Origin: an uncultured Bacillota bacterium | Lineage (GTDB): Bacteria; Bacillota_I; Bacilli_A; RF39; UBA660 | Length of the DNA: 64,000 bases | Assembly (NCBI GenBank): GCA_948466255.1 | Contig: CAOJZV010000003.1 | Span: forward strand, 9,722-73,721 | Direction of reading: 5' to 3' | Shown: positions 1 through 64,000 of the stretch, piece after piece | Position numbering within the stretch: the first letter of the stretch is position 1 | How the letters are laid out: each line of letters begins with the position of its first letter | Notes under the pieces: generated by a model | The model's input: only the letters and a program-made list of their open reading frames with translations | Databases searched by the model: none | Told to the model about the DNA's origin: nothing | Program-made: the position numbers and the translations under genes

Positions 1-71
1 AAGATTTACCTTTTTAGATTTACTTCTTAGTACTTGTTCATTTTTATCAATTGTAATTATTTTCATCATTT

Positions 72-626
72 TCACCTTAATATTTTATTAACTTTATCCT
101 TAAATTCTGGATATATCTTTAATAACTTTTCAATTGCCCCTTTATTTCCTTTCTTTTCAGAGTTAACATACTTTTCTATTAAATCACTATTATCGCTAGG
201 CATGTTATCTGGTCTATTAGGAAATTCATATAATATTAAATTACCTTTTTTGGTTTCTTCTCTTAAGACATCTAAAATATTACTATAATATATTTTATTT
301 AGTGGTTTAATTTCTTTTTCAAATGAAATGACTTCAAGTTTCCATAAATAATCATAATGATTAAAAGTACTACCATCTAGCTCATAAATATAACCTTCTT
401 TGTTATATAGTTTATCTAATACACCTTTTCTTCTTTCAACAACTTCAGGTTTACCATTTACTGATGATACTCTAGTATCTAAATCACCATTTCCTCTTGC
501 CATATATAACATTGCGACAACTTTACTTTCAGTAGCATATATACATTGTTTTTGATGTGATGAAATGTGTGATTTTATTACATCTAAATTGCCATTAGGG
601 CTACCATGATATACAATATTTCCCAT
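72..626 (-). CDS. Hypothetical protein, possible ADP-ribosyltransferase-like (Arr-type) fold
   Basis: ORF with AGGAG RBS before the ATG at 626 (MGNIVYHGS). Motifs YHGS...IYAT...GYIYEL resemble the His/Tyr strands of Arr-like ART folds; the fold call is tentative. Confidence 0.6.
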   Translation of the reverse strand: MGNIVYHGSPNGNLDVIKSHISSHQKQCIYATESKVVAMLYMARGNGDLDTRVSSVNGKPEVVERRKGVLDKLYNKEGYIYELDGSTFNHYDYLWKLEVISFEKEIKPLNKIYYSNILDVLREETKKGNLILYEFPNRPDNMPSDNSDLIEKYVNSEKKGNKGAIEKLLKIYPEFKDKVNKILR

Positions 627-696
627 TTTTAAAGTCTCCTTTTTACCATTATAACACAAAGCTACTAGATTATAACCCTAGTAACCTTTATTATGT

Positions 697-868
697 CTAT
701 TTAGACATTGTATTAGTATGATTTTCTTCTACAGTTGATATTTTACCTGTTTCTTGTAATTCTTTTAATTATTCTATGCTTAAATTAGATAATTCTTGTA
801 GCCTCTTCTTCTAATAATCCAATCCAATTAATAAGTGCTTCTTTAACAACTTCTCTATATTGGGCCAT
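697..868 (-). pseudogene. Possible decayed small ORF
   Basis: MAQYREVVKEALINWIGLLEEEAT, then a +1 frameshift into ELSNLSIE*LKELQETGKISTVEENHTNTMSK. The composition looks coding but there is no clear RBS. Confidence 0.3.
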
Positions 869-995
869 ATGGAGCCATTTTTTATTTATTTCTTATTTTA
901 AATACAAGGTAAGGTAAAGTGTCAATATTTTAATTTACTTTACAATTATATAAACAAAAACCATAGGGTTCTAGCTATGGTTTGTATTATTTTAA

Positions 996-1268
996 TTAAG
1001 CTTTTTTTTGCATATATCTATCTTCTGTATATGCTGATCTATCTTGGACATATGATTGTGAAGCTATTACTTCTATTAATTGATTTTTATTTTCAACATC
1101 TACATCATATCCAAATATGTCGCAGTTAGGTTCTAAATTTCCTATTGAAGGAGTTGGAAAAACTTTAGAGATTTTAACTTGTAAATCATTTAGTCCTTTA
1201 TTTGTTGAACCTTCTTGATTATATCTACCCCAATCGTTTAAAAATTCTTCTAATTTTATTTTTTCCAT
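996..1268 (-). CDS. Small hypothetical protein
   Basis: GGAGG RBS before MEKIKL at 1268; followed by a hairpin (aaaccatag/ctatggttt, 958-983). Confidence 0.7.
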   Translation of the reverse strand: MEKIKLEEFLNDWGRYNQEGSTNKGLNDLQVKISKVFPTPSIGNLEPNCDIFGYDVDVENKNQLIEVIASQSYVQDRSAYTEDRYMQKKA

Positions 1269-1269
1269 C

Positions 1270-1803
1270 TTATTTACCCTCCGCTTCAATCATTGCCCTT
1301 ATTACACTTTCTGAATCGTTATTAAAATAAGCATTATATAGAGTATCTTCACCAATAGCTTTACCTATTATATTAGTTAAAACAATATCACCCATGAAGA
1401 TATTGTTTTCAACATCTCCTACTAAATTATTAGTAATGATTTCCGTATATCCTTCATTAAGTCCAACTAATGTGTTTTCTTCATTGTTAAGTCCATAATA
1501 ATTTTCTTTAGCTGTTATCATTCCTAGAAGTGCGTGCATTAACCAGTGTTTGGCATCGCAATCTTCAAACAATCCTAAGTTAATTAATAATTCATTTGTA
1601 TATGGATTATATTTACATGGAAGTTTTACTAAAAACATACTTTCTCTTTTTATGATTAGAGTTTTAAGTCGTTCATTAAGATTAGCTAAATCAATTTCTT
1701 TAAAATTATTGTTAAAGATGGTTATTAACTCTAATAAGTTTTCTTTTACTTCGTTTGTAATATTTTCATTATTATTAAGCGTCATCTTAATAGTTTCGAT
1801 CAT
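1270..1803 (-). CDS. Hypothetical protein, degenerate gluzincin-like fold
   Basis: AGGTGA RBS. HWLMHALLG stands where HExxH would be, followed by GLNEGYTE, the typical gluzincin third-ligand helix. Confidence 0.6.
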   Translation of the reverse strand: MIETIKMTLNNNENITNEVKENLLELITIFNNNFKEIDLANLNERLKTLIIKRESMFLVKLPCKYNPYTNELLINLGLFEDCDAKHWLMHALLGMITAKENYYGLNNEENTLVGLNEGYTEIITNNLVGDVENNIFMGDIVLTNIIGKAIGEDTLYNAYFNNDSESVIRAMIEAEGK

Positions 1804-1974
1804 ATTTCCAATCACCTGCTTTGTATTATATCACAACTAGATAAAAATAACAATAATATTTTTTTATTTATTTTACACTTTTGGTTGACACTTCCCTATT
1901 TGACATTTGATTGTAATGTGTTTAACGTTTGCTTTAATATTTAAAATATTATATAATTATTAAAGGTGATAAAA

Positions 1975-3129
1975 ATGTATAGAAATACTTATGCTTTAAT
2001 AGACCTAGATACTTTAAAAAATAATGTAAAGGATATTGTTAGTAAATATCCTTATAAGTATTATATTGGGGTTGTAAAGGCCAATGCTTATGGTCATGGT
2101 GACTACGTTGTCAATAGCTTAATTGAAGGTGGGATTAACTATTTAGCGGCTGCTACTTTAGAGGAATGCTTAAGTTTGCGCGAAAGAAACAATTCTATCC
2201 CTATTTTGTGTTTAGAGCCTATTGCTCATAAGTATCTAAATCTATGTGAATCTAATAATATTACAATTACAATTCCTGATATGGATTATTTTAAAGGGCT
2301 TGATAAAAATTTAAATTTAAAAGCTCATATTAAAATTGATAGCGGAATGAACCGTTTAGGTTTTAAAGATAAAAATGAAGTTAAAAATGTTGTAGATGAA
2401 CTTAATGAAAGTTCTATTGCTTTAGAAGGAATTTATACTCATTTTGCAACTAGTGGAATGTGGGATAAACATTGGGATGATGGGCTTAATAATTTTAAAG
2501 AAATTACTAGTTTAATCGATTTATCTAAAATACCTATTGTCCATTTAGGTAGGTCTTTAACTTTAGTTCAACACAAAATGCCTGATTTTGTTAATGGAGT
2601 TAGACCTGGAATTATTTTATATGGTTTTGCTCAAAAAATTAATGAACCTACTGGGCTTAGACTTATTAAAAGAAATCATTATCTTAAGAAAAATGGAATT
2701 AGTCCTGTTAGTTTAAATAATGATTTAAATTTAAAATCAGCTTTTAGTTTACATTCTGAAATTATGTGTATTAAAGATGTTAAAGCTGGGGAGTATATCA
2801 GTTATGGAGCTAAATACGTAGCTGATGAAGATATTAAAATCGGAGTTATGCCTATTGGATATGCTGACGGTCTTTCAAAGAACAATGAAGGTCTTATGGT
2901 TAAAATTAATAATAAAGAATATCCAATTGTGGGAGATATCTGTATGGATATGACAATGATTAAAATTGATAATTCGGTTAAACTTCATGATGAGGTTGTA
3001 ATTTATGATGATATTTCTAAAAGAGCTAAAGAACTTGGAGTTAGTGCTTATCAGTTATTAACTTCTGTTACTAACAGAGTTCCTAGAGTATATAAAAAGG
3101 AAGATAAATTTACAGAAATTAAATACTAG
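1975..3129 (+). CDS. alr: Alanine racemase family PLP-dependent racemase
   Basis: VVKANAYGHG (PLP Lys), DSGMNRLG, THFA, RPGIILYG, SYG (catalytic Tyr), CMD. Confidence 0.9.
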   Translation: MYRNTYALIDLDTLKNNVKDIVSKYPYKYYIGVVKANAYGHGDYVVNSLIEGGINYLAAATLEECLSLRERNNSIPILCLEPIAHKYLNLCESNNITITIPDMDYFKGLDKNLNLKAHIKIDSGMNRLGFKDKNEVKNVVDELNESSIALEGIYTHFATSGMWDKHWDDGLNNFKEITSLIDLSKIPIVHLGRSLTLVQHKMPDFVNGVRPGIILYGFAQKINEPTGLRLIKRNHYLKKNGISPVSLNNDLNLKSAFSLHSEIMCIKDVKAGEYISYGAKYVADEDIKIGVMPIGYADGLSKNNEGLMVKINNKEYPIVGDICMDMTMIKIDNSVKLHDEVVIYDDISKRAKELGVSAYQLLTSVTNRVPRVYKKEDKFTEIKY

Positions 3130-3143
3130 AAGGATTTGATAAT

Positions 3144-4352
3144 ATGGATTTTGAAGTAGTTATTTTAGGTAGTGATGCGAATGCATATTACATGGCTAGA
3201 TGCGTTCATGAGGCTTATGGTCGTAAGGCTAAGGTTATTTCTAATACACCTATGAGCTTTGTTAATCACTCTAATATTATAGAGGCTACATATGATAATA
3301 GATTATGGGATATAGATAAGTTCCCTTTAGCATTAAATGAATTTGTTAAAGGGATGGATGCTAAAAAAATAGTATGCATTAGTTCTAATGAAACTTATGC
3401 AAGAGGACTTGTAGCTAATAAGGATAGATTAGATCCTCGTATTGTTTTTAATTATGTGGATTTAGAATTTTTAGAATCTTTAATGATGAAGGATTTATTT
3501 TATGAAAAATATAAAGATTCTGGATTTTTACCTAAAACTATTATTTATGATTTAAATGACGAACTTAAAATTGATTTTGACTTCCCTATTATTATTAAAC
3601 CTAATGATGTTATTGATTTTAATCATATTAATTTTGAGGGTAAGAAAAAAATATATAAACTTAATAATATGGATGAAGTTAACCATACTATAGATTGTTT
3701 TAGAAAAAGTTCTTATAAGGGTAAATTAATTATTCAAGAATATATTCCTGGTGATGACAGTGCCTTATTTGATGGAGTTGTATATTGTTCTAGTAAAGGT
3801 AAATGTGAATTATTTGCTTTCGCTCAGATTGGCCTTCAAGAACATACTTCTAAAATGGTTGGTAATGCAGCTTGTCTAATTAATGGTTTTAGTACTAATG
3901 GTTATGATAAAGATGTTATTATAGGCTTTAAGAATTTTATGGAAAAAATCAATTTTAAAGGTCTTGCTGAACTTGATATTAAGTATGATTCTCGTGATGG
4001 TAAGTATAAAATTTTAGAAATTAATGCGCGTCAAGGTAGATGTAGTTATTATGTTACTGCAGCTGGTTATAATTTAGTTAAATTAGTTGTTGACGATTTA
4101 GTTTATGGCAAAGAAAAAGATTTTGTTTTAGCTGACAAAGAATTATTGTTAACTTATGTACCTAAACGAATTATTAAAAAATATGTGGTTAATAAAGAGT
4201 TTAAGAAAAAGGCAATGGAATTATATAAATCTGGTAAGGTTGTTAATCCTATTATTTATAAAAAAGATATGCCTTTTAAACGTATTTTGTTTTTAGTAAG
4301 AAAACATTTTAGATATTTTAAAGATTATAAAAATGGGTACTGGAAATATTAG
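3144..4352 (+). CDS. D-aspartate ligase (Aslfm/AslA-type ATP-grasp carboxylate-amine ligase)
   Basis: LGSDANAYYMAR..HEAYG, QEYIPGDDS and DIKYDSRDGKYKILEINARQGRCSYYVT match E. faecium Aslfm-type motifs. Confidence 0.85.
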   Translation: MDFEVVILGSDANAYYMARCVHEAYGRKAKVISNTPMSFVNHSNIIEATYDNRLWDIDKFPLALNEFVKGMDAKKIVCISSNETYARGLVANKDRLDPRIVFNYVDLEFLESLMMKDLFYEKYKDSGFLPKTIIYDLNDELKIDFDFPIIIKPNDVIDFNHINFEGKKKIYKLNNMDEVNHTIDCFRKSSYKGKLIIQEYIPGDDSALFDGVVYCSSKGKCELFAFAQIGLQEHTSKMVGNAACLINGFSTNGYDKDVIIGFKNFMEKINFKGLAELDIKYDSRDGKYKILEINARQGRCSYYVTAAGYNLVKLVVDDLVYGKEKDFVLADKELLLTYVPKRIIKKYVVNKEFKKKAMELYKSGKVVNPIIYKKDMPFKRILFLVRKHFRYFKDYKNGYWKY

Positions 4353-4366
4353 AAAGGAAAATTTTT

Positions 4367-6214
4367 ATGTGTGGTTTTTGTGGTTATATAAATAAAAAAG
4401 AAAAATCAAAAGAAGAAATTAAAAAAATGACTGATGCGATTAGTCACAGGGGTCCTGATGATGAAAACTATTATATTGATAACTTTATTGCGATGGGATT
4501 TAGACGTTTATCTATTATTGATTTAAAAAATGGTAGACAGCCTATGAGTAATGAGGATGATTCTATGGTTATTACTTTTAATGGTGAAATTTACAATTTT
4601 AAATCTATTAAAGAAGATTTAATTAGTAAGGGTCATATCTTTAAGACTAATGCGGACACTGAAGTTATTTTACATGGTTATGAAGAATATGGCAAAAACA
4701 TTTTAAGTAAATTACGTGGTATGTTTGCATTTGTTATTTGGGATAAGAACAAAAAAGAACTATTTGGAGCTCGTGATCATTTTGGTCAAAAACCTTTCTA
4801 TTATTGTAATATGAATGGAACTTTTATGTATGGCTCTGAAATTAAGAGTTTCTTATATAATTCTGATTTTATAAAAGAAGTTAATGAGGATTCTTTAAAA
4901 CCTTATTTAACTTTCCAAACTTCGGTATTAGAGGAAACATTCTTTAAAGGTGTTTTTAAATTATTACCTGGGCATTATTTTAAATATAATTTGGAATCTA
5001 ATGAATTTTTTACTAAGAAATATTACCAAATTGTCTTTGATGCGAAGGAGCAGGATTTTGATAGTTTAGTTAAAAAGATTGATGATACTATTACTTCTTC
5101 TATTGATACTCATATGATTAGTGATGTTGAGATTGGTTCTTATTTATCTGGTGGGATTGATTCATCTTATGTTGTATCTTATTTGAAACCTGATAAGACA
5201 TTCTCGGTTGGATTTGATTATAAGAATTTTAACGAAGTTCCTTTTGCGAAGGATTTATCTGATATGCTACATATTGAAAATATTAATGAGTTAATTGATT
5301 CTGACGATTTCTTTGATGTTATTGATAAGGTTCAATATTATGCGGATGAACCTACAGCTAATTTATCGGCTGTACCTCTATATTTCTTATCAGATTTAGC
5401 GAGTAAACATGTTAAGGTTGTTTTATCTGGTGAAGGTGCAGATGAATTATTTGGTGGATATACTTTTTATAAAGAAGATGATTTATTAATTAAATATCGC
5501 AAGTTACCTAAATTTTTGCGTAAGATGGTTAAAGGAATTGTTAGTCCCCTACCTGAGTTTCATGGTAAAAACTTCTTAACTAAAGGTGGAAGTAAAATTG
5601 AAGATTATTATGTAGGTAATGCCTTTGTATTTGATAATAGAGATGCGAATAAGGTTTTATCTTCTAAATATCAAAGTAAAGTTAAATTCCAAGATATTAC
5701 TAAGCCTTATTATGATGAAGTTAAGGATAAGGATGATTTAACTAAGATGCAATATCTTGATATGCATTTTTGGCTTCCAAATGATATTTTATTAAAGGCT
5801 GATAAAATGGCAATGGCTAATTCTTTAGAATTACGTGTACCTATTTTAGATAAGGAAGTTTTTGCATTAGCAAGTACTATTCCTAGTGAATATAAATTAT
5901 CACATGGAACTACTAAATATATTTTAAGACAGGCAGCTAGTTCTAGAATTCCTGAGGAATGGTATAAGAGACCTAAGAAAGGTTTCCCTGTTCCTATTAT
6001 TAAATGGTTTAGAGAAGAGAAATATTATAATTTAGCTAAGGAAATATTTAATGCTGATTTTGCATCTGAATTCTTTAATGTTAAAGAAATAAATAAAATG
6101 CTTGATGAACATTATAGTGGTAAAAAGAATCATTGTCGTAAGATATGGACTGTTTATGTTTTCTTAGTTTGGTATAAAACTTTCTTTGTAGATTTTGGTA
6201 AAAGTATGGCTTAG
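4367..6214 (+). CDS. asnB: Asparagine synthase (glutamine-hydrolysing), probably an AsnH-type peptidoglycan D-Asp amidotransferase
   Basis: N-terminal MCG Ntn nucleophile, HRGPD, RRLSIID, LSGGIDSS, SGEGADELFGGY; co-transcribed with the D-Asp ligase. Confidence 0.92.
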   Translation: MCGFCGYINKKEKSKEEIKKMTDAISHRGPDDENYYIDNFIAMGFRRLSIIDLKNGRQPMSNEDDSMVITFNGEIYNFKSIKEDLISKGHIFKTNADTEVILHGYEEYGKNILSKLRGMFAFVIWDKNKKELFGARDHFGQKPFYYCNMNGTFMYGSEIKSFLYNSDFIKEVNEDSLKPYLTFQTSVLEETFFKGVFKLLPGHYFKYNLESNEFFTKKYYQIVFDAKEQDFDSLVKKIDDTITSSIDTHMISDVEIGSYLSGGIDSSYVVSYLKPDKTFSVGFDYKNFNEVPFAKDLSDMLHIENINELIDSDDFFDVIDKVQYYADEPTANLSAVPLYFLSDLASKHVKVVLSGEGADELFGGYTFYKEDDLLIKYRKLPKFLRKMVKGIVSPLPEFHGKNFLTKGGSKIEDYYVGNAFVFDNRDANKVLSSKYQSKVKFQDITKPYYDEVKDKDDLTKMQYLDMHFWLPNDILLKADKMAMANSLELRVPILDKEVFALASTIPSEYKLSHGTTKYILRQAASSRIPEEWYKRPKKGFPVPIIKWFREEKYYNLAKEIFNADFASEFFNVKEINKMLDEHYSGKKNHCRKIWTVYVFLVWYKTFFVDFGKSMA

Positions 6215-7101
6215 ATCATACTTTTTTTATTTATCAAATTATCAATATTTGATTTATCCATTTTACTTATCGCAAAACATTTCTTACCTAAGTCTTTTAA
6301 TGAGGCGCCTATATGATATAATTCTTCATTATCAAGGATTATAAATCTATCATGAAAATTATTTACTTTCTTTATGATTACATTTGGGTATTGTAGGTTA
6401 AATTTTTTAATATCTAAATTTGACTTTATATTTTTAGTCCATATTTCTACTTCTACCTCTTCATTTTTATATATTAATATATCTAATATGGTCTTATCTA
6501 TATAATTATCTATTATGATTATTTTATCTTTTGCTTTTCTTATTATATTTATAAGTAGACTATAGGCATCATATATTTGTCCATCAAAAAATAGTTTTTC
6601 TTTTAATTCATAATTATTTTCAAATTTATTAAATAATTCATTAATATTGTTTTCGTGGTTTTCAAGTTTATTATTAATCATTGATAAATTACTTTCAACA
6701 TTATTAAGCTTTAAAAATAAATTTCTATTTTCAAAAATAAACTTTCGCATTTCTACAAAGGCATTCATGATATTAACACTTATTTCTTCAGCTCTTTCGG
6801 TTTTTAAAACACCCGATAGCATAGCAACTCCTTGTTCTGTAAATGCATAAGGTGTATTTTGTCTACCACCTTGGGATTTTGCTATTCCATTTTGGCATAG
6901 CAAAGAATTATATTCATCTTCTGTTAATCTAAAATAGAAATTTTTCGGAAATCTCTTGGGATTTCTTTTAACAGCTCTATTTATATTTCCAGTCAAAGTG
7001 CCATAAACCCTGGCCAAATCAGAATCTAACATTACTTGTTTTCCTCTTATTTCATATATCATATTTTTTATTTCTTTTTCTTTTACAATAATATCTGTCA
7101 T
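6211..7101 (-). CDS. ORF6N-domain DNA-binding protein with C-terminal PLD-like (HDRF) domain
   Basis: IYEIRGKQVMLDSDLA..YG...RFP..F.F.LT..E, PYAFTEQGVAMLS; C-terminal FHDRFIILD...GASLKDLGKK. Confidence 0.85.
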   Translation of the reverse strand: MTDIIVKEKEIKNMIYEIRGKQVMLDSDLARVYGTLTGNINRAVKRNPKRFPKNFYFRLTEDEYNSLLCQNGIAKSQGGRQNTPYAFTEQGVAMLSGVLKTERAEEISVNIMNAFVEMRKFIFENRNLFLKLNNVESNLSMINNKLENHENNINELFNKFENNYELKEKLFFDGQIYDAYSLLINIIRKAKDKIIIIDNYIDKTILDILIYKNEEVEVEIWTKNIKSNLDIKKFNLQYPNVIIKKVNNFHDRFIILDNEELYHIGASLKDLGKKCFAISKMDKSNIDNLINKKSMI

Positions 7102-7143
7102 TTTATTTCCTCCTTTTTTGTATTGTTAAAAGCCCCTTCTATT

Positions 7144-7183
7144 TGTAATATACGATATTTTATAGGCAAATTCCTTGTTAAAA
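7144..7183 (-). repeat. Dispersed ~40-bp element, copy 1
   Basis: tgtaatatacgatattttataggcaaattccttgttaaaa; 36/40 identical to 18001-18040. Confidence 0.9.
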
Positions 7184-7212
7184 TTAAAAAAACTTTAGAT
7201 TTTTCTAAAGTT

Positions 7213-9504
7213 TTATACAGTTTGACCTATTTCTTTTATATTTATTTCGGTTTTATTATCAATTAAAGCTTCAATAACTAATGTTTCAATTTCATCTTTT
7301 ATGACTTTATTTACTTTTCTTGCGCCATATTCTTCATAGTTTGTTTCTTTGATAATATCATTTATAACTTTAGGTGCGATTTTAATATTAATTTTATCTT
7401 TATATTTTTCTTTTAAATCTTTTAATTTCATATTTATTATTTTTGTAATATCTTTTTCATTTAGGCTATTAAATTTAATCACACTATCAACTCTATTCAT
7501 AAACGGAATTGAAAATTTATCATTTAATTTTGTTTTGACTTTATTTTCGTTATTGAAGCCAACATTGATATCATGAAAACCAACATTTGAAGTCATGATT
7601 ATAACAACATTATCAAATCTAACTATATTTGATTTACTATCTTTTATTTTCCCTTCATCTAAAACTTGTAAGAAAAGATTTATTATGTCACTATGGGCTT
7701 TTTCTATTTCATCTAAAATTAAAACTGAATATGGTTTGTTTTTTATTTGTTCTAAAATGTTTGTAGTGTCTTCATAACCAACATATCCTGGAGGGGCTCC
7801 TACTATTTTACTTATACTATGGGCTTCTTTATATTCGCTCATATCAAGTCTAATAACGTTTTTAGAGCCAACTAGATTATTACCAAACAATTTAGCAAGT
7901 TCAGTTTTACCTACTCCAGAAGGGCCACAAAATAAGCAAGAATAGCATTTATCATTTAAACCTAATTTTATTTTTTTAGCTATGTTTGAAACTTTTTTAA
8001 CTGCTTCATCTTGACCAATTAGTTTTTCTTTTATTATTTTTTCGGTTTGTTTAATAATTGTTTTCTTTTCATTTAATAATTCATAAATAGGAATTCCTGT
8101 TTTACTATTTACAACAATAGCCACATCTTCTTTAGTAACTTTTTTAGGTTTCTTTTTATAAAGCGTTAATTCTAAATTATTTATTTCATTCATTAGTTTA
8201 AATTCTTCGTTTTTATATTCTGAAGCTTTGGTAAAGTCATTGTTAATAATAGCTTCTTTTTTATTTGCAATCATGTTTTTTAATTCTTTATTATATTCTT
8301 TATAAAGGCTCATATTTTTACTTTCTTTTAAACTTGTTTTAGCACACACTTCATCTAAGATATCTATTGATTTGTCTGGTTCATTACGATTATATATGTA
8401 TTTTTCCGATAATTTAATTATTAAGTCTATAATTCCATTTTCAATAGTTACGTTGTGATAGGACTCATAAATATCTTTTAGGTTAGTTAGTATATCTTTG
8501 GTTGTTTCTTTTGTTGGAGCTTCGATTGTTACTTTTTGAAATCTTCTTTCTAGGGCACTGTCTTTAGCAATATATTTTTTATATTCATCAGTTGTGGTGG
8601 CCCCTATACATCTTAATTTACCTCTAGCTAAAGCCGGTTTAAATATATTGGACGCATCTATTGCACCTTCGGCACCCCCTGCTCCTACTAAAGTATGAAC
8701 TTCGTCTATGAAAAGAATAATATCATCATTTTCTTCTATTTCTTTTAGGATTTTATGCATTCTTTCTTCGAATTCACCGCGGTATTTTGTTCCGGCAACA
8801 CAGGCCCCCATATCTAGGCTGATGATTCTTTTATTTTTTAGAGAAATTGGAACATCGCCACTTATTATCATTCTAGCAAGTTCTTCGACTATTGCAGTTT
8901 TCCCTACTCCTGCTTCACCTATCAATAAAGGGTTGTTTTTAGTTCTTCTAGAAAGTATTTCTAGTACTCTTTTTATTTCGTTATCACGACCAGTAACAGG
9001 GTCTAATTCGCCATTTAAAGCTCTTTTATTTAAATCTACTCCTAATTCTTCTAAAAAGAGCTTTTTATTACCTTTTTGGCTCGTTAATTTAAATGTAAAT
9101 TCATTATATAAGTCATCTATATCTATATCCATGCCAATTAGAACTCTGATCGCTACTCCTTCTCCTTCTTCTAATAAACTGGCGAATAAATGACTTACGG
9201 TAACATTACCATTATTATTTTCTTTGGCATCTAAAGTAGCATTTTCAATTATTCTTTTTAAAAGTGGTGTATAAAGGAAAAATTCACTAGGTTTAGTACC
9301 TTTACCTATTATTTTTATTATTTCATTTTTAAATGTTTTATAATCTAATTCATAATCTTTTAGTCTTTCACTAATTTCATTATCACATTTTAAAATAGCT
9401 AATAGAAGATGTTCGGAAGATACATAAGGATGATTTAAATTTTGCATTTCTCCTTTAGCTACTATTAATACTTTTCTTGCTTCTTCTTCAAAATTGCTGA
9501 ACAT
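7213..9504 (-). CDS. clpC: ATP-dependent Clp protease ATP-binding subunit
   Basis: Clp-N repeats, two AAA modules (GEAGVGKT, GPSGVGKT), GTKYRGEFEER, GAPPGYVGY. Confidence 0.92.
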   Translation of the reverse strand: MFSNFEEEARKVLIVAKGEMQNLNHPYVSSEHLLLAILKCDNEISERLKDYELDYKTFKNEIIKIIGKGTKPSEFFLYTPLLKRIIENATLDAKENNNGNVTVSHLFASLLEEGEGVAIRVLIGMDIDIDDLYNEFTFKLTSQKGNKKLFLEELGVDLNKRALNGELDPVTGRDNEIKRVLEILSRRTKNNPLLIGEAGVGKTAIVEELARMIISGDVPISLKNKRIISLDMGACVAGTKYRGEFEERMHKILKEIEENDDIILFIDEVHTLVGAGGAEGAIDASNIFKPALARGKLRCIGATTTDEYKKYIAKDSALERRFQKVTIEAPTKETTKDILTNLKDIYESYHNVTIENGIIDLIIKLSEKYIYNRNEPDKSIDILDEVCAKTSLKESKNMSLYKEYNKELKNMIANKKEAIINNDFTKASEYKNEEFKLMNEINNLELTLYKKKPKKVTKEDVAIVVNSKTGIPIYELLNEKKTIIKQTEKIIKEKLIGQDEAVKKVSNIAKKIKLGLNDKCYSCLFCGPSGVGKTELAKLFGNNLVGSKNVIRLDMSEYKEAHSISKIVGAPPGYVGYEDTTNILEQIKNKPYSVLILDEIEKAHSDIINLFLQVLDEGKIKDSKSNIVRFDNVVIIMTSNVGFHDINVGFNNENKVKTKLNDKFSIPFMNRVDSVIKFNSLNEKDITKIINMKLKDLKEKYKDKINIKIAPKVINDIIKETNYEEYGARKVNKVIKDEIETLVIEALIDNKTEINIKEIGQTV

Positions 9505-9605
9505 ATTTATCTCCTTTCATTTAATTCTATGTATATATTGAGCAGTTATTTTAATTTCTAATCAACAATTTTTTCGAAAAATAAAAAGGATATTTTTTTC
9601 TATCC

Positions 9606-10580
9606 TTACATTGTATAAACTCTTTTTATATTGTATATAGCTTTTATTGTTTTTGGTAAGTTTATAATAACTAATCCTGTTATTAATTCTTTTGGTTGTG
9701 GTGTTGGGATTAGTTCTTTTGGGGTACCAAAAATATCTGGTGTTTCTTCTATTTTTTGTTTGGCGACTTTTACTTGTTCTTCATTTATTGCATCTACTAG
9801 ATTAATTGGTTTTATTTTTTCTTTACCTATCAATGTTTTATCTAATGGGTCTTCTGGTTCTAGTGGTTCTAGAGGTTCTAAAACTTCTATTTTTGGTTGT
9901 TCTATTAAGGTTTGTTCTTTTGATTCCTCTAGTTTATTAGGCGCAAATAATAATTCTTCTGGCTCTGTAGTGCTTAATAATTTTGCTCTTTCAATATTAC
10001 GATATTTTTTTACTTGTTCATCTTTAGCATCTAGTTTTTCAGTTATTTTTTCTATAGCTGTAAAGATTAAAACGGCTAAAACCTGAAGAGCAAATGCTCC
10101 CATTAGTAATTGCATAAGAGTTAAAACATCGCTATTTGAATATAAAGCATTTTCTTTATATATATCGATTTTGTTTACTTGAATAACAGTTAAGATTAAA
10201 CAAAATATTGTTTGTACTATTGCAAATCCTGTAATATTTATTATTTTGTTTACTTTAAGCATATATTTTTTTAAAAATGTGATTAAGGCAATAATTGCAG
10301 AGGCAATTACTACAATAAATAATGTGACAAAATTTGGGAAGTATAGTACCATAAATAAGCTATCAATTACATTATCTAATAAAGCAAATATGGCTCCTTT
10401 TCCAACAAATAAAACTATTAAAATAATGGCTATATAAATGGCAATTATAAATTTTTTATGTATTTTTTTATTTAAGGCGAAAATTAAAATTGGTGAAAGT
10501 AGTAAAAGAATAAAAACTGGGTGGGCAATTATATTTTCCCATAAAATTCCTAATTTTTCTAAAAAACTCAGCCTTTCCAT
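9606..10580 (-). CDS. Hypothetical membrane protein with acidic Pro/Glu-rich tail
   Basis: About 5-6 hydrophobic segments followed by an EPLEPLEPEDP-type tail. Confidence 0.75.
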   Translation of the reverse strand: MERLSFLEKLGILWENIIAHPVFILLLLSPILIFALNKKIHKKFIIAIYIAIILIVLFVGKGAIFALLDNVIDSLFMVLYFPNFVTLFIVVIASAIIALITFLKKYMLKVNKIINITGFAIVQTIFCLILTVIQVNKIDIYKENALYSNSDVLTLMQLLMGAFALQVLAVLIFTAIEKITEKLDAKDEQVKKYRNIERAKLLSTTEPEELLFAPNKLEESKEQTLIEQPKIEVLEPLEPLEPEDPLDKTLIGKEKIKPINLVDAINEEQVKVAKQKIEETPDIFGTPKELIPTPQPKELITGLVIINLPKTIKAIYNIKRVYTM

Positions 10581-10604
10581 ACTTTCACTTCCTTTTTTAT
10601 TCTT

Positions 10605-12251
10605 TTATCTTTTTATTAATTTTCCTTTTATTTTTATTGCTATTTTTTGAACTGCATTTTTACCTAATATTTCATCAATGGTTTTTGATTTGTAAGCTAC
10701 TATAAAGTATATTACTACACCTATTATACCATATATTATTAGCTGCACGATAGCTAATAATCTTGAAGTTGTAATATTTGGTATAAATGTGTTTAATATT
10801 GTTAAGCTGGTTACCATTATAGCTGTACATAGTGTAACTTTAATTAAAGTTCTTACTGATTTCAAGTAACTAATATTGGTTTTGTGTTTAATTACGCTAA
10901 GTAAGTATATGCTTGCACTTGTATCTATAATCATGTTTAATACAATCGGAGCATAATAAGCCTCTAATCCTATACTATTAAACAAATGCATAAATGGAAT
11001 GTTTAAAACTATTTTAGCTAAAACAGATCCACCAAGTGCGATAATTGATTGTTTTGTATTGTCTAAAGTTTGATTAGCGTTTACCATTACTGAACATATT
11101 GAAAGTGGGATTTGTGATAGAATCAATATTCTAAAAATAGAAATATTTAATTCATTATATCCATAGAATACTGTCCACACATCTGCAGCCATAAAACTAA
11201 TACCTACAGCAAGTGGAACTGTTACTAGTAACAGTGTTTGTATCGCTTGGTTAATTTTGGCATTTACTTCTTTATAGTTTTTAATGGCATAACTTGATGC
11301 AATAGCTGGAATCAAGCTCATAATAATACCTGTTGAAATTGACATTACTATCATATTAAGTTTTGATCCCCATGTAGCGATTACACTTAAGACATTTTCA
11401 CTTATGGCAGTTGTATAGCCTAAACCTACTAAAGATTTTACAACTGTAAAAACATCCACCATTGTAAACGCTGATTGTAATACTGAAATAGCTACGAATG
11501 GTAATGCATAAAGTATTATTTTTTTAGCAATAGCTTTATTATCAATTTTTGCTTCGTCTCTAGTTCTTGTAGCATCTCTATTTAATTCTTTTTTATTTTT
11601 TCTTATTTTATCATAAACATAAAAATATGCTGCAATGGCTCCTACAGTAGCACCAAATACAGCTATTCCTACAGCTGTAGTAATAGATGTATGAAATACT
11701 TTTACGGCTAAAAAGCTTCCCGCTATAATAACAATTACTCTAACGATTTGTTCTAAAATGTTAGCCACGGATGATACCTGCATAATTTTATGCCCTTGCA
11801 AATACCCTTTTGAAACACTTAAAAATGGCACTACTAAAATAGCAGTTGAAATTACTCTAATTACGAAAGTTACATCTTCTACAGTATTTCCACCTTTAAC
11901 ATCACCTATTATTAAATAAGCAAGCTGTGGGGCAAAAATAAATAGTAATAAAAATACGGTAATACATAATACAGCAATTATTTTTAAACCGATTTTAAAT
12001 GTTTGTTCCTTGGTAAAATATAATTTTAAACTATTAAACTCACTAACTATTTTACTCATTGCAACTGGTATTCCACTAGTTGCGAGATTTAAAAACATAT
12101 TGTAAATTGAATAGGCATAACTATATAAAGCTCCTCCTTGAATACCAATAATGGCATAAAAAGGAATAACATATATTAGTCCTATTATTTTTGTCACTAC
12201 TATACCTATTGTTGAAATAGCTGCTCCACCTAGAAAGCTATTTTTTTTCAT
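10605..12251 (-). CDS. MOP-superfamily flippase (MurJ/YtgP/SpoVB-like)
   Basis: KIIGLIYVIPF, YSYAYSIYNMFL.LATSGIPVAMSK, KGYLQGH, EQIVRV; GAGGT RBS before the ATG at 12251. Confidence 0.88.
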   Translation of the reverse strand: MKKNSFLGGAAISTIGIVVTKIIGLIYVIPFYAIIGIQGGALYSYAYSIYNMFLNLATSGIPVAMSKIVSEFNSLKLYFTKEQTFKIGLKIIAVLCITVFLLLFIFAPQLAYLIIGDVKGGNTVEDVTFVIRVISTAILVVPFLSVSKGYLQGHKIMQVSSVANILEQIVRVIVIIAGSFLAVKVFHTSITTAVGIAVFGATVGAIAAYFYVYDKIRKNKKELNRDATRTRDEAKIDNKAIAKKIILYALPFVAISVLQSAFTMVDVFTVVKSLVGLGYTTAISENVLSVIATWGSKLNMIVMSISTGIIMSLIPAIASSYAIKNYKEVNAKINQAIQTLLLVTVPLAVGISFMAADVWTVFYGYNELNISIFRILILSQIPLSICSVMVNANQTLDNTKQSIIALGGSVLAKIVLNIPFMHLFNSIGLEAYYAPIVLNMIIDTSASIYLLSVIKHKTNISYLKSVRTLIKVTLCTAIMVTSLTILNTFIPNITTSRLLAIVQLIIYGIIGVVIYFIVAYKSKTIDEILGKNAVQKIAIKIKGKLIKR

Positions 12252-12261
12252 ACCTCTCACC

Positions 12262-12432
12262 CTATCTATAAACGATAAGTGCAGAAAAACAGTATACTTG
12301 CTCTTCTGCAAAAATACTAGTACTAACAGAGAATTTTATTTCAATTATTTCTGGTTCTTCTTCTGCTATAAATTCATTAATTGTTTTTTCTAAATCTTTT
12401 TCGTGACTTTCGTCAAATACTTTCACTTTCAT
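12262..12432 (-). CDS. cse60: Sporulation protein Cse60-like (56 aa, missing from the ORF track)
   Basis: MKVKVFDESHEKDLEKTINEFI...IKFSV...EQVYCFSALIVYR, with AGGTGG RBS. Confidence 0.8.
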   Translation of the reverse strand: MKVKVFDESHEKDLEKTINEFIAEEEPEIIEIKFSVSTSIFAEEQVYCFSALIVYR

Positions 12433-12507
12433 TATACCACCTTTTTATATTATAACGAAATAAAAAGTTCCTTTTTGTCAAAAAAAGAGGAATATTTATT
12501 CCTCTTT

Positions 12508-13692
12508 TTAATTTCGACTGTTAAAGCGGCCTTGTTCTCCAGGTGCTTGTGTAAGCCAAACTCTTGGATTCATATGTGGACCACTTGTTAATGACTTGAA
12601 GTCTTGACCATATTCACCTTTAAATAATTTAAAATCTAAATGTGATCCAGTTGTGCATGAATCATAGCTAGGATTCCCACCTTGTGTTCCTATTTGTGTT
12701 TGAGCCGTTACCACTTGTCCAGCACTAACATTAACTGTTTTTAAATGATAATAAACTGTTGTATAAGTTTTTCCATCAACTTTGTGCTTAATGAATACTA
12801 CAATATGTCCACATCCATCTGATGGCCTCCATACACTTATCACACTACCCGCTACAGGTGGAAATATAGGTGCACCCTCATAATTTGTCATATCTATAGC
12901 ATTATGCTTGCGTGAATTCGTATTATAATAATTTTGTGTTATACGTCCTTTTTGTAAAGGCATTAAAAATCCACTAAATGCTCCACCAGTTGATACGTCA
13001 GGTGCGGTATTTCTGTTAAGACAAGTATTGATTTCCTCATTTTCTTTACACCCCATAGATTTAAGCGAGTTAATATAATTCATTAATGCATTATATTCTG
13101 ACTTATAAGTTTGAATTTGATCAGAAAGTCCATCTATTTGAGTTGCTAATTTCCTAACTAATTCATCTAATTCAATTTGTTTTTTTCTAAGTTCTTCTTT
13201 TTTTACTGCAAGTTCTTTTTGTTTTTGTTCAGAATCCTTTATAGCTTTATTATATTCAGCAATTAATTCATCATTATAATTTGATAATTGTTCTGCAACT
13301 GAAACGCGATATATAAAATCAGTAAATGAACTAGCGCCAAAAGCATATTCTAAATATACAGACTCACCATTAGAAACTTGAACAAATTTCATTATTTCCT
13401 TTATTTCTTTATCTTTTTTCTTTATTGATTTTTGAAGTTTGGAAATTTCATCTTCTAGTCGTACTATTTCTTCTTCTGTGTTTTTAATATCTTTTGCAGT
13501 TTGTTCTTTAGCTGCTAATGCTTCTTTTTTTTCTTTTTCTGTCATTTCTTTTTGTGCTATTTTAGATCTTTCTGCCCTTAATGCGGCATCTGCTTTATCA
13601 ATATATTGTTTTAATGTTTCTGCACTTGCATCACTAAGAAACATAAAACAAGATAACATAAAGGTTAATACAATAATACTAATTTTCTTCAT
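12508..13692 (-). CDS. Secreted coiled-coil protein with C-terminal M23 peptidase domain (CwlO/PcsB-like N-terminus)
   Basis: Signal peptide, long coiled coil with YLEYAFGASSFTDFIYR, HNAID, YYHL, TGSHLDF. Confidence 0.85.
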   Translation of the reverse strand: MKKISIIVLTFMLSCFMFLSDASAETLKQYIDKADAALRAERSKIAQKEMTEKEKKEALAAKEQTAKDIKNTEEEIVRLEDEISKLQKSIKKKDKEIKEIMKFVQVSNGESVYLEYAFGASSFTDFIYRVSVAEQLSNYNDELIAEYNKAIKDSEQKQKELAVKKEELRKKQIELDELVRKLATQIDGLSDQIQTYKSEYNALMNYINSLKSMGCKENEEINTCLNRNTAPDVSTGGAFSGFLMPLQKGRITQNYYNTNSRKHNAIDMTNYEGAPIFPPVAGSVISVWRPSDGCGHIVVFIKHKVDGKTYTTVYYHLKTVNVSAGQVVTAQTQIGTQGGNPSYDSCTTGSHLDFKLFKGEYGQDFKSLTSGPHMNPRVWLTQAPGEQGRFNSRN

Positions 13693-13705
13693 ACTTCTTA
13701 CCTCT

Positions 13706-14350
13706 CTACTCCTTTAATGTTTTTACAGCCTTTTTATATTCTGGCATGTATTTTTCTACTGTTTTCCAAAAGTTTTTTGAATGGTCAAAATGAACTAAAT
13801 GAGAAAGCTCATGGATTATAACATAATCTATTATATATAAATCATATCTTATTAATTTTGAATTTATTGTAACAGATGTATCTCTTCTATTACATACTCC
13901 CCATCTTGTTTTCATTTTTCTTATTTTTAATTTTGGAAAAGGAATATTTTCTTCAAATAATTTATAACAATATTCTAGCCTTTCTTCAAAGACTTCTTTT
14001 GTTCTCTTTTTTAACCACTTTTCTATAGTTATTTCATCTTTGGCGTATATTTTATCATCTTCTATTTCTACTTTATTAAAGGGTACTATTATTATATCAT
14101 ATTTTTTACCTAAATAATAGAACTCAGCATCTTTTTCCTGCCTTCTTTTTACTTTGATTAACACTTTTCTTAAAAAATCTTGTTCTTTATCTAATAGGTT
14201 TTTTATCATTCTTTTTGTTGTAAACATATTTGTAGTTACATATATCGTTCCATCTTCTTTAACTTTTATATAGGTATTTTTATTGTTTTTAATGACGACT
14301 TCAACAGTGTATTTTTCACCATCTAGTTTGTATTCAAATGTTTTTATCAT
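13706..14350 (-). CDS. YgjP/DUF45-family (M48-like) metallohydrolase
   Basis: MKTRWGVC, YVIIHELSHLVHFDHSKNFW. Confidence 0.88.
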   Translation of the reverse strand: MIKTFEYKLDGEKYTVEVVIKNNKNTYIKVKEDGTIYVTTNMFTTKRMIKNLLDKEQDFLRKVLIKVKRRQEKDAEFYYLGKKYDIIIVPFNKVEIEDDKIYAKDEITIEKWLKKRTKEVFEERLEYCYKLFEENIPFPKLKIRKMKTRWGVCNRRDTSVTINSKLIRYDLYIIDYVIIHELSHLVHFDHSKNFWKTVEKYMPEYKKAVKTLKE

Positions 14351-14421
14351 GTTTACCACCTTATATTATTTTATCATATTTCAGGTATAAAAAAAAGAAC
14401 CCATAAGGTTCTTTTAGTTCA

Positions 14422-15969
14422 CTAAATAGCTGTTAGAATGCAGCAAACTATTAGTAATAGTATAAATACTGCTAAAGCGAATTTCCAAATGTATTTAAAC
14501 CAATCTTTAAATTTAACATTGAAATAACTAAGTCCAGCAATTAGAATAACACTTGTTGGGAATACGATCATTCCTACACCATAGATAGCTTGAACTGCTA
14601 ATCCAGCGATTGAAAGTGCTGAAGCGTCAAAGCCCATTAAGAATGTTTGCATTCCAGCTAATAAGTAGTATAAGTCATTATAGAAGAAACTTCCGAATAA
14701 TGCTGCTACTCCTGTAGTTACTGCGTTAAAGTCATCTGTTAAACCAAATGTTTTAGCATATAATGTATCTACTAATGTTCCAGTTCCAGCGTATGAAGCT
14801 TGATATAAAACAGTTAAGATTACACTAGCTAATGCAGCATAGATTGCTGTTGGTAACATCTTTTTAACACCAGCGATAAAGCTTTCAACAAATGTGTTTA
14901 ATTTTAATTTGTAAATCCATGCGATTAATGCTGCAGCAATAACCATCATAATTACAAATTCAGTATTTCCCCAATAACCAATTTGGCTAATTCCACTTAA
15001 TAAGTGTTCGAAGATTGGGAAATCACCGATTTTAACACCCATAATAGATGTATGAATATCGTTGAATACTTCGATACCAAATGCATAATACCAATTATAC
15101 ATTCCAACAAATGTAACTAATACCATTAAGACAAAAATTACGATTAATGGAAGTGTATTAATTCCTTTCTTAGCATTTACTTTCTTAACATCTTTAGCAA
15201 CTGCTAAACTTTGAGTGTTTTTCTTAGTTGTTTTCTTAGTAGTAGTTTTCTTTGTAGCTGGTTTTTTAGTAGTAGTCTTTTTAGCTGCTGCTTTTTTAGG
15301 TGCTGCTTTAACTTCTTTAACAGCTTCTTTTTTAGCAGCTGGTTTTTTAGCGGCTTTAGCTTCTACTCTCTTACTAAATTTTAAGATGAAGAAGATTAAA
15401 GCTGCTGTAACTAATACTAAAATAATTAATTTAGCCCAGATTTGATTGTTCATATCTAATGCTAAAATATTTTTAGTATAACCAGTTACATTAAATCCAT
15501 ATGTTGAACATATAGAACCAACTAAAACTGCTCCTACTGTTGATGCCATTGCTGTAATTTTGTCATAATTCATTGCAAATAAAACACCTGCAAATAATGG
15601 AATTAAAACAAATAGTGGCAATGTTAAACCTGTAACTGATGAAAGAATTACGAAGAAAATAATTGTAAAGATTAAGAATCCTTTTTCTTTACCAGCAAAT
15701 TTCTTAGTAATGTTTTCAATCCATGCAGGTAATGCACCAGTTTTTTCCATAACTCCATACAATCCACCTATTGCAGCAAATACTACAATATATAAAGCGA
15801 ATGTAAGAAGTGTTGAAATTGGAATGCTGAATAAATCAAACACACCAACGGCGTCGATACCATTCGTAGTTAATTCACCATTTGAATAAGTACCAACAGG
15901 AATGATCCAGCTTAAAACTACAAAGATTAAGAAAGATATTCCAATTGCTTTAAGTAAATTTCTTTTCAC
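14422..15969 (-). CDS. YfcC-like/DcuC-type membrane transporter with a Lys/Ala/Thr-rich insert
   Basis: LSWIIPVG.Y, GGLYGVMEKTGAL, about 12 TM segments, IFPTS..LIAGLS...V.F.DW.KYIWK; GTG start. Confidence 0.7.
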   Translation of the reverse strand: MKRNLLKAIGISFLIFVVLSWIIPVGTYSNGELTTNGIDAVGVFDLFSIPISTLLTFALYIVVFAAIGGLYGVMEKTGALPAWIENITKKFAGKEKGFLIFTIIFFVILSSVTGLTLPLFVLIPLFAGVLFAMNYDKITAMASTVGAVLVGSICSTYGFNVTGYTKNILALDMNNQIWAKLIILVLVTAALIFFILKFSKRVEAKAAKKPAAKKEAVKEVKAAPKKAAAKKTTTKKPATKKTTTKKTTKKNTQSLAVAKDVKKVNAKKGINTLPLIVIFVLMVLVTFVGMYNWYYAFGIEVFNDIHTSIMGVKIGDFPIFEHLLSGISQIGYWGNTEFVIMMVIAAALIAWIYKLKLNTFVESFIAGVKKMLPTAIYAALASVILTVLYQASYAGTGTLVDTLYAKTFGLTDDFNAVTTGVAALFGSFFYNDLYYLLAGMQTFLMGFDASALSIAGLAVQAIYGVGMIVFPTSVILIAGLSYFNVKFKDWFKYIWKFALAVFILLLIVCCILTAI

Positions 15970-16123
15970 TTTTCTCTACCTCCCATTGTAATTATACCAA
16001 AAATGCCCTTTAATATAAAGTTTTTTTGGTAAAAAAAGTATATTTTAATAAAATCTACAATTAATTTTATGCTTTTTTTAATTTTTTATTATCCTTTATG
16101 TTATACTAATTTTAGGTGATTTT

Positions 16124-17059
16124 ATGAATGAATTTTTATATTCTAACACTAATAAAAGATATCATACTTTAGATTATTTTTATAAGCAAAAATTCGGATG
16201 TAAGGTATGTAAAATAAGCCTAAACGCTGGTTTTTCTTGTCCAAATATGGATGGAAAAGTTGGAACTGGTGGATGCATATATTGCTCTAAAAGTGGTAGT
16301 GGTGAATATGGTGGAAATAAAAATGATGACTTAATTAAGCAGTTTAATGAGGTTAAAAAAGTTATGGATAGAAAATGGCCTGACAGTAAATATATCGGAT
16401 ATTTTCAAGCTAGAACTAACACTTATGCTCCTTTAAATATATTAAAAGAAAAGTATGAAACTATTTTAAATTTGGATAATGTAGTTGGTTTAGCAATCGC
16501 AACTAGACCTGATGCAATTAGTGATGAATGTTTAGATTATTTGGAAGAACTTAATGAAAAAACTTTTTTAACTATTGAGCTGGGATTACAAACTATTCAT
16601 GAAAATACTACTGACTTAATTAATAGATGTCATGATTTAAAATGTTTTGATGATATGGTTAAGAAGTTACATGATAGAAATATTTTTGTAGTGGCCCATG
16701 TTATTAATGGATTACCTTATGAAACTAAAGAAATGATGATAGATACAGTTAAACATTTAAATAAGATTGGTATAGATGGTATTAAAATACACATGCTTAG
16801 TATTTTAAAAGATACTCCTTTAGAAAAAATGTATTTAGAAAATCCTTTTCATTTACTTAGTGAAGCTGAATATGTTGATATTGTATGTGATCAACTTGAA
16901 TGTTTAAAATCTGAAATTGTTATTCAAAGATTAACTGGAGATCCTATGGCTAGTGAATTAATTGGTCCTGATTGGCTTATTAAAAAGGTCCAAGTTTTAA
17001 ATGATATTGATAAAGAAATGGTTAGAAGAAATTCTTATCAAGGAAAAAATGTAGATTAG
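16124..17059 (+). CDS. TIGR01212-family radical SAM protein (YhcC/YtqA-like)
   Basis: GFSCPNMDG..GTGGCIYC, YFQA.TNTY, ATRPD, ELGLQT, GIKIHML. Confidence 0.9.
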   Translation: MNEFLYSNTNKRYHTLDYFYKQKFGCKVCKISLNAGFSCPNMDGKVGTGGCIYCSKSGSGEYGGNKNDDLIKQFNEVKKVMDRKWPDSKYIGYFQARTNTYAPLNILKEKYETILNLDNVVGLAIATRPDAISDECLDYLEELNEKTFLTIELGLQTIHENTTDLINRCHDLKCFDDMVKKLHDRNIFVVAHVINGLPYETKEMMIDTVKHLNKIGIDGIKIHMLSILKDTPLEKMYLENPFHLLSEAEYVDIVCDQLECLKSEIVIQRLTGDPMASELIGPDWLIKKVQVLNDIDKEMVRRNSYQGKNVD

Positions 17060-17076
17060 TTTTATCTACATTTTTT
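17044..17076. terminator. Bidirectional intrinsic terminator
   Basis: aaaaaatgtagat / atctacatttttt inverted repeat between convergent genes. Confidence 0.75.
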
Positions 17077-17962
17077 ATATTTGTAATTTATATGTGGTTG
17101 TAAAGATTCTTTCGTCTGTACAATATTTTAAAACATATCCATTTATATCCTTACAAATAATGACCCCTACTGTTTTATCATTAGATGTTTCTTTTATATT
17201 TTCATCTACATAATTTATATATTTTTTAACTTGTCCAATATACTCAGCCTTAAATTCAGTTACTTTTATTTCTACTACTACAAAACAATTAAATTTATAA
17301 TTAAATAATAGAAAATCTATCGAATGATTATCCTTACCTATTTTAATTTTTACCTCATGTCCAATATAAGCAAAACCTATGCCAAGTTCTTTAAGAAAAC
17401 CTTCCATATTTTCTAAAATTAAATTATGAAGTGCATATTCTGTTACCTTTTCAGGTATATTTTTAGATTTAATAACAATTGGATCTTTAATTAATGTATT
17501 TACTTTTGGTTCAGATAACTCTTCTTTATATCCAATTCTTTCATATTCTTTTGATTTGATTCTTTCTTCTAATTCTCTATATGAGATATTTTGACTGATT
17601 GCAATATTAATGTAATAATCCAATGCTTTATTATCTTGTATAGATAATAAATAACGATAATGTGTCCATGACAATTCGGCACGCATTGCGTGCCCTTTTT
17701 GTACAAACAAATAAAATTTACGCATATATTTTAAGTTTCTAGCAGAATAACCTTTTCCAATTTCTCTAGTTAATTTCTCAGAATATTCCTTAATAAGTTT
17801 ATTTCCATATTTAGCCCTTTCCTCACCACCTTGGGCTTCTATAAGCAATTTCCCTACTTCATAATATGTTTGTAAATCACTTTTGTTCTTTGAATAATCT
17901 TTAGCCTGTTTATACATTTCATTTTTTATTAATGTATCTTTTATTTCTGTATAATAGTTCAT
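17075..17962 (-). CDS. YhcG/DUF1016 PD-(D/E)XK nuclease-family protein
   Basis: YYEVGKLL, GYSARNLKYMRKFY, LSWTHY, IKDP, ELG.GFAYIG, IDFLLFN...CFVVVEIK, GQV..YINY. Confidence 0.88.
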   Translation of the reverse strand: MNYYTEIKDTLIKNEMYKQAKDYSKNKSDLQTYYEVGKLLIEAQGGEERAKYGNKLIKEYSEKLTREIGKGYSARNLKYMRKFYLFVQKGHAMRAELSWTHYRYLLSIQDNKALDYYINIAISQNISYRELEERIKSKEYERIGYKEELSEPKVNTLIKDPIVIKSKNIPEKVTEYALHNLILENMEGFLKELGIGFAYIGHEVKIKIGKDNHSIDFLLFNYKFNCFVVVEIKVTEFKAEYIGQVKKYINYVDENIKETSNDKTVGVIICKDINGYVLKYCTDERIFTTTYKLQI

Positions 17963-17990
17963 TTTTCATCTCCTTTATTTACTAAAATTT

Positions 17991-18040
17991 GCACCTCTAA
18001 TGTAATATACGAGATTTATAAGGCAAATTCCTTGTTAAAA
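17991..18040 (-). repeat. Dispersed ~40-bp element, copy 2
   Basis: gcacctctaatgtaatatacgagatttataaggcaaattccttgttaaaa, directly upstream of the DUF1016 gene. Confidence 0.9.
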
Positions 18041-18096
18041 ATGAAAAAAGTTGTAAAAAAATGAAATTTCTTTTAAAAAAAGAAAATAGCTTTTTA

Positions 18097-19869
18097 CTAT
18101 TTTCTATCTATAAACCAATTTGTGCTTATGTCACAGCTACTACTTGATGGGGCTGGATTTGGTTTATCTAATTTTACGAGTACTGGTACCCTAAAAGCAT
18201 TACCAAAGGCAATACAATTACCTGGTTGTAACACTCTTAAACGTTTGATAATTTCACTTGTAATATTAGGTACCATTTCTTTAATATAGTTTATATCTCT
18301 TGGATGAAGCATTTTAAAAATTAAGAAGTTTGAACATTGTGAGATTGATGTTTCTGATAAATCAGATGGTCTTTGTGAAATAAGTCCTAGTAAAACACCA
18401 TATTTTCTTCCTTCTTTAGTAATTCTATCAAAAATATTATATCCTAATAAATTAATATCATTATCATTTTGAACATATCTATGTGCTTCTTCTAGAATAA
18501 TGTGGAATGGTAGTGATGCTCTTTTATCTAAATTTTTAGCATATTCGAATAATAATCTTGAATAAATTTTTGTTAATGTTTTAGCAAATCTATCATCAAC
18601 ATAGTTTATATTAAAGTTTATTATTTGAGCTTTTCTACCATTCCCTACTAATAATAAGTTTTTAATATAATCATCTATGCTTATGTATTCTTTGCAATCA
18701 AAATATGTAGCATAGTCACTATTAATTAAGGTTCTTAATCTAACTTTTAAGACATTGGCTTCATCATATATTTTTTCGCTATTTAGTGAACCTTCTGAAA
18801 TAAGTGCGAAGTCCAAAGCTAATTTTAAATCATTTAAACCATATTTAAATGAACCATCTGGCATTGTAAGTTCAATACTATTATCTAAGAATGATTGCAT
18901 GTATTTTGTGATTAATTCCATTTCTCTTATTTTCCCGCTGGAATCAATTATTAGACATTGTTTTAATGACCTAACATATCCCGGCTGATATATTTGTGAA
19001 TCTAAATTTAAATCTTTTGTTTTATAATTTGATAATACCGAGAATATTTGGTCTCTTATTTGAGAAGCTGATTTACCACTTGATAAAATATCTAAGATTG
19101 CTCTTGCAATAATGTCATTTTTTTGTTTTATTACTTCTGCTTCATCTCTTGCAAAAACATTTACTAGTTTTAGGGCTTTTTCAATGATTGGAAGTTGTGT
19201 TGGTTTTTCCGCATTTAAAAGTAAAGCGATATCATCAACATCAAGTAACCATAATGGAATTTTTATAGTTTCTGAATCTGAAAATTTTGTATTTGTTGTA
19301 TAAGCTTTAAATGATACCTCTGGAGCTAGTTTACTAATTTCTTTAAAAGCTGAATGATATTCACCGTAAGCATCAAATATGAATATGCTAGCTCTATAAG
19401 CAACTGTATTTTTTTTATCAAAAATACTTTGAATCAAATGCGCAGTTCCCCAAGATTTTCCTGAACCACTATTTCCAAAAATGGCGAAATGATTTGAAAA
19501 GAAATCATTAATGTTAAAGCCAATTTTAACACCATCATAAATTGGGCTTGTTCCGATATATAAGTCTTTTCTTTCCTTATAATTATCAACACTGATAATC
19601 ATTGGAATTTTTTCTTTAGATATTAATTTTACTGATGATCCAAATGATGGCTTTCTCATAACACCAAAAACAAATTTATTATCTATTATTTCTCCTAATA
19701 AATTTATATATGCAATTCCATCTTTAATACTAGCAATTTCTCCTACTATTATTTTGTCGTCATCTTCCATGACAACGTGTAAGTTTACTAAATTTTGAAA
19801 CTCTTTTAATTCGATATTTAATTTAACTAGAACTGTATCTTCTTCTAGCCCCATTATTACTCCTAACAT
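18097..19869 (-). CDS. HerA/FtsK-like ATPase (DUF87) with N-terminal HAS barrel
   Basis: HFAIFGNSGSGKS, ILEEAHRY, KEGRKYG, ISQRPSDL; AGGTGA RBS before MLGVIMG. Confidence 0.85.
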   Translation of the reverse strand: MLGVIMGLEEDTVLVKLNIELKEFQNLVNLHVVMEDDDKIIVGEIASIKDGIAYINLLGEIIDNKFVFGVMRKPSFGSSVKLISKEKIPMIISVDNYKERKDLYIGTSPIYDGVKIGFNINDFFSNHFAIFGNSGSGKSWGTAHLIQSIFDKKNTVAYRASIFIFDAYGEYHSAFKEISKLAPEVSFKAYTTNTKFSDSETIKIPLWLLDVDDIALLLNAEKPTQLPIIEKALKLVNVFARDEAEVIKQKNDIIARAILDILSSGKSASQIRDQIFSVLSNYKTKDLNLDSQIYQPGYVRSLKQCLIIDSSGKIREMELITKYMQSFLDNSIELTMPDGSFKYGLNDLKLALDFALISEGSLNSEKIYDEANVLKVRLRTLINSDYATYFDCKEYISIDDYIKNLLLVGNGRKAQIINFNINYVDDRFAKTLTKIYSRLLFEYAKNLDKRASLPFHIILEEAHRYVQNDNDINLLGYNIFDRITKEGRKYGVLLGLISQRPSDLSETSISQCSNFLIFKMLHPRDINYIKEMVPNITSEIIKRLRVLQPGNCIAFGNAFRVPVLVKLDKPNPAPSSSSCDISTNWFIDRK

Positions 19870-19932
19870 ATTATCACCTAATATAATGTTATCACAAACC
19901 AAAAATTGTGTAAAGAAAAAGTGTTAGATTAC

Positions 19933-20901
19933 CTAATTTCTAACACTTACTTTTACATTTTTATCTATATATAATTTTATTTTTGTATTATTAGTAGATT
20001 TTATAAATCCTAAGCCTTTAATAACTATGTCCCCATTTTCTGGAACATTTAAATTATGGCATTTTAAATTTTCTAATTTATTTGTAGGTTTATAGATTCT
20101 TTCTAATTTTAAATCATTAGATATATAAAATATTAAATTGGTTCCTTTTTTTGCATCAATTCTAAATAGATTATCTATTATAATAGTTTGATCTACTTTT
20201 ACTTGAATAACTGAAGGTTTTAATTCTTTTTTGGGAAGAATTTTATTTAATAAATCGCTATTGGCATCTAATATTATACTTCCTTCGTCTAATAAACCCG
20301 GGGTATCAATTATATTTAAATTATCATTAATTTTTACATCAATTAAATCTAAAGTTGTTGATGGCAAAATACTAGTTGTTATTTCACGATTGTTTTCACT
20401 ATAATCTTTTATTAATTTATTTATAAGTGTACTTTTCCCTGCATTGGTATATCCAACCACATAAACTTTATTTGACTTTTTATATTTATTTATTTTTTCA
20501 TATAATAAATCTAAATTATAGTTATTTTTACTACATACTATTACTTTATCTACAATGTTTAGTTCGGTTTTTATACTATTCAATAATTTATTCTCATCTA
20601 GATGTCTTGGTATTAAATCTCTTTTAGCAAGTACTAATAAAACTGGATTTTTGATATTTAATTCATTTAAACTTTCTAGATTTAAAAAGTCTGTAACTAA
20701 AATAACTAAATCATTTGTTTTTTCTATTTGTTTTATAATATTTAAATAATATTCATTATCTTTATCTATGAATTTATAATCGTTATAGTGTCTTATTCTA
20801 AAACATCTTTCACATAGGTTTTTGGTTAGATCTTGTACATATCCTTCTTTATTTATATCTTCATTTTGTAATATGGCACCACAACCAATACATTTAGTCA
20901 T
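19933..20901 (-). CDS. yqeH: Ribosome biogenesis GTPase YqeH
   Basis: CIGCG...LCERCFRIRHY zinc finger, VVGYTNAGKSTLIN, DTPG. Confidence 0.9.
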   Translation of the reverse strand: MTKCIGCGAILQNEDINKEGYVQDLTKNLCERCFRIRHYNDYKFIDKDNEYYLNIIKQIEKTNDLVILVTDFLNLESLNELNIKNPVLLVLAKRDLIPRHLDENKLLNSIKTELNIVDKVIVCSKNNYNLDLLYEKINKYKKSNKVYVVGYTNAGKSTLINKLIKDYSENNREITTSILPSTTLDLIDVKINDNLNIIDTPGLLDEGSIILDANSDLLNKILPKKELKPSVIQVKVDQTIIIDNLFRIDAKKGTNLIFYISNDLKLERIYKPTNKLENLKCHNLNVPENGDIVIKGLGFIKSTNNTKIKLYIDKNVKVSVRN

Positions 20902-21415
20902 AGTATCTTCCTTTACAAAATAAATTTTTATCTCTTAATTTTTTCATTTTGCGATTTTCTATACGGCGAATTAATTTTGAAAATATAAAGTTTTTATTAG
21001 AAGAAGGATTAATTAAAATAGTTGTAATACCTATTTTATTTCCTCCTACTATATCTGTTAAAAGTTGATCACCAATAATTGCAATTTCATTTAAACTAAA
21101 ATTGCTGTTATTAACTAGCTTTTTTAACTTACCTTGCATTGGCTTGCATGCAAAATATACACATTCTACATTTAATATTTCACTAATTTTTTTAACACGT
21201 TTTTTGGGGCTATTTGAAAAAATAATTACTTTAAATCCTTTTTGTTTTAAACTAATTATTAGTTCCTTGGTTTTATCAGAAAGTTCATCTTGCCCTACTG
21301 GAACTAAAGTATTATCTAAATCAAATAAAAGTAATTTAATTCCTCTACTTAGTAGTTTTGAATAATCAAGGGTATAAATACTCTTCTGATATATATCTGG
21401 TATGTATTTTTCCAT
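20894..21415 (-). CDS. yqeG: YqeG-family HAD IIIA phosphatase
   Basis: DLDNTL, SN, KP, IGDQLLTDIVGGN; upstream of yqeH. Confidence 0.92.
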   Translation of the reverse strand: MEKYIPDIYQKSIYTLDYSKLLSRGIKLLLFDLDNTLVPVGQDELSDKTKELIISLKQKGFKVIIFSNSPKKRVKKISEILNVECVYFACKPMQGKLKKLVNNSNFSLNEIAIIGDQLLTDIVGGNKIGITTILINPSSNKNFIFSKLIRRIENRKMKKLRDKNLFCKGRYYD

Positions 21416-21503
21416 AATATCCCTCCGTTTATGTATATAATATCATAATTGTTGTATAGTGAGCAAGCGATTTTTACTTTATATAAAAGAAAAACTTGAT
21501 ATT

Positions 21504-22361
21504 TTATTTGATATCAAGTTTATTATTTTCTTCTAAATATCTTCCGCCTATATTATTTTCTTGTTTGACAGCTTTTAGTTTTGTTTCTTTTTCATAATAG
21601 TCTTTAGCAAGTTTAGAGATATTTCCTCCTCTTTTTGCGACACTTAAATTAGCTTCTAATCCTGTAGGCTTTTCTGTTTTTGCTATATCTCTTGTTGTTA
21701 ATTCACCTAAATCAGTTAACACTAATTCTATATCACTCATATTATCTCTTAATGATTCTTTTCTAATTCCTTTTAATTGTTTGTATTCTTTGGCTGTCAT
21801 CCCTGACCATGTTTTATAAATTTCGTTTGTTAACATAGCATATTCATAGTTTTCAGTTATGCCACCTTCTTTCCAAATATCGGTAAGCTTTTTTCTATTA
21901 AGTATGCCATTAACTCGTGATTTTATCCACTCATCTGAATAACCCTTTTTACGATAATATTCTATAGCTCTATTGATTGCTATTTCTGGATCGAATACTT
22001 CATCAATTCTTTCTTTACCTAAAGTAGCTAACCACATTTTAAAAGGCTCCGCTTTAGGTGAAGGAACTGATTCAATTAATCTTAAAATGCCCTGTGTATC
22101 TAATGTATCAGTTAAATAATATTTACCATCTTTTTGAGACTTCATTTTCAGTTGTCCGATATTTGCGGACAACTGGCTTCCTTCCTGTTCTAGCCTAGCT
22201 TTTAAATCATTCCAATACTTTCTTGGTCTTGGACTTTCTGTCAAAACACTTATGACATCGACAACAGAAAAATAATAATCCTCTTTTTCGGCATCCCAAA
22301 TACTTCTTATTTCACTACCTTCGAATAAATTTGTAATTGTTTGTAATTTGTTTTCTTGCAT
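21504..22361 (-). CDS. Bro-N / phage antirepressor-like protein
   Basis: IRSIWD....YYFSVVDV..VLT....RKYW..LK, RLIESVPSPKAEPFKMWLA..G.ERIDE..DPE. Confidence 0.85.
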   Translation of the reverse strand: MQENKLQTITNLFEGSEIRSIWDAEKEDYYFSVVDVISVLTESPRPRKYWNDLKARLEQEGSQLSANIGQLKMKSQKDGKYYLTDTLDTQGILRLIESVPSPKAEPFKMWLATLGKERIDEVFDPEIAINRAIEYYRKKGYSDEWIKSRVNGILNRKKLTDIWKEGGITENYEYAMLTNEIYKTWSGMTAKEYKQLKGIRKESLRDNMSDIELVLTDLGELTTRDIAKTEKPTGLEANLSVAKRGGNISKLAKDYYEKETKLKAVKQENNIGGRYLEENNKLDIK

Positions 22362-22505
22362 AAATTATTCCTCCCTTCGTTATTAATTATCAAGAAAAAG
22401 AAAAAGTACCTCCTTCCTTTATAGATTTGCCCTATACTTAAAATCAAAATAATATAAACTCACATTTCCCCGTACTAAGCGAGGTTAGGCCCTAATATCA
22501 ACTTA

Positions 22506-22535
22506 ATTATAACATTTGTTCGTGTATATAGTCAA
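22506..22535 (-). promoter_or_regulatory. SigA-type promoter with a LexA-like box in the spacer
   Basis: Minus strand TTGACT-18-TATAAT with extended TG. CGAACAAATGTTAT (22509-22522) compared with the Bacillota LexA box CGAACRNRYGTTYC. Confidence 0.6.
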
Positions 22536-22573
22536 TAACTTTTTGTTAATTATAAAAAACAAGCTGTGCTTGT

Positions 22574-23731
22574 TTATATTGTAATATCACCTGTTAAAAT
22601 ATCTTTTAAATATCTTAAGTAAAGCTCTCCTACATTGGCTTTTTTAACATCTTCTTTTATTGTTAAATCAATTGTTCTAATATGTTTGCCATTTTCTTTT
22701 ATATTTAGTTTCCCTACCACATCGCCTTTTTTAATTGGGGCATTTAAATTATTTAATTTTACTTCATAAGTAGCATTCCCTGTTTTTTCACTTTTCTTTT
22801 TTAGTACGGTTGCACTTTCTTTTGGCACTACTTCTATATATTTTTGTTTTGCTTTAGTAATTGCATATTTTCCTAATGACTGTTTATTTTTTAGTAGATC
22901 TTCTACTTTGTACTGGGCAAAGGAATAATCTAACATTTCACTAACTTCTTTATTTCTAGTTTTACTATCTGGCTCACCCATAACTACAGCAATAATTCGC
23001 ATACCATCTTTTTTTGCTGTAGCGGTTAAACAGTAACCGGCATCTTTTGTATATCCTGTTTTTAGCCCATCTACTCCATCGTAAAATCTTACTAATTTAT
23101 TTGTATTTACTAACCATATTTTTTTATCAGTATTTTCTCTTAAATAGTCTTCGTAAACTGATGTGAATTCTAATACTTTTTCATGTTTGACTAATTCTTT
23201 TGCAATTAATGACATGTCTCTTGCACTGGAGTAATGATTAGCGGCATCTAATCCATGTGGGGTTTTGAAATTAGTATTTTTTAAGTTTAATTCTTTAGCT
23301 CTTTTATTCATCATATCAACAAAGCCCGCTTCACTTCCGGCGATAGCTTCACCTAATGCGACTACAGCATCGTTTCCACTTGCAATGGCAACACCCTTAA
23401 ATAAATCTTTAACGGTCATTTTTTCGCCAGTTTCTAATAATATTTGACTACCACCCATTCCTGATGCATTTTCGCTTACTGTAATTTTTTGATCCCATTT
23501 TAATACTCCGTTTTCAATATTTTCAATAATTAAAAGCATACTCATCATTTTTGTCATACTAGCAGGTACTAGTTTTTCATCGGCATTTTTTTCAAATAAT
23601 ACTTTTCCTGTACTTGCTTCTATAATGATTGCAGATTTGGCACTTTCAGCTAATTTTAATTCTTCAGCTCTTACTGTAGTAATTGGCAAAATAAGTAAAA
23701 TGCTTAGTAATAATCCTAATAATTTTTTCAT
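22574..23731 (-). CDS. dacF: D-alanyl-D-alanine carboxypeptidase (peptidase S11)
   Basis: PASMTK, SGNDA, GLKTG; N-terminal signal; dacF-like sporulation context elsewhere in the window. Confidence 0.85.
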   Translation of the reverse strand: MKKLLGLLLSILLILPITTVRAEELKLAESAKSAIIIEASTGKVLFEKNADEKLVPASMTKMMSMLLIIENIENGVLKWDQKITVSENASGMGGSQILLETGEKMTVKDLFKGVAIASGNDAVVALGEAIAGSEAGFVDMMNKRAKELNLKNTNFKTPHGLDAANHYSSARDMSLIAKELVKHEKVLEFTSVYEDYLRENTDKKIWLVNTNKLVRFYDGVDGLKTGYTKDAGYCLTATAKKDGMRIIAVVMGEPDSKTRNKEVSEMLDYSFAQYKVEDLLKNKQSLGKYAITKAKQKYIEVVPKESATVLKKKSEKTGNATYEVKLNNLNAPIKKGDVVGKLNIKENGKHIRTIDLTIKEDVKKANVGELYLRYLKDILTGDITI

Positions 23732-23833
23732 AATCCACCTCTACTATAAAGTTATGTTATTTAGGCTTTTATATGATTTTTATTTGTATAGGTTTTATGT
23801 TAGAATATAATTATAAAGAAATGGAGTGATTTT

Positions 23834-24397
23834 ATGGATACTTTTCCAACCATCAATACTAAAAATTTAATTTTAAGAAGATTAAAAAATGAAGACTTTG
23901 AAAATTATTATGAATATATTTCTGATGATAAAGTCAAAAAACAATTTAATTTTAATTATAATGAAGAAGAATGCAAAGCCAGATTAGAAAATTTGGTTAA
24001 ACGTTATGATGAAGAAATAAAACCTTTTGTTTGGGGTATAGCTTTAAAAACTACTAACGAACTTGTTGGAATAATATCAGTAGATAGTTATTCTATGGTA
24101 AATAAAAAATTTAGTCTTGCTTGTGGAATTACAGAAAAATATAGAGGTCATGGTTATGCTTATGAAGCAACATATCAACTTATTGATTATATGTTTGAGA
24201 ATGTTGGTATGCATCGTTTAGAAATTGCCCATATAATAGGCAATATTGCCTCACAAAAGACAATTGAAAAATTAGGAGCTAAATTTGAAGGGGTTGCTAG
24301 GGAATCAAAGTTTTATATTGATGGCTTTGAGGATAGAAAAATATATAGTATTTTAAAACCAGAATGGGAAGAAAATAAAAAGGATATGATAGGATAA
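23834..24397 (+). CDS. RimJ/RimL-type GNAT acetyltransferase
   Basis: TKNLILRR, YRGHGYAYEA, NIASQKTIEKLGAKFEG. Confidence 0.85.
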   Translation: MDTFPTINTKNLILRRLKNEDFENYYEYISDDKVKKQFNFNYNEEECKARLENLVKRYDEEIKPFVWGIALKTTNELVGIISVDSYSMVNKKFSLACGITEKYRGHGYAYEATYQLIDYMFENVGMHRLEIAHIIGNIASQKTIEKLGAKFEGVARESKFYIDGFEDRKIYSILKPEWEENKKDMIG

Positions 24398-25206
24398 TGA
24401 ACTATAATGTTTCAGCAATTAGTAAAGTTAAAAACAAATATATCAAAAAGAAAATCTATAATTTAAATAAATTTTTATTAAAACAAAATGAAAAAGTTGC
24501 TTATGCGTATAGAAATTTAGAAACTGATGATATGTTTTCATTTAATCCTGACGTTTGTTTTTATAGTGCAAGTGCGATAAAATTTCTGGTATGTTTATAT
24601 ATTTATAAACAAGCCGAGGAAAATCCAACTTTATTAGATAAAAAATTAAACTTAGTAGAAGAAGATTTTAAAGGTGGTAGCGGTGTTTTAAGTGATGATA
24701 AATCTGTAACTGAATATACAATAAGAGAATTAGTTTATTATGCACTTAAAGAAAGTGATAATACAGCTTATATAAAATTAGTAAATTTTGTTACTCCTGA
24801 AAAATTAAAGGAATTTGGTTTATCATTAGGAGCGAATCACACTTTGGAAGGTAAAGATTTATTTGGAATAACTAACGCGTATGATATGGGAGTATATTTA
24901 ACCCATTTATACAATTATTTAAATACAAATACTAAACTTAGTAATGAATTAAAAGAAAGCATGCTAAACCCATCATATCAAATAATTAAATCAAAAAGTA
25001 TCGACAATAATTTATTTGTACGAAAATATGGAAGTTTTGGAATTGCTTTTCATGAGGTCGGAATTGTATATGATGAAAATCCATATATTCTAATTATTCT
25101 AACGCAAAAAAATGAACTTAAAGAAAAGATTAATTATATTAATAAAGTAGCTAAGAAAATTAACAAAATACACAAACTAATTAAAAATCGAAGTAGAAAA
25201 GGATGA
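24397..25206 (+). CDS. Class A beta-lactamase-like serine hydrolase, no signal peptide
   Basis: SASAIK (SxxK), ESDN, RKYG (KTG-like), HEVGIV...PYILIILT. Confidence 0.75.
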   Translation: MNYNVSAISKVKNKYIKKKIYNLNKFLLKQNEKVAYAYRNLETDDMFSFNPDVCFYSASAIKFLVCLYIYKQAEENPTLLDKKLNLVEEDFKGGSGVLSDDKSVTEYTIRELVYYALKESDNTAYIKLVNFVTPEKLKEFGLSLGANHTLEGKDLFGITNAYDMGVYLTHLYNYLNTNTKLSNELKESMLNPSYQIIKSKSIDNNLFVRKYGSFGIAFHEVGIVYDENPYILIILTQKNELKEKINYINKVAKKINKIHKLIKNRSRKG

Positions 25207-25210
25207 TTTT

Positions 25211-25939
25211 ATGATTAAAATTGGAATTTTACCAACAACACAAATTAACGAAAAAGATAACCCATATAATGATGTATATATGTTTTATAATATTGTCACA
25301 AAACGGATTTACGAATCTGGCGCCATTCCGGTTGGAATTATTTTGAATGACGGAAAATTAGATATAAATAGTTTAGGAATGTGCGATGCTTTGCTTATAG
25401 GTGGTGGTAAAAAAATTGAACCATACTTTTTAGAGGCAATAAATTATGCCATTGAAAATAATGTTCCACTTCTTGGTATATGTTTAGGTATGCAATCAAT
25501 TGGAGTATTTTCATATTTAGAAACATTATTAAAAGAACAAAATATGGATTTATCTACTCAAAATGTTTATGCTATGTTTGATAAAATTAAGGCAGAAAAT
25601 ATTCAGTTCTTAAGACCAGTAGATAATCATTATAATGTAAAAATTACTAGAAGTAATTACCCAGAAAATATGCATAAAGTGAAAATAAACAGAGATTCAA
25701 AGTTATATGGAATATATAATGAAGATGAAATTGATATTGTTAGTATGCATAGGTATGCAGTAAATAAATATGGTGAAAATGTTTTAGTAAACTGTTTATC
25801 TGAGGATATAATTGAGGGTTTAGAATATAAAGATAATGACTTATTTATTTTAGGTGTACAGTGGCATCCAGAGCTTGAAGAAAGGCATAATAAATTATTT
25901 AAAACTTTAGTCAAAGAGGCTAAAAGGAGAAAAAAATGA
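25211..25939 (+). CDS. Peptidase C26 (gamma-glutamyl hydrolase, PuuD-like)
   Basis: DALLIGGG, PLLGICLGMQ, S.H, GVQWHPE. Confidence 0.85.
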   Translation: MIKIGILPTTQINEKDNPYNDVYMFYNIVTKRIYESGAIPVGIILNDGKLDINSLGMCDALLIGGGKKIEPYFLEAINYAIENNVPLLGICLGMQSIGVFSYLETLLKEQNMDLSTQNVYAMFDKIKAENIQFLRPVDNHYNVKITRSNYPENMHKVKINRDSKLYGIYNEDEIDIVSMHRYAVNKYGENVLVNCLSEDIIEGLEYKDNDLFILGVQWHPELEERHNKLFKTLVKEAKRRKK

Positions 25940-26541
25940 AATATAATATTTTAGTTAACAAAGAAAATCCAATTGATAAAAATTTTAAAGTAAATAATTT
26001 GGTATCTGTTGGAAAAAATTATAGTGGTGAAAATGACTGTTATACCGATGAAGATATTTTATTAGAGGAAGAAGCTGCCTTAGCATTAAAAGAAATGCTT
26101 GATGCTGCAAATAAGGTAGATTCTAATATTACAGTAATCCCTGATTCTGGTTATAGAAGTTATGAGTATCAAGTCCGCGTTTTAAACTACTATATTGAAA
26201 AAGAAGGAGAAGAAAAAGCAAGACATAGGGTTGCAATACCTGGAACTTCTGAACATCATACTGGTTTGGCTATTGATGTAGCTATCTTTGATAATGGCAA
26301 ATATTTAGATGATGTCACAGGTAATGAAGGGCCTATTAAATTTCTTCATGAAAATTGTTATAAATATGGGTTTATTTTAAGGTATCCTAAGGGTAAAGAA
26401 GATATTACAGGTGTTATGAATGAACCATGGCATTTTAGATATGTAGGTAAAGATCTTGCTGAAGAAATTATGCTTAATAATTTAACTTTAGAGGAATGGC
26501 ATGAAAGAAATAAAAATTTAGATACTGGAAAAAATTTATAA
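25936..26541 (+). CDS. M15B D,D-carboxypeptidase (VanY/LdcB-like)
   Basis: SGYRSYEYQ, PGTSEHHTGLAID, YGFILRYP, EPWHFRYVG. Confidence 0.88.
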   Translation: MKYNILVNKENPIDKNFKVNNLVSVGKNYSGENDCYTDEDILLEEEAALALKEMLDAANKVDSNITVIPDSGYRSYEYQVRVLNYYIEKEGEEKARHRVAIPGTSEHHTGLAIDVAIFDNGKYLDDVTGNEGPIKFLHENCYKYGFILRYPKGKEDITGVMNEPWHFRYVGKDLAEEIMLNNLTLEEWHERNKNLDTGKNL

Positions 26542-26579
26542 TAAAAATACTAGTTTTTTGCTAGTATTTTTTTTATGGC

Positions 26580-28436
26580 TTATTTTACTAATGATAAATA
26601 TGTATCGATTGCATACTTTGTTATATTACTTCTATTGATAATACCTACCATTTTTCCATTGTCCATTACTGGAGCTTTTTTAAGATGTTTATCGTTTAAG
26701 ATACGACATACATCTTCTACGCTTGTATTTATATCAATAGTAATGGTTTTCTTTTTAGCAACATCTTTTGCTTTACTCTTCATTAAGTTAGCTAATTTTT
26801 CATCAAAGTTGTTTTCTTCATTTACTATAGCAAATGAGTATGCATTAACAAATAATGGATGTGATTTTGATAGGTATCTCATAATATCTCCATCACTAAT
26901 GAAACCTGTTAGATTACCTTTTTTATCTACTACTGGAACTCCACTAATTTTCTTATCAGAAATTGTTTTTAATACAGTTAATAAATCGTCTGTTTCTTTA
27001 ACGGTAAAGACATCTTTTTTCATTATAGTACTTAATGTAATATGTTTTACTTTAGCTGCACTCTTTTCATAACGTTTAACTGATAATGAAATGATAAATC
27101 CAATAATTGATATTAACGCAGCTACTAAAAGAGTAATTAGAAATGCTGTATGAAGTCCTTCTACTTCTGAAGCACCACTAGCTATACTAACACTTATCAT
27201 TAAGGAATATACACCAGTGAATAATGATGATCCTGCACATCCAGCAATTTGGAAACCTGTACTCATCATTGTTACACCATGTGGATTTTGCTCACGGCTA
27301 AGGTGTGATAATGCAAAACTTTGAACTGGTCCAATTATAAATGCTGAGCCTATTATTACAGGCACATATAAAATTCCTATTAATAATAATGAATTTATAT
27401 TGTTTGTTAGTCCTAGTAAAATTATAAAGATAAACATTAATATAAATCCAAATGGTAAAATTTGTTTAGCGCCTTTTTTATCATAAATTCTTCCGGCAAT
27501 TGGGGCAATTATGCAAGAACAAATTATAGCTGGGAATAATGTTAATGATGCAGTAAATGCTGGAACGTCTAATGCATTTTGAATAAATAATGGCATGATA
27601 ATATTCATAGCAAATACTATCATTAATGCTAGCATATTTAAAACTATTCCGGTTTTAAATTCTTTTACTTTTAATGGTTCTAAACTAATTAATGGTTCTT
27701 TTATTTTCTTTTGTCTATTTACAAATAAGATTAAAAATATTATTCCTATTATTATTCCTAGTAAGGCAATTATTAAGTTACCTTGAAATATAGTTGAGAT
27801 TCCATATAAAAGTCCAATTAAAGTTAAGCTTATAAAGATAACTGATATGATATCTAGTTTTGGATTACCTAATCTTTCTGATTTACCTAGGATAATAGAT
27901 GCCAAGATAAATAAGATACATGTTAAGGCTCCAAATACCCAGAATAATACATGCCAGCTTCTAATACTAAGTAAGAATCCGGCTCCAATGATACTTAATG
28001 ATGGACCTAATGTTGTCATGGCTCCCATAACTCCCATATAAGTTCCTATTTTTTCTTTTGGAACAACACTTAAGGTTAAATTCATTCCGATTGGAATTAA
28101 CATTCCTGTTCCTAATGATTGAATTATACGTCCTGTTAGTAAGACTTCAAAGTTTGGAGCAAGCGCACAAATTAAACTACCAATTATTAATAAGCCTACT
28201 GTAAACAAGAATAATGGTTTTGTTTTGAACTTCCTAAATAAGAATGCAGAAACTGGTACCATTATAGCAGCACCTAACATATAGGCTGTTGTAAGCCATT
28301 GTACGGTCCCTACTGATACACCAAAGTCCTTCATAATTGGTGTGAATGCAATATTTAAAAAGGTTTCATTAAATGTTGCTAAAAAAGATGCAAATGCTGT
28401 TACTACCAATATTAATATTGGTTTTTTTGTTTTCAT
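26580..28436 (-). CDS. DHA2/LmrB-like MFS efflux transporter fused to C-terminal CBS domains
   Basis: FNETFLNIAFTPIM.DF, VQWLTTAYML, GRIIQSLG, 14 TM segments, tandem CBS (ISGVPVVD, APVMDNGKMVGII). Confidence 0.88.
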   Translation of the reverse strand: MKTKKPILILVVTAFASFLATFNETFLNIAFTPIMKDFGVSVGTVQWLTTAYMLGAAIMVPVSAFLFRKFKTKPLFLFTVGLLIIGSLICALAPNFEVLLTGRIIQSLGTGMLIPIGMNLTLSVVPKEKIGTYMGVMGAMTTLGPSLSIIGAGFLLSIRSWHVLFWVFGALTCILFILASIILGKSERLGNPKLDIISVIFISLTLIGLLYGISTIFQGNLIIALLGIIIGIIFLILFVNRQKKIKEPLISLEPLKVKEFKTGIVLNMLALMIVFAMNIIMPLFIQNALDVPAFTASLTLFPAIICSCIIAPIAGRIYDKKGAKQILPFGFILMFIFIILLGLTNNINSLLLIGILYVPVIIGSAFIIGPVQSFALSHLSREQNPHGVTMMSTGFQIAGCAGSSLFTGVYSLMISVSIASGASEVEGLHTAFLITLLVAALISIIGFIISLSVKRYEKSAAKVKHITLSTIMKKDVFTVKETDDLLTVLKTISDKKISGVPVVDKKGNLTGFISDGDIMRYLSKSHPLFVNAYSFAIVNEENNFDEKLANLMKSKAKDVAKKKTITIDINTSVEDVCRILNDKHLKKAPVMDNGKMVGIINRSNITKYAIDTYLSLVK

Positions 28437-28462
28437 AAAATCTTCCTTTCTACTTATAAAAG

Positions 28463-28588
28463 GCCAAAAAAAGACACGGATAGATAGCTCTTTCCGTGAT
28501 CAGATTTACGTGTATATGTATACACCACTTGTTTCCTGGGCTTTTATTTACAAAATAAATTTTAACATATTTTTTTATTTTTAGTCAA
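28463..28588 (-). promoter_or_regulatory. Promoter and structured 5' leader with a terminator (candidate attenuator)
   Basis: TTGACT-18-TAAAAT (28583-28588, 28559-28564). The leader has a GTGTATA/TATACAC hairpin and a CACGGA/TCCGTG hairpin followed by a T-run, upstream of the RBS. Confidence 0.55.
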
Positions 28589-28685
28589 GTAGTTTTTTTT
28601 ATTTTTAAGTAAAATATCATAGGTAATATTCTCCAAAGACTTACATTTTTTGCGAAGGTGTAAATAAAAAAGAATAGATTTTTAT

Positions 28686-30434
28686 CTATTCTAATATAGC
28701 TTTTATTCTTCTAACGCCTGCACTACTTGCTTCTTCTTTTTTAATTTTAAAATGTCCTAATTCATTTGTATTTTTAACGTGTGGTCCACCACAAAGTTCT
28801 TTTGAAATATTTCCGATTGAATAAACTGTTACTTCATCTGGATATTTTTCTATGAACATGCATTCAGCACCTGATTTTAAAGCTTCTTCTTTATTCATAA
28901 CTTCATGAGTAACTTCTAATCCTTCTTCTATCCATTTGTTTACTAAATCTTCGGTTTGTTTCTTTTCTTCATCGGTTAATTTATGATCACATGAGAAATC
29001 AAATCTCATTCTTTCTTCGGTTATGTTACTTCCTTTTTGATGAACATCTTTATTTACTACTTCTTTTAAAGCGGCATTTAATAAATGTGTTGCTGTGTGA
29101 TATTTTGTTTCAATTTCACCATTTCCTGAAAGTCCACCTTTAAATTTGCCTGCTGAAGCTGTTCTTGATTTTTCTTGATGTTCTTTAAATTTTTGTTTAA
29201 ACCCTTCGATATCGACTTTTAGGTTATGTTCTTTTGCAAGTTCTTCTGTAAGTTCAATTGGAAATCCGTATGTATCATAAAGTTTAAAAGCTAAATCTTT
29301 ATTAATTGTATCATTATTTAAATGATTTTTTATTTTTTCAAATTCTCTTAGTCCCTTCTCTAAAGTTCTACCAAATTTTGCTTTTTCATTTGTAAGCACT
29401 TCTAATACAACATCATGATTGTCTTGTATTTCTTTATAATATTTTTTATATTTTTCCATGATAACTTCAGCTATTTGTAAATCCCAATCACTATTTATAT
29501 CAATATTTAATTGTTTAGCATGTCTAATGGCTCTTCTAATTAATCTTCTTAAAATATAACCTTGATCAGTATTGCTTGGTTTTACCCCCGCTGGATCAGC
29601 TGAAATAAATACAGCTGTTCTAATATGATCAGCAATTATTCTCATTGATTTTTCATTACCTTCATATGGTAGGTTTGTTATTTCTTCTATTTTTGTGATT
29701 ACATCTTTCCATACCGAACTTTGATAGTTGTCGTTAATACCTTCTAAAACGGCAGCTACTCTTTCTAGCCCCATTCCTGTATCAACATTTTTTTGTGGAA
29801 GTTCTGTAATGTTTCCGTTTTCATCTTTATAGAACTCCATAAATACGTTATTCCAAATTTCAACCCATCTATCGTCTTCTGGATCAAATTTTTCTGGAAT
29901 TTCATCATTACTTCTAAAATAAAATATTTCAGTATCGCTGCCACATGGGCCTGCTTCACCTGCAATCCAAAAATTGTCTTCGGTTGTATAGGCTATTCTA
30001 TCTTCCTTAATTCCAAGTTCTTTCCATTTGTTAGCAGAAACTTCATCTCTTGGAATTTTATCATCACCAGCAAATACGGTTACAGCTAATCTTTCTACTG
30101 GTATATTTAATGTTTTTGTTAAAAATTCAAAACTAAATGTAATACTTTCTTCTTTAAAATAATCTCCTAATGACCAGTTCCCAAGCATTTCAAAAAATGT
30201 GTGGTGAGTTTTATCTCCAATTTCGTCTAAATCGTTTGTTCTTATACATTTTTGATAATCACAAAGTCTTGTACCATATGGATGTTTTTCTCCCATTAGA
30301 TATGGAACTAATGGCTGCATTCCAGCTGTGTTAAATAGTACGGTTGGGTCATTTTCTGGTACGACTGGAGCACTTGGTATTTGTTTGTGGTCTTTACTAA
30401 TAAAATAATCTATATATAAATCTTTAATATTCAT
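28686..30434 (-). CDS. alaS: Alanine--tRNA ligase (short form without C-Ala domain)
   Basis: LFNTAGMQP, HHTFFEMLGNWSLGDYFK, GPCG, DTGMGLER, HTATHLL, ELCGGPHV. Confidence 0.95.
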   Translation of the reverse strand: MNIKDLYIDYFISKDHKQIPSAPVVPENDPTVLFNTAGMQPLVPYLMGEKHPYGTRLCDYQKCIRTNDLDEIGDKTHHTFFEMLGNWSLGDYFKEESITFSFEFLTKTLNIPVERLAVTVFAGDDKIPRDEVSANKWKELGIKEDRIAYTTEDNFWIAGEAGPCGSDTEIFYFRSNDEIPEKFDPEDDRWVEIWNNVFMEFYKDENGNITELPQKNVDTGMGLERVAAVLEGINDNYQSSVWKDVITKIEEITNLPYEGNEKSMRIIADHIRTAVFISADPAGVKPSNTDQGYILRRLIRRAIRHAKQLNIDINSDWDLQIAEVIMEKYKKYYKEIQDNHDVVLEVLTNEKAKFGRTLEKGLREFEKIKNHLNNDTINKDLAFKLYDTYGFPIELTEELAKEHNLKVDIEGFKQKFKEHQEKSRTASAGKFKGGLSGNGEIETKYHTATHLLNAALKEVVNKDVHQKGSNITEERMRFDFSCDHKLTDEEKKQTEDLVNKWIEEGLEVTHEVMNKEEALKSGAECMFIEKYPDEVTVYSIGNISKELCGGPHVKNTNELGHFKIKKEEASSAGVRRIKAILE

Positions 30435-30976
30435 TATTCCACCTCTTCTAATATGTCTATTACTTTCTTTTCTAAGTCTTTTATATTACCATCATTGGTA
30501 ATTACATAATCATAATTGTTGTAGTCATCTAAAGCATGTTCTGTAATATGTTCTTTTTGTTTTTCAGTTAATTCGTTTGTAAAGTTTGGTCTTTCAACTT
30601 TTATTACTTTAACATTTTTAAATAGTTTTTTGGGCACTTCTAATTCATTTGGAAATCTTGCGCCGGATATTATTATAACATCAAAAAAATATTTGTAAAC
30701 AGTTATATCCTCACATAAACGATTTATAAAAAAATCTTTATTTATTTTGTTTCTAACAATATCGGTTCCTAATATTTGTAAAAGTTCTCTAGGTTTTGTT
30801 TCATCGCTACCATCCCAATTAGTTATTTTCATGGCATAATTTTTTATATAATCTGTAAAACCTAGATTAACTACTGATTGTTTTTTATTTTCGTAGTATT
30901 TTGTAATTATTTCCATAACTGTATCTTTTCCACTTCTCGCTTTTCCAGCCAAAAGATATATTTTTGTTTCTTTCAT
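30434..30976 (-). CDS. P-loop kinase, dNMP-kinase/phosphomevalonate-kinase-like
   Basis: GKARSGKDT, FTDYIK, RELLQILGTD, IISGARFPNE, H.TE..LD; GGAGG RBS before MKETK. Confidence 0.75.
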   Translation of the reverse strand: MKETKIYLLAGKARSGKDTVMEIITKYYENKKQSVVNLGFTDYIKNYAMKITNWDGSDETKPRELLQILGTDIVRNKINKDFFINRLCEDITVYKYFFDVIIISGARFPNELEVPKKLFKNVKVIKVERPNFTNELTEKQKEHITEHALDDYNNYDYVITNDGNIKDLEKKVIDILEEVE

Positions 30977-30987
30977 TTTGTCCCTCC

Positions 30988-31160
30988 TAAAAGAAAAAGA
31001 TACCACGTGTTCTAGGAACGAAAAGCCGTGGTACCATCCTAATTAATCTTAATTTATATAACGGTTTTACCCGGATGTGTTTGCACATCACTAAAAAGGA
31101 GCTTTCAGTTAATTTGTTTTACTAGTTTCCACCTAACACTAGCTCTCTATAAAAACTAAA
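30988..31160 (-). ncRNA. T-box riboswitch leader (Ala specifier)
   Basis: Minus strand AGAGAG..GGTGGAA stem I boxes, GAAA-GCT-CC specifier (31100-31102), T-box AGGATGGTACCACGG (31026-31040), terminator TACCACG/CGTGGTA plus T-run; upstream of alaS. Confidence 0.85.
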
Positions 31161-31165
31161 TTAAC

Positions 31166-32374
31166 TTACTTTTCTTTTTTTGCGTTTTTATTTATTTTTT
31201 TTACTCTAATTTTTGTATCGGAGACTTCTAAAAGTTCAGGCTGCCTATCAATAATACCATATTTCTTATCAAAGAATTGGAATATTGTTTTTCCAACTGC
31301 AATACATGGAGTTGAAATGATCATTCCTAATATTCCAAAGAAATATCCAAATACTAATAGTCCTAGCATAATTGTTACTGGATGTAGTTTTGTTGTTTTT
31401 GACATAATAAATGGCTGTAAGAAGTTCCCCTCTAAGAATTGAATTACTACAATTACTATTAATGATAAAATTCCGATTGTTGGGCTTTGAGTAAATCCAA
31501 CGATTACGGCTGGGGCTCCCCCGATATATGGTCCAGCATATGGGATAAGATTTGTAAGGCCACAGAAGAAACCGAATAAGGCAGGTGCCTTTAATCCAAC
31601 TAACCATAAACCTATTGAAGTTAAAATAAATACTGCTGAACAATCTATTATGGCGCCATTTACATATTTTCTAAGTGAATTATTAACATCGTTAATTAAA
31701 TCCATACTTGTTTCTCTAAATTTTCTTGGTAAAAAATTAATAAGTGCAGCTTTTGATGTAGAACTTACAAGTAGGAAAAATCCGATGATTAGCCCTAATA
31801 CAAGTGTGCCCATACCAGAGAAGAATCCCGATATAATGTTAAATAATACTGCTGGAAGTTCTTTGGTTATGCCTGCTGCTGTTTGATTGAATTTACTAAA
31901 GAATTCATCCTTTATGGCGTCTGCATCAATATTTTGAATGTTATTTATGTGTTCAAATATTCCTAAACACCATGTTTTTATAGATTCAAATACATTGGGA
32001 GCTATTTTTGCAAATTCCGTTATTTGATTTGCAAGGAGTGGAATTAAAGCAGCAAGTACTAAAAATACGATTAGGAATAAAATTAAATATGTTATTATGG
32101 CTCCAAAGGTTCTTTTTATTCCTTTTGTTTGCATCCATTTTACAAAAGGATCAAATAGCCAAGCTATTAAAATACCTATAAATAATGGGGCAACAATTTT
32201 TATTACTGTCCATATAAAGCTTAAAATGTTTGTTTCTTTAAATAATAGTATAATTAAATATAAGCCTAGTGCGACTAATAGAAAGTATGTAACATTTAGT
32301 ACTTTTGAAGCACGATCAGCTACTTCATTTATTTTCTGCTTATCTATATTTGTACTAGATTTTTTTCTAAGCAT
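31166..32374 (-). CDS. AI-2E family transporter
   Basis: IAWLFDPFVKW, GLTNLIPYAGPYIG, QFLEGNFLQPFIM, LHPVTI. Confidence 0.9.
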   Translation of the reverse strand: MLRKKSSTNIDKQKINEVADRASKVLNVTYFLLVALGLYLIILLFKETNILSFIWTVIKIVAPLFIGILIAWLFDPFVKWMQTKGIKRTFGAIITYLILFLIVFLVLAALIPLLANQITEFAKIAPNVFESIKTWCLGIFEHINNIQNIDADAIKDEFFSKFNQTAAGITKELPAVLFNIISGFFSGMGTLVLGLIIGFFLLVSSTSKAALINFLPRKFRETSMDLINDVNNSLRKYVNGAIIDCSAVFILTSIGLWLVGLKAPALFGFFCGLTNLIPYAGPYIGGAPAVIVGFTQSPTIGILSLIVIVVIQFLEGNFLQPFIMSKTTKLHPVTIMLGLLVFGYFFGILGMIISTPCIAVGKTIFQFFDKKYGIIDRQPELLEVSDTKIRVKKINKNAKKEK

Positions 32375-32389
32375 TGTTGTTCACCTTCT

Positions 32390-32932
32390 TTATACTTGTA
32401 ATAGTTCTGCTTCTTTTTCTTTTAATAATACATCAACTTTTTTATTATACTCATTAATTAAATCTTGAACATCTTCTGACATACCTTTTTTATCATCTTC
32501 AGTTGCTTCTAACTTTTTGATGTCGTTATTGGCATCTTGTCTTACATTACGTAAGGATACTTTGCAGTCTTCTGCAATTTGTTTTACTTGTTTTACATAT
32601 TCCCTTCTTGTTTCTTCTGTGAGTGCGGGAATATTTAAAATTATGCTTTCTCCGTTATTGTTTGGAGTAAGTCCAATGTTAGCTTCAAATATTGCTTTTT
32701 CAATAGTGCTTAAGCTTGATTTATCAAATGGTTTAATCATAAGTTGTCTAGCTTCAGGGATTGAAATTGTAGCTAACTGTTTTAATGGGGTATCAGTTCC
32801 ATAATATGATACCATAATTCCATCTAAAATAGCTGGATTGGCTCTACCGGCTCTAACGTTCGTGAATCTTCTTTGCATAGCTTCAATAGCTTCCTGCATT
32901 TTTGTTTCTGTTTCCAATAAAATATCTTCCAT
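32390..32932 (-). CDS. frr: Ribosome recycling factor
   Basis: RAGRANPAILD, TPLKQLA, IPALTEETRRE, RNVRQDAN. Confidence 0.95.
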   Translation of the reverse strand: MEDILLETETKMQEAIEAMQRRFTNVRAGRANPAILDGIMVSYYGTDTPLKQLATISIPEARQLMIKPFDKSSLSTIEKAIFEANIGLTPNNNGESIILNIPALTEETRREYVKQVKQIAEDCKVSLRNVRQDANNDIKKLEATEDDKKGMSEDVQDLINEYNKKVDVLLKEKEAELLQV

Positions 32933-33061
32933 TTTTTTCTTCCTTTCTTATTATTACTATTATAATATATATATGAATTTGCTGCAAGTATGAATTGTAA
33001 GTTTTATATTATTTTTATTATATATAAAATTATATTGAAAAGAAAAAACCTTAATAGGTTT

Positions 33062-34189
33062 TTATAAATATTGTTTTATATTTTCAAATTCTTTTCCACT
33101 ATCTAAATCAGTTTTAGAAAGTGCTTCAAATAATTTCTTTTGTTCTTTAGTTAATTTTTCTGGAGTTTTAACTTTTAAAACGATATACATATCACCTTTT
33201 CCAAACGAATTTATATTTTCTACTCCTTTGCCTCTTACTCTATGTTTATCATTACTTTGACTTCCTGCTGGGATTGTTAAAGTAATTGGCCCATAAAGAG
33301 TTGGAACTTTCTTTTTACATCCTAAAGCAGCTTCTGAAATAGTAAGTGGTAAATCTAAGTAAATATCATTACCTTCCCTTACATATATTGAATGTGGTTT
33401 TACAATAAATTCTATGTATATATCACCATTAGGTCCGCCATTTGTTCCAGCCTCTCCTTTGTCTTTAATTCTTAATTGGTTACCTGTATCTACACCAGCT
33501 GGCACTTTGACTTCAATTTCTTTATTAGCTCTTACGGCTCCTGTTCCATGACATTTTTTACATTCTTTTTTATATGTCTTCCCTTTTCCTTCGCACTTTG
33601 GACATATTGTTTTGGTCATGAAAGCCCCAAAGATTGTTTGTTGTTCACTAGTAATTTGTCCTGAACCATGGCATTCATCACAGGTTTTCTCATCAAATCC
33701 ACCTTTACCGTGGCATTCATCACATGTTTCATTTAAGGTTAAAGTTATATCTTTTTTTGTTCCAAATACGGCTTCTTCAAATGTTAATTCCATTTGAATT
33801 ACTGTATCTGGTCCTTTCGTTGGTCTTGAAGTACTACCTCCACCAAATCCACTAAAACCAAAATCGCTGAAATTACTGAATCCTCCACCGAAGCTTCCAC
33901 CGAAGGCTTCTCTTATAATGTCTGAAAAGTCAAAGCCACTAAAGTCATATCCACCTGCGCCATTATTATCAAATGCACTATGGCCAAACTGATCATATTG
34001 CTTACGTTTTGTTTCATCTGATAATACTGCATAGGCTTCTTGGGCTTCTTTAAATTTTTCTTCAGCATCTGGTTCTTTTGAAACATCTGGGTGATATTTC
34101 TTTGCTAATTTCCTAAAGGCACTTTTGATTTCATTTTGGGTTGCGTTTTTGTCAACGCCCAAAACTTCATAGTAATCTTTTTTATTCAT
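33062..34189 (-). CDS. dnaJ: Chaperone DnaJ
   Basis: J domain with HPD, G/F region, four CxxCxGxG repeats. Confidence 0.97.
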
Positions 34190-34200
34190 AATTCCACCAC

Positions 34201-36000
34201 CTAATTACTTAATAACTGTTCTAATTCGTTTAAATATTCTTTAAACATATCCATAGCACTTTGGATGACCTTTGGATCTGTTAAATCTACACCGGCAATT
34301 TTTAATTCATCTAATGGATACATACTACCACCTGTTTTTAGGAATTCTAAATAGTTTTCTTTAGCATTTTCTTTACCTTCTAAAATTCCTTTTACGATAT
34401 GGCAAGCAGCTGCAAGTCCAGTTGAATATTTATAAACATAGAAATCATAGTAGAAATGAGGAATTCTTTCCCATTCATATTGTATTTCTTCATCTATGAT
34501 TATATCATTACCAAAGTATTTTTGCACTAATTTATAGTAAGTATCATTTAAAACTTCGGCTGTTAATATTTCACCATTTTCATTTTTTTCTGATATTATT
34601 TTTTCAAATTCAGCAAACATTGTTTGTCTAAATATTGAAGCTTTAAATAATTCTAATATTTGGTTTAATATATTTATTTTTTCTTCTTTGGTTTTAACTT
34701 TATTTAACATATAATTATTAAATAAAAGTTCATTTACTTGGGACGCTACTTCAGCGACAAATATTTCATAGTATCCATATTGAATAGGGTTGTTTTTATG
34801 TGAATAATAACTATGCATAGAGTGACCTAATTCATGGGCTAAAGTAGAAACATCATGATATTTCCCTTCAAAGTTTAATAGAAGAAATGGATTTGTTAAA
34901 TAAGAGCCACCTGAATATGCTCCACCTCTTTTGTTTTTGTTTGGATAAATATCTATCCATCTTTCATTAAAGGCTCTATTTAGGTTTGTAATATAATCAT
35001 TACCTAAAACGTTTAAAGCATCTACTACAAAATGTTTAGCTTCTTCAAATGTGTATTTGTTATTTACTTCTTTAGAAATATCTACATATATATCATATAA
35101 ATGCATTTCATCTAAATTTAATGCCTTTTGTTTTAATTTATAGTATTTATATAAATTATCTAAATTTTTACTTACGGTTTCTATTAGATTATTATATACA
35201 TCGACACTTACGTTATCACTAAATAGTGAAGCTTCTAAACTACTATTAAAATGTCTTACTTTACTAAAAGCAGTTTTTTTGTCTACAAAAGCAGATAGTG
35301 CGAGTGCGAATGTATTATTAAACTGTTTCATCACTTTATAATTAGTTTTAAAAGCAGCTTTTCTAACATTTCTATCTTTTGACATTATATATGTACTATA
35401 ATTTGTGCTTGTTAGTTTTACTTCGTTTCCTTCTTCATCTTTTATAGTTCCATAATCTATTTCAGAATCTGAAAGCATATTAGATATTTTTACTGTATTT
35501 GAAAAGGCTTTGCTTAAAGATGAAATAAGTTTTTCTTCTTTTTCAGAAAGTATATGTGGTTTTTCTCTAAAAATATTTTCTAAAACAAATCCGTATTCTT
35601 TTTCTAATTTAGGATTTTCTTTATAGTAGCTTTCTATGTTTTCTAAACCAAATTCTAATAATTTTGGCGATAGAAAACTAGCATTTTCTGAAAATATTTC
35701 ATATAATGTATGAATCTTTTCTTTCCATGCTTGATTTTTATTGTTTGCGATATCTTCATCATATTTTTGACTTACATATGTCCATAGTTTATCTAGGGTC
35801 ATATCGATATCATAATATGTTTTTAGAGTATTATATAGATTATCACTACTATTTAGAAATGTAGTTTCGTTTTCTTTAAACTTTTTTATTCCTTCTGTTA
35901 CTTTATTATAGTCTATTTGTAATTCGCTTTCATTTTTATAAACTGTGCTTAAATCCCACTTATATTTTTCTTCTACTTCTTCTCTGGTTTTTTCATTCAT
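34201..36000 (-). CDS. pepF: Oligoendopeptidase F (M3B)
   Basis: [38 protein letters not shown]. Confidence 0.93.
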
Positions 36001-36056
36001 GTTTGTCCCTTTCTAGAAAGAAAGTTCTAGCTAACTAGAACTTATTTTTCTTTTGA

Positions 36057-37871
<1,815 letters not shown>

Positions 37872-37886
37872 TCATCCTCTCTTTTT

Positions 37887-38483
37887 TTATTCGCTAACTT
37901 TTACCATAGCGCTTCTTATAACTTTATCTTTTAATAAATATCCTTTTTGTAATACTTCGATTACCATACCAGGTTCTACCCCTTCTACTTTTTCGGTTAG
38001 CACAGCTTGGTGGTAATTAGGATCAAATGGTTTTTTATTGCCATCAATCGCTTTGATTTCAAATTTATTTAATACATCAGTTAAATGACAATATATCATT
38101 TTAAATCCTTCTAAAAATTTTGATAGTTCATCTTCTAGATTATCATCATCTAAACTTATTGCTCTTTCAAAATTATCGATGATTGGAAGTAATTCTTTAG
38201 CAATATCTTCATTTGAATATTTTAGCATTCTAGTAACTTCTTCTTCTTTTCTTTTTCGGTAATTTATCATATCAGCATCTTTTCTTAATAGTGCTTCTTC
38301 TAAAGATTTTATTTTTTCTTCAGATTTATTTTCTTTTTTTATTGTTTTTTTTAGTTTATCTGTCAGTTTTTTTTCTTTACTTTCGTCTTTTGCTTTTTCT
38401 TCTTTTATATTTTCTTGTTTGTCTTCTGTTTTTTTAGTTTCTTCTTTTTTCAGTTTTTCTTTTTCTTCCATTTTATCACCCAT
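37887..38483 (-). CDS. grpE: Nucleotide exchange factor GrpE
   Basis: AD..NYRKR, LLPIIDNFERA, FDPNYHQAV, QKGY.L.D.VIR.AMV.V. Confidence 0.95.
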   Translation of the reverse strand: MGDKMEEKEKLKKEETKKTEDKQENIKEEKAKDESKEKKLTDKLKKTIKKENKSEEKIKSLEEALLRKDADMINYRKRKEEEVTRMLKYSNEDIAKELLPIIDNFERAISLDDDNLEDELSKFLEGFKMIYCHLTDVLNKFEIKAIDGNKKPFDPNYHQAVLTEKVEGVEPGMVIEVLQKGYLLKDKVIRSAMVKVSE

Positions 38484-38508
38484 TCATTTTATTTAACTTT
38501 TTCTAAGT

Positions 38509-39501
38509 TTATATTTTATTTATGTTCTCTTTGATATAGTTTAGCAAAGCTTCAGCTCGGTCATATTCCATACGTTTTGGTCCAATTAAAGCTATTGTTC
38601 CTTCAATACCATCTTTGGTATAATATGTTCTTATAACTGAAACATCATCATCTACTCCATTTTCACTACCAATATGAATATTTATTCCGTCTTCAGTAGT
38701 ACTAATGTTTTTAATTAAATTAGAATCTTCAAATTTGTTTAATATATTACGTACTTTGGTAATATCATCAAATTCTGGTGAACCTAACAATTTTGCTTTC
38801 CCTGAAACTTTAATATCTGGATGGACAGCAAAGTCATTAAATGCTGTATAAAATGCATTATACAATGCTTCATGTTGTTTAACATATTTACCAATAATTG
38901 GTTTTACCTCAAATTCTAAGGCTTTACTAACTTCAGAAAGTGGTGTACCGACGATTAATCTATTAATAATATCAACTGTTTGTTTTATTTCTGCTTGTGA
39001 TACTGTTTCTTTTATTGTGACATTTCTATTTTCTACGTGACCTTTATCGGTTATTACAATTGCAGTCATTGTATTTGGACTAGTTGGTACTGCTTCTATT
39101 TTTACTACTCTATTGTTTTCTGAGGCATTACCTAAAACTACTGCTGTATAGTTTGTTAATTCTGAAACGATTTCCATACTTTTTTCAATTGCATCACTTA
39201 AAACTAGTGAATTGTTTCTGAAAATTGTTTGTAGTTTTAACATATCTTCGCCAGTTAATTCTTTGGCCTGCATAATATTATCAACATAATATCTATAGCC
39301 TTTATCACTGGGTACTCTGCCTGATGATGAATGTGTTTTTTCAAGCATGCCTTCGCTTTCTAATGCGGCCATTTCATTTCTAATGGTAGCGCTAGAACAG
39401 TTCATAATATCACATAAAGCTTTTGAGCCTACTGGTCTTGCAGTTTTGATGTAATTTTCAACAATGAGTTTTAATAAATGCTCTTGCCTTTCTGTTATCA
39501 C
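38509..39501 (-). CDS. hrcA: Heat-inducible repressor HrcA
   Basis: YIKTARPVGSK, SSATIRNEM, HSSSGRVPSDKGYRYYVD, IGPKRMEY. Confidence 0.95.
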   Translation of the reverse strand: MITERQEHLLKLIVENYIKTARPVGSKALCDIMNCSSATIRNEMAALESEGMLEKTHSSSGRVPSDKGYRYYVDNIMQAKELTGEDMLKLQTIFRNNSLVLSDAIEKSMEIVSELTNYTAVVLGNASENNRVVKIEAVPTSPNTMTAIVITDKGHVENRNVTIKETVSQAEIKQTVDIINRLIVGTPLSEVSKALEFEVKPIIGKYVKQHEALYNAFYTAFNDFAVHPDIKVSGKAKLLGSPEFDDITKVRNILNKFEDSNLIKNISTTEDGINIHIGSENGVDDDVSVIRTYYTKDGIEGTIALIGPKRMEYDRAEALLNYIKENINKI

Positions 39502-39534
39502 AATATCACCTCGTTTGTGTTTATTGGCACTATT

Positions 39535-39608
39535 TTAGCACTCTACTTTTTTGAATGCTATTTGAATTATAACATTATATGTTAGCACTGTCAATAGTAT
39601 ACTGCTAA
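39535..39608 (-). promoter_or_regulatory. Two CIRCE elements flanking a SigA promoter
   Basis: TTAGCACTC-N9-GAATGCTAT (39535-39561) and TTAGCACTG-N9-TACTGCTAA (39582-39608); minus-strand TTGACA-17-TATAAT (39589-39594, 39566-39571). Confidence 0.9.
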
Positions 39609-39644
39609 TTTCACATATTTTCTCATATTCTTCCATTTTCACTA

Positions 39645-40622
39645 TTATAAAGCTTTATTTATTACAGATTTTGTTGTTTTTTGACCAATGCTTTTTTTAT
39701 TTTGGTAAGTTGTTATTTTTATGTTATCTGTATTTAGATACTTTTCTATATTTTCATCGCCTTTTCTACAGATTAATATTCCTATCGTTGGATTATGGTG
39801 AGGCTTTTTTAATTCTAAATCAATATAGTTAATGTAAAATTGTAACTGTCCAATATCTTCTTTTTTTAGGTCTTGAATTTTTAATTCAATAACTACATAG
39901 CAATCTTTTTCAACATTAAAAAATAATAAATCTATATAATGAAATTTACCGCCTACTTTTAGTTTCTTTTCACTTCCCATAAATGAAAATCCTGCACCTA
40001 ACTCTAAAAGAAATGTCTCTATTTGTTTTAATATTGCCTGTTTTAAGGCCTTTTCGTTTAGTTCTTTATCTTTTAATTCTTGTAAATCAATTAGAAGTGG
40101 GTCCTTTATAAATTCCATTATGTTCATTGTGTCATCCTTTCTCATTATTTCAATATTTTCTTTTGTCTTATCATCCAATCTTTCAAAAGCATTGTTTTTT
40201 ATTTCTTCTTGCAACTGCCTTACTGAGATATTATTCTTATTTATTAAATTAATATAGTAATTTCTTTTGCTTTTATCTTTGATGGGTAATATATTTACTA
40301 TATGTGTCCAAGTGATGAAATGTTGCGTCAGTGACGCAACATTTGGAAAAAGTAAATAAAATTTTTTCATTCTTGTTAATGATGTATAATTATAACCGGC
40401 TCCGTATAAATTGGTTAGTTCTATTCCAAGTTCTTTTATATAACTATTTCCATATCTTATTTTGTCTTCATTGTAGGCATTTACTATTTCTTTTCCAATA
40501 TTCCAATTAGTAATTAATTTATCTCTTTCTTCCTCTGAGTTTCTTACTTTATTTTGTACTATATTGTTCTCAATTAGTGTTTTTATGTTTTTTGTATAAA
40601 TATTTTCTTTTATTTGTGGCAT
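39645..40622 (-). CDS. YhcG/DUF1016 PD-(D/E)XK nuclease-family protein (second paralog)
   Basis: NWNIGKEI, ITWTH, IKDP, LLELGAGFSFMG, YIDLLFFN...CYVVIELK, GQLQFYINY. Confidence 0.88.
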   Translation of the reverse strand: MPQIKENIYTKNIKTLIENNIVQNKVRNSEEERDKLITNWNIGKEIVNAYNEDKIRYGNSYIKELGIELTNLYGAGYNYTSLTRMKKFYLLFPNVASLTQHFITWTHIVNILPIKDKSKRNYYINLINKNNISVRQLQEEIKNNAFERLDDKTKENIEIMRKDDTMNIMEFIKDPLLIDLQELKDKELNEKALKQAILKQIETFLLELGAGFSFMGSEKKLKVGGKFHYIDLLFFNVEKDCYVVIELKIQDLKKEDIGQLQFYINYIDLELKKPHHNPTIGILICRKGDENIEKYLNTDNIKITTYQNKKSIGQKTTKSVINKAL

Positions 40623-40651
40623 ATTTTTCTTCCTTTCTTTTTGTTTTTTTG

Positions 40652-40723
40652 CACCTCGTATATATCCTACGAGATTTATATAGTGATTTCCTTTTTATTT
40701 TTGAAATTTTTGTATATTTTTTT
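40652..40723 (-). repeat. Dispersed element copy 3; left copy of a 72-bp exact direct repeat
   Basis: cacctcgtatatatcctacgagatttatatagtgatttcc...gtatattttttt, identical to 41321-41392. Confidence 0.95.
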
Positions 40724-40843
40724 GATTTTATCTATATTATATAAGTGATACTGCTATTTGACTTGACAGTTATTTTGTAGTATCATTTGTTATAGATGTG
40801 GATGAACTGTTACTACCTTCCGCTTTGGGCGTATAACAAAGGA

Positions 40844-41315
40844 TCAAGTTTTACTTGAAGCATGAGTTAAAGTAGTAGGTTCTTTCCACATTGTTTTTAT
40901 TTTTAAATATTTACTTTTTTGTGGAACAATTTCTACTACATAAGTCGTAGTATTATTTAATATTTTTATATATCTTATGGAAACACCTTCTTTATTGGGT
41001 GTTCCTTTTATTATGTAATCTGGTTTATTTATTATTTTAGGAATATTTTTAATATCTTCTTTTGTGATAGGAATTTGTTTTTTTGAATTTTCTACTTTTT
41101 TATTACCATGATTATTTAACATATGACGAATATCATTATCTAGTAAAATATGTATTCTATTATCTACATTTATGCCTAATAATAAATGTTTTTTTTGATG
41201 CTTTAATATTGATTTTACCTAAATAATTTTTATTTTTTGAGTTTTTGTTTAAAATGGCATTTTCGATTTGTTTTTCTAAATTTAAAAATAAAATATTATC
41301 TTTGTGTTGGTTCAT
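40844..41315 (-). pseudogene. Frameshifted PBECR-like (Barnase/EndoU/ColE5/RelE-superfamily) nuclease
   Basis: ATG at 41315 with GAGGTG RBS. Removing one base from the T8 run (41189-41196) joins it to ORF 40844-41122, giving about 156 aa with IRHMLNNHG..PITKEDIKNIPKIINKPD..YIK..YVVE..KTMWK. Confidence 0.65.
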
Positions 41316-41320
41316 TTTAT

Positions 41321-41392
41321 CACCTCGTATATATCCTACGAGATTTATATAGTGATTTCCTTTTTATTTTTGAAATTTTTGTATATTTTTTT
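41321..41392 (-). repeat. Dispersed element copy 4; right copy of the 72-bp direct repeat
   Basis: Identical to 40652-40723; its GAGGTG arm serves as the RBS of the PBECR-like gene. Confidence 0.95.
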
Positions 41393-41425
41393 TATTTTTT
41401 TTAAAACTATTATTAGGTGAACTAT

Positions 41426-41923
41426 ATGAATATATTAATTTATGCTGGAATTTTTATTTTTAAAGCGATTGAAGAAGCTCTTAGAACACTTCATATTATT
41501 GTTGTTTCTAATGGTAAAAAATGGCTTGGGGCGATTGTTCAATTTTTTGTAGCAATTATTTGGCTCGTAGTTACAGGTACGGTTATTGTAGACATTAAAG
41601 AAGATCCTTTGAAAATTTTCTTTTATGCGATTGGGTCTTTATTTGGTTCTTATTTAGGTAGTGTTTTGGAAGAAAAAATTGCTTTGGGTTATGTTGTTTT
41701 GATGGCTGAGGTAAGTGATGATGTAGCTAAGTCATTGATTATTAGACTTAGAAAAGCTAGATTTGGGATTAAAAGTGTTTTAGGAGGTAAAGAGGAAACA
41801 GTATTATTAATGATTACTGCAAAACGTAAAAAAACTGATGAGGTTATTGAAATCATCAGATCTTTTGATAAGGATGTAGAGATTATGACTGAAAGTGTTA
41901 ATATTGTGAAATCTCATTTATAA
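41426..41923 (+). CDS. DUF5698/DUF2179-like membrane protein
   Basis: IFIFKAIE..LRTLHII.V..G.K..GA...FF...IW, YAIGSLFGSY.G...EEKIALG. Confidence 0.75.
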   Translation: MNILIYAGIFIFKAIEEALRTLHIIVVSNGKKWLGAIVQFFVAIIWLVVTGTVIVDIKEDPLKIFFYAIGSLFGSYLGSVLEEKIALGYVVLMAEVSDDVAKSLIIRLRKARFGIKSVLGGKEETVLLMITAKRKKTDEVIEIIRSFDKDVEIMTESVNIVKSHL

Positions 41924-42533
41924 ATTCATGTATTTCTTTACTTTTATCAGTGATAATATTTGCTTTGTTTTTTATTTTATTAAATATTTCTTTATTATTT
42001 ATGGTCCAAGCAAAAGTCTCTTTTTTAGGGACTTTTTCTATATGTCTATAATTTACTGAATTAAAATCAAAATTATTTTCTAAATGATTTGTATTTAGTT
42101 TTATTCCGATAATTAAACCTGCTTTATATTTTGGATATCTTTTCTTTAGTGTTTCTAATAGTTCATAATTAAAACTACACAAATAATAATTTAAATTATA
42201 TTTTTTTAATAGTTTATTTAGTTTAATTAATAATAAATTATTATTTTTCTTTTCTTCTTTTATTTCTATTAATAATATTTTTTTTGAATTTATTTGTTCT
42301 AATACTTCTTCTAAGGAGTTTAATCCTTTTTTTTGAAGTATTTTTAATCTTGTTTTTTCTATATAATATCCAGCATAAAATGGATCGTGATGAATAACAA
42401 AATTATAGTCTTTTGTCATTCGTATATCTATTTCTATTCCATCTATATAGGGAATTGTTAAACTATTTAAAATAGCCTCCATTGTATTTTCTTTATGGAT
42501 TTCATCATTGGCTCTATGGGCAATTATTTTCAT
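41898..42533 (-). CDS. Glycerophosphodiester phosphodiesterase family protein
   Basis: IIAHRA, KENT, IEIDIR.TKD...VIHHD, IEIK, CSFN, AWTIN. Confidence 0.85.
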   Translation of the reverse strand: MKIIAHRANDEIHKENTMEAILNSLTIPYIDGIEIDIRMTKDYNFVIHHDPFYAGYYIEKTRLKILQKKGLNSLEEVLEQINSKKILLIEIKEEKKNNNLLLIKLNKLLKKYNLNYYLCSFNYELLETLKKRYPKYKAGLIIGIKLNTNHLENNFDFNSVNYRHIEKVPKKETFAWTINNKEIFNKIKNKANIITDKSKEIHEFINEISQY

Positions 42534-42552
42534 GGTTACACCTCTAATAAAG

Positions 42553-42589
42553 TATATGAAAAAAGAACAATTATTTATCTAATTGTTCT
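42553..42589. repeat. 37-bp exact direct repeat, left copy (terminator hairpin)
   Basis: tatatgaaaaaagaacaattatttatctaattgttct, identical to 45289-45325. Confidence 0.95.
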
Positions 42590-44462
42590 ATCTAGTTTTA
42601 CCTTGCTCTGGATTGTGTTCTACATAATTATCAAAATCAATCCATAAAGCGTTTCTCATATCCTGTTTTTCTTTTTCAGTTAAATTAGGATTATTATTGA
42701 TTTCTTGTTCTAATTTAGTATAACCTTCTAAATTTTGATCAACTGAATAATCTGGTGAAAGTTCAGGTTGATTTAATATTTCTTGACTTTCTTCTAATAA
42801 TTCTTGGGTCTTAGGTGAATATTCTGAATTTTTCTTCTTAATTATTTCATCTACTTGATCTTTTGTCAAATAGCCATATTGTTTTCCATCAGTTTTCTTA
42901 AGTTCCTCTGAAAGATTTTTTACTCTAGTTGCTTCATCCATAGGAACAATTTCTTCTTTAAAGTCTAAATTTTCTTCAGCTCGTGCTGTTATAGTACCAT
43001 TTGCAAGGCCTTCTGCAAGTTTAACGACATTTTCTTTTTTGGATTCTTCTACATCTAATTTCTGCTCCATATCATCATCTAATAAAATATTTTCAGCTTC
43101 TTTTGATATTTGAGAATTTAAATAATCAAACAAATCTACATATTGGTCTCTATGATAAGGTTCTTTTTCAAATTTTGTATTTGTATATGCATTTTTTCTT
43201 TCCTCTTCTAATTTAACTCTATCACAACTTTTTGCCATAGCTAATGCCATATCATCAGATAATCCATATATTTCTTGTTGTAATGCAAATAAATCTTTAT
43301 TTAATTCATCAATAGATTTTTCATCATATCTATGCTCATTAATAAAGTCTGTTCTTGTAATTTGAGATAGAGCTTGTTTTGCCTGCATAGCGATTTTTTC
43401 TTTTTGTGCCAAATCAAGTATAGATGTCTGTTGATGCTGATTATTAATAGCACTTGATTCTACTGCAATTTCCGTTTTTACATTTACGGATAAGTTATTT
43501 AAAAGTTCTACCTTTTTTTGCTCATATAACATTGGATCTTCAAGTTTCTCATCACTTAACCTTTTATTAAGAAGTTCTGCGACATATCCGCTCGTAAATA
43601 ATTCAAAGTATTTTTCATCTTTAATACCTAAATCATGTGCCCTATTAATTAATCCATTTATTGATGGATAAGTTTTTGTCACATCTTCATTAATTAAAGA
43701 CACAATCATAGCACTATTCATTAACGCTTCTTTAACTTCCTCCTCATTCATTTGCTCAAATAACCTATCCCATTCTTCATGATTTAACTTCCCGTATTTA
43801 TCTAATTCAGATTTTACCTCTTTCGGAAGCTCTTCCATATTTTCATTAATAGTAGTTAATCTTCTTTTTTTCTCATTAATTGTATCAGTAAGTTTATCAG
43901 CTAATTCATCCGCTTTTTCACCTGCTAAACTTGATTTTAAATTTTCCAAAGCTATTTCTGATTCAGTTATATCTTGAGTTAATTTTTGTTTAGTATCTGA
44001 TAACAAAGCATACATCCCACATTTAGCTGGTTGTGATGCTAAACGGCTAACTGAAGTCGCAGTATAGTTGCTTACCTTTGAAAAAATATCAACATACTTA
44101 GGTGTGCCCAATATCCATTTAATATTTTCTGGTAAATTACATAAAAGTTCATACTTTTTTTCTTCATAATCCCATTTACCATAGGCATTTTTTTTACTTA
44201 ATCTCTTATCTAAAAGTTCCGCAACATACCCATTTGTAAATAATTCATAACTATGACTATCATTAACATGCAATTGCTTCGCTCTTTCAAATAAACTGGT
44301 AATTGACGGATAACTTTTAGATACATCTTCATTAATTAAAATAGAAATTATATTTTTATCCATTAACATCTCTTGTATCTGTTCAGCATTCATTTGTGCA
44401 AATAATTTATCCCATTCTTCATGAGTTAAATTTGCATAATCTAATTCATTCATTTTACTCAT
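42588..44462 (-). CDS. 624-aa acidic hypothetical protein with two ~110-aa internal repeats
   Basis: Duplicated HEEWD.LF.QMN...INEDV.K.YPSI...ELFT.GYVAELL.KRLS...KK.ELL.NL; ends EQGKTR. Confidence 0.85.
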   Translation of the reverse strand: MSKMNELDYANLTHEEWDKLFAQMNAEQIQEMLMDKNIISILINEDVSKSYPSITSLFERAKQLHVNDSHSYELFTNGYVAELLDKRLSKKNAYGKWDYEEKKYELLCNLPENIKWILGTPKYVDIFSKVSNYTATSVSRLASQPAKCGMYALLSDTKQKLTQDITESEIALENLKSSLAGEKADELADKLTDTINEKKRRLTTINENMEELPKEVKSELDKYGKLNHEEWDRLFEQMNEEEVKEALMNSAMIVSLINEDVTKTYPSINGLINRAHDLGIKDEKYFELFTSGYVAELLNKRLSDEKLEDPMLYEQKKVELLNNLSVNVKTEIAVESSAINNQHQQTSILDLAQKEKIAMQAKQALSQITRTDFINEHRYDEKSIDELNKDLFALQQEIYGLSDDMALAMAKSCDRVKLEEERKNAYTNTKFEKEPYHRDQYVDLFDYLNSQISKEAENILLDDDMEQKLDVEESKKENVVKLAEGLANGTITARAEENLDFKEEIVPMDEATRVKNLSEELKKTDGKQYGYLTKDQVDEIIKKKNSEYSPKTQELLEESQEILNQPELSPDYSVDQNLEGYTKLEQEINNNPNLTEKEKQDMRNALWIDFDNYVEHNPEQGKTR

Positions 44463-45115
44463 TATATATCACTCTCTTCCTTATTTTCTAAATTAATTCT
44501 TTCTATATCAGTTACTTTTTTATTTTCATAAGTTATTTTATAAATATCAGGTGCTGATGGTGTTCCATTTAATATTTCTTTTCCATTAAAAGTAATATTG
44601 AATTTTTTTCCATCGAATGTTTGAGTTGCAATGCTTCCTAGATATGATAGTAATATTATTCCATGGATTACTACTGCAGTACTTTCTTTTTCACCATTTA
44701 ATACTTCATTAATGAAATTTTGTACTCTTTTATCCATATCATTAAAGGATTCATGAGTATTTAGTTTTAAATTTTTGTTGCCAAACATTTGCTTATTAAA
44801 ATCATCTGGCATTTCTCTATAATATTCTACATCAAAATCTATTTCATTAATTCTTTTATCTAATTTTATAGAAAGATTTTTCTTGTCTGCTAAATATTTT
44901 GCAGTAGCAATTGCTCTAGGAGAACTACTCGCATATAATTCATCAATATTATTTAATTCTTCTATATCGCAAAGTTTTTTCGCCTTTTCCTCACCTTGTA
45001 CTGATAAAATCATATTTCTATTATATTCTTCCCAAGGTACATTCTTATAATTTTCATAATTTTTAATATTCACGCCTGTCATTGAATGCCTTATCAAATA
45101 AATAGTTTTTATCAA
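44462..45115 (-). CDS. Histidine phosphatase family protein
   Basis: YLIRHS, LS..G, YASSSPRAIATA, LNTHESF, VIHG; TTG start with GGAGG RBS. Confidence 0.82.
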   Translation of the reverse strand: MIKTIYLIRHSMTGVNIKNYENYKNVPWEEYNRNMILSVQGEEKAKKLCDIEELNNIDELYASSSPRAIATAKYLADKKNLSIKLDKRINEIDFDVEYYREMPDDFNKQMFGNKNLKLNTHESFNDMDKRVQNFINEVLNGEKESTAVVIHGIILLSYLGSIATQTFDGKKFNITFNGKEILNGTPSAPDIYKITYENKKVTDIERINLENKEESDI

Positions 45116-45209
45116 TGTAACCCCTCCATTTTTAGTATTTGTAGTAATTCTTATATTACCATAACGAATAGCAACACTTTGTTCAATGTATATTTTACTT
45201 TATGAGTAT

Positions 45210-45244
45210 ATTATACCCCCCCCCCCCCCCCCTGGTTTTGGCAA
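45210..45244 (-). promoter_or_regulatory. SigA-type promoter with a G17 homopolymer in the spacer
   Basis: Minus strand TTGCCA (45239-45244), 23-bp spacer containing 17 G (C run 45216-45232), TATAAT (45210-45215). Confidence 0.7.
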
Positions 45245-45288
45245 GTGTTTTTGGGCATAAAATAGCACAAGGGGTAAAAAAATGTAAA

Positions 45289-45325
45289 TATATGAAAAAA
45301 GAACAATTATTTATCTAATTGTTCT
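45289..45325. repeat. 37-bp exact direct repeat, right copy (tmk terminator, overlaps the tmk stop)
   Basis: Identical to 42553-42589; contains the last codons of tmk (EQLDK*). Confidence 0.95.
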
Positions 45326-45990
45326 TTAACGTATTCATATACATCTTTGTTTATATCTTCGATTGTTCTTATTTCTTCATTTGCACATTCTATTGTTTTA
45401 AAGTTATATTTATCTGCAAGTTCAATATAAGAATTTTCAGCATGTATTAGATGATTTGTATCTTTTTCATGTTCATCTGGAGCTTCTTCTACTCTACCTG
45501 CTTTTAATTCTTTAGCTTTTTCAGTTGGCATATGAAGAAATATTGCGATATCTGGACGAGGTAATTCTAAAAGTTCAAATTCTAAATTAGCTAGCCAATC
45601 ATACATTTCTAATCTTTCTTTTTTGTCTTCTATTTTTCCACCTTGGTGTGCCATATTAGAATATATATATCTATCTAATATTATATTTGCACCCTGTTCT
45701 AACAAAAAGTTTATTTTATCAATATTATACTTTCTATCAGCAGCATAGTAAAGTGAAGCTACTTTTGGATCTACATGAGTAGCACCTTCTTTGAAAAGAC
45801 TTGGTCCAATTTGAGGTTTTCCTAGATATGCGCCACCGATAATTTTTCCGGTCGGAGAATCATAATTTGGAAAACTAAAATTATCTACTTTTATGCCAGC
45901 TTCTCTTAATTTTTTTATTAGTAGTTTTGTTTGTGTTTCTTTTCCTGAACAATCTGTTCCTTCAATAACTATTAATTTACCTCTTGCCAT
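45307..45990 (-). CDS. tmk: Thymidylate kinase
   Basis: IVIEGTDCSGKETQ, FPNYDSPTGKII, LYYAADR, LDRYIYSNMAHQG, PRPD. Confidence 0.9.
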   Translation of the reverse strand: MARGKLIVIEGTDCSGKETQTKLLIKKLREAGIKVDNFSFPNYDSPTGKIIGGAYLGKPQIGPSLFKEGATHVDPKVASLYYAADRKYNIDKINFLLEQGANIILDRYIYSNMAHQGGKIEDKKERLEMYDWLANLEFELLELPRPDIAIFLHMPTEKAKELKAGRVEEAPDEHEKDTNHLIHAENSYIELADKYNFKTIECANEEIRTIEDINKDVYEYVKEQLDK

Positions 45991-45992
45991 GG

Positions 45993-46481
45993 TTATCTCC
46001 TTTTATATAAAACGTGTTTAAATTTAATTCCTGTTTTTTCGTCCTTAAAATGTGTGAGTTCTGTTCTATCAAAATCTTCTTTATTAAAATTTGGAAAATA
46101 TACCTCAGCTTCTTTATCTTCAGCATCTATTTCAGTTAAATAAAGTTTATTTGCATATTCTAATAATTCCTTATATATTGAAGCTCCTCCAATATCGAAA
46201 ACTTCGTCCTCAATATCTTTATAAGCTTCTAAAAACTCTTCTACACTTTGATAAACTTCTACTTCTTCTGGAAATTTTAAATTACTACGTGTTAAAACTA
46301 GATGTTTTCTACCTTCTAATAATTTAGGTAATGACTCAAATGTTTTTCTACCCATAATTATATGGTGTCCCATAGTCATTTGTTTAAAAAATTTCATATC
46401 TTCTTTAAAGCGCCATATTAAATCATTGTTTTTTCCAATTTCGTTATTTTTGCCGACAGCTACTATTAATGATAAGTTCAT
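45993..46481 (-). CDS. folA: Dihydrofolate reductase
   Basis: IGKNNDLIWRFKEDMKFFK, IMGRKTFESL, IGGASIY, YLTEI. Confidence 0.93.
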   Translation of the reverse strand: MNLSLIVAVGKNNEIGKNNDLIWRFKEDMKFFKQMTMGHHIIMGRKTFESLPKLLEGRKHLVLTRSNLKFPEEVEVYQSVEEFLEAYKDIEDEVFDIGGASIYKELLEYANKLYLTEIDAEDKEAEVYFPNFNKEDFDRTELTHFKDEKTGIKFKHVLYKRR

Positions 46482-46492
46482 AAGTTCACCTC

Positions 46493-47527
46493 TTACTGTG
46501 CGATTGGAAAACTAATTTTTCCATGATGTTTATAATTTAACACTTTAACATCTTTGCATTCTTTTGAATGATCAAAATCATAAAAATCGGTTACTTCAGG
46601 ATTTATCCATACCTCTGGAGCTGGTAAATCTTCAAGTTCTTCGCCTCTTTTGATTTGTTCTTTTATTCCTTCTATTTGATTTACATATATGTGGGCATCT
46701 TTAATACTCCAGTCTAGTATTCCAGGCTCTAAACCTGTTACCTGAGCAAGCATATGAAGTAGTACTGAATATTGTGTAACATTAAATGGAAGTCCTAGCG
46801 GAACATCACAACTTCTTTGATGTACCCAAGCATTTAATTTTCCATCTGTTACATCCCATTCACTTGACCAAACACATGATGGAAGTACTGCTGTTCTTAA
46901 ATAGTCATTTTGCCATAAACTAATTATTCTTCTTCTATCATTTACATTATTTTTTAAACTATCAATTAGATGATCAGTTAATTTAAAACGATTTACAATA
47001 TAGCCGTAAGCTGTTCCTATTGTATGAGCGTATTCTTTTCCATAATATTTAGCTTCAATAATATTTTTTTGTTTTTCACCATTATATAAACTTTTAGTGG
47101 TCATTGGAGTTCCAAGTTCATCGCATTTAGCTTTCAATTTTTTGTCATAATCTTCAGGTGGTACACTAAGTGGATCTAAAACTAAAACTTTTTTATCTTG
47201 TTGAAATGGTGTTTCCATGCCTTCTTGTTCATATAAGCGATAAATACCATCTTCATCAATTTCCCATTCATCCCAAATATGAACATTTCTTTCTTGTAAC
47301 CATCTTACATCGTTACTTTGTACTTGATAAATCCAAAGCATTTCTAAAATAGCTTGTCTAAAGAAAAGCTGTTTGGTTGTAAGAACTGGGAATTCTTCTT
47401 CAAAGTCGAAGTGGAAGTGATGTGAAGGCACTTTTATAGTGTTTATTCCTGTTCTATTTTCAACTTCTTTGCCCTCTTCTAATATTCTTTTACATAATTT
47501 AAGATATTCTTTATCCCATTTTGACAT
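46493..47527 (-). CDS. thyA: Thymidylate synthase (long form with insertion)
   Basis: NRTG, PVLTTK, IWDEW, RRRII, LPSC, QRSCDVPLGLPFN, DAHIY.N. Confidence 0.93.
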   Translation of the reverse strand: MSKWDKEYLKLCKRILEEGKEVENRTGINTIKVPSHHFHFDFEEEFPVLTTKQLFFRQAILEMLWIYQVQSNDVRWLQERNVHIWDEWEIDEDGIYRLYEQEGMETPFQQDKKVLVLDPLSVPPEDYDKKLKAKCDELGTPMTTKSLYNGEKQKNIIEAKYYGKEYAHTIGTAYGYIVNRFKLTDHLIDSLKNNVNDRRRIISLWQNDYLRTAVLPSCVWSSEWDVTDGKLNAWVHQRSCDVPLGLPFNVTQYSVLLHMLAQVTGLEPGILDWSIKDAHIYVNQIEGIKEQIKRGEELEDLPAPEVWINPEVTDFYDFDHSKECKDVKVLNYKHHGKISFPIAQ

Positions 47528-47538
47528 TTTGTTTCCCC

Positions 47539-48111
47539 CTAACCTATGATGTTGTCACCATCGAATTTTATATCTAAAAATTTCTTACTAGCAAGTAAAT
47601 CACACATGTGGACAAATTTTTGATATTTATTTTGTGGTACTGGTAAGACTACGTTGCTATATTGGTTTGTATTAAATGGACCCATATGACTTGAAACGGT
47701 AGTTGTTAAAAACTCTATTTCTTTATCATTAAAGGTTGTTTTATTTTTATTTTCTTTGATGAAATTAGCGGCTAATAATGGGTGATCAAACCTTACATAT
47801 TTATCTTTTGGAATTCCGTATTTTAGTCCATCGTGTAAGATTAATGTAAGTATCATTAGGTCTTTTTCATTTTGATTAAAGACATCACCAATAATACTGT
47901 TTAATAATTCATTGGCAATTCTGACAGCAGCTTTAGTATGTCTAACTAATCCACCTTCACCTTGAGCGAATGATGGATGATATTTACCAGTTGAACTAGC
48001 ACCTACTTCAAAGAAATAGTCTGGAAGTTCTTCTATTAGATTTTCTGCATTCTTCCTGTAATCTTCATTTTTAATATAGCTTAATTCTGTTTTAAATTTA
48101 TCTTTCTTCAT
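47539..48111 (-). CDS. HD-domain phosphohydrolase
   Basis: ASSTGKYHP, GGLVRHT, LILHDG.K, HP, SHMG, HMCD. Confidence 0.8.
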   Translation of the reverse strand: MKKDKFKTELSYIKNEDYRKNAENLIEELPDYFFEVGASSTGKYHPSFAQGEGGLVRHTKAAVRIANELLNSIIGDVFNQNEKDLMILTLILHDGLKYGIPKDKYVRFDHPLLAANFIKENKNKTTFNDKEIEFLTTTVSSHMGPFNTNQYSNVVLPVPQNKYQKFVHMCDLLASKKFLDIKFDGDNIIG

Positions 48112-48141
48112 CTTACCACCCTAATATAATTATACCACAAA

Positions 48142-49227
48142 CTATTGTTTGTGGAAATGGATATCTATAAAATTCATAAGAATTTCATTTGAATAATATA
48201 AATATTTGGGATTAATATATATATAATCTTCATTGTCTAATATTTGTTTTTTATTTATTAGTTCTTTTATTATTTTTAAATCATTTATATTTATATTATA
48301 TTTTTGTTTAAATTTTTGTTTATTAATCCCTTTTATTTTTCTAAAACCCAAAATAAATTCATTTTGCATTGTTTCGTTTTGATCTAATATATGACTTGTT
48401 TCTTTATAATTACCTTTTAAATATTTGGTTATATTTTTTGTATTTTCATATCTCTCATTATTTATATAGCCACTGGCACCTAATCCAAAACCATAATAAT
48501 TTTCGTTATTCCAATATGTTAGGTTATGTTTTGATTCATAGCCTTCTTTAGAATAGTTGCTTATTTCATAATGAATATAACCATTTTCTTTTAATATTTT
48601 ATTTATATATTCTTCGTTATTGGTATCTTCATTTTTTATTTGATAATTTTTGATATATAGTTTGGTGTGAGGCTCTAGAATAAGGCTGTAGGTTGATATA
48701 TGTGGAATATCTAATTTTAGAAGTTTTTCTATATCATTTTTTAAAATATCTTTTGTTTCTTCATTGAAATTATACATTAAATCGGCATTTATATTTTTAA
48801 AATATTTTTTAGCTAGTTTTATGTTTTCAATGTTTACTTGTTTTCTATCTAATAATTTTAAAAGTTTATTATTAAATGTTTGAATTCCAATGCTTAATCT
48901 ATTTATCTTATTTTTTAGAAATTCTAATTTTTCTTTTGTTAAATCTTCCGGGTTAGCTTCAAAAGTTATTTCTGGATTTTTATCTAAATTAATTATTTTT
49001 AATATTTGAAATAATTTTTCTAATTGTTTTATATTTAAGATACTAGGAGTCCCACCACCTATATAAATGGTTTTGATTTTTTCACCTTTATAATTTTGTT
49101 TTATTTCTTTTTGTAGTTCTTCTAAATAATCATTAATCCATTTTTCATTTTTATGTAACTTACAAAAATCACAATATGAACAAATATTTTCGCAAAATGG
49201 AATATGGATATAAACTGCTTTTATCAT
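48142..49227 (-). CDS. hemW: Radical SAM heme chaperone HemW (HemN-like)
   Basis: YIHIPFCENICSYCDF, YIGGGTPS, EANPE, HYEISNY, HN..YW...YYGFGLGA. Confidence 0.9.
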   Translation of the reverse strand: MIKAVYIHIPFCENICSYCDFCKLHKNEKWINDYLEELQKEIKQNYKGEKIKTIYIGGGTPSILNIKQLEKLFQILKIINLDKNPEITFEANPEDLTKEKLEFLKNKINRLSIGIQTFNNKLLKLLDRKQVNIENIKLAKKYFKNINADLMYNFNEETKDILKNDIEKLLKLDIPHISTYSLILEPHTKLYIKNYQIKNEDTNNEEYINKILKENGYIHYEISNYSKEGYESKHNLTYWNNENYYGFGLGASGYINNERYENTKNITKYLKGNYKETSHILDQNETMQNEFILGFRKIKGINKQKFKQKYNININDLKIIKELINKKQILDNEDYIYINPKYLYYSNEILMNFIDIHFHKQ

Positions 49228-49652
49228 CTTGTTTTCCCTGATAAATTATTTAATTCATTTGTATCATTAATTATATCGATTTTTGTTAAGTATTCTGATG
49301 CGATATACTGCATTGATTTTGTTATGTGTTCGTTTACTTCATCAGCGCATCCTTTTTGAAATGCTTCTTCGTATTGTTTTTGAAGTTCAATTATTCTTTC
49401 ATTATAGTCTTTATTATCTTCTGCTTCATCAGTATTACCTTTTGGAAATTCTTCTAACATGATAGAAGAATCTGTATCTTTTAGGTCTTCTAAATATCCT
49501 TGATAAATATCATCACGTGAAGCTAGAGTATCCTTAAAATATTCGTCTGCATACTTTCCATAATCAAAATCTTTATCTAAAATAATATTAGGTTCTGGTG
49601 TTTCTATTATTACTGACTGCTTACCTATTTTTCTCCATGGTCCTTTACTCAT
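49224..49652 (-). CDS. Acidic hypothetical protein inserted between lepA and hemW
   Basis: 142-aa ORF, RBS in the lepA 3' end, stop overlaps the hemW start; ends LSGKTR. Confidence 0.8.
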   Translation of the reverse strand: MSKGPWRKIGKQSVIIETPEPNIILDKDFDYGKYADEYFKDTLASRDDIYQGYLEDLKDTDSSIMLEEFPKGNTDEAEDNKDYNERIIELQKQYEEAFQKGCADEVNEHITKSMQYIASEYLTKIDIINDTNELNNLSGKTR

Positions 49653-49657
49653 TATAT

Positions 49658-51457
49658 CTACTCCTCATCCATACTTAATACTGCAAGGAAAGCTTCTTGC
49701 GGTACTTCAACACTACCAACCATTTTCATTTTTTTCTTTCCTTCTTTTTGTTTTTCTAATAATTTTCTTTTTCTTGATACGTCTCCGCCATAACATTTGG
49801 CTAAAACATTTTTACGCATAGCTTTTATATCAGCTCTAGCAATAGCTTTACTTCCAATAACAGCTTGAATTGGTACTTCAAACATTTGTCTTGGGATTTG
49901 TTTTTTAAGAGCTTCTACAATTATTTTCCCTCTTTTATAGGCAAAATCTTTATGCACTATTACACTTAAAGCATCAACTACTTCACCGTTTAATAGGATA
50001 TCCATTTTTACTAGATTGCTTTCTTTATAGCCAATTAAATCGTAATCAAAAGATGCATATCCTCTTGTTGCTCCTTTTAGTTTATCGAAGAAATCATAAA
50101 CTATTTCTGATAGTGGAATTTCATAGTGAATATTTACTCTTGTTTGGTCTAAATATTCCATACTTATATAGTTTCCTCTTTTATTTTGGCATAGTTCCAT
50201 GATTGGTCCAATATATTCACTTGGGACTAATATATTAGTTCTTATATATGGTTCTTCTATTGTTTTTATTTTTTGTCTATCTGGCATTTTTACTGGACTG
50301 TCAACATCTATTATTTCATTATTAGTTTGGGTAACTTTATAAATTACTGATGGACTAGTAGCAATTAGTTCGATACCAAATTCTCTTTCGATTCTTTCTA
50401 GGGTTATTTCCATATGGAGTAAGCCTAAAAATCCACATCTAAATCCAAAGCCTAAAGCTTTTGATGTTTCTGGTTCAAAATCTAAAGCGGCATCATTTAG
50501 TTTTAATTTATCTAAAGCTTCTCTTAAATCTGGGTATTTGCTAGATTCTAATGGATATAATCCACAAAATACCATTGGTTTCATTGGACGATAACCTGGA
50601 AGCGCTTTTTGTGCCGGATTATTTTCTAAAGTTATTGTATCCCCAACTTTAATATCTCTAATACTTTTAATACTCCCATTTATATAACCTACTTCACCTG
50701 TTGTTAAGGTATCTTTTATGTGTTCTTTTGGATTATATATTCCTAGTTCAACCGCCTCATGAGTGGCATTTGTTGCCATCATTTTTAATTTATCTTTTGT
50801 TTTGATTTCTCCATCGAATATTCTAACTAGGGCAATTACTCCTTTATATGGATCAAAATGGCTATCAAATACTAAGGCTTTTAATTTATCATTTTTGTTT
50901 CCTTTTGGAGCGGGAATTCTTTCTACTATAGCATCTACTAGTTCTTTTATTCCTTCGCCTGTTTTAGCACTGGTTAAAATTATTTCTTCATCATCAAAAC
51001 CAAAAGTATCTTTTAATTCTTTTTTTACTTTCGGAATATCGGCATTGGGCAGGTCTATTTTATTTATTACTGGAATTATAGTTAAATCATTTTCTAAAGC
51101 TAAATATACATTAGCTAGGGTTTGTGCCTCTATACCTTGGGCAGCATCAACAACTAAAACTGCTCCTTCACAAGCAGCTAAACTACGTGATACTTCATAT
51201 GAAAAATCAACATGGCCTGGAGTATCTATTAAATGAAGTGTATAATCTTCATTATTGTATTTATAATTTAATTGAACAGCATTTAGTTTGATAGTTATCC
51301 CACGTTCTCTTTCAATATCCATACTATCTAACAGTTGATCTTGCATTTCTCTTTCTGTAATAGCACCTGTTAATTCTAAAATTCTATCTGCGATGGTACT
51401 TTTTCCATGATCTATATGTGCGATTATAGAAAAGTTTCTAATATTTTCTTGTTTCAT
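49658..51457 (-). CDS. lepA: Elongation factor 4
   Basis: [47 protein letters not shown]. Confidence 0.98.
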
Positions 51458-51532
51458 GTTTTTCACCTGTATTTATTATAACATGTATAATAAAAGATAC
51501 AAAGAAAAAACAGGAAATTTAAATGGTCTTTT

Positions 51533-51883
51533 CTAATCTCTAGGTTTAAAAACTAAAGACATAAAGAATGCACATATAATAGCTGCACATATACCTGCTG
51601 AAGTTAAATCAAAAGCTCCAACAAATAATCCCATAAATCCCTGTTCATTATATCCCATAATTGCGCCATGAGTAAGCATATGGCCAAAACTTGTAATTGG
51701 AACTAAAGCTCCGCCACCGGCCCATAGGACAAATTTATCATATATATCAAATACATCTAGGAAAGCTCCTACTACAACAAATATAACTGTAATATGGCCT
51801 GGAGTAAGTTTTGTTTTATCTAAAATGATTTGCCCAATCATACATACTAAACCAGCGAATAAAAACGCATTAAAGTATAACAT
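51533..51883 (-). CDS. spoVAE: Stage V sporulation protein AE(b)
   Basis: AFLFAGLVCMIGQ, GGGALVPITSFGH, AGICAAII. Confidence 0.9.
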   Translation of the reverse strand: MLYFNAFLFAGLVCMIGQIILDKTKLTPGHITVIFVVVGAFLDVFDIYDKFVLWAGGGALVPITSFGHMLTHGAIMGYNEQGFMGLFVGAFDLTSAGICAAIICAFFMSLVFKPRD

Positions 51884-52869
51884 TATATCGCCTCCAAACT
51901 AACGGCATGAGCAATAGCCGGAATTGTTAATTTTTGATTAGCAAGTGACTGACTCATTAAGGCTCCTGTTGCTACTAATAAAACTTTTTTAAGTTTTCCT
52001 TTTTTCATTTGATCAAAAATATATCCATAAGTAACTAAAGGGGCACATACTGGACCGCTTGCTCCTGCATATACTGGTTGCCTTTTTATATCATAAAGCA
52101 TAACTCCTGTATCATCATAATTTTTTAAAGTAATTCCATATTCTGTCTGCATATATTCTTTTAATATTTCTTTTCCATAAATTCCTAAATCTCCTGTTAA
52201 AACCAAATCATAATAATCAATAGTTCTTCCTGTATCATTTAAATGTTTATGAATAGTATCAGCTGCTGCAGGCGCCATAACTGCTCCCATATTAAATACA
52301 TCATTAATCATAGAATCGGTTACTGTTCCTAAAGTCGCACTTTCTATTTTAATATCAGATTTTTTAGAGGAAAGTAAAGCTACTGCACTTCCAGTTGAAG
52401 TAAATGTTGTTGTTTTGGGTTTTGGTCCTCCATATTCCACTGGATATCTAAATTGTTTTTCAGCTCCATTATTATGTGATGAAGTTGCACATAATACTCT
52501 ACCGGCTTGCTTACTTTCTATCATATTTGCCCCAACGCAAAGACCTAAAGTACTAGTCGCGCAGGCAGCATATACACCGATATAAGAAGCTGGCATATTA
52601 GTTCCGGCATAGTTAGAAGCGGTTATTTGATTTAATAAGTCTCCGGCTATAAATACATCAATATCGTATCTTGTCATTCCTATTTTATTAAGTAAGATAT
52701 CAGTGGCATCACTTATTGATTTACTTTCTGCTTGCTCCCATGTTTTACATTCAAAATATAAGTCTTCATAACTGTGATCGAAATATTTTGAAAGTGGTCC
52801 TTTTCCTTCATAAGGCCCGGTTACGGTTGCAGTTTCGTTTATGTAAACGTTATTGTATTTAAATGTCAT
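51883..52869 (-). CDS. spoVAD: Stage V sporulation protein AD
   Basis: GPYEGKGPL, AGDLLNQI, ACAT, AEKQFRYP.EYG, MGAVMAPAA, TGDLG. Confidence 0.95.
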   Translation of the reverse strand: MTFKYNNVYINETATVTGPYEGKGPLSKYFDHSYEDLYFECKTWEQAESKSISDATDILLNKIGMTRYDIDVFIAGDLLNQITASNYAGTNMPASYIGVYAACATSTLGLCVGANMIESKQAGRVLCATSSHNNGAEKQFRYPVEYGGPKPKTTTFTSTGSAVALLSSKKSDIKIESATLGTVTDSMINDVFNMGAVMAPAAADTIHKHLNDTGRTIDYYDLVLTGDLGIYGKEILKEYMQTEYGITLKNYDDTGVMLYDIKRQPVYAGASGPVCAPLVTYGYIFDQMKKGKLKKVLLVATGALMSQSLANQKLTIPAIAHAVSLEAI

Positions 52870-53309
52870 TAAATCACCCCTATCAAAAGTCTAATTAGAC
52901 TGAATGTCCAAGCACTGACGACTCCAAATATTACAACAGCTCCAGAAAGTTTCAACATATTTGCCCCTATTCCTGTAACTAATCCTTCTTTACGATATTC
53001 TAAAGCGGCACTCATTGTTGCATGAGCAAATCCTGTAATTGGAACTATAAGTCCGCATTTAGCAAAGTTTACCCATTTATCAAAGAATCCTAAACTTGTA
53101 AATAAACAACTAAAGAATATTAGTGTAACTAACATACAAACTGTTGCTTCTTTTGTTGGAATTGTTAAATAATAAGAATAAAAGTCAATAAGTCCTTGTC
53201 CAATTATTCCCATAATTCCTCCTGTTATGAAAGCAATTACAGCATTATAAAATACATCTTCTTTGGGTGTGTGTTTTGTAACCAAATTTTTATATTTTGT
53301 TTTTTCCAT
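52869..53309 (-). CDS. spoVAC: Stage V sporulation protein AC
   Basis: AFITGG..G..GQ, G.IVPITGFA....SAALEYRKEG...GIG. Confidence 0.92.
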   Translation of the reverse strand: MEKTKYKNLVTKHTPKEDVFYNAVIAFITGGIMGIIGQGLIDFYSYYLTIPTKEATVCMLVTLIFFSCLFTSLGFFDKWVNFAKCGLIVPITGFAHATMSAALEYRKEGLVTGIGANMLKLSGAVVIFGVVSAWTFSLIRLLIGVI

Positions 53310-53361
53310 AAACTTCCTCCTTCAAAGTTATTATGGAAAATTTTTTTATTTTTATACAAAT

Positions 53362-53383
53362 AAAAACTACGAATAATCGTAGT
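53362..53383. repeat. 22-bp exact direct repeat, left copy (terminator hairpin)
   Basis: aaaaactacgaataatcgtagt, identical to 55171-55192. Confidence 0.9.
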
Positions 53384-53385
53384 CT

Positions 53386-53559
53386 CTACATTTTGTTTTT
53401 TTCTTTTGGTGAAACAAAATATACTTTTCTCTTTCCTTCTAAAACTTCTTTAGGCCATTTAATTGGAATTACATCTTTTAAAGCTTCTTCCATAGTGATT
53501 TCAGGTCTAGGCTTTTCAAAAAAACCTTTTGGAAAACTTGGCTTTTTTTTCTTTTTCAT
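53386..53559 (-). CDS. Small basic hypothetical protein (57 aa, missing from the ORF track)
   Basis: GAGGTG RBS; MKKKKKPSFPKGFFEKPRPEITMEEALKDVIPIKWPKEVLEGKRKVYFVSPKEKNKM*. Confidence 0.7.
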   Translation of the reverse strand: MKKKKKPSFPKGFFEKPRPEITMEEALKDVIPIKWPKEVLEGKRKVYFVSPKEKNKM

Positions 53560-53593
53560 TTTCCCACCTCGTTTTTCTTATTAATTATAATTT

Positions 53594-55090
53594 TTATTTT
53601 TTTGTAATATATTTTTGATTTCTTGCATTAGGATATCTTTTATTTGTATATTCCAAAATATTATCATCCACCAATGGTTTGATTATATTACGCGCTACAT
53701 ATGGCTTAGAAGTCATACCAATAAATTCTCTTATTTCTGCCGCTGTTTTTGGTGTTTGACAAAAGGTTTTTATTTTAGAAACTAAATCAGCACTAGTATC
53801 ATCTTGTGTATCACTTTGTGTATCACTTTGTGTACTAGTATTTTCATCTAAAAATTCATTTTTCAAAATAACCTTAAATGAGCCACGTTCCTCAATAAAT
53901 TCTGGTTCAGGCAAATTCATTTTTCTCATTTCTCTTCGCATTGTAGGAATTCCAGAATGGCGATTTTCAATTACAGATCCTTTTTCTTCTAATATTCTTA
54001 CAATTGTAGCATTACGAGATTCCATAATTGTATCTGTTCCTAATTTTTCTAGTTTATTAATTCCATATAATGCACCCGGATTTTGAATTACAATTCTATC
54101 ATCATACATATAAACTTGTATATAAGCATTTTCGGTTTGTACACTATAATCTCTATGGATTAGGGCATTTGCTACTGCCTCTCTCAATGCTAGCATTGGA
54201 TATTCTGGAACGTTTTTTCTTTTACCAGTAACTGAATCTATTATAACCCTATTTTTCATATTCTTTCTTAGAAAATTAAGTGTTCCTTCTAACATTTGTT
54301 CAATTGTACCTTCAATACGTTTATTATCATCAAATCGTTGTCCCATTTCTCCTATTTCACCCAATTCAGTCCCAGGAATTACTGCACATGCAACAAATAG
54401 TTGTGGATAATAAGCTTGTGGGTATTCACCAAATATCATAGTACCCGCCAATGTAGGATAAACAGTTCCATCACTGTTATCCGTTATGCCTGACAACTTT
54501 AATATTTTTTCATTATTACTTTTAGCAAAATTAGGTTTATCTGTTTTAACAATATCAACATAATTTTCTAATTCTTCTGATACCAAATCGCCCAAAGAAG
54601 ATCGTTTATTAGGACGCAAATCTTCTCTTATACCATCATTATAACTTTGTAAAGCATAAATTTCATAATCTGTCATCACCTCATCACTATCACCAACTCG
54701 CGTATATGATCCTTTAGTCATTCCCTTCGGTTTATAATAACAAGGTTTTTGATTTTATAAAATTTCATCAACTTTAACAGCTAATATATTCTTCCCTTCA
54801 ACTTGTAAAGGTAAAATTTCGGGTCTAATTGATGGCATCATAGAATCACTACATAAAGAAGATATTTTCTTCTGTAGATCATTGATATCATATACATTTT
54901 CGACTGCAAATTGATTATTTTCATCAATTCCAAAAATAATTATACCACCATATTTATTAGCAAAACTAGAAATTGTATCATAACATTTTTTAGGAAATCC
55001 TTCTTTTGCTGACTTCGCTTCTATTGTATTAGTTTCCATATTAAATTTTTTTAATGTTTGAATTGCAGATAATACTTCTTCTTTTTGCAT
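53594..55090 (-). pseudogene. Schlafen-like AlbA_2 + HATPase (RecG-C-like) + wHTH protein split by one in-frame TAA
   Basis: EAKSA...TISSFAN..GGIIIFGIDE; REAVANALIHRDY, NPG; the TAA at 54755-54757 is in frame with both halves. Confidence 0.8.
53796..53834. repeat. 12-bp tandem repeat (about 3 units) encoding a TQSD linker
   Basis: gtatcatcttgt-gtatcactttgt-gtatcactttgt-gta. Confidence 0.8.
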
Positions 55091-55170
55091 AATAATCAAC
55101 TCCTTATAATTATTATACCAAAATTTAAATGTTTTTACTTGTCGAAAAATAAATTTTACAAACTTTATTA

Positions 55171-55192
55171 AAAAACTACGAATAATCGTAGT
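55171..55192. repeat. 22-bp exact direct repeat, right copy (sodA terminator)
   Basis: Identical to 53362-53383; overlaps the last base of the sodA stop. Confidence 0.9.
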
Positions 55193-55800
55193 TAGCCAAC
55201 TATGTTTTCATATAATTTGTTTGCATAATCAAAATTAGCTTTATTCCAAAAATTTTCTATATAACTGTTTCGATCATTTTTATATTGTAAATAATAAGCA
55301 TGCTCCCATAAATCTATAGTAAACAAAGGTATTAAGTTATAAGAAAGTGGTGTTTCTTGATTGATCATATTTACAATTGTTAAATCTCCCCTATTATTAC
55401 TTACTAAAAATGTATAGCCTGAACCTACTAAATGTTTAGCTCTATTTATAAAATCTTTTCTAAAATTTTCAAAATTTCCATATTGAACATTTATTTTATT
55501 AAGTAAATTTCCTCTTGGATTACTTTTTTTGTTATTCATACTATTCCAATATAAGTTATGATTAAGTACTCCACCAGTATTATATAAAATATCTCCTCTA
55601 TCAGCTAAAGGAAATTCTTCTATATGACTAGGTATTTCATCTAATGAAAACCTGCCATCATAATTGCTTCTAGCTAAAGCTTCATTTAAGTTATTTACAT
55701 ATCCTCTATGATGTTTATTATAATGAATATCAACTATTTCTTCATTGATATCTGGTTCTAAAACATCATAAGGATATGGTAAATTCATTAATTCATACAT
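55192..55800 (-). CDS. sodA: Fe/Mn superoxide dismutase
   Basis: LPYPYDVLEP, HYNKHH, NHNLYW, DLWEHAYY. Confidence 0.9.
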   Translation of the reverse strand: MYELMNLPYPYDVLEPDINEEIVDIHYNKHHRGYVNNLNEALARSNYDGRFSLDEIPSHIEEFPLADRGDILYNTGGVLNHNLYWNSMNNKKSNPRGNLLNKINVQYGNFENFRKDFINRAKHLVGSGYTFLVSNNRGDLTIVNMINQETPLSYNLIPLFTIDLWEHAYYLQYKNDRNSYIENFWNKANFDYANKLYENIVG

Positions 55801-55897
55801 ATAATCCCTCCAATAAATTATATTTAATTGCAAAGAAAAAAGTAGTTCAAAAACTACTTTTTTCTGAATCTTGAACTTTTATTTATTGAAAATTGAG

Positions 55898-56341
55898 TTA
55901 TTCAATTACTTTATATTTTACTTTAGATAAATCTATTTTAACTGAAGAAGTTATAGTTCTAGTTTCCCCAGGTTTCATAGGATCTCCAATATTACCTAGT
56001 AAAACTACTACCAAATTACCATCTTTATCTTTTAAGTCAATATTAATGGTTTCCATATTGATTTCATCCTGTGTTGGATTAATTACGTCCATTGATAGGA
56101 CATATTGTTTACTATCCTTAATTAAAGTAGTATTGGTAAAATTTAAATTACCGAATGTTTCATCTTTTATAATACCCTGTTCAGTAATAGCTTCTTTAAC
56201 ATCATTATTTACCTTCTTTTTTGAATTTTCATTCTCATTATTATTAATTAATAAAAATGATATTACAGCAATAAAAACTAATAAAACAACCATTAATAAA
56301 CTCATTATAACTTTTTTAATTTAAAATTTACTCTTATTCAT
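55898..56341 (-). pseudogene. Membrane-anchored Ig-like (FxLYD-like) protein, paralog A, with a premature stop at codon 7
   Basis: AGGAG RBS, then MNKSKF*IKKVIMSLLMVV. TAA at 56321-56323 is in frame with ORF 55898-56305; clear paralog of 58931-59371. Confidence 0.6.
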
Positions 56342-56435
56342 AAATAATCTCCTATAGTCTAATTAAATAAAATTTAGTTCTATTATTATTTCATTTCCTA
56401 ATAAATGATACTATTTCTTAATTATAGAATGCTTA

Positions 56436-58721
56436 TTACCAATATTCTTCTTCAGGAGGATCATACTCATAACAATACGCATCACCCGTACTTGTAACTT
56501 TACATTGCAAATTTACTACACCTGAAGAATCAGTGGTATAGGCCTCCACCTGACCATTAGTATTAGCCGTAAAATTGTAACGGGAATATTTTGAACAACG
56601 GTAGAGTGCTGAATTAAAATAATTACAAAATCCACCAATATTTTTAAACCATGTTTGCTGGTCTTGTAATAATGTTTGATTTGATGTAAAATAACTTGAA
56701 CTTCCACCCTGCAAACAAACTTCTTTATCCGTTACAAAACATACATATGATGCTGTTATTTTATTACTAGCATCTATCCTATGTTTTAAATAAAAATCAC
56801 GCTTTAATGTTGACGGATCTTTAGTAGTAGATTTCCCAGTTATACTATCTCCTATCTTTAATGTGCTTTCTGACCAACTATATACCTCTGCTGGTTTTAC
56901 CGTAACTGTATAACTACTACTTACTGTATTTTTTCCATCACTTACTGTTCCAGATAATGTTCCTGAAGCTGTAAATGATACATTTGCGGTTGTACTTGTT
57001 ACATTTACTGCTGCTGCACTATCTTTTTTATATGTACATGTATAGGCGCTTCCACATCCTGATGGATATGTTATTGTTACAGTCTTTGTTGTTGTTCCGG
57101 TTTCTTTATAAGTTGGTACTGCTATTGAATTTGGCTGTACTGATGTACTTGCTGATGTTGTTGTTTTTTCTATACCTGATGTTACTCTTACTCGTATCTG
57201 ATATGATTTGGTATTTACTAAATTATTAAATGTATATGTCTTATTTGTTCCGTTACTTACCCATGTGCTTCCACCATCATTACTAAACTCATATTTTGTT
57301 ATTCCACTTGTTGCGGATGCTGTTGCTACTACAGTTATTGACTTTGTTGTTTTTGATGTGGCAACTGATAATGTTGGATTGCTTATATCATATCTAATAT
57401 TGAATGATTGTGAAGAATCAGAAACATTTCCAGCCGTATCAATTGCTCTAAAAATAACTGTTTGGTTTCTATTAAATAGGCTCCATCCTTCAACACCGTA
57501 ATAGGTGTTTCCCTCTTTTTGAATACCACTAGTATATCCGAATGAAAAAGTTGTCCATGTTTGTCCATTATCCAATGAATATTGCATTGAAGCTATTCCG
57601 CTGCCCTCTTCTTTAGTGGATATTTTAGTTAATACTAATTTATCAGTCCATGTTCCACTTGTATATTTTGAGCTTTCGCCTTCATCGGCATAATAGGCTA
57701 TATATGTTGGTGCAGTTGGTTTTATATCGTCTACAGCTTGTGCAGTTAACGTTATATTTTGATTTATATTTATTTTATCTCCTGCATTACCTACTTTTGT
57801 TTCACCATTATACCAGCCTTGTATTGTATATCCAGTTGCAGTTATAGATGGTAATGTTATTTCACAGTTTATTGCATTATTATATAAATAACATGTTTCA
57901 TTTTCTTTTCCGATACTTGTTATTCCGTCACCTTTGGCATAATTTACTTTTAAACCTTTTCTAAATATTGCATATAAGGTTGTATTTTGCGATGGCATAT
58001 TTATACTTGTTAAGGCTTCTTTTGCATCTTTATTAGTATTCCAACCAACAAGTTCATATCCTTCTTTATTAGCGGTTTGATTTAAGTTTATATTTGAGTT
58101 TTCAGCAAAATATTCATTATAAGTTGTACAATTACTTCCTCCATTTGTGATGCAGTCATAGGTTACTAAATATCTATCTGGAGATATTATTTCTCCTCCT
58201 TCTCCTTGGCTATAATTATCATTTTGGGTATAATTTAATTCTATACTTACTTCTCCTGATCCTTCTTCTATCGTTCCCGTAAATTCTGGATTATACTCTA
58301 CTTTTACTTTTATTACTTGGTTCTTTCCTTTTTCTAGTTTTTGTCCTTTTGTATATCCTGAAAAACTTATTTTTACTGCTTCGTTACTTGATTTTATATT
58401 ATCGGTTATATTTTCTAATTTTGCATCTAGTGTTCCTTTATTTTCTACGGTTACATCATATTCTACATAGTCACCTTTTTCATATAGGTTTGCTTCCATA
58501 TAAGCTGTTAGGTTTGTCCATGTAGGCGCACCTACTGTTTCTGCTCCGCCTGCTTTATTTGATTCCGTTACGCTTGTTATAACAACTTCCCAATTACTAT
58601 TTATATTACTTGTTCCTTTTATTTTTAAATTGGTTTGAAAAGCTGCATAGCCTGCTGTCATGATACATAATAGTCCTAGCAATGATATTATTATTGTTTT
58701 ATTTTTTCTTTTTTCCCTCAT
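56436..58721 (-). CDS. Large secreted surface protein: TasA/SipW-class-like N-terminus, InlB-B/Flg_new-like repeats, Ig-like domains, Cys-rich C-terminal domain
   Basis: N-terminus KTIIISLLGLLCIMTAGYAAF; K.GY...GW..., TLYA repeats; Thr/Ser-rich beta segments. Confidence 0.75.
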   Translation of the reverse strand: MREKRKNKTIIISLLGLLCIMTAGYAAFQTNLKIKGTSNINSNWEVVITSVTESNKAGGAETVGAPTWTNLTAYMEANLYEKGDYVEYDVTVENKGTLDAKLENITDNIKSSNEAVKISFSGYTKGQKLEKGKNQVIKVKVEYNPEFTGTIEEGSGEVSIELNYTQNDNYSQGEGGEIISPDRYLVTYDCITNGGSNCTTYNEYFAENSNINLNQTANKEGYELVGWNTNKDAKEALTSINMPSQNTTLYAIFRKGLKVNYAKGDGITSIGKENETCYLYNNAINCEITLPSITATGYTIQGWYNGETKVGNAGDKININQNITLTAQAVDDIKPTAPTYIAYYADEGESSKYTSGTWTDKLVLTKISTKEEGSGIASMQYSLDNGQTWTTFSFGYTSGIQKEGNTYYGVEGWSLFNRNQTVIFRAIDTAGNVSDSSQSFNIRYDISNPTLSVATSKTTKSITVVATASATSGITKYEFSNDGGSTWVSNGTNKTYTFNNLVNTKSYQIRVRVTSGIEKTTTSASTSVQPNSIAVPTYKETGTTTKTVTITYPSGCGSAYTCTYKKDSAAAVNVTSTTANVSFTASGTLSGTVSDGKNTVSSSYTVTVKPAEVYSWSESTLKIGDSITGKSTTKDPSTLKRDFYLKHRIDASNKITASYVCFVTDKEVCLQGGSSSYFTSNQTLLQDQQTWFKNIGGFCNYFNSALYRCSKYSRYNFTANTNGQVEAYTTDSSGVVNLQCKVTSTGDAYCYEYDPPEEEYW

Positions 58722-58930
58722 ATTGTCACCTTAGTCTATCTTAAATAGATTATACCTTCTTTTTAGTTAGAAATGCAAGTGTTTATGGTAGTAAAGTGTG
58801 TAAAAAATGGTATAGTACATTTTTAATATAAATGTTTTTATTCAAATTATTACAATTAAGATTAGAAATCTAATTTACAAAATCCAAAAATTTAGTTATA
58901 ATTAAATTAAAAATAAAGGAGGCTATAGTT

Positions 58931-59371
58931 ATGAACAAAAAGAAAATAATTGCAATTATAGTAATTATTTTAGTATTAATATTAGTAGTAACTGGTGCAA
59001 TATTGTTAGTTAATCATAATAATAATTTAGAAAAGAAATCTACTATAGAAAAGAAAAACACAATAGAAGCTATTACAGAGAAAGATATAATAAAAAATGA
59101 AAGTGTTAATGGATTGGAATTTTCTAATACCACTCTTATAAAAGAAAATGGACAATATACTATGCAAATGGATGTAACAAATCCATCAAACGAAGAAATC
59201 GATTTAGAAGAAGTAAATATTATTTTTAAAGACAAAGATAATAATGAAATTGTAAGTTTATTAGGATATATTGGTACTCCAATGAAAGTTAATGAAACTA
59301 GAACTGTAACCTCTTATACGAGAAATGATTTATCAAAAGCTAAATCAAAAACGATTGAAATTAAAAAATAA
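58931..59371 (+). CDS. Membrane-anchored Ig-like (FxLYD-like) protein, paralog B
   Basis: N-terminal TM segment; AITEKDIIKNE...F.NTTLIK...Y...MDV.NP...KDKD.N....LLG.IG.PMK..ETRT shared with 55898-56305. Confidence 0.8.
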   Translation: MNKKKIIAIIVIILVLILVVTGAILLVNHNNNLEKKSTIEKKNTIEAITEKDIIKNESVNGLEFSNTTLIKENGQYTMQMDVTNPSNEEIDLEEVNIIFKDKDNNEIVSLLGYIGTPMKVNETRTVTSYTRNDLSKAKSKTIEIKK

Positions 59372-59468
59372 TTTTTTTAGAGCCGTGAACAAAATTAGTT
59401 TTGTTCACAGTTTTTTTATAATAAAAAATAGATATTATTGTTAATAATATCTAAAATAATATATTGTG

Positions 59469-60527
59469 TTATAAAATTTCCCATTCTCCGTTTCTTTTTC
59501 CATTTTTTCTAATTATTAATCCTTTTTCTTGCATTTCAATCATTCTAGTTTTTACAGTTCTTAATGATTTACCAATAATTTGAGCAATTTCTTCTTGCTT
59601 AGTAGTTGAATTTTCTCTAATTACATTTAATATAGCTTGTTCTTCTAAAGTGCAAAAATTGCATTTTGAGTCTTCGGTTGTTGCACTTTGAATATAATCA
59701 ACATGGGTATATCTATTTTTTAATTCATATTTAGCATCTGACAAAAGATTATAAAAGAACTTTTCTAAATGACTTATATCTTCAAAAATATTTTTTTCAA
59801 AATTTTTATAGTTAGCTCTAACTAATGAATTTCTAAAATACCAGGAATTATTAGCAAATATCTCATCATTAATATTAAATCCAAACGTTTTTAAATATTT
59901 AATAATAAAAACAGCTGTTGTTCTAGTATTACCCTCACAAAAAGGATGTACTTGCCATATATTTGAAGTAAATCGGCACAAATGTTTTATAGATTCATCA
60001 AGCGATAAATCTTTATATGAAAAATTTCTTTCTTGTTCAAAATCATATTCTAATGCTGGCATAATAGTTTCAAAAGAAGCATATATAACTGTATCTTTAT
60101 TTAAAATCCACTCATTCTTTGTAAAATTATAATCTCTTATAATACCTGCATGTTTATATACACCAGTAAATAATTTTTTATGAATACTTATTAGCTCAGT
60201 AGGATTAAAATTAAATGATTTATCACTTAATATTTCTGTGATCCTTACTGATACTTTATCTGCTTCTTCGCTATTTTCTTTTTCTTCTGATTTTCTATTA
60301 TCCAAAACTTTATAATAATTATTTATTTTTTCCTTAACTTCATCTAAATCAATCTTACCTTCAATATGTTCTTTAGCAGTTTCAACTAAATATTTTGAAG
60401 GTTTTAATCCATCTACTTCTTGAAGTCCTATAGCTGTTTCCCAGGCTTTGGTTTTTTCTACTTGAGTGGGGTCACCTTGTTTTATATATTCAGATAATTC
60501 TAAATTCCATTTTCCCTTTTTTTCCAT
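59469..60527 (-). CDS. Fic-domain protein with antitoxin-like N-terminus and C-terminal wHTH
   Basis: HPFCEGNTRT Fic motif; AWETAIGLQEVDGL; QEEIAQIIGKSLRTVK; AGGAGG RBS before MEKK. Confidence 0.9.
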   Translation of the reverse strand: MEKKGKWNLELSEYIKQGDPTQVEKTKAWETAIGLQEVDGLKPSKYLVETAKEHIEGKIDLDEVKEKINNYYKVLDNRKSEEKENSEEADKVSVRITEILSDKSFNFNPTELISIHKKLFTGVYKHAGIIRDYNFTKNEWILNKDTVIYASFETIMPALEYDFEQERNFSYKDLSLDESIKHLCRFTSNIWQVHPFCEGNTRTTAVFIIKYLKTFGFNINDEIFANNSWYFRNSLVRANYKNFEKNIFEDISHLEKFFYNLLSDAKYELKNRYTHVDYIQSATTEDSKCNFCTLEEQAILNVIRENSTTKQEEIAQIIGKSLRTVKTRMIEMQEKGLIIRKNGKRNGEWEIL

Positions 60528-60577
60528 TAGATTCATCCTCCTAACTATAAATATTATACCACATTTTCTCTCTTTTA

Positions 60578-60614
60578 TCAATTTCAAAGTGCAAAAATTG
60601 CACTTTGAAATTGA
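60578..60614. promoter_or_regulatory. Perfect 17-bp-arm palindrome upstream of the fic gene (candidate operator)
   Basis: tcaatttcaaagtgcaa-aaa-ttgcactttgaaattga. Confidence 0.7.
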
Positions 60615-60669
60615 ATGCATTTGCACTTAAAAAATAGTATTTTATATAAAAAAGAAGCTAAATTAGCTT

Positions 60670-61068
60670 CTAACATGTTTTACTTTCAGAATATTCATAA
60701 ACATATTTGGAACCATTCCATGATACTGTAACTGTACCATCGAAATATTCATTTTGTTCCTTTTCTTCATTACTATTTTGCTTATAATTTGGGTTTATAA
60801 TAGCATCTTTAGATAAAAGACCTTCTTTTTTTAATTGTTCAACAGTTATACATTTGCTAGAATTATTCTCTTGTTTAGGAAGTTCTAAAGAATGACTAGA
60901 CATATATGTTCTAGCTGTATCTTCAATCATTTTTATTTGATTATTATAGGCTTTTTCTTTAGAATCTTTAATAACACTATTAACAGTAGGAACTGCTATA
61001 ATAGCGATAATACCTAAAACTAAAATAACCATAACTAATTCTATTAAAGTAAATCCTTTTTGTTCCAT
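60670..61068 (-). CDS. Type IV prepilin (ComGC-like N-terminal methylation motif)
   Basis: KGFTLIELVMVILVLGIIAIIAVP. Confidence 0.88.
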   Translation of the reverse strand: MEQKGFTLIELVMVILVLGIIAIIAVPTVNSVIKDSKEKAYNNQIKMIEDTARTYMSSHSLELPKQENNSSKCITVEQLKKEGLLSKDAIINPNYKQNSNEEKEQNEYFDGTVTVSWNGSKYVYEYSESKTC

Positions 61069-61093
61069 ACGTTTCACCTATTTTAATTATAGG

Positions 61094-61756
61094 TTAATTA
61101 TTATTTAAAGTCAACCTGCTTCTAAGTTTAGTTAGAACCTTTTTTTCTCTTCTAGACACATCTACTTGACTGAGTCCTAAAGTATTTGCAATTTCAGTTT
61201 GGGTCATATCTTCATAATATCTACTTATCATAATAGATCTTTCTGGTTCTTCTAAATTTTCAAGTTCAGTTTTTAAAAATAGTAAATCATTTATATCTGC
61301 ATGAGGACTACTAAGTATTTCATGAAGCATCATGTTGGTATCACCCACATTACTATCGATACTTTTTAAACTTAATCTAGAGTTTAAAGCTTCAACGATA
61401 TAATACTCTGGGATTTCTAAATAATCGCTTAATTCTTTTAGTGTTGGTTCATGCATAAGTGTTTGTGATAATAAAGATTTAGCTTTTTCTATTTTATTGT
61501 GAAGTTTATTAATATCTCTACTAATTTTTATACTTTTGTCTTCTCTTACAACTTTCTTCATTTCTCCTAAGATATAAGAATAAGCATATGATGTGAATTT
61601 AACGCCTTTAGTATGATCAAATTTATTATAAGCTTCAATCATACCTTTACAGCCAGCTTGATATAAATCATCTTTATCTTGATAATAAGGAAAATAGCTA
61701 GAAAGTTTGTAAATTAATTTTTCATTTTCCATGATTACTTGTGCTATATCTTGCAT
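61094..61756 (-). CDS. sigF: Sporulation sigma factor, SigF/SigG family
   Basis: DDLYQAG..G...A..KFD...GVKFTSYA...ILGE, KISR, R..EDMTQTEIA..LGLSQVDVSR; follows a spoIIAA-like gene. Confidence 0.75.
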   Translation of the reverse strand: MQDIAQVIMENEKLIYKLSSYFPYYQDKDDLYQAGCKGMIEAYNKFDHTKGVKFTSYAYSYILGEMKKVVREDKSIKISRDINKLHNKIEKAKSLLSQTLMHEPTLKELSDYLEIPEYYIVEALNSRLSLKSIDSNVGDTNMMLHEILSSPHADINDLLFLKTELENLEEPERSIMISRYYEDMTQTEIANTLGLSQVDVSRREKKVLTKLRSRLTLNNN

Positions 61757-61764
61757 ATCTCCTC

Positions 61765-62106
61765 CTATGAATTTATTAAATTTACTGCAGCTAATTCGTC
61801 AGATATAAAATTAACTTTGGAAAAAATAGGAGTTAATTTATCTGATATCTTATCATTATCACCAAGACAAATAAAACTTTGTCCTTTGTTTTTTATACAC
61901 AAATTAAAACTATTAATTAAAGCATATTTTCCATAATTATCAATTTCGTTAAGTTCTTCAATATTAAAAACTATATTTTTAATACCAACGGTTTTTTGAA
62001 ATTTGATAACTTCTGTTTCTAGTTTACTAATACTTTTTTTATCTAAACTTCCTTTAAGTCTTACAAATAGGATTCCTTTAAATGGTCTTATATCTATCTG
62101 TAACAT
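61765..62106 (-). CDS. spoIIAA: SpoIIAA-like STAS anti-anti-sigma factor (divergent)
   Basis: ILFVRLKGSLD, IKNIVFNIEEL.EID..G; directly upstream of the sigma gene. Confidence 0.7.
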   Translation of the reverse strand: MLQIDIRPFKGILFVRLKGSLDKKSISKLETEVIKFQKTVGIKNIVFNIEELNEIDNYGKYALINSFNLCIKNKGQSFICLGDNDKISDKLTPIFSKVNFISDELAAVNLINS

Positions 62107-62118
62107 ATCATCACCCTA

Positions 62119-63300
62119 TCATACTGTAGCACACTCTTTTTTCTTTTTATATAGTTTCGACAAAACTAGAATTAATATGACCAGTAATAATATCATTGGT
62201 AAAAAGGCATATAATAACCCTGATGTTTTAACTTCTTTTAAGTCGTCAATTTTTTGAATATTTAATGGATATGAAATTGCTTTAGAAGGTATTTTATAAA
62301 CATTATCAGTTTTATCTGAAACAATATTCATTTTTTTTGAGTTATCAGATTCATCTAGTTTATCATAATGTTCTTCGTTTATATTATTTACTACTTCAGG
62401 AAGAATTGTTCTTGTTCTTTTGGAATAATAATCTTTATATAATGTTTCATCTTTATATATAAAATCTTCAAAAGGCATCGTTGTATATTCATCATAATAG
62501 ATTTTGTTTAATTTATAATTACGATATAAAATGTCTTTATATTTATATAAAGTAACTTCTTCTATTTGTTTAAAAGCGTTTCCAGTTGGAAATTTTTCTT
62601 CAGAATAAAAATCTTCATATATATTATTAGGACATGAAATATCCATACCTTTCCATAGTGTATTCCTATTTTCTAAAAAAGAATGCATCATTTCATTATA
62701 AACTTCATCATCATTTCCACAATAGATATAAATTGTGCATACAGAACTACTTGTCTTATTAAATCCACTATAGGATAAAGTTAAATATCTAAGTTCTAAA
62801 TCTTCTTTAAAATTAAATTTAATATACCCATTTGGCTCAAATTCAAAATTATCATTTACATTTTCCATTTCCATATCGTATTCTATTTCTTCTCCCTTGT
62901 ATAAAATTTTAATATCAGATAAAGCTATATCGGACATTAACACTTTAATCTTTAAAAAGTTTATATCTTTAACTTTGTGATAGTGATAACCATTTATAGT
63001 TTCTATAATTCTTCCTTCTTTTTCTGATGGTTTTTCTATACTAACATCTGAATAATCTGTATAGATATAATCATCTTTATCTATAAATGGATATTCTACT
63101 GAATCGTTCTCACCATAACCTCCTAGTTCTTTTTCTAACTTATAATACTTATACCTTCTTTCTATTTTAACATCTGTTAAATCATTACTTTGAATATAAT
63201 TTTCGGTATATTCACTAAAGTCGGTATAATCCGAATATTCTAAAGCACTCGCATTTCCTACTGCGAAAAATAGTAAAAATAAAACTAAAATTTTTTTCAT
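62119..63300 (-). CDS. Secreted protein with C-terminal membrane anchor
   Basis: Signal peptide MKKILVLFLLFFAVGNASA; C-terminal hydrophobic helix followed by KKKK. Confidence 0.8.
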   Translation of the reverse strand: MKKILVLFLLFFAVGNASALEYSDYTDFSEYTENYIQSNDLTDVKIERRYKYYKLEKELGGYGENDSVEYPFIDKDDYIYTDYSDVSIEKPSEKEGRIIETINGYHYHKVKDINFLKIKVLMSDIALSDIKILYKGEEIEYDMEMENVNDNFEFEPNGYIKFNFKEDLELRYLTLSYSGFNKTSSSVCTIYIYCGNDDEVYNEMMHSFLENRNTLWKGMDISCPNNIYEDFYSEEKFPTGNAFKQIEEVTLYKYKDILYRNYKLNKIYYDEYTTMPFEDFIYKDETLYKDYYSKRTRTILPEVVNNINEEHYDKLDESDNSKKMNIVSDKTDNVYKIPSKAISYPLNIQKIDDLKEVKTSGLLYAFLPMILLLVILILVLSKLYKKKKECATV

Positions 63301-63314
63301 ATTTTTCTCCTTTC

Positions 63315-63407
63315 TTGCATAATATATTTAAATATGATAAAATAAATTTAGTGAGGTGGCCACTAGGCCCAACCTCCGGTGGGTACCTAGCTTAAGCTAG
63401 GTTTTTT
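63315..63407 (+). ncRNA. Promoter and ~57-nt sRNA, candidate type I antitoxin
   Basis: TTGCAT-17-TAAAAT with extended TG (63315-63343). The predicted transcript from about 63351 carries AACCTCC (anti-SD) and ends in a CCTAGC/GCTAGG hairpin plus T6. Confidence 0.6.
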
Positions 63408-63408
63408 A

Positions 63409-63474
63409 TTAGTGCTTTCGGGGAGATTCTCTTAGTAAAACTAAAAGTACAACAAGAATAACTAAATATTCCAT
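63409..63474 (-). CDS. Small hydrophobic peptide, candidate type I toxin (MEYLVILVVLLVLLRESPRKH)
   Basis: 21 aa, hydrophobic core with basic tail, AAGGAG RBS; overlapped by an out-of-frame 34-aa ORF (63392-63496) whose strong RBS is sequestered. Confidence 0.55.
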   Translation of the reverse strand: MEYLVILVVLLVLLRESPRKH

Positions 63475-63540
63475 ATTCTCCTTCTAAAGTTTTCATAAAT
63501 AACACCTCCTTTCATTTGGAGGTTAAACCTAGCTTTTCCG

Positions 63541-63587
63541 CCTCGTATATAATATACGAGATTTATATAGCAAATTCCTTGTTAAAA
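63541..63587 (-). repeat. Dispersed ~40-bp element, copy 5
   Basis: cctcgtatataatatacgagatttatatagcaaattccttgttaaaa; 63548-63587 is 37/40 identical to copy 2. Confidence 0.9.
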
Positions 63588-63668
63588 ATAAAAAAAAGTC
63601 CGTTTTTACGAACTTTCTTTTTTTGTATGTTTTTTTATGCGAATTTCCGATTTTTGTAATAAAAGTTT

Positions 63669-63998
63669 TTAACTATTTATTGTATATGGCTGATCACTTG
63701 TTCCTTCTCCATCGAGTGTGATGTTAGGAATTAGATAAAGAGCTGGTAAGACGCCGGTGCTGGTACTTTCCACCCCAGTACTACGCACGCTACTATTCTT
63801 TGTGATAATGAACGCGACGCCTGTATTACCCATACGAGGCGAAATAGCCCAATAAGGAGCTGATGATGGTACTAAATAATTTGTTGTTTGACATGTTGCA
63901 TAATTTGTATTAGTTAAACTAAAATTACCACATTCTGTTGTATTTGTATTTGCTCTTAAATAATCACTTACACTTATCAATCCTATATTCCCGTTCCA
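63669..63998 (-). CDS. 3' end of a larger gene (runs off the window) with a DUF6273/CLec-like C-terminal domain
   Basis: The frame stays open to the window edge: WNGNIGLISVSDYLRAN...YWAISP...GVLPALYL...LDGEGTSDQPY. Confidence 0.75.
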   Translation of the reverse strand, partial: WNGNIGLISVSDYLRANTNTTECGNFSLTNTNYATCQTTNYLVPSSAPYWAISPRMGNTGVAFIITKNSSVRSTGVESTSTGVLPALYLIPNITLDGEGTSDQPYTINS

Positions 63999-64000
63999 TG

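What the first reader, a model, noticed from the sequence alone, without database searches (positions are those of the whole stretch)
7144..63587. Five copies of a conserved ~40-bp element, each heading an accessory toxin- or selfish-type gene
Seen: copies at 7144-7183, 17991-18040, 40652-40723, 41321-41392 and 63541-63587, all in the same orientation. Each is immediately 5' of a minus-strand accessory gene: ORF6N-PLD, DUF1016, DUF1016, a PBECR-like nuclease, and a type I toxin-like locus. None precedes a core gene. Copies 1 and 5 match copy 2 at 36/40 and 37/40, including the spacer, which is more conservation than a promoter alone needs. Minus-strand layout: AAGGAA(T/A)-N17-TA(TAT/GGA)T, with a CTCGTA-N7-TACGAG palindrome (perfect in copies 3-5) whose right arm runs into GAGGTG, a ready-made RBS. 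Inference, three options: (a) a cassette head or recombination site with a 7-bp core, as in tyrosine-recombinase sites, that delivers cargo with its own promoter and RBS like a dispersed integron; (b) a mobile promoter element; (c) a regulon for an alternative sigma factor (the AGGA -35 recalls SigH) or a repressor. No recombinase is present in the window. This is my best candidate for an undescribed system.
Basis: partly seen in the sequence, partly recalled or inferred. Interest (0 to 1): 0.82.

Follow-up and report, generated by a model that had tools for sequence, protein, structure and literature searches.

The report
Sigma-H-type promoter heading a nuclease-rich regulon
The repeated element is the promoter read by an alternative sigma factor (sigma-H type) in a small-genome gut bacterium; it switches on DNA-uptake, primase/sigma-A and cell-wall genes together with an unusually large, changeable set of nuclease-like 'selfish' genes, and it is not a recombination site.

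Summary
The element is about 65-75 bp long, not 40. It has 23 strong copies in this 1.05 Mb genome, and the family is sharply separated from background. Its layout is an A/T tract, then AAGGAAWT, a 13-nt gap, TCGTAnnnTA, and a Shine-Dalgarno sequence. This is the published sigma-H promoter layout, with GTAT in place of GAAT. The same box precedes dnaG in 73 of 80 related genomes, where the two blocks are conserved and the spacer varies freely. Four relatives carry canonical GAAT at the same position. Besides DUF1016, PDDEXK_2, Bro-N, ORF6N, LPD3 and PBECR3 genes, the element heads dnaG-rpoD, comEA-comEC, a STAS/SigF-like operon, an M23 hydrolase and a C39 exporter. That core set matches the experimentally defined Listeria sigma-H regulon. 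A divergent SigH gene lies in the canonical locus, and closed genomes of the genus hold no other candidate sigma. Empty sites in relatives keep no copy or half-site, and no repeats flank the units, so the integron-like reading is refuted. What is new is a variant -10 box and a nuclease-rich, fast-turnover accessory regulon. No transcription data could be obtained.

The parts
7132..7196 (-). Copy 1 promoter block: -35 AAGGAATT 7169-7176, -10 TCGTATATTA 7146-7155. A terminator hairpin plus T-tract lies just upstream (about 7186-7215).
6211..7101 (-). Gene headed by copy 1: 296-aa ORF6N-domain protein (KilA-N/Rha-like DNA-binding N-terminus).
17989..18053 (-). Copy 2 promoter block: -35 18026-18033, -10 18003-18012.
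   Evidence: the sigma-70 scan finds no site here
17075..17962 (-). Gene headed by copy 2: 295-aa DUF1016_N + YhcG_C PD-(D/E)XK nuclease. The promoter+gene unit is absent from the same site in G007, G020 and G021, and is replaced by a promoter+PDDEXK_2 unit in G012.
40649..40713 (-). Copy 3 promoter block: -35 AAGGAAAT 40686-40693, -10 TCGTAGGATA 40663-40672.
39645..40622 (-). Gene headed by copy 3: 325-aa DUF1016/YhcG nuclease of the second subfamily.
41318..41382 (-). Copy 4 promoter block: -35 41355-41362, -10 41332-41341.
40844..41315 (-). Broken PBECR3 gene headed by copy 4: a 51-aa ORF at 41160-41315 plus a 92-aa ORF at 40844-41122 that matches PBECR3 profile positions 34-112. The G046 relative has an intact 199-aa gene.
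63536..63620 (-). Copy 5 promoter block with its upstream hairpin/T-tract: hairpin about 63589-63620, -35 63573-63580, -10 63550-63559.
63409..63474 (-). Small ORF in the leader of copy 5 encoding MEYLVILVVLLVLLRESPRKH, with its own Shine-Dalgarno sequence. It looks like a type I toxin peptide. The hairpin that follows has a T-run only on the opposite strand.
61094..63300 (-). Operon behind copy 5: 393-aa membrane-anchored protein (62119-63300), 113-aa STAS/SpoIIAA-like protein (61765-62106), and 220-aa SigF-like sigma factor (61094-61756). No terminator lies between the first two genes.
   Evidence: the G010 orthologue of the first gene carries the promoter directly (L017)

Best explanation
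The element is a promoter recognised by RNA polymerase carrying an alternative sigma factor of the sigma-H family. The most likely factor is the divergent SigH orthologue encoded in the canonical rlmB-sigH-secE-nusG locus of this genome.

Anatomy, on the minus strand of the window: an A/T tract at about -45 to -52, often the T-run of an intrinsic terminator that insulates the unit from upstream transcription; a -35 box (A/C/G)AAGGAAWT; a 12-nt spacer counted in the sigma-H convention; a -10 box (C/A)TCGTAT followed by nnTAYA; a start site inferred about 7 nt further on; then a short leader that is mostly a Shine-Dalgarno sequence (GAAGGGG / GAGGTG).

When the factor is active, about 25 transcription units fire together. 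The conserved core is dnaG-rpoD, comEA-comEC, a STAS/SigF-like operon, an M23 peptidoglycan hydrolase, a C39 peptide exporter, a TED surface protein and a UvrD-like helicase. A large flexible shell consists of stand-alone nuclease, KilA-N-type and polyvalent-protein-domain genes (DUF1016/YhcG, PDDEXK_2/Rpn-like, Bro-N, ORF6N, LPD3, PBECR3; in a sister species also MvaI/BcnI and MuF_C), plus a type I toxin-like peptide. The accessory genes are gained and lost together with their promoter at terminator-adjacent hotspots.

Shown: the motif, its discreteness, its position and orientation, block-wise conservation, regulon content, and filled and empty sites. Inferred: which sigma reads it, the start site, and co-expression.
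For: 1) Discrete family: 23 copies at 30-52 bits against a null maximum of 14 bits. All are intergenic and co-oriented with a downstream ORF.

2) Invariant blocks (AAGGAA, CGTA, TA-A) alternate with freely varying columns.

3) Layout equals the published sigma-H consensus (A/G)(A/C)AGG(A/G)WWW-N11-12-(A/G)(A/G)(A/C)GAA(A/T). The Listeria sigma-H -35 boxes AAAGGAATT and GAAGGAAAT are letter-identical to those here.

4) Orthologous dnaG promoters: 73 of 80 genomes keep AAGGAWWW-N13/14-nG(T/A)AT, with GTAT in 69 and GAAT in 4. The spacer is A-rich or T-rich depending on clade. G001 has AGAAT at dnaG and AGTAT at its DUF1016 genes.

5) The regulon core mirrors the experimentally defined Listeria sigma-H regulon of (LMRG_00908)-dnaG-rpoD, comEABC and the hydrolase lytG. 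It also matches the two sigma-H promoters of the B. subtilis dnaG-sigA operon and sigma-H-driven comEA in L. sakei.

6) The same orthologues and the same accessory families carry the box in sister species G046. DUF1016 genes carry it in six further species, with unrelated spacers.

7) Gene-side specificity: DUF1016 7/8, PDDEXK_2 5/6, Bro-N 3/4. The control multi-copy family DUF6273 is 0/19.

8) The SigH orthologue is best hit by NCBIfam SigH models and sits in the syntenic locus. Closed genomes of the genus have only six sigma genes (A, E, K, G, F-like, H-like), so there is no hidden candidate.

9) No sigma-70-type promoter lies in the element. Canonical sigma-A promoters exist elsewhere, for example upstream of the second rpoD-like gene and of spo0A.
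Against: There are no transcription data.

The -10 box differs from the sigma-H consensus at a normally conserved position (GTAT, not GAAT). The column corresponding to the final T of GAAT varies (17 T, 6 G). The shape CGTAnnnTA also resembles the sigma-K/E -10 box CATAnnnTA (own knowledge).

spo0A, a classical sigma-H target in B. subtilis, has no copy. The pilus/pseudopilin locus has none either.

The SigH orthologue scores well below the NCBIfam cut-off (108 against 208 bits).

Conservation extends beyond what sigma-H needs (TAYAAAT in the spacer in this subclade; ATTAWTAT after the -10 box), so a second factor or recent copying may contribute.

SigH presence across the genus is not discriminating.
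Confidence: 0.75

Rival explanations
1. A sigma-A-dependent promoter with a class II activator. TAnnnT (TATATT/TAGGAT/TATGAT) would be a sigma-A -10 hexamer, and AAGGAAWT the binding site of a dedicated activator that replaces the -35 box.
For: The variable triplet inside TA...T keeps exactly the positions sigma-A cares about most, A at position 2 and T at position 6. Conservation outside the two sigma-H blocks hints at an extra protein contact.
Against: No TTGACA-like -35 box and no TGn extension are present, and the sigma-70 scan finds nothing. CG immediately 5' of TA is invariant and matches the sigma-H -10 register. The -35 box is letter-identical to proven sigma-H boxes. GAAT replaces GTAT in orthologous sites. 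The regulon core equals known sigma-H regulons. No candidate activator was identified.
Confidence: 0.1
2. A mobile or propagated promoter module. The similarity mainly reflects recent copying of a terminator+promoter+RBS module onto, or together with, accessory genes, without a shared regulator being the point.
For: Blocks of 40-130 bp at 80-96% identity sit upstream of non-homologous genes and include non-essential spacer positions and identical upstream hairpins, for example E1/E2/E7. This formally meets the 'putative mobile promoter' criterion. Promoter+gene units are present or absent as units, and different cargo occupies one site. Copy number ranges from 0 to 23 among species of the genus.
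Against: Invariant and free columns alternate. Orthologous promoters of core genes keep the two blocks over about 80 species while the spacers turn over completely. DUF1016 genes in other species keep the boxes with unrelated spacers. No transposon ends, target duplications or recombinase are present. Copying therefore explains the extra similarity within this subclade, not the existence of the element.
Confidence: 0.08
3. A recombination site or cassette head with a 7-bp core (dispersed integron, tyrosine-recombinase target).
For: A perfect CTCGTA-N7-TACGAG palindrome occurs in copies 3-5. The genes behind the element are accessory and variably present.
Against: The palindrome is perfect in only 5 of 23 copies. 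Empty sites in G007, G020 and G021 retain no copy or half-site. The indel junctions lie at the flanking genes' terminators, with the whole element internal to the insert. Homology between paralogous units fades inside the gene's 3' end, and there is no 3' partner site or flanking repeat. The element also precedes dnaG in about 80 species at a fixed orthologous position.
Confidence: 0.02
4. An operator for a repressor overlapping the -10/+1 region, acting in addition to the promoter function. The dyad would be CGTATA-TTA-TATACG here, or TATATTAATATA in dnaG promoters.
For: Conservation continues 8-10 nt past the -10 box (ATTAWTAT in 73 dnaG promoters), and the region is dyad-symmetric in many copies.
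Against: AT-rich sequence readily gives dyads by chance. The right arm varies widely among the 23 copies. No candidate repressor gene is linked.
Confidence: 0.05

Closest known systems
Sigma-H-dependent promoters and regulon of Listeria monocytogenes and Bacillus subtilis (PMC4754846; consensus from Britton et al. 2002 as cited there)
   Same: The -35 box is identical (AAAGGAATT, GAAGGAAAT). The spacing is the same (N12), and CG sits in the same register of the -10 box. Both head dnaG-rpoD, comEA-comEC and a peptidoglycan hydrolase. The sigma gene lies in the same rlmB...secE-nusG locus.
   Different: The -10 core is GTAT, not GAAT: all 23 copies here and 69 of 73 dnaG promoters in the lineage. 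The regulon carries about 17 stand-alone nuclease, KilA-N or polyvalent-domain genes and a type I toxin-like peptide. No copy sits at spo0A or at the pilus locus. Promoters are unusually uniform within a genome.
ComX (SigX) com-box/cin-box regulon of streptococci; SigH-driven competence genes of Staphylococcus aureus and Lactobacillus sakei (PMC3364868, PMC3486894)
   Same: A sigma-H-family factor drives a small, stringent regulon centred on DNA uptake (comEA-comEC), with lytic enzymes and a fast-evolving sigma.
   Different: The box is TCGTATAT, not TACGAATA (own knowledge), and a clear AGGA -35 box is present. The organism also has sporulation sigmas. Competence itself is not shown, and the pilus genes lack the box.
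Putative mobile promoters / promoter reuse (Nijveen, Matus-Garcia & van Passel 2012, PMC3575422)
   Same: There is at least 80% identity over at least 50 nt upstream of non-paralogous genes within one genome, with no known mobile element involved.
   Different: Here the shared sequence has an identifiable function and regulator type. It is conserved block-wise at orthologous core genes across a whole lineage.
Integron attC/attI cassette system
   Same: Promoter-proximal short conserved element next to variable accessory genes, with a palindrome in some copies.
   Different: There is no integrase and no site at cassette 3' ends. Empty sites keep no copy. Each gene has its own promoter, whereas integron cassettes are usually promoterless. 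The palindrome is not conserved.

Membership tests
Sigma-H-type promoter | -35 box (A/G)(A/C)AGG(A/G)WWW | tested here: met
   23 of 23 copies have nAAGGAAWT, with GG and the flanking A's invariant. It is identical to the Listeria comEA/coiA/lytG boxes. The first position is C, G or A, so R is met only in part of the copies.
Sigma-H-type promoter | 11-12 nt between the 9-mer and the 7-mer | tested here: met
   12 nt in all five window copies (13 nt between AAGGAAWT and TCGTA). In the 73 dnaG promoters the gap measured between the AAGGAWWW 8-mer and the nGWAT pentamer is 13 nt in 64, 14 nt in 8 and 12 nt in 1; this is a different register from the 9-mer-to-7-mer count.
Sigma-H-type promoter | -10 box (A/G)(A/G)(A/C)GAA(A/T) | tested here: not met
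   The core is GTAT, not GAAT, in 23 of 23 copies. Canonical ...GAAT sites are not enriched in this genome (23 against 27 in the control). GAAT does occupy the same position in 4 of 73 orthologous dnaG promoters and in G030. This is therefore a variant of the box, not the canonical one.
Sigma-H-type promoter | Transcription depends on the SigH protein | not testable with these tools
   The sigH orthologue is present and syntenic, and it is the only AGGA-type candidate in a closed set of six sigmas.
Sigma-H-type promoter | Regulon overlaps known sigma-H regulons | tested here: met
   dnaG-rpoD, comEA-comEC, a peptidoglycan hydrolase and a spoIIAA-like/sigF-like operon carry the box, compared. 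Not met for spo0A and the comG-like pilus locus.
Integron-like / tyrosine-recombinase site | Conserved inverted repeat with a central core in all members | tested here: not met
   Perfect CTCGTA-N5-9-TACGAG occurs in only 5 of 23 copies.
Integron-like / tyrosine-recombinase site | Site marks the cassette boundary; an empty locus retains one site; a partner site lies at the other end | tested here: not met
   Empty sites lack any copy, and the element is internal to the insert. There are no flanking repeats and no conserved 3' end.
Integron-like / tyrosine-recombinase site | Cognate recombinase encoded nearby | not tested
   None was noticed among the ORFs examined next to the copies. The genome was not searched for recombinases.
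Putative mobile promoter (PMP) | At least 80% identity over at least 50 nt upstream of non-paralogous genes in one genome | tested here: met
   Many pairs qualify, for example E1 vs E7 at 85% over 104 bp, E9 vs E11 at 82% over 88 bp, and E11 vs E5 at 90% over 70 bp. The window used there (-150 to -50 from the start codon) overlaps only part of the block.
Streptococcal com-box (ComX) | TACGAATA at -10 | tested here: not met
   The box is TCGTAT(A/G)T. The com-box sequence is from own knowledge.

The most novel reading that the evidence does not exclude
In these small-genome gut Bacilli, the sigma-H-type programme that switches on DNA uptake (comEA-comEC) is wired to a flexible arsenal of stand-alone nucleases and DNA-binding proteins (YhcG/DUF1016, Rpn-like PDDEXK_2, MvaI/BcnI-like, LPD3, PBECR3, MuF_C, ORF6N/Bro-N) and a type I toxin. 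This would be a 'competence-gated' defence or DNA-processing shell. The nearly identical terminator+promoter module would double as a portable homology arm, so that cargo genes can be swapped at hotspots by homologous recombination without any dedicated recombinase.
Probability: 0.2. Interest if true: 0.7.

Novelty: new variant of a known kind. Interest (0 to 1): 0.45.

Why it matters
It turns an apparent 'mystery repeat' into a usable regulatory code for an uncultured, reduced-genome lineage of gut Bacilli. One box predicts about 25 co-regulated units per genome.

It shows a sigma-H-family promoter whose -10 core has shifted from GAAT to GTAT across a whole lineage, with both forms coexisting at orthologous sites. 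That makes it a natural case for studying sigma-promoter co-evolution.

It also links several widespread families of unknown role (DUF1016/YhcG, Rpn-like PDDEXK_2, Bro-N/ORF6N proteins, free-standing polyvalent-protein domains) to one physiological programme shared with DNA uptake, primase/sigma-A and a lytic enzyme. This gives a concrete hypothesis about when these genes act. No paper in the searched library connects them to sigma-H, ComX or competence.

For annotation, it warns against reading highly similar promoter blocks next to accessory genes as recombination sites.

Tried and rejected
- The IUPAC pattern search over relatives returned 0 even in the window's own genome, where a regex finds 21 copies. 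I treated it as a tool or syntax failure and replaced it with covariance models R1 and R2.
- Rfam finds no RNA family at any copy; the only hit in the window is a T-box at 31011-31191.
- SigH presence/absence against motif presence across 31 genomes was uninformative, because SigH is nearly universal. The four apparent absences also lack the neighbouring rlmB, which points to assembly gaps.
- The GAAT-adapted model R2 found no parallel large regulon in the GAAT-type species, only dnaG and one or two other sites.
- I looked for the box at spo0A and at the type IV pilus/pseudopilin locus. It is absent from both.
- I searched for direct repeats bracketing the units and found only artefacts of tandem copies.
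- An archaeal-style BRE/TATA reading was considered early and dropped once bacterial sigma factors and sporulation genes were found.
- An ECF-type reading (GGAAT...CGTA) was dropped because the closed genomes contain no ECF sigma.
It is absent from the closed genomes that have the regulon, and it keeps RpoD-type recognition helices (by eye).

Full report
**Observation**

The five copies are present at the stated coordinates on the minus strand. The exact boxes are:

| Copy | -35 box | -10 box |
|---|---|---|
| 1 | 7169-7176 | 7146-7155 |
| 2 | 18026-18033 | 18003-18012 |
| 3 | 40686-40693 | 40663-40672 |
| 4 | 41355-41362 | 41332-41341 |
| 5 | 63573-63580 | 63550-63559 |

The window is C3:9722-73721 of a 1.05 Mb, 28% GC assembly in 32 contigs that is 68% complete. 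Genome-wide, an nhmmer profile finds 23 copies at E <= 2.4e-9, followed by a clean gap to 5e-3. A 36-column PWM scores them at 30-52 bits, three intermediates at 11-19 bits, and the reversed-genome control at no more than 14 bits.

The conserved block is about 65-75 bp long. It consists of a T-tract (TTTTTTTC), then AA(S)AAGGAAWT, nG, TAYAAAT, (C/A)TCGTA, three variable bases, TAYA, and often GAAGGGG and a Shine-Dalgarno sequence. Invariant columns alternate with freely varying ones, which is the pattern expected from selection on contacts and not from recent copying alone.

**What lies downstream**

All 23 copies are intergenic and co-oriented with an ORF that starts 17-105 nt after the -10 region. 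Two copies have a leader of about 250 nt instead. Pfam assigns the downstream genes as follows:

- DUF1016_N+YhcG_C, 7 genes
- PDDEXK_2 (Rpn-like), 4 genes
- Bro-N, 3 genes, one of them broken
- ORF6N
- LPD3
- PBECR3, broken
- M23 peptidase
- C39-peptidase ABC exporter
- A TED-domain surface protein
- ComEA, with ComEC overlapping it downstream
- DnaG, followed by RpoD
- Behind window copy 5: a 393-aa membrane protein, then a STAS (SpoIIAA-like) protein, then a SigF-like sigma factor

Intermediate-scoring copies head another PDDEXK_2 gene, a UvrD-like helicase with a Top1-type zinc ribbon, and an LPD3 remnant. The statement 'none precedes a core gene' is therefore wrong.

From the gene side the link is tight. 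The promoter is carried by 7 of 8 DUF1016 genes, 5 of 6 PDDEXK_2 genes and 3 of 4 full-length Bro-N genes. The second ORF6N gene is an operon partner of a motif-headed Bro-N gene. A control multi-copy family, DUF6273, has 0 of 19.

**Test of the cassette / recombination reading**

Between paralogous units, homology runs from about -15/-38 relative to the box, through the gene, and fades inside the gene's 3' end at 66-86% identity. Between unrelated genes it is confined to the promoter block, 40-130 bp at 80-96% identity. No direct repeats bracket the units. The two hits found are tandem copies (E8 to E4, and E20 to E19).

I examined the site downstream of the 601-aa gene (window 18097-19902) in relatives:

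| Genomes | State of the site |
|---|---|
| G000, G046 | promoter + DUF1016 |
| G012 | promoter + PDDEXK_2 at the same junction |
| G042 | PDDEXK_2 in the opposite orientation |
| G007, G020, G021 | empty; the flanking genes are separated only by terminators, with no copy or half-site |

The indel boundaries fall at the terminators, and the whole element is internal to the insert. The palindrome is perfect in only 5 of 23 copies.

**What it is**

The genome encodes seven sigma-70-family proteins. They are SigA (directly after dnaG), a second RpoD-like protein, SigE, SigK, SigG, a SigF-like protein, and a divergent SigH. The SigH top hits are the NCBIfam SigH equivalogs, at 108 bits against a cut-off of 208. 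The SigH gene sits in the canonical locus: mini-RNase III, RlmB, SigH, two inserted ORFs, then SecE, NusG and L11. The two closed genomes of the genus have only six sigma genes (A, E, K, G, F-like, H-like), so no hidden candidate exists.

The published sigma-H consensus is (A/G)(A/C)AGG(A/G)WWW-N11-12-(A/G)(A/G)(A/C)GAA(A/T). The Listeria sigma-H -35 boxes AAAGGAATT (comEA, coiA) and GAAGGAAAT (lytG) are letter-identical to the boxes here, and their -10 box is GGCGAAT. Here the 9-mer nAAGGAAWT is followed by 12 nt and then (C/A)TCGTAT. That is the same register, including the CG, with T in place of A at one position. A sigma-70 scan finds no site in the element.

**Comparative evidence**

A covariance model built from the 23 copies finds the box in 24 of 31 genomes of the genus, with 0-23 copies each. 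In at least nine species the best hit is directly upstream of dnaG. Other hits head comEA, the C39 exporter, M23, TED proteins, PDDEXK_2 and DUF1016.

In sister species G046 (also 23 copies), the box precedes orthologues of comEA, dnaG, the C39 exporter, M23, the TED protein and the helicase. It also precedes DUF1016, PDDEXK_2, three ORF6N genes, Bro-N, PBECR3, LPD3, two MuF_C genes and an MvaI/BcnI-family endonuclease.

Across 80 named relatives (uncultured gut Bacilli or 'Tenericutes' MAGs, one labelled Candidatus Coprosoma; DnaG identity 83-54%), 73 dnaG loci carry AAGGAWWW-N13/14-nG(T/A)AT 22-42 nt before the start codon. The core is GTAT in 69 and GAAT in 4. The spacer is A-rich in some clades and T-rich in others. 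G001 and G021 of the same genus, and G030 of another family, have the canonical GAAT at exactly that position. G001 uses AGAAT at dnaG and AGTAT at its DUF1016 genes.

DUF1016 genes in G001, G004, G009, G012, G013 and G017 all carry the two boxes with species-specific spacers. In tandem DUF1016 arrays only the first gene has the promoter.

So two blocks are conserved and the spacer is free, at orthologous and non-orthologous genes alike, across a whole lineage. This is the signature of a sigma-factor promoter.

**Regulon logic**

The experimentally defined Listeria sigma-H regulon is LMRG_00908-dnaG-rpoD, comEA-EB-EC, comG, coiA, the peptidoglycan hydrolase lytG and one more operon. The B. subtilis dnaG-sigA operon has two sigma-H promoters. 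L. sakei SigH induces comEA more than 300-fold. The conserved core here (dnaG-rpoD, comEA-comEC, an M23 hydrolase, and a spoIIAA-like/sigF-like operon) matches that.

Departures: spo0A has 0A boxes and a sigma-A-type promoter but no copy of the box. The pilus/pseudopilin locus also lacks it. Canonical GAAT sites are not enriched in this genome (23 against 27 in the control), whereas CGTAT sites are (18 against 6).

**Extra features**

About 14 of the 23 copies have a stable hairpin whose 3' arm runs into the T-tract. This is an intrinsic, often bidirectional terminator that ends 8-9 nt before the -35 box. Its stem sequences differ between loci. The T-tract is also present at dnaG, where the upstream gene is divergent, so it is probably an UP-like element that often doubles as an insulator. 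In more distant relatives it is replaced by an A-tract.

Within this subclade, unrelated genes share spacer details (TAYAAAT) and even identical hairpins (E1/E2/E7). This formally meets the 'putative mobile promoter' criterion. Option (b) therefore explains the excess similarity and the unit-wise gain and loss, but not the origin of the element.

Large expansions are subclade-specific. A GAAT-adapted model finds only 1-2 sites in G001, G021, G004 and G015.

**Copy 5**

Its leader holds a 21-codon ORF (63409-63474) encoding MEYLVILVVLLVLLRESPRKH, with its own Shine-Dalgarno sequence. The hairpin after it has a T-run only on the opposite strand. In G010 the same downstream gene carries the promoter with no such insert (L017). 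The promoter therefore probably drives the toxin mRNA and reads through into the STAS/SigF-like operon. This is an inference.

**Limits**

The start site, the co-expression and the identity of the sigma are all inferred. The -10 box fails the canonical sigma-H definition at one position, so I file the element as a variant, not a canonical member. Four genomes without a SigH hit also lack the adjacent rlmB. That points to assembly gaps, but an empty search proves little. The pattern search failed technically and is disregarded.

**Verdict**

The element is a sigma-H-type promoter with a lineage-specific GTAT -10 core. It defines a conserved regulon whose unusual feature is a large, fast-turnover shell of nuclease-like and DNA-binding 'selfish-type' genes. 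No paper in the searched library links these families to sigma-H, ComX or competence.

Noticed in passing
window 63409-63474 (-), and its twin on G000 contig C15 at about 5310-5500: A 21-codon hydrophobic ORF (MEYLVILVVLLVLLRESPRKH) with its own Shine-Dalgarno sequence lies inside the roughly 250-nt leader, between the promoter and the first long gene. The hairpin CCTAGCTTAAGCTAGG that follows has a T-run only on the opposite strand. It looks like a type I toxin/antisense module inserted into the 5' UTR. The G010 orthologue (L017) lacks the insert.
   Followed up: partly
window 17963-18096, the site between the 601-aa gene and the convergent 311-aa gene: A hotspot with alternative cargo in different species: DUF1016, PDDEXK_2 in either orientation, an extra glycosyltransferase-like gene in G046, or nothing. 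The boundaries fall at the flanking terminators.
   Followed up: yes
G000 contig C8:24667-26131 (-): A second RpoD-like sigma factor of 488 aa, with a long basic N-terminal extension and a textbook sigma-A promoter (TTGACT-N17-TATATT). It is absent from the two closed genomes of the genus. NCBIfam also gives a sub-threshold match to the MZA anti-phage sigma MzaA (212 bits, cut-off 800).
   Followed up: partly
about 70-95 nt upstream of the -35 box in copies E1, E2, E7, E14, E19, E20 and E22 (for example window 63625-63650): A further shared A-rich block (AAAAAAAnATACAAAAAAAGAAA) lies upstream of the hairpin in a subset of copies. It is not explained by the promoter model and may be the tail of the propagated module.
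   Followed up: no
window 59469-60626 (-) and 60670-61077 (-): A Fic/DOC protein with a VbhA-antitoxin-like segment and a C-terminal winged helix, and a pseudopilin-like protein with an N-terminal methylation motif, directly follow the SigF-like gene.
   Followed up: no
window 40844-41315 (PBECR3); G000 C4:12358-13260 (Bro-N); C2:10577-11093 (PDDEXK_2); C12:11795-11966 (LPD3 remnant): Several motif-headed accessory genes are split or truncated while their promoters stay intact. This fits rapid turnover of the cargo.
   Followed up: partly
L094-L099 (spo0A upstream regions in six genomes of the genus): The spo0A promoter region is strongly conserved, with 0A-box-like TTCGACA / TGTCAA repeats and an extended -10 box (TGTATAAT). 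This suggests autoregulated, sigma-A-dependent spo0A in this lineage.
   Followed up: no
G009:C1:579431-582116 and G017:C66:410-3087: Tandem arrays of three DUF1016 genes, with a promoter only before the first gene.
   Followed up: no
G046 contig ends (C4, C34, C16, C8, C23, C58, C64): Many motif copies lie within a few hundred bases of contig ends, so the repeated promoter+gene units break short-read assemblies. Copy numbers in MAGs are therefore lower bounds.
   Followed up: no
window 31011-31191 (-): T-box leader (Rfam RF00230, 109.5 bits) upstream of the 190-aa/582-aa gene pair. It is unrelated to the finding.
   Followed up: no

Follow-up and report, generated by a model that had tools for sequence, protein, structure and literature searches.

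The locus analysed here raises the question of how two genes without any mobility function came to lie between two exact copies of a host gene's terminator. The window is a 64,000-nt stretch of contig CAOJZV010000003.1 from an uncultured gut bacterium of the Bacilli. In it, a 2.7-kb two-gene insert is found between the thymidylate kinase gene (tmk) and a GDPD-family gene, and each end of the insert is closed by one copy of the tmk terminator. The islet is lineage-specific, occupies the 36-nt gap between these two genes and is devoid of defined ends. The genome amounts to 1.05 Mb in 32 contigs and is 68% complete. The features of the locus are as follows.

45307..45990, minus strand: tmk, thymidylate kinase (Pfam PF02223, E = 3e-24), the upstream host gene
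45289..45325, minus strand: right (tmk-proximal) 37-bp copy, a hairpin including the last six tmk codons and the stop, U6 and CAUAUA
45210..45244, minus strand: poly-G phase-variable promoter of the cargo, read from the sequence; 18 copies of the module in the genome
45116..45209, minus strand: conserved leader CATTGAAyAAAGTGT..TATTCGTTAT.. and ribosome-binding site
44462..45115, minus strand: cargo gene 1, a 217-aa histidine phosphatase (branch 1; PF00300, E = 7e-19)
42588..44462, minus strand: cargo gene 2, a 624-aa acidic orphan protein without a family match
42553..42589, minus strand: left (GDPD-proximal) 37-bp copy, which gives the AG of the cargo stop and the cargo terminator
41898..42533, minus strand: GDPD-family gene (PF03009), the ancestral downstream neighbour of tmk

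The 37-mer TATATGAAAAAAGAACAATTATTTATCTAATTGTTCT is exact at 42553-42589 and 45289-45325, and these are its only two copies in the whole genome (1,054,624 bases, 32 contigs). When it is started at 42550/45286, the repeat is lengthened to 40 nt with one mismatch. On the tmk (coding, minus) strand, the right copy reads ...V-K-E-Q-L-D-K-stop. The hairpin AGAACAAUUA-GAUAAA-UAAUUGUUCU is formed over these last codons and is followed by U6 and CAUAUA. RNA folding gave -11.5 kcal/mol (z = -5.6) for the right copy and -10.1 kcal/mol (z = -3.6) for the left copy. The 624-aa ORF ends with ...GKTR-TAG, and the AG of its stop codon is provided by the first two bases of the left copy. Behind this copy stands the ancestral CTTTATTAGAGGTG, the ribosome-binding region of the GDPD gene. 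By this reading, the right copy still terminates tmk and preserves its last codons, while the left copy serves as the cargo's terminator and gives the GDPD gene back its original upstream context. Therefore, both host genes are left intact. Terminal inverted repeats are absent from the cassette, where the inner ends aligned with a score of 14 against a shuffled mean of 13.3. The Pfam search of the insert revealed no mobility function, only one His_Phos_1 protein and one protein without a match. The first-pass annotation had described the exact 37-mers, the last tmk codons and terminator in the right copy, the end of the cargo TAG and a new terminator in the left copy, and a cassette with neither terminal inverted repeats nor a recombinase. 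All of these observations were confirmed. An assembly artefact was rejected because both repeat copies surround related cargo in two independent JGI assemblies (L044 and L046). The samples behind the contigs L044-L047 are JGI 3300006145, 3300006147, 3300006149 and 3300006217.

The cargo promoter consists of a -35 element TTGCCA (45239-45244), AAACCA, a G17 tract (45216-45232) and a -10 element TATAAT (45210-45215). Its spacer is 23 nt here, and a G11 tract would make it 17 nt. The tract is G11 in L044 and G12 in L045, and the promoter is deleted in L046. Judged from its letters, this poly-G promoter would drive the histidine phosphatase gene together with a fast-evolving orphan gene. The leader is common to five other poly-G promoter units of the genome. 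When all the poly-G units tested were inspected for terminator duplications, the tmk unit alone was so bounded. For cargo gene 1, all NCBIfam matches were far under the curated cut-offs, PADLOC gave none, and the substrate is unassigned. The 624-aa protein is internally duplicated in tandem (642-nt period) and has the C-terminal tail ...NPEQGKTR. It has no Pfam, NCBIfam, PADLOC or PHROG match, and only 14 relatives were found among 1.8e9 representatives. The search for cargo orthologues in 150 other genera of the family and 64 congeners gave partial domain matches only. The same two ORFs are present in contig L043 with 96.6% identity over 2,530 nt. There they are preceded by HU, LysR and two further genes, both their promoter and their terminator are different, and the homology to the islet ends at the start codon and 7 nt past the stop. 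Comparison with L043 and with the other poly-G modules pointed to short microhomology at both junctions, which is too short for scoring. The insert thus appears to be a mosaic of host-type parts, not a unit with fixed ends.

In order to understand the origin of the duplication, the state of the site in relatives is informative. Orthologues of tmk were found in 36 of the 37 genomes searched (other genomes of the genus and two more distant relatives). In at least nine related lineages tmk adjoins a GDPD gene, and most of them carry a single clean copy of the repeat. The GDPD gene lies 36-58 nt after tmk in G007, G010, G031, G032, L049, L060, L089, L090 and L095, with G031 and G032 showing this adjacency in the absence of the hairpin. 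A single clean copy at tmk is present in the lineages P0004, P0005, P0006, P0007, P0014, G007 and G010, and empty tmk sites were also seen in L049-54, L060, L089, L090-93, G007 and G010. The Logan contig L095 aligned to the window twice, and the overlap between the two alignments is exactly the 40 nt of the repeat. Its sequence is identical to the tmk side, one repeat and the GDPD side, and this is exactly the predicted empty site. The right copy aligns to the single copy of the empty-site relatives, and the flank downstream of the left copy is identical to the L095 empty site. The hairpin arms carry compensatory substitutions between species (G010 and P0014). Pattern scans for the hairpin found G007 only among the genome contigs and no match in two scans of metagenome contigs. 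The expectation that relatives without the cargo have one clean copy of the repeat was borne out at tmk and likewise at sodA, as described below. It is supported that the tmk islet is a true insertion which duplicated its target terminator.

A second lineage (L044) has the same structure. Its identity to the window is 82-92% through most of tmk, and near-identity starts about 100 nt inside that gene. From about 45423 it rises to 97-100%, and it stays so over the repeat, promoter and His_Phos gene. The middle of the cargo could not be aligned. Over the left repeat and the GDPD gene the identity is again high (93-100%), and farther out it is lower. Since the near-identity begins inside tmk, the islet spread by homologous recombination in the flanks and not at the repeat. 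In this one traced case, the islet was thus transferred from one related lineage to another through recombination of the core genes at its sides, and parts of its interior were exchanged by the same process. Contig L045 was set aside as evidence. In this contig another gene stands upstream of the cargo, joined to it exactly at the poly-G tract, and the contig is possibly an assembly chimera.

The same architecture had been claimed for sodA, with a 22-bp repeat, and it was verified there. The repeat AAAAACTACGAATAATCGTAGT is exact at both of the following positions and is also a terminator hairpin.

55171..55192, minus strand: sodA-proximal 22-bp copy, the sodA terminator hairpin and U5
53362..53383, minus strand: distal 22-bp copy, which closes a 1.8-kb islet with SLFN/AlbA_2 and HATPase_c_4 genes

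Single-copy empty sites at sodA were found in G007, G014, G212 and others. The SLFN cargo also occurs at another site (G009), where it has no flanking duplication of its own. On the scale of the genome, 99 local exact repeats of at least 22 nt and 53 of at least 30 nt were counted, mostly in paralogues. Five third-order Markov simulations of the genome yielded 0-1 repeats of at least 22 nt and none of at least 30 nt. Therefore, the repeat is not a product of chance. A strong hairpin is present in 9 of the 19 isolated local repeats against a background of at most 8% (P ~8e-6), so that the architecture recurs in this genome, as the first-pass annotation had claimed. The duplication lengths in this genome vary from 22 to 107 nt and therefore fit a process without a fixed stagger. 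Four cassettes were tested against 65 congeners, and clean empty sites were obtained for two, tmk and sodA only. The C21 cassette (AbiE, 107 nt) had no clean empty site, its flanks not being syntenic, and neither had the C10 cassette (Fic, 36 nt), whose ylqF-lepB slot is hypervariable. Among the 11 cassettes searched for terminal inverted repeats, the insertion sequence described below was the only positive one.

Our best explanation, which we hold to be somewhat probable, is that the accessory islet is an insertion with long target duplication, founded by a rare recombinational event and not by a hairpin integrase. One candidate for the founding would be a Campbell-type insertion-duplication of a circularised fragment on short homology. 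The other would be a template switch during replication, in which synthesis departed from the chromosome at one side of the terminator and returned to it at the other. Events with a duplication that does not cover a whole terminator would afterwards be lost by selection. The empty gap is 36-37 nt and is almost all terminator. Therefore, a tolerated insertion that duplicates 20-40 nt must duplicate the terminator. Of the hairpin targeting proposed earlier, the recurrence of hairpin-overlapping duplications stands, and the targeting itself may be survivorship. At a later stage, recombination or slippage between the 37-bp copies could delete the islet cleanly. On the other hand, a homology of 22-40 nt is near or under the usual lower limit of RecA-dependent Campbell integration, which speaks against this explanation.

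Another possible author of the duplication is resident in the genome. An IS30-family (IS1630-like) element is present as one complete copy (C6:24523-25548) and ten contig ends, and its 304-aa transposase has HTH_38 and a weak rve match under the Pfam cut-off. This transposase, which cuts at both feet of terminator hairpins when its own element inserts, might have acted in trans on the cargo. Alternatively, an insertion sequence might first have produced the order terminator-IS-terminator and have been replaced by the cargo at a later time. Its five resolvable target duplications (20, 21, 21, 24 and 31 nt) each consist of exactly one terminator-like hairpin, and the duplications at sodA (22 nt) and C1 (23 nt) match them in size and shape. 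IS1630 itself makes variable 19-26-bp duplications (as cited in PMC2853133). Comparable evidence is provided by a second IS30-type element in the congener G012, each of whose three copies is flanked by repeats of about 15-16 nt. Because these repeats have their first few bases in common, the actual duplication probably amounts to 11-13 nt. However, IS30-family transposases need their own terminal repeats. The resident element has inverted ends, and neither its inverted-repeat cores nor its fragments were found inside the cassettes, nor any insertion-sequence relic in the tmk islet. Its duplications are symmetric about the hairpin to within 1 nt, whereas at tmk the duplicated segment goes 11 nt past the hairpin on the U-tract side and falls 2 nt short of it on the opposite side, and the duplications of C10, C4 and C21 reach 11-75 nt beyond the hairpin. 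The element is also rare in the genus (6 of 65 genomes), although insertion sequences are under-recovered in MAGs. Taken together, an origin from this transposase is unlikely. An inverted-repeat match at C6:48070 was discarded as a chance one inside polC.

A further reading is rather improbable but has some observations on its side. In five cassettes the 5' edge of the duplication lies 0-4 nt from the foot of the hairpin. Such edges are tidier than a random-breakpoint model would give and hint at structure-specific cutting, against recombination followed by selection. An activity of this kind would cut both feet of the extruded terminator and join DNA without ends, and terminators would then be general sites of gene capture. 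The resident IS30-family transposase in trans could be this activity, or another nuclease could. Because a hairpin-duplicating transposase exists in the same cell as clean islets, recombination with selection and structure-specific cutting can be tested against each other.

The repeats could also be attL and attR of an integrative element at the 3' end of tmk that lost its integrase, like a CIME, or that was moved by XerC/D in trans. Insertion by an integrase typically leaves direct repeats at a gene's 3' end with the gene restored, identity segments of 20-100 nt are known, and the 10-6-10 geometry of the hairpin resembles a recombinase core site. However, in none of at least 12 related lineages was an integrase found at this site, which is empty or, in one lineage, holds an rve-type insertion sequence. 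The genome has no serine recombinase (at 68% completeness), and its two tyrosine recombinases are Xer-sized and located elsewhere than the islet. The compensatory arm changes are the behaviour of an RNA terminator and not of a protein-binding site, and the other duplicated hairpins have 4-5-nt loops. The cargo is composed of host-type modules, and the traced transfer crossed inside tmk instead of at the repeat. We therefore consider an att origin quite improbable.

Only a slight chance is given to the reading that nothing was duplicated at insertion and that the cargo's own related terminator was homogenised to that of tmk by short-patch gene conversion. The L043 cargo terminator, AAAACACTTC-AAAA-GAAGTGTTTT, agrees with the tmk hairpin in 7 of the 10 positions of the stem, and the 8-mer ACTTTATT behind it also follows the left copy here. 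However, this similarity is weak, and its estimated joint chance of about 1e-4 was chosen post hoc. The sodA loops also suggest concerted evolution or mixed ancestry: the two G228 copies share stems and differ in their loops (TTGC and ATAA), while both loops are TTTC in G030 and ATAA in this genome. The mixed G228 loops are as easily explained by a recombination tract that ended between the copies. Furthermore, the two copies at tmk agree in all 37 nt, the edges of the identity are sharp, and 18 nt of it belong to the tmk coding sequence. Integration of the Cas1/casposase type, which the first-pass annotation had brought to mind, is hardly credible, since its resemblance to CRISPR repeat duplication is formal only (a palindromic repeat duplicated around inserted DNA), whereas the genome (68% complete) has no Cas1, terminal inverted repeats are missing from the cassette, the duplications vary in length (22-107 nt), and the cargo is built of host modules.

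The islet does not represent an unknown category of insertion. Although seldom noticed, insertions of this kind have been described before. Furuta, Abe and Kobayashi 2010 (PMC2853133) reported target duplications of 30-500 bp around gene units without mobility genes, for instance 46-bp repeats overlapping gene 3' ends in H. influenzae, with most cases in naturally competent species. Their definition comprises an empty collinear relative in which both repeats align to a single copy, a repeat of >30 bp that is unique in the genome, an insert of <20 kb without a mobile-element gene, and cargo screened for restriction-modification. The tmk islet has collinear empty relatives, and both of its repeats align to the single L095 copy. 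Its repeat is 37 bp in two copies only, its insert is 2.7 kb, and no mobile-element gene lies in or beside it. Its cargo is His_Phos_1 and the orphan instead of a restriction-modification unit, and the 22-bp sodA repeat is under the length threshold (>30 bp). The tmk islet and the published insertions are alike in the lack of a mobility gene, in direct repeats with one copy in the empty genome, in the uniqueness of the repeat and, in some, in its overlap with the 3' end of the upstream gene. The published cases are restriction-modification units, mostly in Proteobacteria, whereas the cargo here is a phase-variable pair of a phosphatase and an orphan, and the host is a gut bacterium of the RF39 type in the Bacillus class. 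In addition, the duplicated target here is precisely an intrinsic terminator, and several such islets are present in this single 1-Mb genome.

Insertions with long target duplication are among the few routes to gene gain without a recognisable mobility enzyme. To our knowledge, their mechanism has never been established. This genome is an unusually clean example, with an exact empty site, exact repeats, a traced inter-lineage transfer and several sister cases. By means of the islet, a gut bacterium with a small genome added a phase-variable accessory operon while two housekeeping genes 36 nt apart were undisturbed. If terminators are indeed gene-capture sites, they would be ready-insulated expression slots in reduced gut Bacilli, with a full terminator on each side, and their use would be the mechanism behind the 25-year-old puzzle of long target duplications.

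The islet can further be compared with several known systems. IS1630 of Mycoplasma fermentans and its IS30-family relatives similarly insert at terminator-like inverted repeats, which become duplicated in full (19-26 bp), and the IS1630-like element active in this genome makes 20-31-bp duplications. These elements carry a DDE transposase and terminal inverted repeats. The tmk islet carries neither, and no HTH_38 plus rve transposase was found inside it with Pfam. Their duplications are symmetric, whereas that of tmk includes the whole hairpin and is skewed 11 nt to the U-tract. The CIMEs of Streptococcus thermophilus are integrase-less segments that lie between short direct repeats at a host gene's 3' end. 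They have a conserved core, and relatives with an integrase occur at the same site. In contrast, the lineages examined here contain no integrase-bearing relative, and the repeat changes in the manner of an RNA hairpin. In Neisseria, minimal mobile elements are varied cassettes in one conserved gap that are exchanged by transformation and flank recombination, and the tmk islet and the sodA slot were seen to behave in this manner. A flanking target duplication is not one of the defining features of minimal mobile elements. Campbell-type insertion-duplication, as used in laboratory mutagenesis, leaves homology, insert and homology, the same topology as the tmk islet, and normally needs >37 bp of homology. 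An integron cassette needs IntI and attC and has no promoter, whereas the present cargo has its own promoter in a genome with just the two Xer-sized recombinases. A gene for a prepilin-type N_methyl protein is also present in the neighbourhood.

The 2.7-kb tmk segment is enclosed by two copies of an exact 37-mer, TATATGAAAAAAGAACAATTATTTATCTAATTGTTCT, at 42553-42589 and 45289-45325 (40 nt if one mismatch is allowed). No other copy was found in the genome (1.05 Mb, 28% G+C, 32 contigs; the window is C3:9722-73721). The features of the locus are, in gene order:

45307-45990, minus strand, tmk
45289-45325, minus strand, right repeat, directly 3' of tmk
45210-45244 (promoter), minus strand, promoter and leader between the right repeat and the His_Phos_1 gene
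44462-45115, minus strand, His_Phos_1 gene, 217 aa
42588-44462, minus strand, gene for a 624-aa protein without a family match
42553-42589, minus strand, left repeat, between the 624-aa gene and the GDPD-family gene
41898-42533, minus strand, GDPD-family gene

On the coding strand, the repeat forms a 10-6-10 hairpin that takes in the end of the tmk reading frame (K-E-Q-L-D-K-stop); U6 and CAUAUA come next. The two copies fold at -11.5 and -10.1 kcal/mol (z-scores -5.6 and -3.6). The last two bases of the TAG stop of the 624-aa gene are supplied by the left copy. Comparison of the insert ends revealed no inverted ends, and the Pfam search of the cargo revealed no recombinase. The exact two-copy duplication of the tmk terminator around an integrase-less insert, described in the first-pass annotation, was thus confirmed.

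In the congener genomes G007, G010, G031 and G032, tmk adjoins the GDPD gene with a gap of 36-58 nt. The same adjacency was found in contigs of five further lineages located via tmk homologues (P0004, P0005, P0006, P0007 and P0014), and most of these genomes and contigs carry a single hairpin copy. In contig L095, the tmk side runs through a single repeat into the GDPD side, letter for letter as in the window genome, and when L095 is aligned to the window, its two matches have exactly the 40-nt repeat in common. The tmk segment is an insertion and its empty site exists, with the single clean copy that had been expected in relatives lacking the cargo. In the G030/P0011 lineage, the same hairpin is abutted by another insert, which carries a split rve-type transposase; several contigs break at the tmk hairpin and four end exactly in it. 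The closest species-level relative (L055:6684-8336, Logan SRR33454298, and G030:C55) has the tmk terminator, about 470 nt of non-coding sequence and then the split rve-type transposase on the opposite strand.

The tmk islet belongs to a known descriptive class, insertion with long target duplication. The class comprises gene units without mobility genes between 30-500-bp flanking repeats, which align to a single copy in the empty genome (PMC2853133). Some of its examples overlap gene 3' ends, and most come from competent species (PMC2853133). Since then, the term has been applied almost exclusively to restriction-modification units. The tmk islet shares all the structural features and differs in cargo type alone.

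Similar duplications recur in the genome. Markov-simulated genomes contained 0-1 local exact repeats of at least 22 nt and none of at least 30 nt. Nine of the 19 isolated exact local repeats of at least 22 nt hold a strong hairpin, against a background of at most 8% in random windows (P ~8e-6). The duplications are therefore more frequent than chance. One of the nine flanks an IS. The others bound islets, whose cargo includes an AbiEii pair, a Fic protein with a wHTH protein, an ABC transporter, an S41 peptidase, a radical-SAM gene, a PBECR3 nuclease and SLFN/HATPase_c_4 genes. The PBECR3 nuclease is a 92-aa protein, and its gene, which precedes a DUF1016/YhcG gene, lies between exact 72-nt repeats (89 nt at 94%) with a hairpin at 40652-40723 and 41321-41392; the unit is missing in the JGI contig L044, where alignment is lost at ~41321-41374. 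The sodA case, a 22-bp repeat around the SLFN/HATPase_c_4 islet, was compared with 65 congeners, and the claim of a common architecture held. The flanks abut with one hairpin in G007, G014, G212, G019 and others. In G030 and G228, the slot holds other cargo of about 0.8 kb, MazF-like as read from the translation, between two copies of their own hairpin version. Beside one hairpin copy, 200 nt of this cargo are common to the window genome. The hairpin loop pairs are TTTC/TTTC in G030, TTGC/ATAA in G228 and ATAA/ATAA in the window genome. The empty sites and the different cargo indicate that the sodA terminator bounds a slot with exchanged content. In G009, where a homologue of the SLFN cargo occupies a different locus, no repeat flanks it, and no clean empty site was found for cassettes C21 and C10. 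At C10:6174-7715, the gap from ylqF to lepB-rplS ranges over 0.5-8 kb among the 65 congeners; in the window genome it holds a GNAT gene and the Fic/wHTH pair between 36-nt terminator repeats.

A recombinational origin of the tmk islet is moderately probable. The founding event would be an insertion-duplication or a template switching, then filtered by selection. The duplication does span the terminator, but the hairpin targeting proposed earlier may be only apparent, since terminator sequence fills nearly the whole 36-nt gap. As an alternative, the resident IS30-family transposase, which cuts hairpins, may have taken part in the founding event. This 1,026-bp element (complete copy C6:24523-25548, flanked by a repeat at C6:24498/25548) has 20-nt inverted ends, an HTH_38 domain and a weak rve match below the Pfam cut-off. 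Ten contig ends stop in its copies (C2, C4, C5, C7, C13, C15, C20, C25, C30 and C31). Pairing of the ends resolved five insertions, whose target duplications measure 20, 21, 21, 24 and 31 nt; the shared duplications link C2-C7, C15-C31, C25-C5 and C30-C4. Every duplication corresponds exactly to one terminator-like hairpin and is symmetric to within 1 nt; the multicopy element is inserted only in such hairpins and duplicates them whole, as reported for IS1630 (cited in PMC2853133). In contrast, no IS-type ends or IS fragments were found in the cassettes, and their duplications are skewed. They start at the hairpin 5' foot or further upstream and continue as much as 14 nt beyond the U-tract, and three end at a TATAAT box. 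Selection for two complete terminators and the promoter of the downstream gene would leave such a skew. The resident enzyme therefore duplicates hairpins but does not fit the cassettes, and its involvement is unlikely. A second IS30-type element (388 aa) occurs in G012 in three identical copies (C1:306459, 462441 and 852271; L081, L086 and L088). Its 15-16-nt flanking direct repeats differ at each copy apart from the first few bases, so that only 11-13 nt may have been duplicated. IS30-family elements may make long duplications throughout the genus.

A decayed integrative element is improbable. Stem positions of the tmk hairpin carry compensatory changes in G010 and P0014, as an RNA terminator would and a protein-binding site would not. 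Terminator homogenisation by gene conversion is slightly less probable. The genome, recovered to 68% completeness, encodes two Xer-sized tyrosine recombinases; neither a serine recombinase nor Cas1 was found in it, and the analogy with Cas1 is without support.

The islet promoter reads TTGCCA-AAACCA-G17-TATAAT. The module ACTTGCCAAAACCA-Gn-TATAAT occurs in 18 copies in the genome (n = 11-22), every one about 40-75 nt downstream of some terminator. It is followed by one of two conserved leader types, the second in the tmk islet. Other sites include C11:12795, 21094 and 31035, C12:4434 and 16990, and C8:20150. The family has a conserved upstream element, TTTACAyATTTT..CCTTAAAA, in this 28% G+C host, and mostly drives signal-peptide proteins starting MRRRRRK; tract length at one locus varies between samples. 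In the islet promoter, the tract is G11 in L044 (optimal 17-nt spacer) and G12 in L045, and the promoter is deleted in L046. From these tract-length differences (G17, G11, G12, deletion), the islet unit appears to be phase-variable and off in the window assembly. In L046, the -35 element is lost together with the poly-G tract (deletion at 5560-5600). At L045:1040-1110, a possible assembly chimera, the tract is joined to another -35 (TTGACG) and to a different gene upstream.

Both islet ORFs recur in L043, an NCBI MAG contig, with 96.6% identity over 2,530 nt. The gene order there is HU, LysR, two unknown genes, the islet pair and an AraC-type gene. Its promoter (TGTTATAAT) and terminator are unlike those of the tmk islet, and homology is confined to the stretch from the start codon to 7 nt beyond the stop. 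Among 1.8 billion representative proteins, only 14 are related to the 624-aa protein; partial domain matches occur in a few congeners, again with His_Phos genes nearby. By the genome-wide promoter module, the L043 recurrence and the congener matches, the islet is a mosaic of clade-native parts rather than foreign DNA bringing ends of its own. A G(K/R)TR C-terminus is found on several unrelated accessory proteins (window 42588-42650, C4:2352-3878, C22:2684-3217 and C3:58945-59373). The 624-aa protein and another cassette's S41 peptidase have a C-terminal module in common, S-x-(K/E)-T-(Q/R)-(E/D)-(L/I)-L...LN, which could act as a signal for export or docking.

The JGI contigs L044, L046 and L047 represent a lineage with flanking genes 82-92% identical to those of the window genome and with thyX in place of thyA-folA. 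The order tmk-repeat-cargo-repeat-GDPD is kept, with identical 37-mers and the same mismatch at position 38. Identity to L044 was computed window by window. It is 82-92% over most of tmk, and 97-100% from about 45423, inside tmk, across the repeat, the promoter and most of the His_Phos gene. The cargo centre gives no usable alignment (492 aa vs 624 aa), and the left repeat and GDPD gene are 93-100% identical. Because identity steps inside tmk and is lost at the cargo centre, the crossovers of the islet exchange lay within the flanking genes rather than at the repeat, and the interior was replaced separately. The earlier interpretation was only partly right: the insertion does duplicate the terminator, but the class was already known, and the mobility traced here is ordinary homologous recombination in the flanks. 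Directly upstream of tmk, thyA and folA are present in the window genome, P0004, P0006, P0011 and P0014, and thyX in L044, P0005, P0007 and G007. Comparison of window 45993-47527, L044:7687-8481, L049 and L003 identifies this as analogous gene displacement at one locus.

What the first reader, a model, noticed from the sequence alone, without database searches (positions are those of the whole stretch)
45210..45244. G17 tract in a -35/-10 spacer: candidate phase-variable promoter, apparently in the OFF state
Seen: TTGCCA and a perfect TATAAT separated by 23 bp, of which 17 are G, in a genome where G/C runs are otherwise rare. G11 would give the optimal 17-bp spacer. Known: spacer homopolymers tune expression by slipped-strand mispairing (Neisseria porA, Mycoplasma vlp). 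Inference: stochastic ON/OFF switching of the phosphatase + 624-aa operon. Caveats: homopolymer length may be mis-assembled, and a weaker TTGAAC-17-TATGGT promoter candidate lies downstream.
Basis: partly seen in the sequence, partly recalled or inferred. Interest (0 to 1): 0.72.

Follow-up and report, generated by a model that had tools for sequence, protein, structure and literature searches.

The report
Slippery poly-G promoter switch cassette
A run of 17 G's sits between the two recognition boxes of a promoter, and it is one copy of a promoter module repeated about 19 times in this uncultured gut bacterium. The run's length differs between near-identical strains, so it is very probably a mutation-driven dimmer or off switch of a well-known kind, here set far from the working length.

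Summary
On the minus strand, TTGCCA (45244-45239), AAACCA, G17 (45232-45216) and TATAAT (45215-45210) give a 23-bp spacer, and this is the only G/C run of 7 or more in the window. It is not a lone oddity. The genome (a 68%-complete, 28% GC gut Bacilli MAG) holds about 19 copies of cTTGCCAAAACCA-Gn-TATAAT (n = 7-22, mode 14). All 14 other copies with a readable gene head one secreted-protein family.

At this locus other metagenome assemblies carry G14 or G15 where the window has G17. In four of those five contigs the flanks show 0-5 mismatches (nine in the fifth), and the tract is the only indel. Across related genomes, linker length and G-run length compensate each other (r = -0.82), holding the total spacer at 18-19 bp. 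Paralogues without a G-run have fixed 18-bp spacers. The likely working length here is therefore about G12, not G11, and G17 is the most extreme copy, so it is probably weak or off.

The promoter belongs to a 2.7-kb strain-variable cassette (histidine phosphatase plus an orphan 624-aa protein). A degenerate inner promoter may give basal expression. Raw reads could not be examined and expression is untested. This is a known mechanism in a new lineage and context.

The parts
45239..45244 (-). -35-like hexamer TTGCCA of the poly-G promoter P1. It is part of the conserved left arm cTTGCCAAAACCA.
   Evidence: Every exact copy of the left arm in the genome (10 copies) is followed by a G-run. The same arm occurs in G019 and G125.
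45233..45238 (-). 6-nt linker AAACCA between the -35 hexamer and the G tract
   Evidence: Linker length (3-10 nt) covaries inversely with G-run length across relatives.
45216..45232 (-). G17 homopolymer (C17 on the + strand), the hypermutable part of the spacer
   Evidence: The same locus carries G14 or G15 in other assemblies, and the tract is the only indel.
45210..45215 (-). -10 hexamer TATAAT of P1
   Evidence: It directly abuts the G-run in all typical copies except the C20 copy, whose -10 is TATAAA.
45158..45186 (-). Inner promoter candidate P2, TTGAAC-17-TATGGT, inside a conserved leader block (CATTGAAYAAAGTGT..TATTCGTTAT..)
   Evidence: Paralogous leaders carry TTGAAT-17-TATAAT (C10, C12) or TTGAAT-17-TATAAC (C11). 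In this copy the -10 is degraded but keeps positions 1, 2 and 6.
44462..45115 (-). Histidine-phosphatase-superfamily gene (217 aa, TTG start, GGAGG at 45127-45123)
   Evidence: PF00300, E 6.9e-19; weak matches to the cobC and PspA families, all under their cut-offs. The ATG start used by gene callers (206 aa) would remove the catalytic RH motif.
42588..44462 (-). 624-aa orphan protein. It has no signal peptide, an internal duplication of about 214 aa, and a start that overlaps the phosphatase stop.
   Evidence: (D1-D3). One search found only 2 homologues among 5.8 billion proteins.
45286..45325 (-). tmk terminator hairpin, which is the right copy of the 40-nt direct repeat bounding the cassette
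   Evidence: D4, 98% identity; 37 nt exact; fold -11.5 kcal/mol, z -4.3, followed by a U6 run.
42550..42589 (-). Left copy of the direct repeat. It serves as the terminator of the cassette operon and overlaps the stop codon of the 624-aa gene.
   Evidence: Start-to-start spacing is 2736 bp. L071 has a single copy followed directly by a GDPD gene.
58749..58778 (-). Homologous promoter of a paralogue without a G tract, TTGCAT-18-TATAAT, ahead of the 761-aa family member at 56436-58721. It acts as an internal calibrator of the working spacer length.

Best explanation
The G17 run is the variable spacer of a sigma-A-type promoter (P1: TTGCCA-AAACCA-Gn-TATAAT).

Shown directly:
- The module is repeated about 19 times in this genome.
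- In 14 of the 15 copies where the gene can be read, it heads a paralogous family of secreted proteins with a conserved SipW-type signal (..GYAAFQTN..).
- Here the same module, with its class-b leader, heads a 2.7-kb strain-variable cassette encoding a histidine phosphatase and an orphan 624-aa cytoplasmic protein.

Inferred mechanism: slipped-strand mispairing during replication adds or removes G's. That changes the -35/-10 distance and so changes how well RNA polymerase uses P1. The family's working distance is about 18 bp, which corresponds to G12 at this locus. The alleles seen are G14, G15 and G17 (20, 21 and 23 bp), all longer than that. In the window's strain P1 is therefore predicted to be weak or off. 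Residual transcription may come from the degenerate inner promoter P2 (TTGAAC-17-TATGGT).

Basis of each step: the architecture, the copy family, the between-strain length differences and the spacing constraint are shown. The slippage mechanism, the working length and the expression consequence are inferred.
For: 1. Anatomy and non-randomness.
2. Cassette family: and 9 list the copies. One search shows that every exact left arm is followed by a G-run. One search finds 29 family members, 17 with a homopolymer promoter (14 poly-G, 3 poly-T18).
3. Hypermutability at this locus: five spanning contigs from other samples carry G14 (L079) or G15 (L066, L068, L075, L080) against G17 in the window. Flanks show 0-9 mismatches over 0.9-6.7 kb and the tract is the only indel. 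Two other loci differ by one G between samples (G13/G14, G16/G15). Many contigs break at the tract.
4. Spacing is under constraint, so the hexamers work as a promoter:
   - Across 24 genome/linker groups, linker length against G-run length gives r = -0.82 and slope -0.86. The variance of the sum is 0.96 against 5.35 expected, with permutation p < 5e-5.
   - Total spacers peak at 18 bp (16 loci) and 19 bp (26 loci).
   - G125 has 26 uninterrupted copies, all G10-G12 with an 8-nt linker, plus one copy whose 12-nt run is interrupted by a T. In G019 the mode is G12 with a 7-nt linker.
5. The G-run is a replaceable spacer. Five non-G paralogues have AT-rich spacers of exactly 18 bp at the homologous position.
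6. Ordinary promoters in this genome peak at 17 bp (57), then 18 bp (21), so 23 bp lies far outside the usable range.
7. Precedents: M. hyorhinis vlp poly-A promoters (PMC10502178). B. pertussis Pfim3 poly-C, where 11-16 C coexist in one culture, 14C is on and 13C is off (PMC10172299). T. pallidum tpr and tp0126 poly-G (PMC7864442).
Against: - No reads could be examined, so within-population heterogeneity is not shown. The lengths come from low-coverage Illumina assemblies (2-19x), which are unreliable for G14-17.
- There are no expression data.
- Most copies in this genome sit at 19-21 bp, longer than the proposed optimum. Either most copies are off or low in the sampled population, or poly-G spacers work at slightly longer lengths than I infer.
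- No allele near G12 was seen at this locus in six assemblies.
- P2 could make P1 irrelevant for this operon.
- MutS is present, so slippage is not boosted by loss of mismatch repair.
- The genes controlled here are cytoplasmic, unlike classic contingency loci.
Confidence: 0.75

Rival explanations
1. The tract is real, but its apparent length differences are sequencing or assembly noise. The promoter has one fixed, non-canonical spacer, and there is no switching.
For: Coverage of the compared contigs is 2-19x. Contigs often end at the tract in garbled poly-C/G sequence typical of Illumina artefacts. Homopolymers of 14-17 are hard to call.
Against: G15 recurs in four independent assemblies, and G14 and G17 differ from it by 1-2. 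Differences are seen at all three loci examined and nowhere else in up to 6.7 kb. Within one genome the copies range from G7 to G17, and across species the runs track linker length, so real length change has clearly occurred repeatedly in evolution.
Confidence: 0.08
2. The G tract is a functional element in its own right, such as an activator-dependent promoter like Bordetella fim or a structure-forming G-rich spacer. On this reading it works at 19-21 bp, so the copies in this genome are mostly on and length variation is nearly neutral fine-tuning.
For: The modal spacer is 20 bp in this genome and 18-19 bp in relatives, always at or above 17 bp. The length distribution in G125 is tight. The left arm CTTGCCAAAACC is conserved across genera beyond the hexamer. 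In Pfim3 a 14-C tract is the on state.
Against: Paralogues of the same family run the homologous promoter with AT-rich 18-bp spacers and no G tract, so no G-specific factor is needed. The compensation slope close to -1 is what a pure distance constraint predicts. Even on this reading, 23 bp is the outlier.
Confidence: 0.12
3. The conserved promoter modules mainly serve as recombination crossover points for shuffling or capturing genes. The poly-G tract is a by-product or a break-prone site.
For: L202 joins the upstream flank of one family locus (C27 type) to the gene of another (C6 type) exactly at the G tract. This locus shows the family module attached to an unrelated operon within a cassette bounded by direct repeats. 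In L071 sequence identity ends at the terminator.
Against: L202 may be a chimeric assembly through a low-complexity repeat. Other poly-G loci have no flanking direct repeats. Recombination use would not explain the spacing compensation.
Confidence: 0.05

Closest known systems
Mycoplasma hyorhinis vlp system (Citti and Wise 1995, as summarised in PMC10502178)
   Same: Several paralogous surface or secreted-protein genes each have their own promoter with a homopolymer. The 5' region and signal sequence are highly conserved while the C-terminal parts are divergent. Each gene switches independently by insertion or deletion in the tract. The tract position between -35 and -10 in vlp is from my own knowledge.
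   Different: The tract here is poly-G (plus a minor poly-T18 class) instead of poly-A. The proteins carry a SipW-type signal, not a lipoprotein signal. The loci are dispersed rather than clustered. The host is an uncultured spore-forming gut commensal. At this particular locus the module drives a cytoplasmic accessory operon.
Neisseria meningitidis porA (poly-G) and opc (poly-C) promoters (van der Ende 1995; Sarkari 1994; cited in PMC5084427)
   Same: A G/C homopolymer between or next to the -35 and -10 elements sets promoter strength in steps through spacer length.
   Different: In porA, G11 gives the canonical 17-bp spacer (my own knowledge). Here the family's fixed spacing is 18 bp and observed tracts run to 13-17. 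porA and opc are single genes, whereas this is a family of about 19 modules.
Bordetella pertussis fim2/fim3 promoters (PMC10172299)
   Same: The tracts are long (11-16 C) within the promoters of paralogous surface-structure genes. One nucleotide more or less switches expression, and several lengths coexist in one culture.
   Different: The fim promoters need the activator BvgA~P bound over the -35 region. No activator is indicated here, and non-G paralogues suggest plain sigma-A promoters.
Treponema pallidum tprE/G/J, tprL and tp0126 poly-G promoters (PMC7864442)
   Same: Poly-G tracts within the promoters of a paralogous surface-protein family, where only certain lengths permit transcription.
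   Different: In T. pallidum short tracts (8 or fewer) are permissive for tprE/G/J. The genome is GC-rich, and the position of the tract relative to the hexamers differs.

Membership tests
Homopolymer promoter-spacer phase variation (porA / vlp type) | A homopolymer lies between the -35 and -10 hexamers of a sigma-70-type promoter upstream of the regulated gene | tested here: met
   One search shows the sequence. The hexamers act as a functional pair because the spacing is conserved through linker/G-run compensation and fixed-spacer paralogues exist.
Homopolymer promoter-spacer phase variation (porA / vlp type) | Tract length is polymorphic between closely related strains | tested here: met
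   G14, G15 and G17 occur at this locus with 0-9 flank mismatches, and the tract is the only indel. The caveat is low-coverage assemblies.
Homopolymer promoter-spacer phase variation (porA / vlp type) | Several tract lengths coexist within one population, with high-frequency reversible change | not testable with these tools
Contig breaks at the tract give only indirect evidence.
Homopolymer promoter-spacer phase variation (porA / vlp type) | Transcription depends on tract length | not testable with these tools
   No RNA data or reporter assay was available. The prediction rests only on spacing statistics.
Homopolymer promoter-spacer phase variation (porA / vlp type) | The regulated product is a surface or contingency determinant | tested here: not met
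   At this locus the products are a His_Phos_1 enzyme and an orphan protein with no signal peptide. The feature is met for the other 14 readable copies.
Vlp-like multigene variable surface-protein system | Many paralogues each have their own homopolymer promoter, a conserved 5' region with signal peptide, and variable C-terminal domains | tested here: met
   17 of 29 family members have G or T homopolymer promoters. C-terminal domains include CBM_4_9, Flg_new, ALK_LTK_GRD and Gp10_C.
Vlp-like multigene variable surface-protein system | The products are lipoproteins with a lipobox signal | tested here: not met
   The N-termini read ..LLFIMTVGYAAFQTN.. with no lipobox cysteine. SipW/archaeal-type signal peptidase genes are present (TIGR02228 over its cut-off).
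Bordetella fim-type activator-dependent poly-C promoter | Requires a response regulator bound over the -35 region | not tested
   No regulator was identified. Non-G paralogues with plain 18-bp spacers argue against this requirement.

The most novel reading that the evidence does not exclude
Uncultured small-genome gut Bacilli (RF39/'Tenericutes'-like MAGs from rabbit, mouse, human and other guts) may run a lineage-wide, vlp-like 'phasome'. On this reading, dozens of portable promoter modules per roughly 1.3-Mb genome each have a G (or T) homopolymer in place of an 18-bp spacer. Each module independently toggles one member of a SipW-type secreted-protein family. The same module can be captured by strain-specific accessory cassettes, such as this phosphatase operon inserted at the tmk terminator. 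Stochastic promoter-length switching would then be the main regulatory mode of the variable surface and accessory genome in a major commensal clade. The excess of over-long tracts would mean that most copies are kept silent at any one time.
Probability: 0.4. Interest if true: 0.65.

Novelty: new member of a known kind. Interest (0 to 1): 0.5.

Why it matters
Promoter-spacer homopolymer switches are textbook biology in a few pathogens (Neisseria, Bordetella, Mycoplasma, Treponema). I found no paper describing them in RF39-like gut commensals.

Here they are frequent. There are about 19 poly-G and at least 3 poly-T modules in 1.05 Mb. Of the sampled species in the genus, 22 of 61 have matches, some with more than 20 copies, and another genus has 27 copies.

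This has three consequences:
- Surface display in an abundant uncultured commensal clade may be largely stochastic.
- MAG annotations and expression predictions for these genes depend on tract lengths that short-read assemblies call poorly. The tracts also break assemblies.
- The fixed-spacer paralogues and the linker/G-run compensation give a natural calibration curve for how spacer length is selected.

For this particular locus, a family promoter module has been attached to an unrelated accessory operon, which puts a cytoplasmic function under the same lottery.

Tried and rejected
I substituted cross-sample contigs.
- A riboswitch or known RNA in the leader: Rfam gave nothing meaningful.
- A defence-system or phage link for the operon: PADLOC gave nothing, and PHROGs gave only an unknown-function family for the phosphatase.
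- Function of the 624-aa protein: there were no Pfam or NCBIfam hits and only 2 homologues in 5.8 billion proteins. Relatives share only pieces of it, with no poly-G nearby.
- Loss of mismatch repair as the cause of the long tracts: rejected, because MutS is present in the genome and its relatives.
- Direct-repeat-bounded cassettes as a general feature of poly-G loci: rejected, because only this locus has one.
- A 'nearest TTG' rule for finding the -35 hexamer mis-assigned several loci. I replaced it with a best-match rule. G139 remains ambiguous and was analysed both with and without (r = -0.58 and -0.82).
- An A-form-like geometry of G tracts as the reason for longer spacers: I considered it but leave it as speculation, since the fixed 18-bp paralogues explain most of the offset.
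- The papers on porA (PMC176907) and the fim promoters (PMC2975811) are not held.

Full report
**Observation.** On the minus strand the window reads cTTGCCA (45244-45239), AAACCA (45238-45233), G17 (45232-45216) and TATAAT (45215-45210). This is the only G/C run of 7 or more in the 64-kb window: 11 overlapping G7 matches against 0.40 expected, and 0 of 100 shuffles reach that count. The hexamer pair alone is not beyond chance. The tract follows the terminator hairpin of tmk (45325-45289; -11.5 kcal/mol, z -4.3, then U6). Downstream lie a histidine-phosphatase gene (44462-45115; PF00300, E 6.9e-19) and an overlapping 624-aa ORF (42588-44462). The phosphatase must start at the TTG at 45115, which has GGAGG 7 nt upstream. 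The ATG chosen by gene callers (206 aa) would remove the catalytic Arg-His motif.

**It is one copy of a module.** The window lies in a 1.05-Mb, 32-contig, 68%-complete MAG with 28% GC. Genome-wide, G/C runs fall off by length 8 and reappear only at 11-22. The long runs sit in one context, cTTGCCAAAACCA-Gn-TATAAT, with n = 7, 11, 13 (five copies), 14 (eight, the mode), 15 (three), 16, 17 and 22. Every exact copy of the left arm is followed by a G-run. Several copies lie at contig ends, so the module breaks assemblies.

**What the other copies drive.** Of the 15 copies whose downstream gene can be read, 14 head one paralogous family. Its members share an N-terminus such as MRRRKRRKQRKIIIISSLTLLFIMTVGYAAFQTNINI.. 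and have diverse C-terminal domains: CBM_4_9, Listeria-Bacteroides repeats, an ALK/LTK-type glycine-rich domain and phage Gp10_C. A census finds 29 family members, 17 with a homopolymer promoter. The GYAAF motif resembles SipW-type (TasA/camelysin-like) signal peptides; that resemblance is my own knowledge. SipW/archaeal-type signal peptidase genes are present (TIGR02228 over its cut-off). The locus under study is the single exception, because the module here heads cytoplasmic-looking genes.

- At this locus the spanning contigs carry G14 (L079) or G15 (L066, L068, L075, L080), against G17 in the window.
- Flanks show 0-9 mismatches over 0.9-6.7 kb, and the tract is the only indel.
- About eight further contigs end at the tract, often in garbled poly-C/G sequence.
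- Two family loci behave the same way: G13 against G14, and G16 against G15, with 0 mismatches in 1.7-1.8 kb.

These are low-coverage Illumina assemblies, so each single length is uncertain, but the pattern is consistent.

**The hexamers form a real promoter with a constrained spacing.**
- The same layout recurs in relatives: 22 of 61 sampled species of the genus and 6 of 121 sampled genera of the family have matches, with zero hits for the reversed control pattern.
- Left arms and linkers differ between genomes (3-10 nt), and G-run length compensates. Across 24 genome/linker groups, r = -0.82 and the slope is -0.86. The variance of linker plus run is 0.96 against 5.35 expected under independence, with permutation p < 5e-5. 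Including the ambiguous G139, r = -0.58 and p = 0.001.
- Total spacers peak at 18 bp (16 loci) and 19 bp (26 loci).
- G125, from another genus, has 26 uninterrupted copies, all G10-G12 after an 8-nt linker, plus one copy whose 12-nt run is interrupted by a T.
- G019, identifiable by its contig lengths as the rabbit-gut MAG 'uncultured Bacilli Lapin-012__bin34', has a mode of G12 after a 7-nt linker.

**Calibration of the working length.** Ordinary TTGACA-like/TATAAT pairs in this genome peak at 17 bp (57), then 18 bp (21). Family members that lack a homopolymer carry the homologous promoter at the same distance from the start codon. In all five recognisable cases it has an AT-rich spacer of exactly 18 bp. 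One of them is inside the window: TTGCAT (58778-58773), 18 bp, TATAAT (58754-58749), ahead of the 761-aa gene at 56436-58721.

Two things follow. The G-run is a replaceable spacer and not a binding site. In this genome four copies sit at 17-18 bp and the rest at 19-23 bp, with one at 13 bp. The copy under study, at 23 bp, is the most extreme typical copy. The alleles in other samples (20-21 bp) are still longer than the inferred optimum.

**Local context.** The promoter, the phosphatase gene and the 624-aa gene form a 2736-bp unit bounded by a 40-nt direct repeat (45286-45325 and 42550-42589; 37 nt exact). That repeat is the tmk terminator, which confirms an earlier first-reader note.

One assembly (L071) has an identical tmk followed by a single terminator copy and then a GDPD gene directly. 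Its GDPD allele is only 78% identical to the window's, so identity ends at the terminator. The unit is therefore strain-variable. No other poly-G locus has such flanking repeats.

Between P1 and the start codon lies a leader block shared with 'class b/c' family loci. In those loci it contains TTGAAT-17-TATAAT. Here it reads TTGAAC-17-TATGGT (45186-45158). It may still give basal transcription, so a complete off state is not assured.

The 624-aa protein is an orphan. Only 2 homologues turned up among 5.8 billion proteins, there are no family or defence-system hits, and relatives share only fragments with no poly-G nearby.

**Mechanism and rivals.** The best reading (confidence about 0.75) is a slipped-strand, spacer-length promoter switch or dimmer that is off or low at G17.
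- Pure artefact is unlikely (0.08), given recurrent lengths and variation confined to the tracts.
- A G-tract-specific or activator-dependent promoter working at 19-21 bp (0.12) would explain why most copies are 'too long'. The fixed 18-bp paralogues count against it.
- A mainly recombinational role (0.05) is suggested by L202, where the flank of one locus joins the gene of another exactly at the tract. That contig may be chimeric.
- Mismatch repair is present, so its loss does not explain the long tracts.

**Comparison with known systems.** The closest analogue is the M. hyorhinis vlp family. Others are meningococcal porA and opc (cited), B. pertussis fim3, where 11-16 C coexist in a culture with 14C on and 13C off, and the T. 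pallidum tpr and tp0126 poly-G promoters. Literature searches found no description of such promoters in RF39-like gut Bacilli. Earlier notes from this scan report similar poly-G promoters in other uncultured gut lineages. I treat those as leads that agree with my reading, not as evidence.

**Verdict.** This is a new member of a known kind, of moderate interest.

Noticed in passing
G000 contigs C14:1033-1050, C22:7300-7317, C22:8396-8413, also C14:30624-30640 (outside the window): A second homopolymer promoter class serves the same protein family: ..ttaCCTTG-T17/18-ATGATAcgctgtatatggtggaaaagaATGAGAAGAAG. It recalls the poly-A promoters of vlp. The hexamer assignment is unclear.
   Followed up: partly
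window 56436-58778 (- strand): A 761-aa member of the secreted family sits inside the window. Its promoter is homologous to the poly-G module but has a fixed AT-rich 18-bp spacer (TTGCAT-18-TATAAT), making it a natural 'locked' version.
   Followed up: yes
window 42550-45325: A 2736-bp cassette with no recombinase is bounded by a 40-nt duplication of the tmk terminator. It is absent in assembly L071, where sequence identity with the window stops exactly at the terminator (the GDPD allele is 78% identical).
   Followed up: partly
L202:260-400 against G000 C27:7150-7215 and C6:31330-31420: One metagenome contig joins the upstream flank of the C27 family locus (next to CotE) to the gene of the C6 locus, with the crossover at the G tract. 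This is either recombination between modules or a chimeric assembly.
   Followed up: partly
window 45083-45115: Gene callers start the phosphatase at an internal ATG (206 aa), which removes the catalytic RH motif. The TTG at 45115 with a GGAGG ribosome-binding site is the likely true start.
   Followed up: yes
window 43476-44432: The 624-aa orphan gene contains an internal duplication with a 642-nt period (about 214 aa, 70-79% nucleotide identity). Its C-terminal ~90 residues recur in otherwise unrelated proteins of related species.
   Followed up: partly
L084-L200 (genome-contig scan): G12 or longer directly followed by TATAAT occurs in many other taxa. These include other uncultured Bacilli/'Tenericutes' MAGs, Firmicutes CAG:822, Saccharibacteria, Treponema, Gastranaerophilales, Clostridia, two Streptococcus suis strains, and three sites in one Dehalococcoidia chromosome.
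   Followed up: no
G000 C8:1-80; L074:1-60, L077:1-55, L081:1-65: Contigs that end at a poly-G module often carry garbled poly-C/G sequence (for example CCCCCCCtcgCCCCCCCCgCCCCCCCC). These are probably sequencing artefacts and should not be read as biology.
   Followed up: no
G001, G004 (same genus): Some species of the genus carry 7-9 matches to the SipW/archaeal-type signal peptidase family, several of them in ORFs of about 385 aa. That is an unusual expansion next to the expanded secreted family.
   Followed up: no

Follow-up and report, generated by a model that had tools for sequence, protein, structure and literature searches.

The 1.8-kb insert between sodA and the spoVA genes of this genome is probably an old, fixed accessory islet of two layers at an intergenic site, rather than a single mobile cassette. 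Comparison with related genomes shows the following as its likely history. A ~0.8-kb module with its own promoter, carrying a PemK/MazF-like gene and a gene for a 57-aa microprotein, would first have entered downstream of the sodA terminator and upstream of the spoVA promoter, in an ancestor shared by this genome (G000), a metagenomic species (R) and two further species (G067 and G069). This entry would have been accompanied by a target duplication of ~43–46 nt that took in the hairpin with its T-run and the first part of the spoVA promoter, after which one terminator copy would have served sodA and the other the module. In a second step, specific to this lineage, a self-contained 1.6-kb unit encoding Schlafen/AlbA_2 and HATPase_c_4 domains took the place of the toxin-like gene and of that gene's promoter. 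In a third, the Schlafen gene gained a TAA at codon ~115, which is now fixed.

Structure of the sodA–spoVAC locus

Positions refer to the window, the whole 64,000-nt stretch of DNA that was analysed. All genes from sodA to the spoVA genes are transcribed from the minus strand, and the gene order past spoVAC is spoVAC–spoVAD–spoVAE–lepA. The features of the locus, from sodA onwards, are as follows:

55192..55800, minus strand: sodA, Fe/Mn superoxide dismutase, 202 aa, conserved upstream neighbour (Pfam Sod_Fe_N and Sod_Fe_C; orthologues adjoin spoVAC in sister species)
55171..55192, minus strand: T1, the sodA-proximal copy of the predicted terminator (exact repeat, terminator scan, fold; matches in alignment the lone hairpin at the G007 empty site)
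53586..55170, minus strand: Schlafen unit, 1585 bp, lineage-specific, in place of the PemK-like gene (homology break against species R)
55112–55120, minus strand: putative TG-extended −10 element of the Schlafen unit, TGGTATAAT, the unit's own promoter element
54755..55090, minus strand: N-terminal ORF, 111 aa, Schlafen/AlbA_2 (PF04326, 58.9 bits), ending in an in-frame TAA at 54755–54757
53594..54721, minus strand: C-terminal ORF, 375 aa, HATPase_c_4 and a wHTH-like tail (PF13749, 81.1 bits), the remainder of a broken 502-codon gene
53386..53559, minus strand: 57-aa microprotein gene (homologues known)
53362..53383, minus strand: T2, the spoVA-proximal copy of the predicted terminator (exact repeat, fold; follows the microprotein gene in each of the clade's four species)
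53326..53361, minus strand: putative spoVA promoter region, GTATA-N17-CATAATA, which we take to be forespore-sigma-like; its first ~17 nt fall within the original longer duplication
52869..53309, minus strand: spoVAC, conserved downstream neighbour (PF03862; orthologues)

The first-pass annotation had described a module without mobility genes, bracketed by a 22-nt repeat that forms a hairpin and T-run after a stop codon, and this description was borne out. The 22-mer AAAAACTACGAATAATCGTAGT was present as two exact copies in the window, at 53362–53383 and 55171–55192. Its sense strand reads ACTACGA-TTAT-TCGTAGT followed by TTTTT and begins 0–2 nt past a stop codon at both copies: the sodA stop TAA (55192–55194) shares one base with the right copy, and the stop TAG of the 57-aa ORF (53386–53388) lies 2 nt from the left copy. 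Both copies folded into 7–8-bp hairpins followed by T-runs (dG −10.9 kcal/mol, z −3.8 for T1; dG −14.7 kcal/mol, z −5.6 for T2). The consensus terminator scan flagged the sodA copy, and no Rfam family matched in the region. Having a GC-containing hairpin, a U-run after a gene and a structure that has been kept, T1 and T2 are both predicted to be intrinsic (Rho-independent) terminators.

No third copy with up to three mismatches was found in the window (0 expected from 100 shuffles), and a search of the whole 1,054,624-base assembly (68 % complete) with up to two mismatches returned just the two copies. A terminator dispersed through the genome independently of insertions, which had been named at first pass as the finding that would overturn its reading, is ruled out by this count. 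Pfam matches at the locus were restricted to AlbA_2, HATPase_c_4, Sod and SpoVAC. No transposase or integrase domains were detected in 53384–55170, the DDE transposase combination HTH_38 plus rve included, and no NCBIfam names were assigned at the locus. Terminal inverted repeats (TIRs) were absent from the islet ends, where the best end-to-end local score was 9 vs 18 for a genuine IS30 copy.

The Schlafen/AlbA-ATPase gene reported at first pass was upheld in its domain content but not as an intact gene. Both domains, AlbA_2 and HATPase_c_4, are encoded, but not in one intact polypeptide, the N- and C-terminal ORFs lying in the same frame and being separated by the in-frame TAA. An intact orthologue of 505 aa is present in G017, with 67 % identity to the C-terminal ORF here. 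The same structure was recovered, TAA included, from ~16 contigs of this species from at least 12 samples, at 99.7–100 % identity. Given this identity the TAA is regarded as real, an assembly or sequencing error is ruled out, and the islet with its broken Schlafen gene is, to judge from these contigs, fixed in the sampled population. An alternative genetic code was likewise ruled out as an explanation of the interrupted Schlafen genes, which carry TAA, TAG or TGA at different codons depending on the species. No empty or circular forms of the islet were found among the ~16 contigs, all of which were occupied, and exact-protein look-ups returned occupied sites only.

The empty site in sister species

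A DNA search for the sodA–spoVAC site was performed across 40 relatives. Relatives with one terminator and no cargo, for which the first-pass annotation had suggested looking, were found in six sister species (G007, G014, G019, G013, G017 and G011). In these, the stop codon of sodA is followed by a lone hairpin and then by the spoVAC promoter, in a sodA–spoVAC gap of 80–100 bp. In the remaining species of the genus sodA and spoVAC were not adjacent. The single hairpin of G007, ACTACAAATAATTGTAGTTTTT, is orthologous to both T1 and T2, and its form, ACTACAA-ATAA-TTGTAGT, carries a compensatory stem change (CGA/TCG to CAA/TTG) with respect to this genome. As judged from these alignments, the islet is confirmed as a true insertion relative to the sister species.

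An older toxin–antitoxin-like layer

Different cargo at the same site, the other outcome anticipated at first pass, was also found. The order sodA–T1–PemK-like gene–microprotein gene–T2–spoVAC was observed in species R (metagenome, L048–L055), in G067 and G069, and in three more metagenome lineages. The site in these lineages holds a 137–144-aa PemK/MazF-like ORF and a microprotein ORF of 54–58 aa, with no Schlafen gene. The PemK profile was covered full-length by the larger ORF at 17.0 and 21.7 bits, against a Pfam cut-off of 23.1. The microprotein homologues share 49–79 % identity and 18 invariant residues, a degree of conservation indicating that the 57-aa ORF is a real gene. This gene always lies 3′ of the 137–144-aa PemK-like ORF (G067, G069, G012, G077, G009 and metagenome contigs), and the adjacent pair is co-inherited at two different loci in six genomes and several metagenome lineages. 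The microprotein is thus probably the antitoxin-like partner of the PemK-like ORF, orphaned in this genome.

The second locus of the PemK-like pair, in G012, G077 and G009, is unrelated to the sodA site, and no flanking repeat was found there. The pair ends in a different sequence at that locus, which rules out a cassette that brought its own hairpin copy and indicates that the sodA hairpin is not part of the cargo.

A tree of sodA and spoVAC placed this genome with R, G067 and G069, with the empty-site species G007 as sister; the clade node had moderate support (81/93) from two genes only. Since the microprotein gene and T1/T2 are common to this clade and its sister has an empty site, the duplicated terminator is shown to go back, on the likeliest reconstruction, to the arrival of the PemK-like pair in the four-species ancestor, at ~10 % nucleotide divergence. 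The repeat is longer in species R, at 43 nt with 88 % identity, and extends through TTTTTATTTGTATAAAA, its end presumably being the −35 part of the forespore-type spoVA promoter. The T1 region of R also matched the T2 region of the window at 91 % over 46 nt, and the original duplication would accordingly have measured about 43–46 nt.

Homology between this genome and R extends through sodA and T1 down to 55171 and is then limited to the microprotein gene, T2 and spoVAC at 53301–53585, the 1585 bp between the homologous blocks being Schlafen-specific. No remnant of the PemK-like gene was found in the G000 locus or elsewhere in the assembly (68 % complete). The comparison shows that the Schlafen unit arrived later, replacing the toxin-like gene, in this lineage only.

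Exactness of the repeat

Eight terminator copies could be compared across the four species. The stems and T-run were invariant bar one base in T1 of G069, and the remaining variation was confined to the 4-nt loop. T1 and T2 of this genome are identical to T1 of G067 and one loop base away from either R copy. Invariant stems and T-runs beside a drifting loop are attributed to both copies working as terminators. The exact 22-mer is explained by predicted selection on two working terminators, together with chance or conversion in the 4-nt loop. With identity accounted for by constraint and variation limited to the loop, exactness is not evidence of recency.

These results bear directly on the first-pass reading, in which a 1.8-kb cassette of Schlafen and microprotein genes arrived in a single recent event through a terminator-targeting mechanism, leaving the exact 22-bp repeat as a fresh target-site duplication. 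The repeat is indeed exact and unique and brackets the whole insert, and sister species have the empty site. However, the microprotein gene, T1 and T2 are common to species that have the PemK-like gene instead of the Schlafen gene, Schlafen units elsewhere lack the microprotein, and the insert is fixed together with a nonsense mutation that is itself fixed. The identity of the repeat, for its part, is explained by the invariant stem and T-run and the short loop. A single recent event is therefore very unlikely. What had been taken as one cassette has an older part, the microprotein gene and duplicated terminator, which normally accompany the PemK-like gene, and a Schlafen part that was swapped in later. 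What had been taken as a fresh scar predates the split of the four species.

The Schlafen unit at other loci

Of the 65 genomes of the genus, 11 have orthologues of the Schlafen unit, with 67–87 % protein identity and at more than one locus. Apart from the sodA site, at least four loci in the genus carry the unit, there without the microprotein. In G017, G052 and G062 it lies between ychF and a membrane-protein gene, within direct repeats of 44, 72 and 39–49 nt. These repeats consist of the ychF stop codon, a 26-nt spacer and the initial codons of the gene that follows, not a terminator, and a single copy of the same sequence was present in G009. The terminator-specific process suggested at first pass did not survive this observation, the same unit being flanked at ychF by a 39–72-nt stop–spacer–codon duplication.

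The three ychF-site loci are collinear, with cargo and flanks diverged alike (77–85 %), and the insertion is therefore ancestral to them. The two repeat copies differ by 1 nt within a genome and by 6–11 nt between species. Copies alike within and unlike between genomes point to concerted evolution, a clear signature of putative gene conversion between the duplicated copies at this site. Such sequence exchange between the two copies is also envisaged as a later stage in the history of the sodA islet.

The ends of the Schlafen unit were similar at the sodA, ychF-3′ and ychF-5′ loci, the unit starting ~17–25 nt upstream of its promoter and stopping ~12–15 nt past its stop codon; its length also hardly differs between loci. 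Together with repeats made of local sequence, these similar ends argue for a duplication generated out of target sequence during insertion and against a flank that travelled with the unit. The duplication is, on the loci compared, not obligatory, given that no flanking repeats were found at the second locus of the PemK-like pair or around the lysozyme–ychF copy of the Schlafen unit.

More widely, the Schlafen-type protein family gave 2821 matches at E≤1e-20 in uncultured Bacilli, the nearest at 76 %. Distant relatives were found on phage, satellite and plasmid records, with no near-identical donor of the unit on phages or plasmids (best 40 % protein identity). PADLOC returned partial matches of the protein to pAgo-associated domains.

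Other repeat-flanked modules and the origin of the duplication

The assembly was scanned for exact direct repeats of at least 18 nt spaced 0.25–8 kb apart. It was found that this genome has at least eight integrase-less modules flanked by direct repeats, so the pattern recurs beyond the tmk case already noted at first pass. They include the tmk islet, a split Fic/DOC–wHTH gene, an AbiEi/AbiEii pair, a radical-SAM gene, an ABC-transporter trio, a 539-aa ORF and a 5-kb block. The repeat pairs around these listed modules, none of which has a mobility gene, are isolated and from 23 to more than 107 nt long. Most module repeats span the terminator of the upstream gene, and several also the −10 box of the downstream gene. 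The repeats of the modules are mutually unrelated local sequences, and no TIRs were found at these modules. G067 likewise has the Fic module between 36-nt repeats, and all four copies are identical although the flanks are 83–84 % identical.

We infer that the duplication arose when incoming DNA was joined at staggered positions on the two strands and the gap was filled, without an element-encoded recombinase. No enzyme, intermediate or polymorphic form for the insertion step was found among the available contigs. A wider proposal is that a host-encoded or structure-directed route may move promoter-to-stop units in reduced-genome gut Bacilli. Such units would be joined at staggered positions around intergenic inverted repeats, leaving duplications of 20–100 nt whose copies are kept alike as units repeatedly excise and re-enter. 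Toxin and defence genes would then have a general means of moving without an integrase, one that would have produced the tmk, Fic and AbiE modules as well as the Schlafen unit and the PemK-like pair; we regard it as distinctly unlikely in this general form.

Concerted evolution at the ychF site shows that the repeats do recombine, as would be expected under a Campbell-type integration. Here the module would have left its site as a circle with a copy of the local intergenic sequence and re-entered an empty site by a RecA-dependent single crossover, generating direct repeats that repeated cycles keep alike. Arbitrary repeat lengths, from 22 to more than 107 nt and spanning whole regulatory regions, also suit this model, as does the intact ComEC gene in the assembly. 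The first repeat at a new locus could not be created in this way, however, and the similar ends of the Schlafen unit at unrelated loci, with repeats of local sequence, count against it. A homology of 22–45 nt is, moreover, short for a RecA crossover, and no empty or circular form is represented among the contigs of this species. Although a similar life cycle has been proposed for restriction–modification units (PMC2853133), we consider Campbell-type integration an unlikely, if live, rival to staggered joining.

Template switching during replication is a second live rival, and an improbable one. A fork stalling at the hairpin would let the nascent strand copy a module elsewhere and return upstream, so that the hairpin is copied twice. 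Hairpins are present in the repeats at sodA, tmk, C1, C10 and C4b, and an inverted repeat in those of the ychF site, but hairpins are to be expected anyway in any 20–100 nt downstream of a gene. Under this model chance microhomology would decide where a unit ends, whereas the Schlafen unit has similar ends from locus to locus, and no donor copy was available for a comparison of junction microhomology.

An IS30-family insertion sequence (HTH_38 plus rve, ~18-nt TIRs) is present in the assembly and lies between two copies of a perfect 25-nt palindromic terminator, being the only true insertion sequence so flanked. This raises the idea that an IS30/IS1630-type transposase acted in trans, cutting on both sides of inverted repeats and duplicating them, and IS1630 itself makes variable duplications of 19–26 bp (PMC2853133). 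However, TIRs are lacking at this and the other repeat-flanked modules, and other repeats reach 72 to more than 107 nt. The element was also detected in G000 alone among the 65 genus genomes (E≤1e-40), and it cannot account for duplications common to other species: the one at sodA is older than the four-species clade, and G017, G052 and G062 have comparable ones. Action of this transposase in trans is accordingly highly improbable.

Direct repeats of 20–60 nt around an insert are typical of att cores, and a repeat that forms a hairpin recalls attC sites, so that the module could also be a non-autonomous integrative element or cassette recombined in trans by an integrase, Xer or an integron integrase. 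Against this, each repeat-flanked module has a different repeat of local sequence, the flanking copies are identical and not hybrid, and the Schlafen unit has unrelated repeats at two sites. The recombinases found in the 68 %-complete assembly were two Xer-sized tyrosine recombinases, with no member of a serine recombinase/resolvase family. Recombination at att-like cores is extremely unlikely on these grounds. Ku, for a joining route by non-homologous end joining, was not found in the 68 %-complete assembly.

Relation to known systems

The so-called minimal mobile elements of Neisseria are variable cassettes between conserved core genes, exchanged by homologous recombination through their flanks with no need for a target duplication. 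The islet resembles them in that one intergenic site holds no cargo, one cargo or another, exchanged between conserved flanks, but differs in being bracketed by a duplicated terminator. Integron cassettes are likewise small units without their own recombinase, each ending in a hairpin-forming site. Here, however, neither an integron integrase nor attI was found, both hairpins duplicate the resident terminator instead of being cassette-specific attC sites, and the cargo has its own promoter. IS1630 of Mycoplasma fermentans and other IS30 elements share with the islet a duplication of ~20–25 nt of a terminator-like inverted repeat, as for the 25-nt palindrome duplicated by the IS30 copy here, but the islet lacks a transposase and TIRs, and the insertion sequence was not found in sister species having the duplication.

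The closest description is that of 'insertion with long target duplication', a class for which a cycle of excision, amplification and re-entry has been proposed (Furuta, Abe & Kobayashi 2010, PMC2853133). The islet fits this class, so that the element is of a kind already in the literature and not a new terminator-specific mobile element. As in that class, a small selfish-type module without a mobility gene lies between direct repeats that match a single empty-site copy, and the repeat occurs nowhere else in the genome, in many cases reaches into the 3′ end of the gene upstream and varies in length by event. The cargo differs, being a toxin–antitoxin-like pair and a Schlafen-type ATPase gene and not restriction–modification genes. 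The exact repeat of 22 nt is also below the 30-bp working threshold of the class (Furuta 2010), its left part having apparently been overwritten by the Schlafen swap, as against the ancestral ~43–46 nt. Finally, the event here is old, layered through one cargo swap and fixed, in hosts that are reduced-genome uncultured gut Bacilli.

Implications

Little is understood of how toxin, defence and accessory genes enter small genomes nearly without transposases and integrases. Documented cases of insertion with long target duplication have so far come mainly from restriction–modification genes, and the mechanism has been unsettled since 2000. For genome scans, the locus offers a caution that an exact flanking repeat is no proof of recent insertion. 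It extends the pattern to toxin–antitoxin-like and Schlafen-type genes of uncultured gut Bacilli. It further suggests that such duplications can outlast speciation, since each copy turns into a working regulatory signal, that the duplicated copies can evolve in concert, and that a site once bracketed can later swap its cargo.

Homogenisation of flanking repeats

At the junction between ychF and a membrane-protein gene in three genomes of the genus (loci L015–L017; G017, G052 and G062), the Schlafen insertion was found to be orthologous and vertically inherited, with two direct repeats of 39–72 nt around it. The two repeats differed by 1 nt within a genome versus 6–11 nt between genomes, and species-specific substitutions were common to both copies. 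Short repeats 1.6 kb apart are undergoing homogenisation at this junction. Another repeat-bracketed module was present in the genome containing the window (G000) and in G067:

G000:C10:6623-7715 and locus L072 (G067), nonsense-split Fic/DOC-wHTH gene, bracketed by two 36-nt terminator-plus-promoter copies

All four copies of this 36-nt repeat (4/4) were identical across the two species; the genes flanking the module shared only 83–84 % identity between G000 and G067.

Other duplicated terminators and palindromes

Two further elements of G000 were bracketed by repeats:

G000:C21:10684-12545, AbiEi/AbiEii pair (type IV toxin–antitoxin), with a direct repeat of at least 107 nt on either side
G000:C6:24498-25572, outside the window, IS30-family insertion sequence with a 304-aa HTH_38+rve transposase and terminal inverted repeats of ~18 nt

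The AbiE-flanking repeat was made up of the final ~25 codons and the terminator of the upstream gene, together with a TGTTATAAT promoter box. The IS30-family element, found in G000 alone among 65 genomes of the genus, is hosted by a perfect 25-nt palindromic terminator that is duplicated around it, and in duplicating a palindromic target terminator it resembles IS1630.

In the window, a 23-nt palindrome (59647-59669 and 60586-60608) was observed upstream of the Fic gene, with a second copy inside the coding sequence; it encodes SKCNFCTL twice.

Promoter modules and ends of the Schlafen unit

A GTATA-N17-CATAATA stretch immediately following the spoVA-proximal terminator (window 53326-53361) resembles a forespore sigma (F/G) promoter of the spoVA operon, and its −35 part belonged to the original duplication. 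A conserved promoter/5′ module, AAGAAGGAATTG...TATAAA...CGTATGATATATACGA, was located upstream of the sister species' PemK-like gene (L048:1428-1475), with copies at window 40646-40734 and 41315-41403 and at G000:C1:77977, where it precedes further small toxin genes of G000.

Both ends of the Schlafen unit carried TTATTTTTT(T)G (window 55140-55170 and 53586-53610; L009:1497-1520 and 3055-3093). One copy adjoins the TTGACA box and the other corresponds, in reverse complement, to the conserved C-terminal codons ITKK-stop; the two may form a weak inverted repeat, or their likeness may be a chance product of AT-richness.

Disruption of the Schlafen-type gene

The Schlafen-type gene was broken independently in the window (54755-54757) and at L016 (G052), L018 (G009) and L024 (G003), at codons ~54, 90, 117 and ~125, every break falling within the N-terminal AlbA_2 quarter. 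Many forms of 375–417 aa with the C-terminal part alone were present in the protein database. Loss of the N-terminal domain may be favoured in this gene, with retention of the ATPase–wHTH part.
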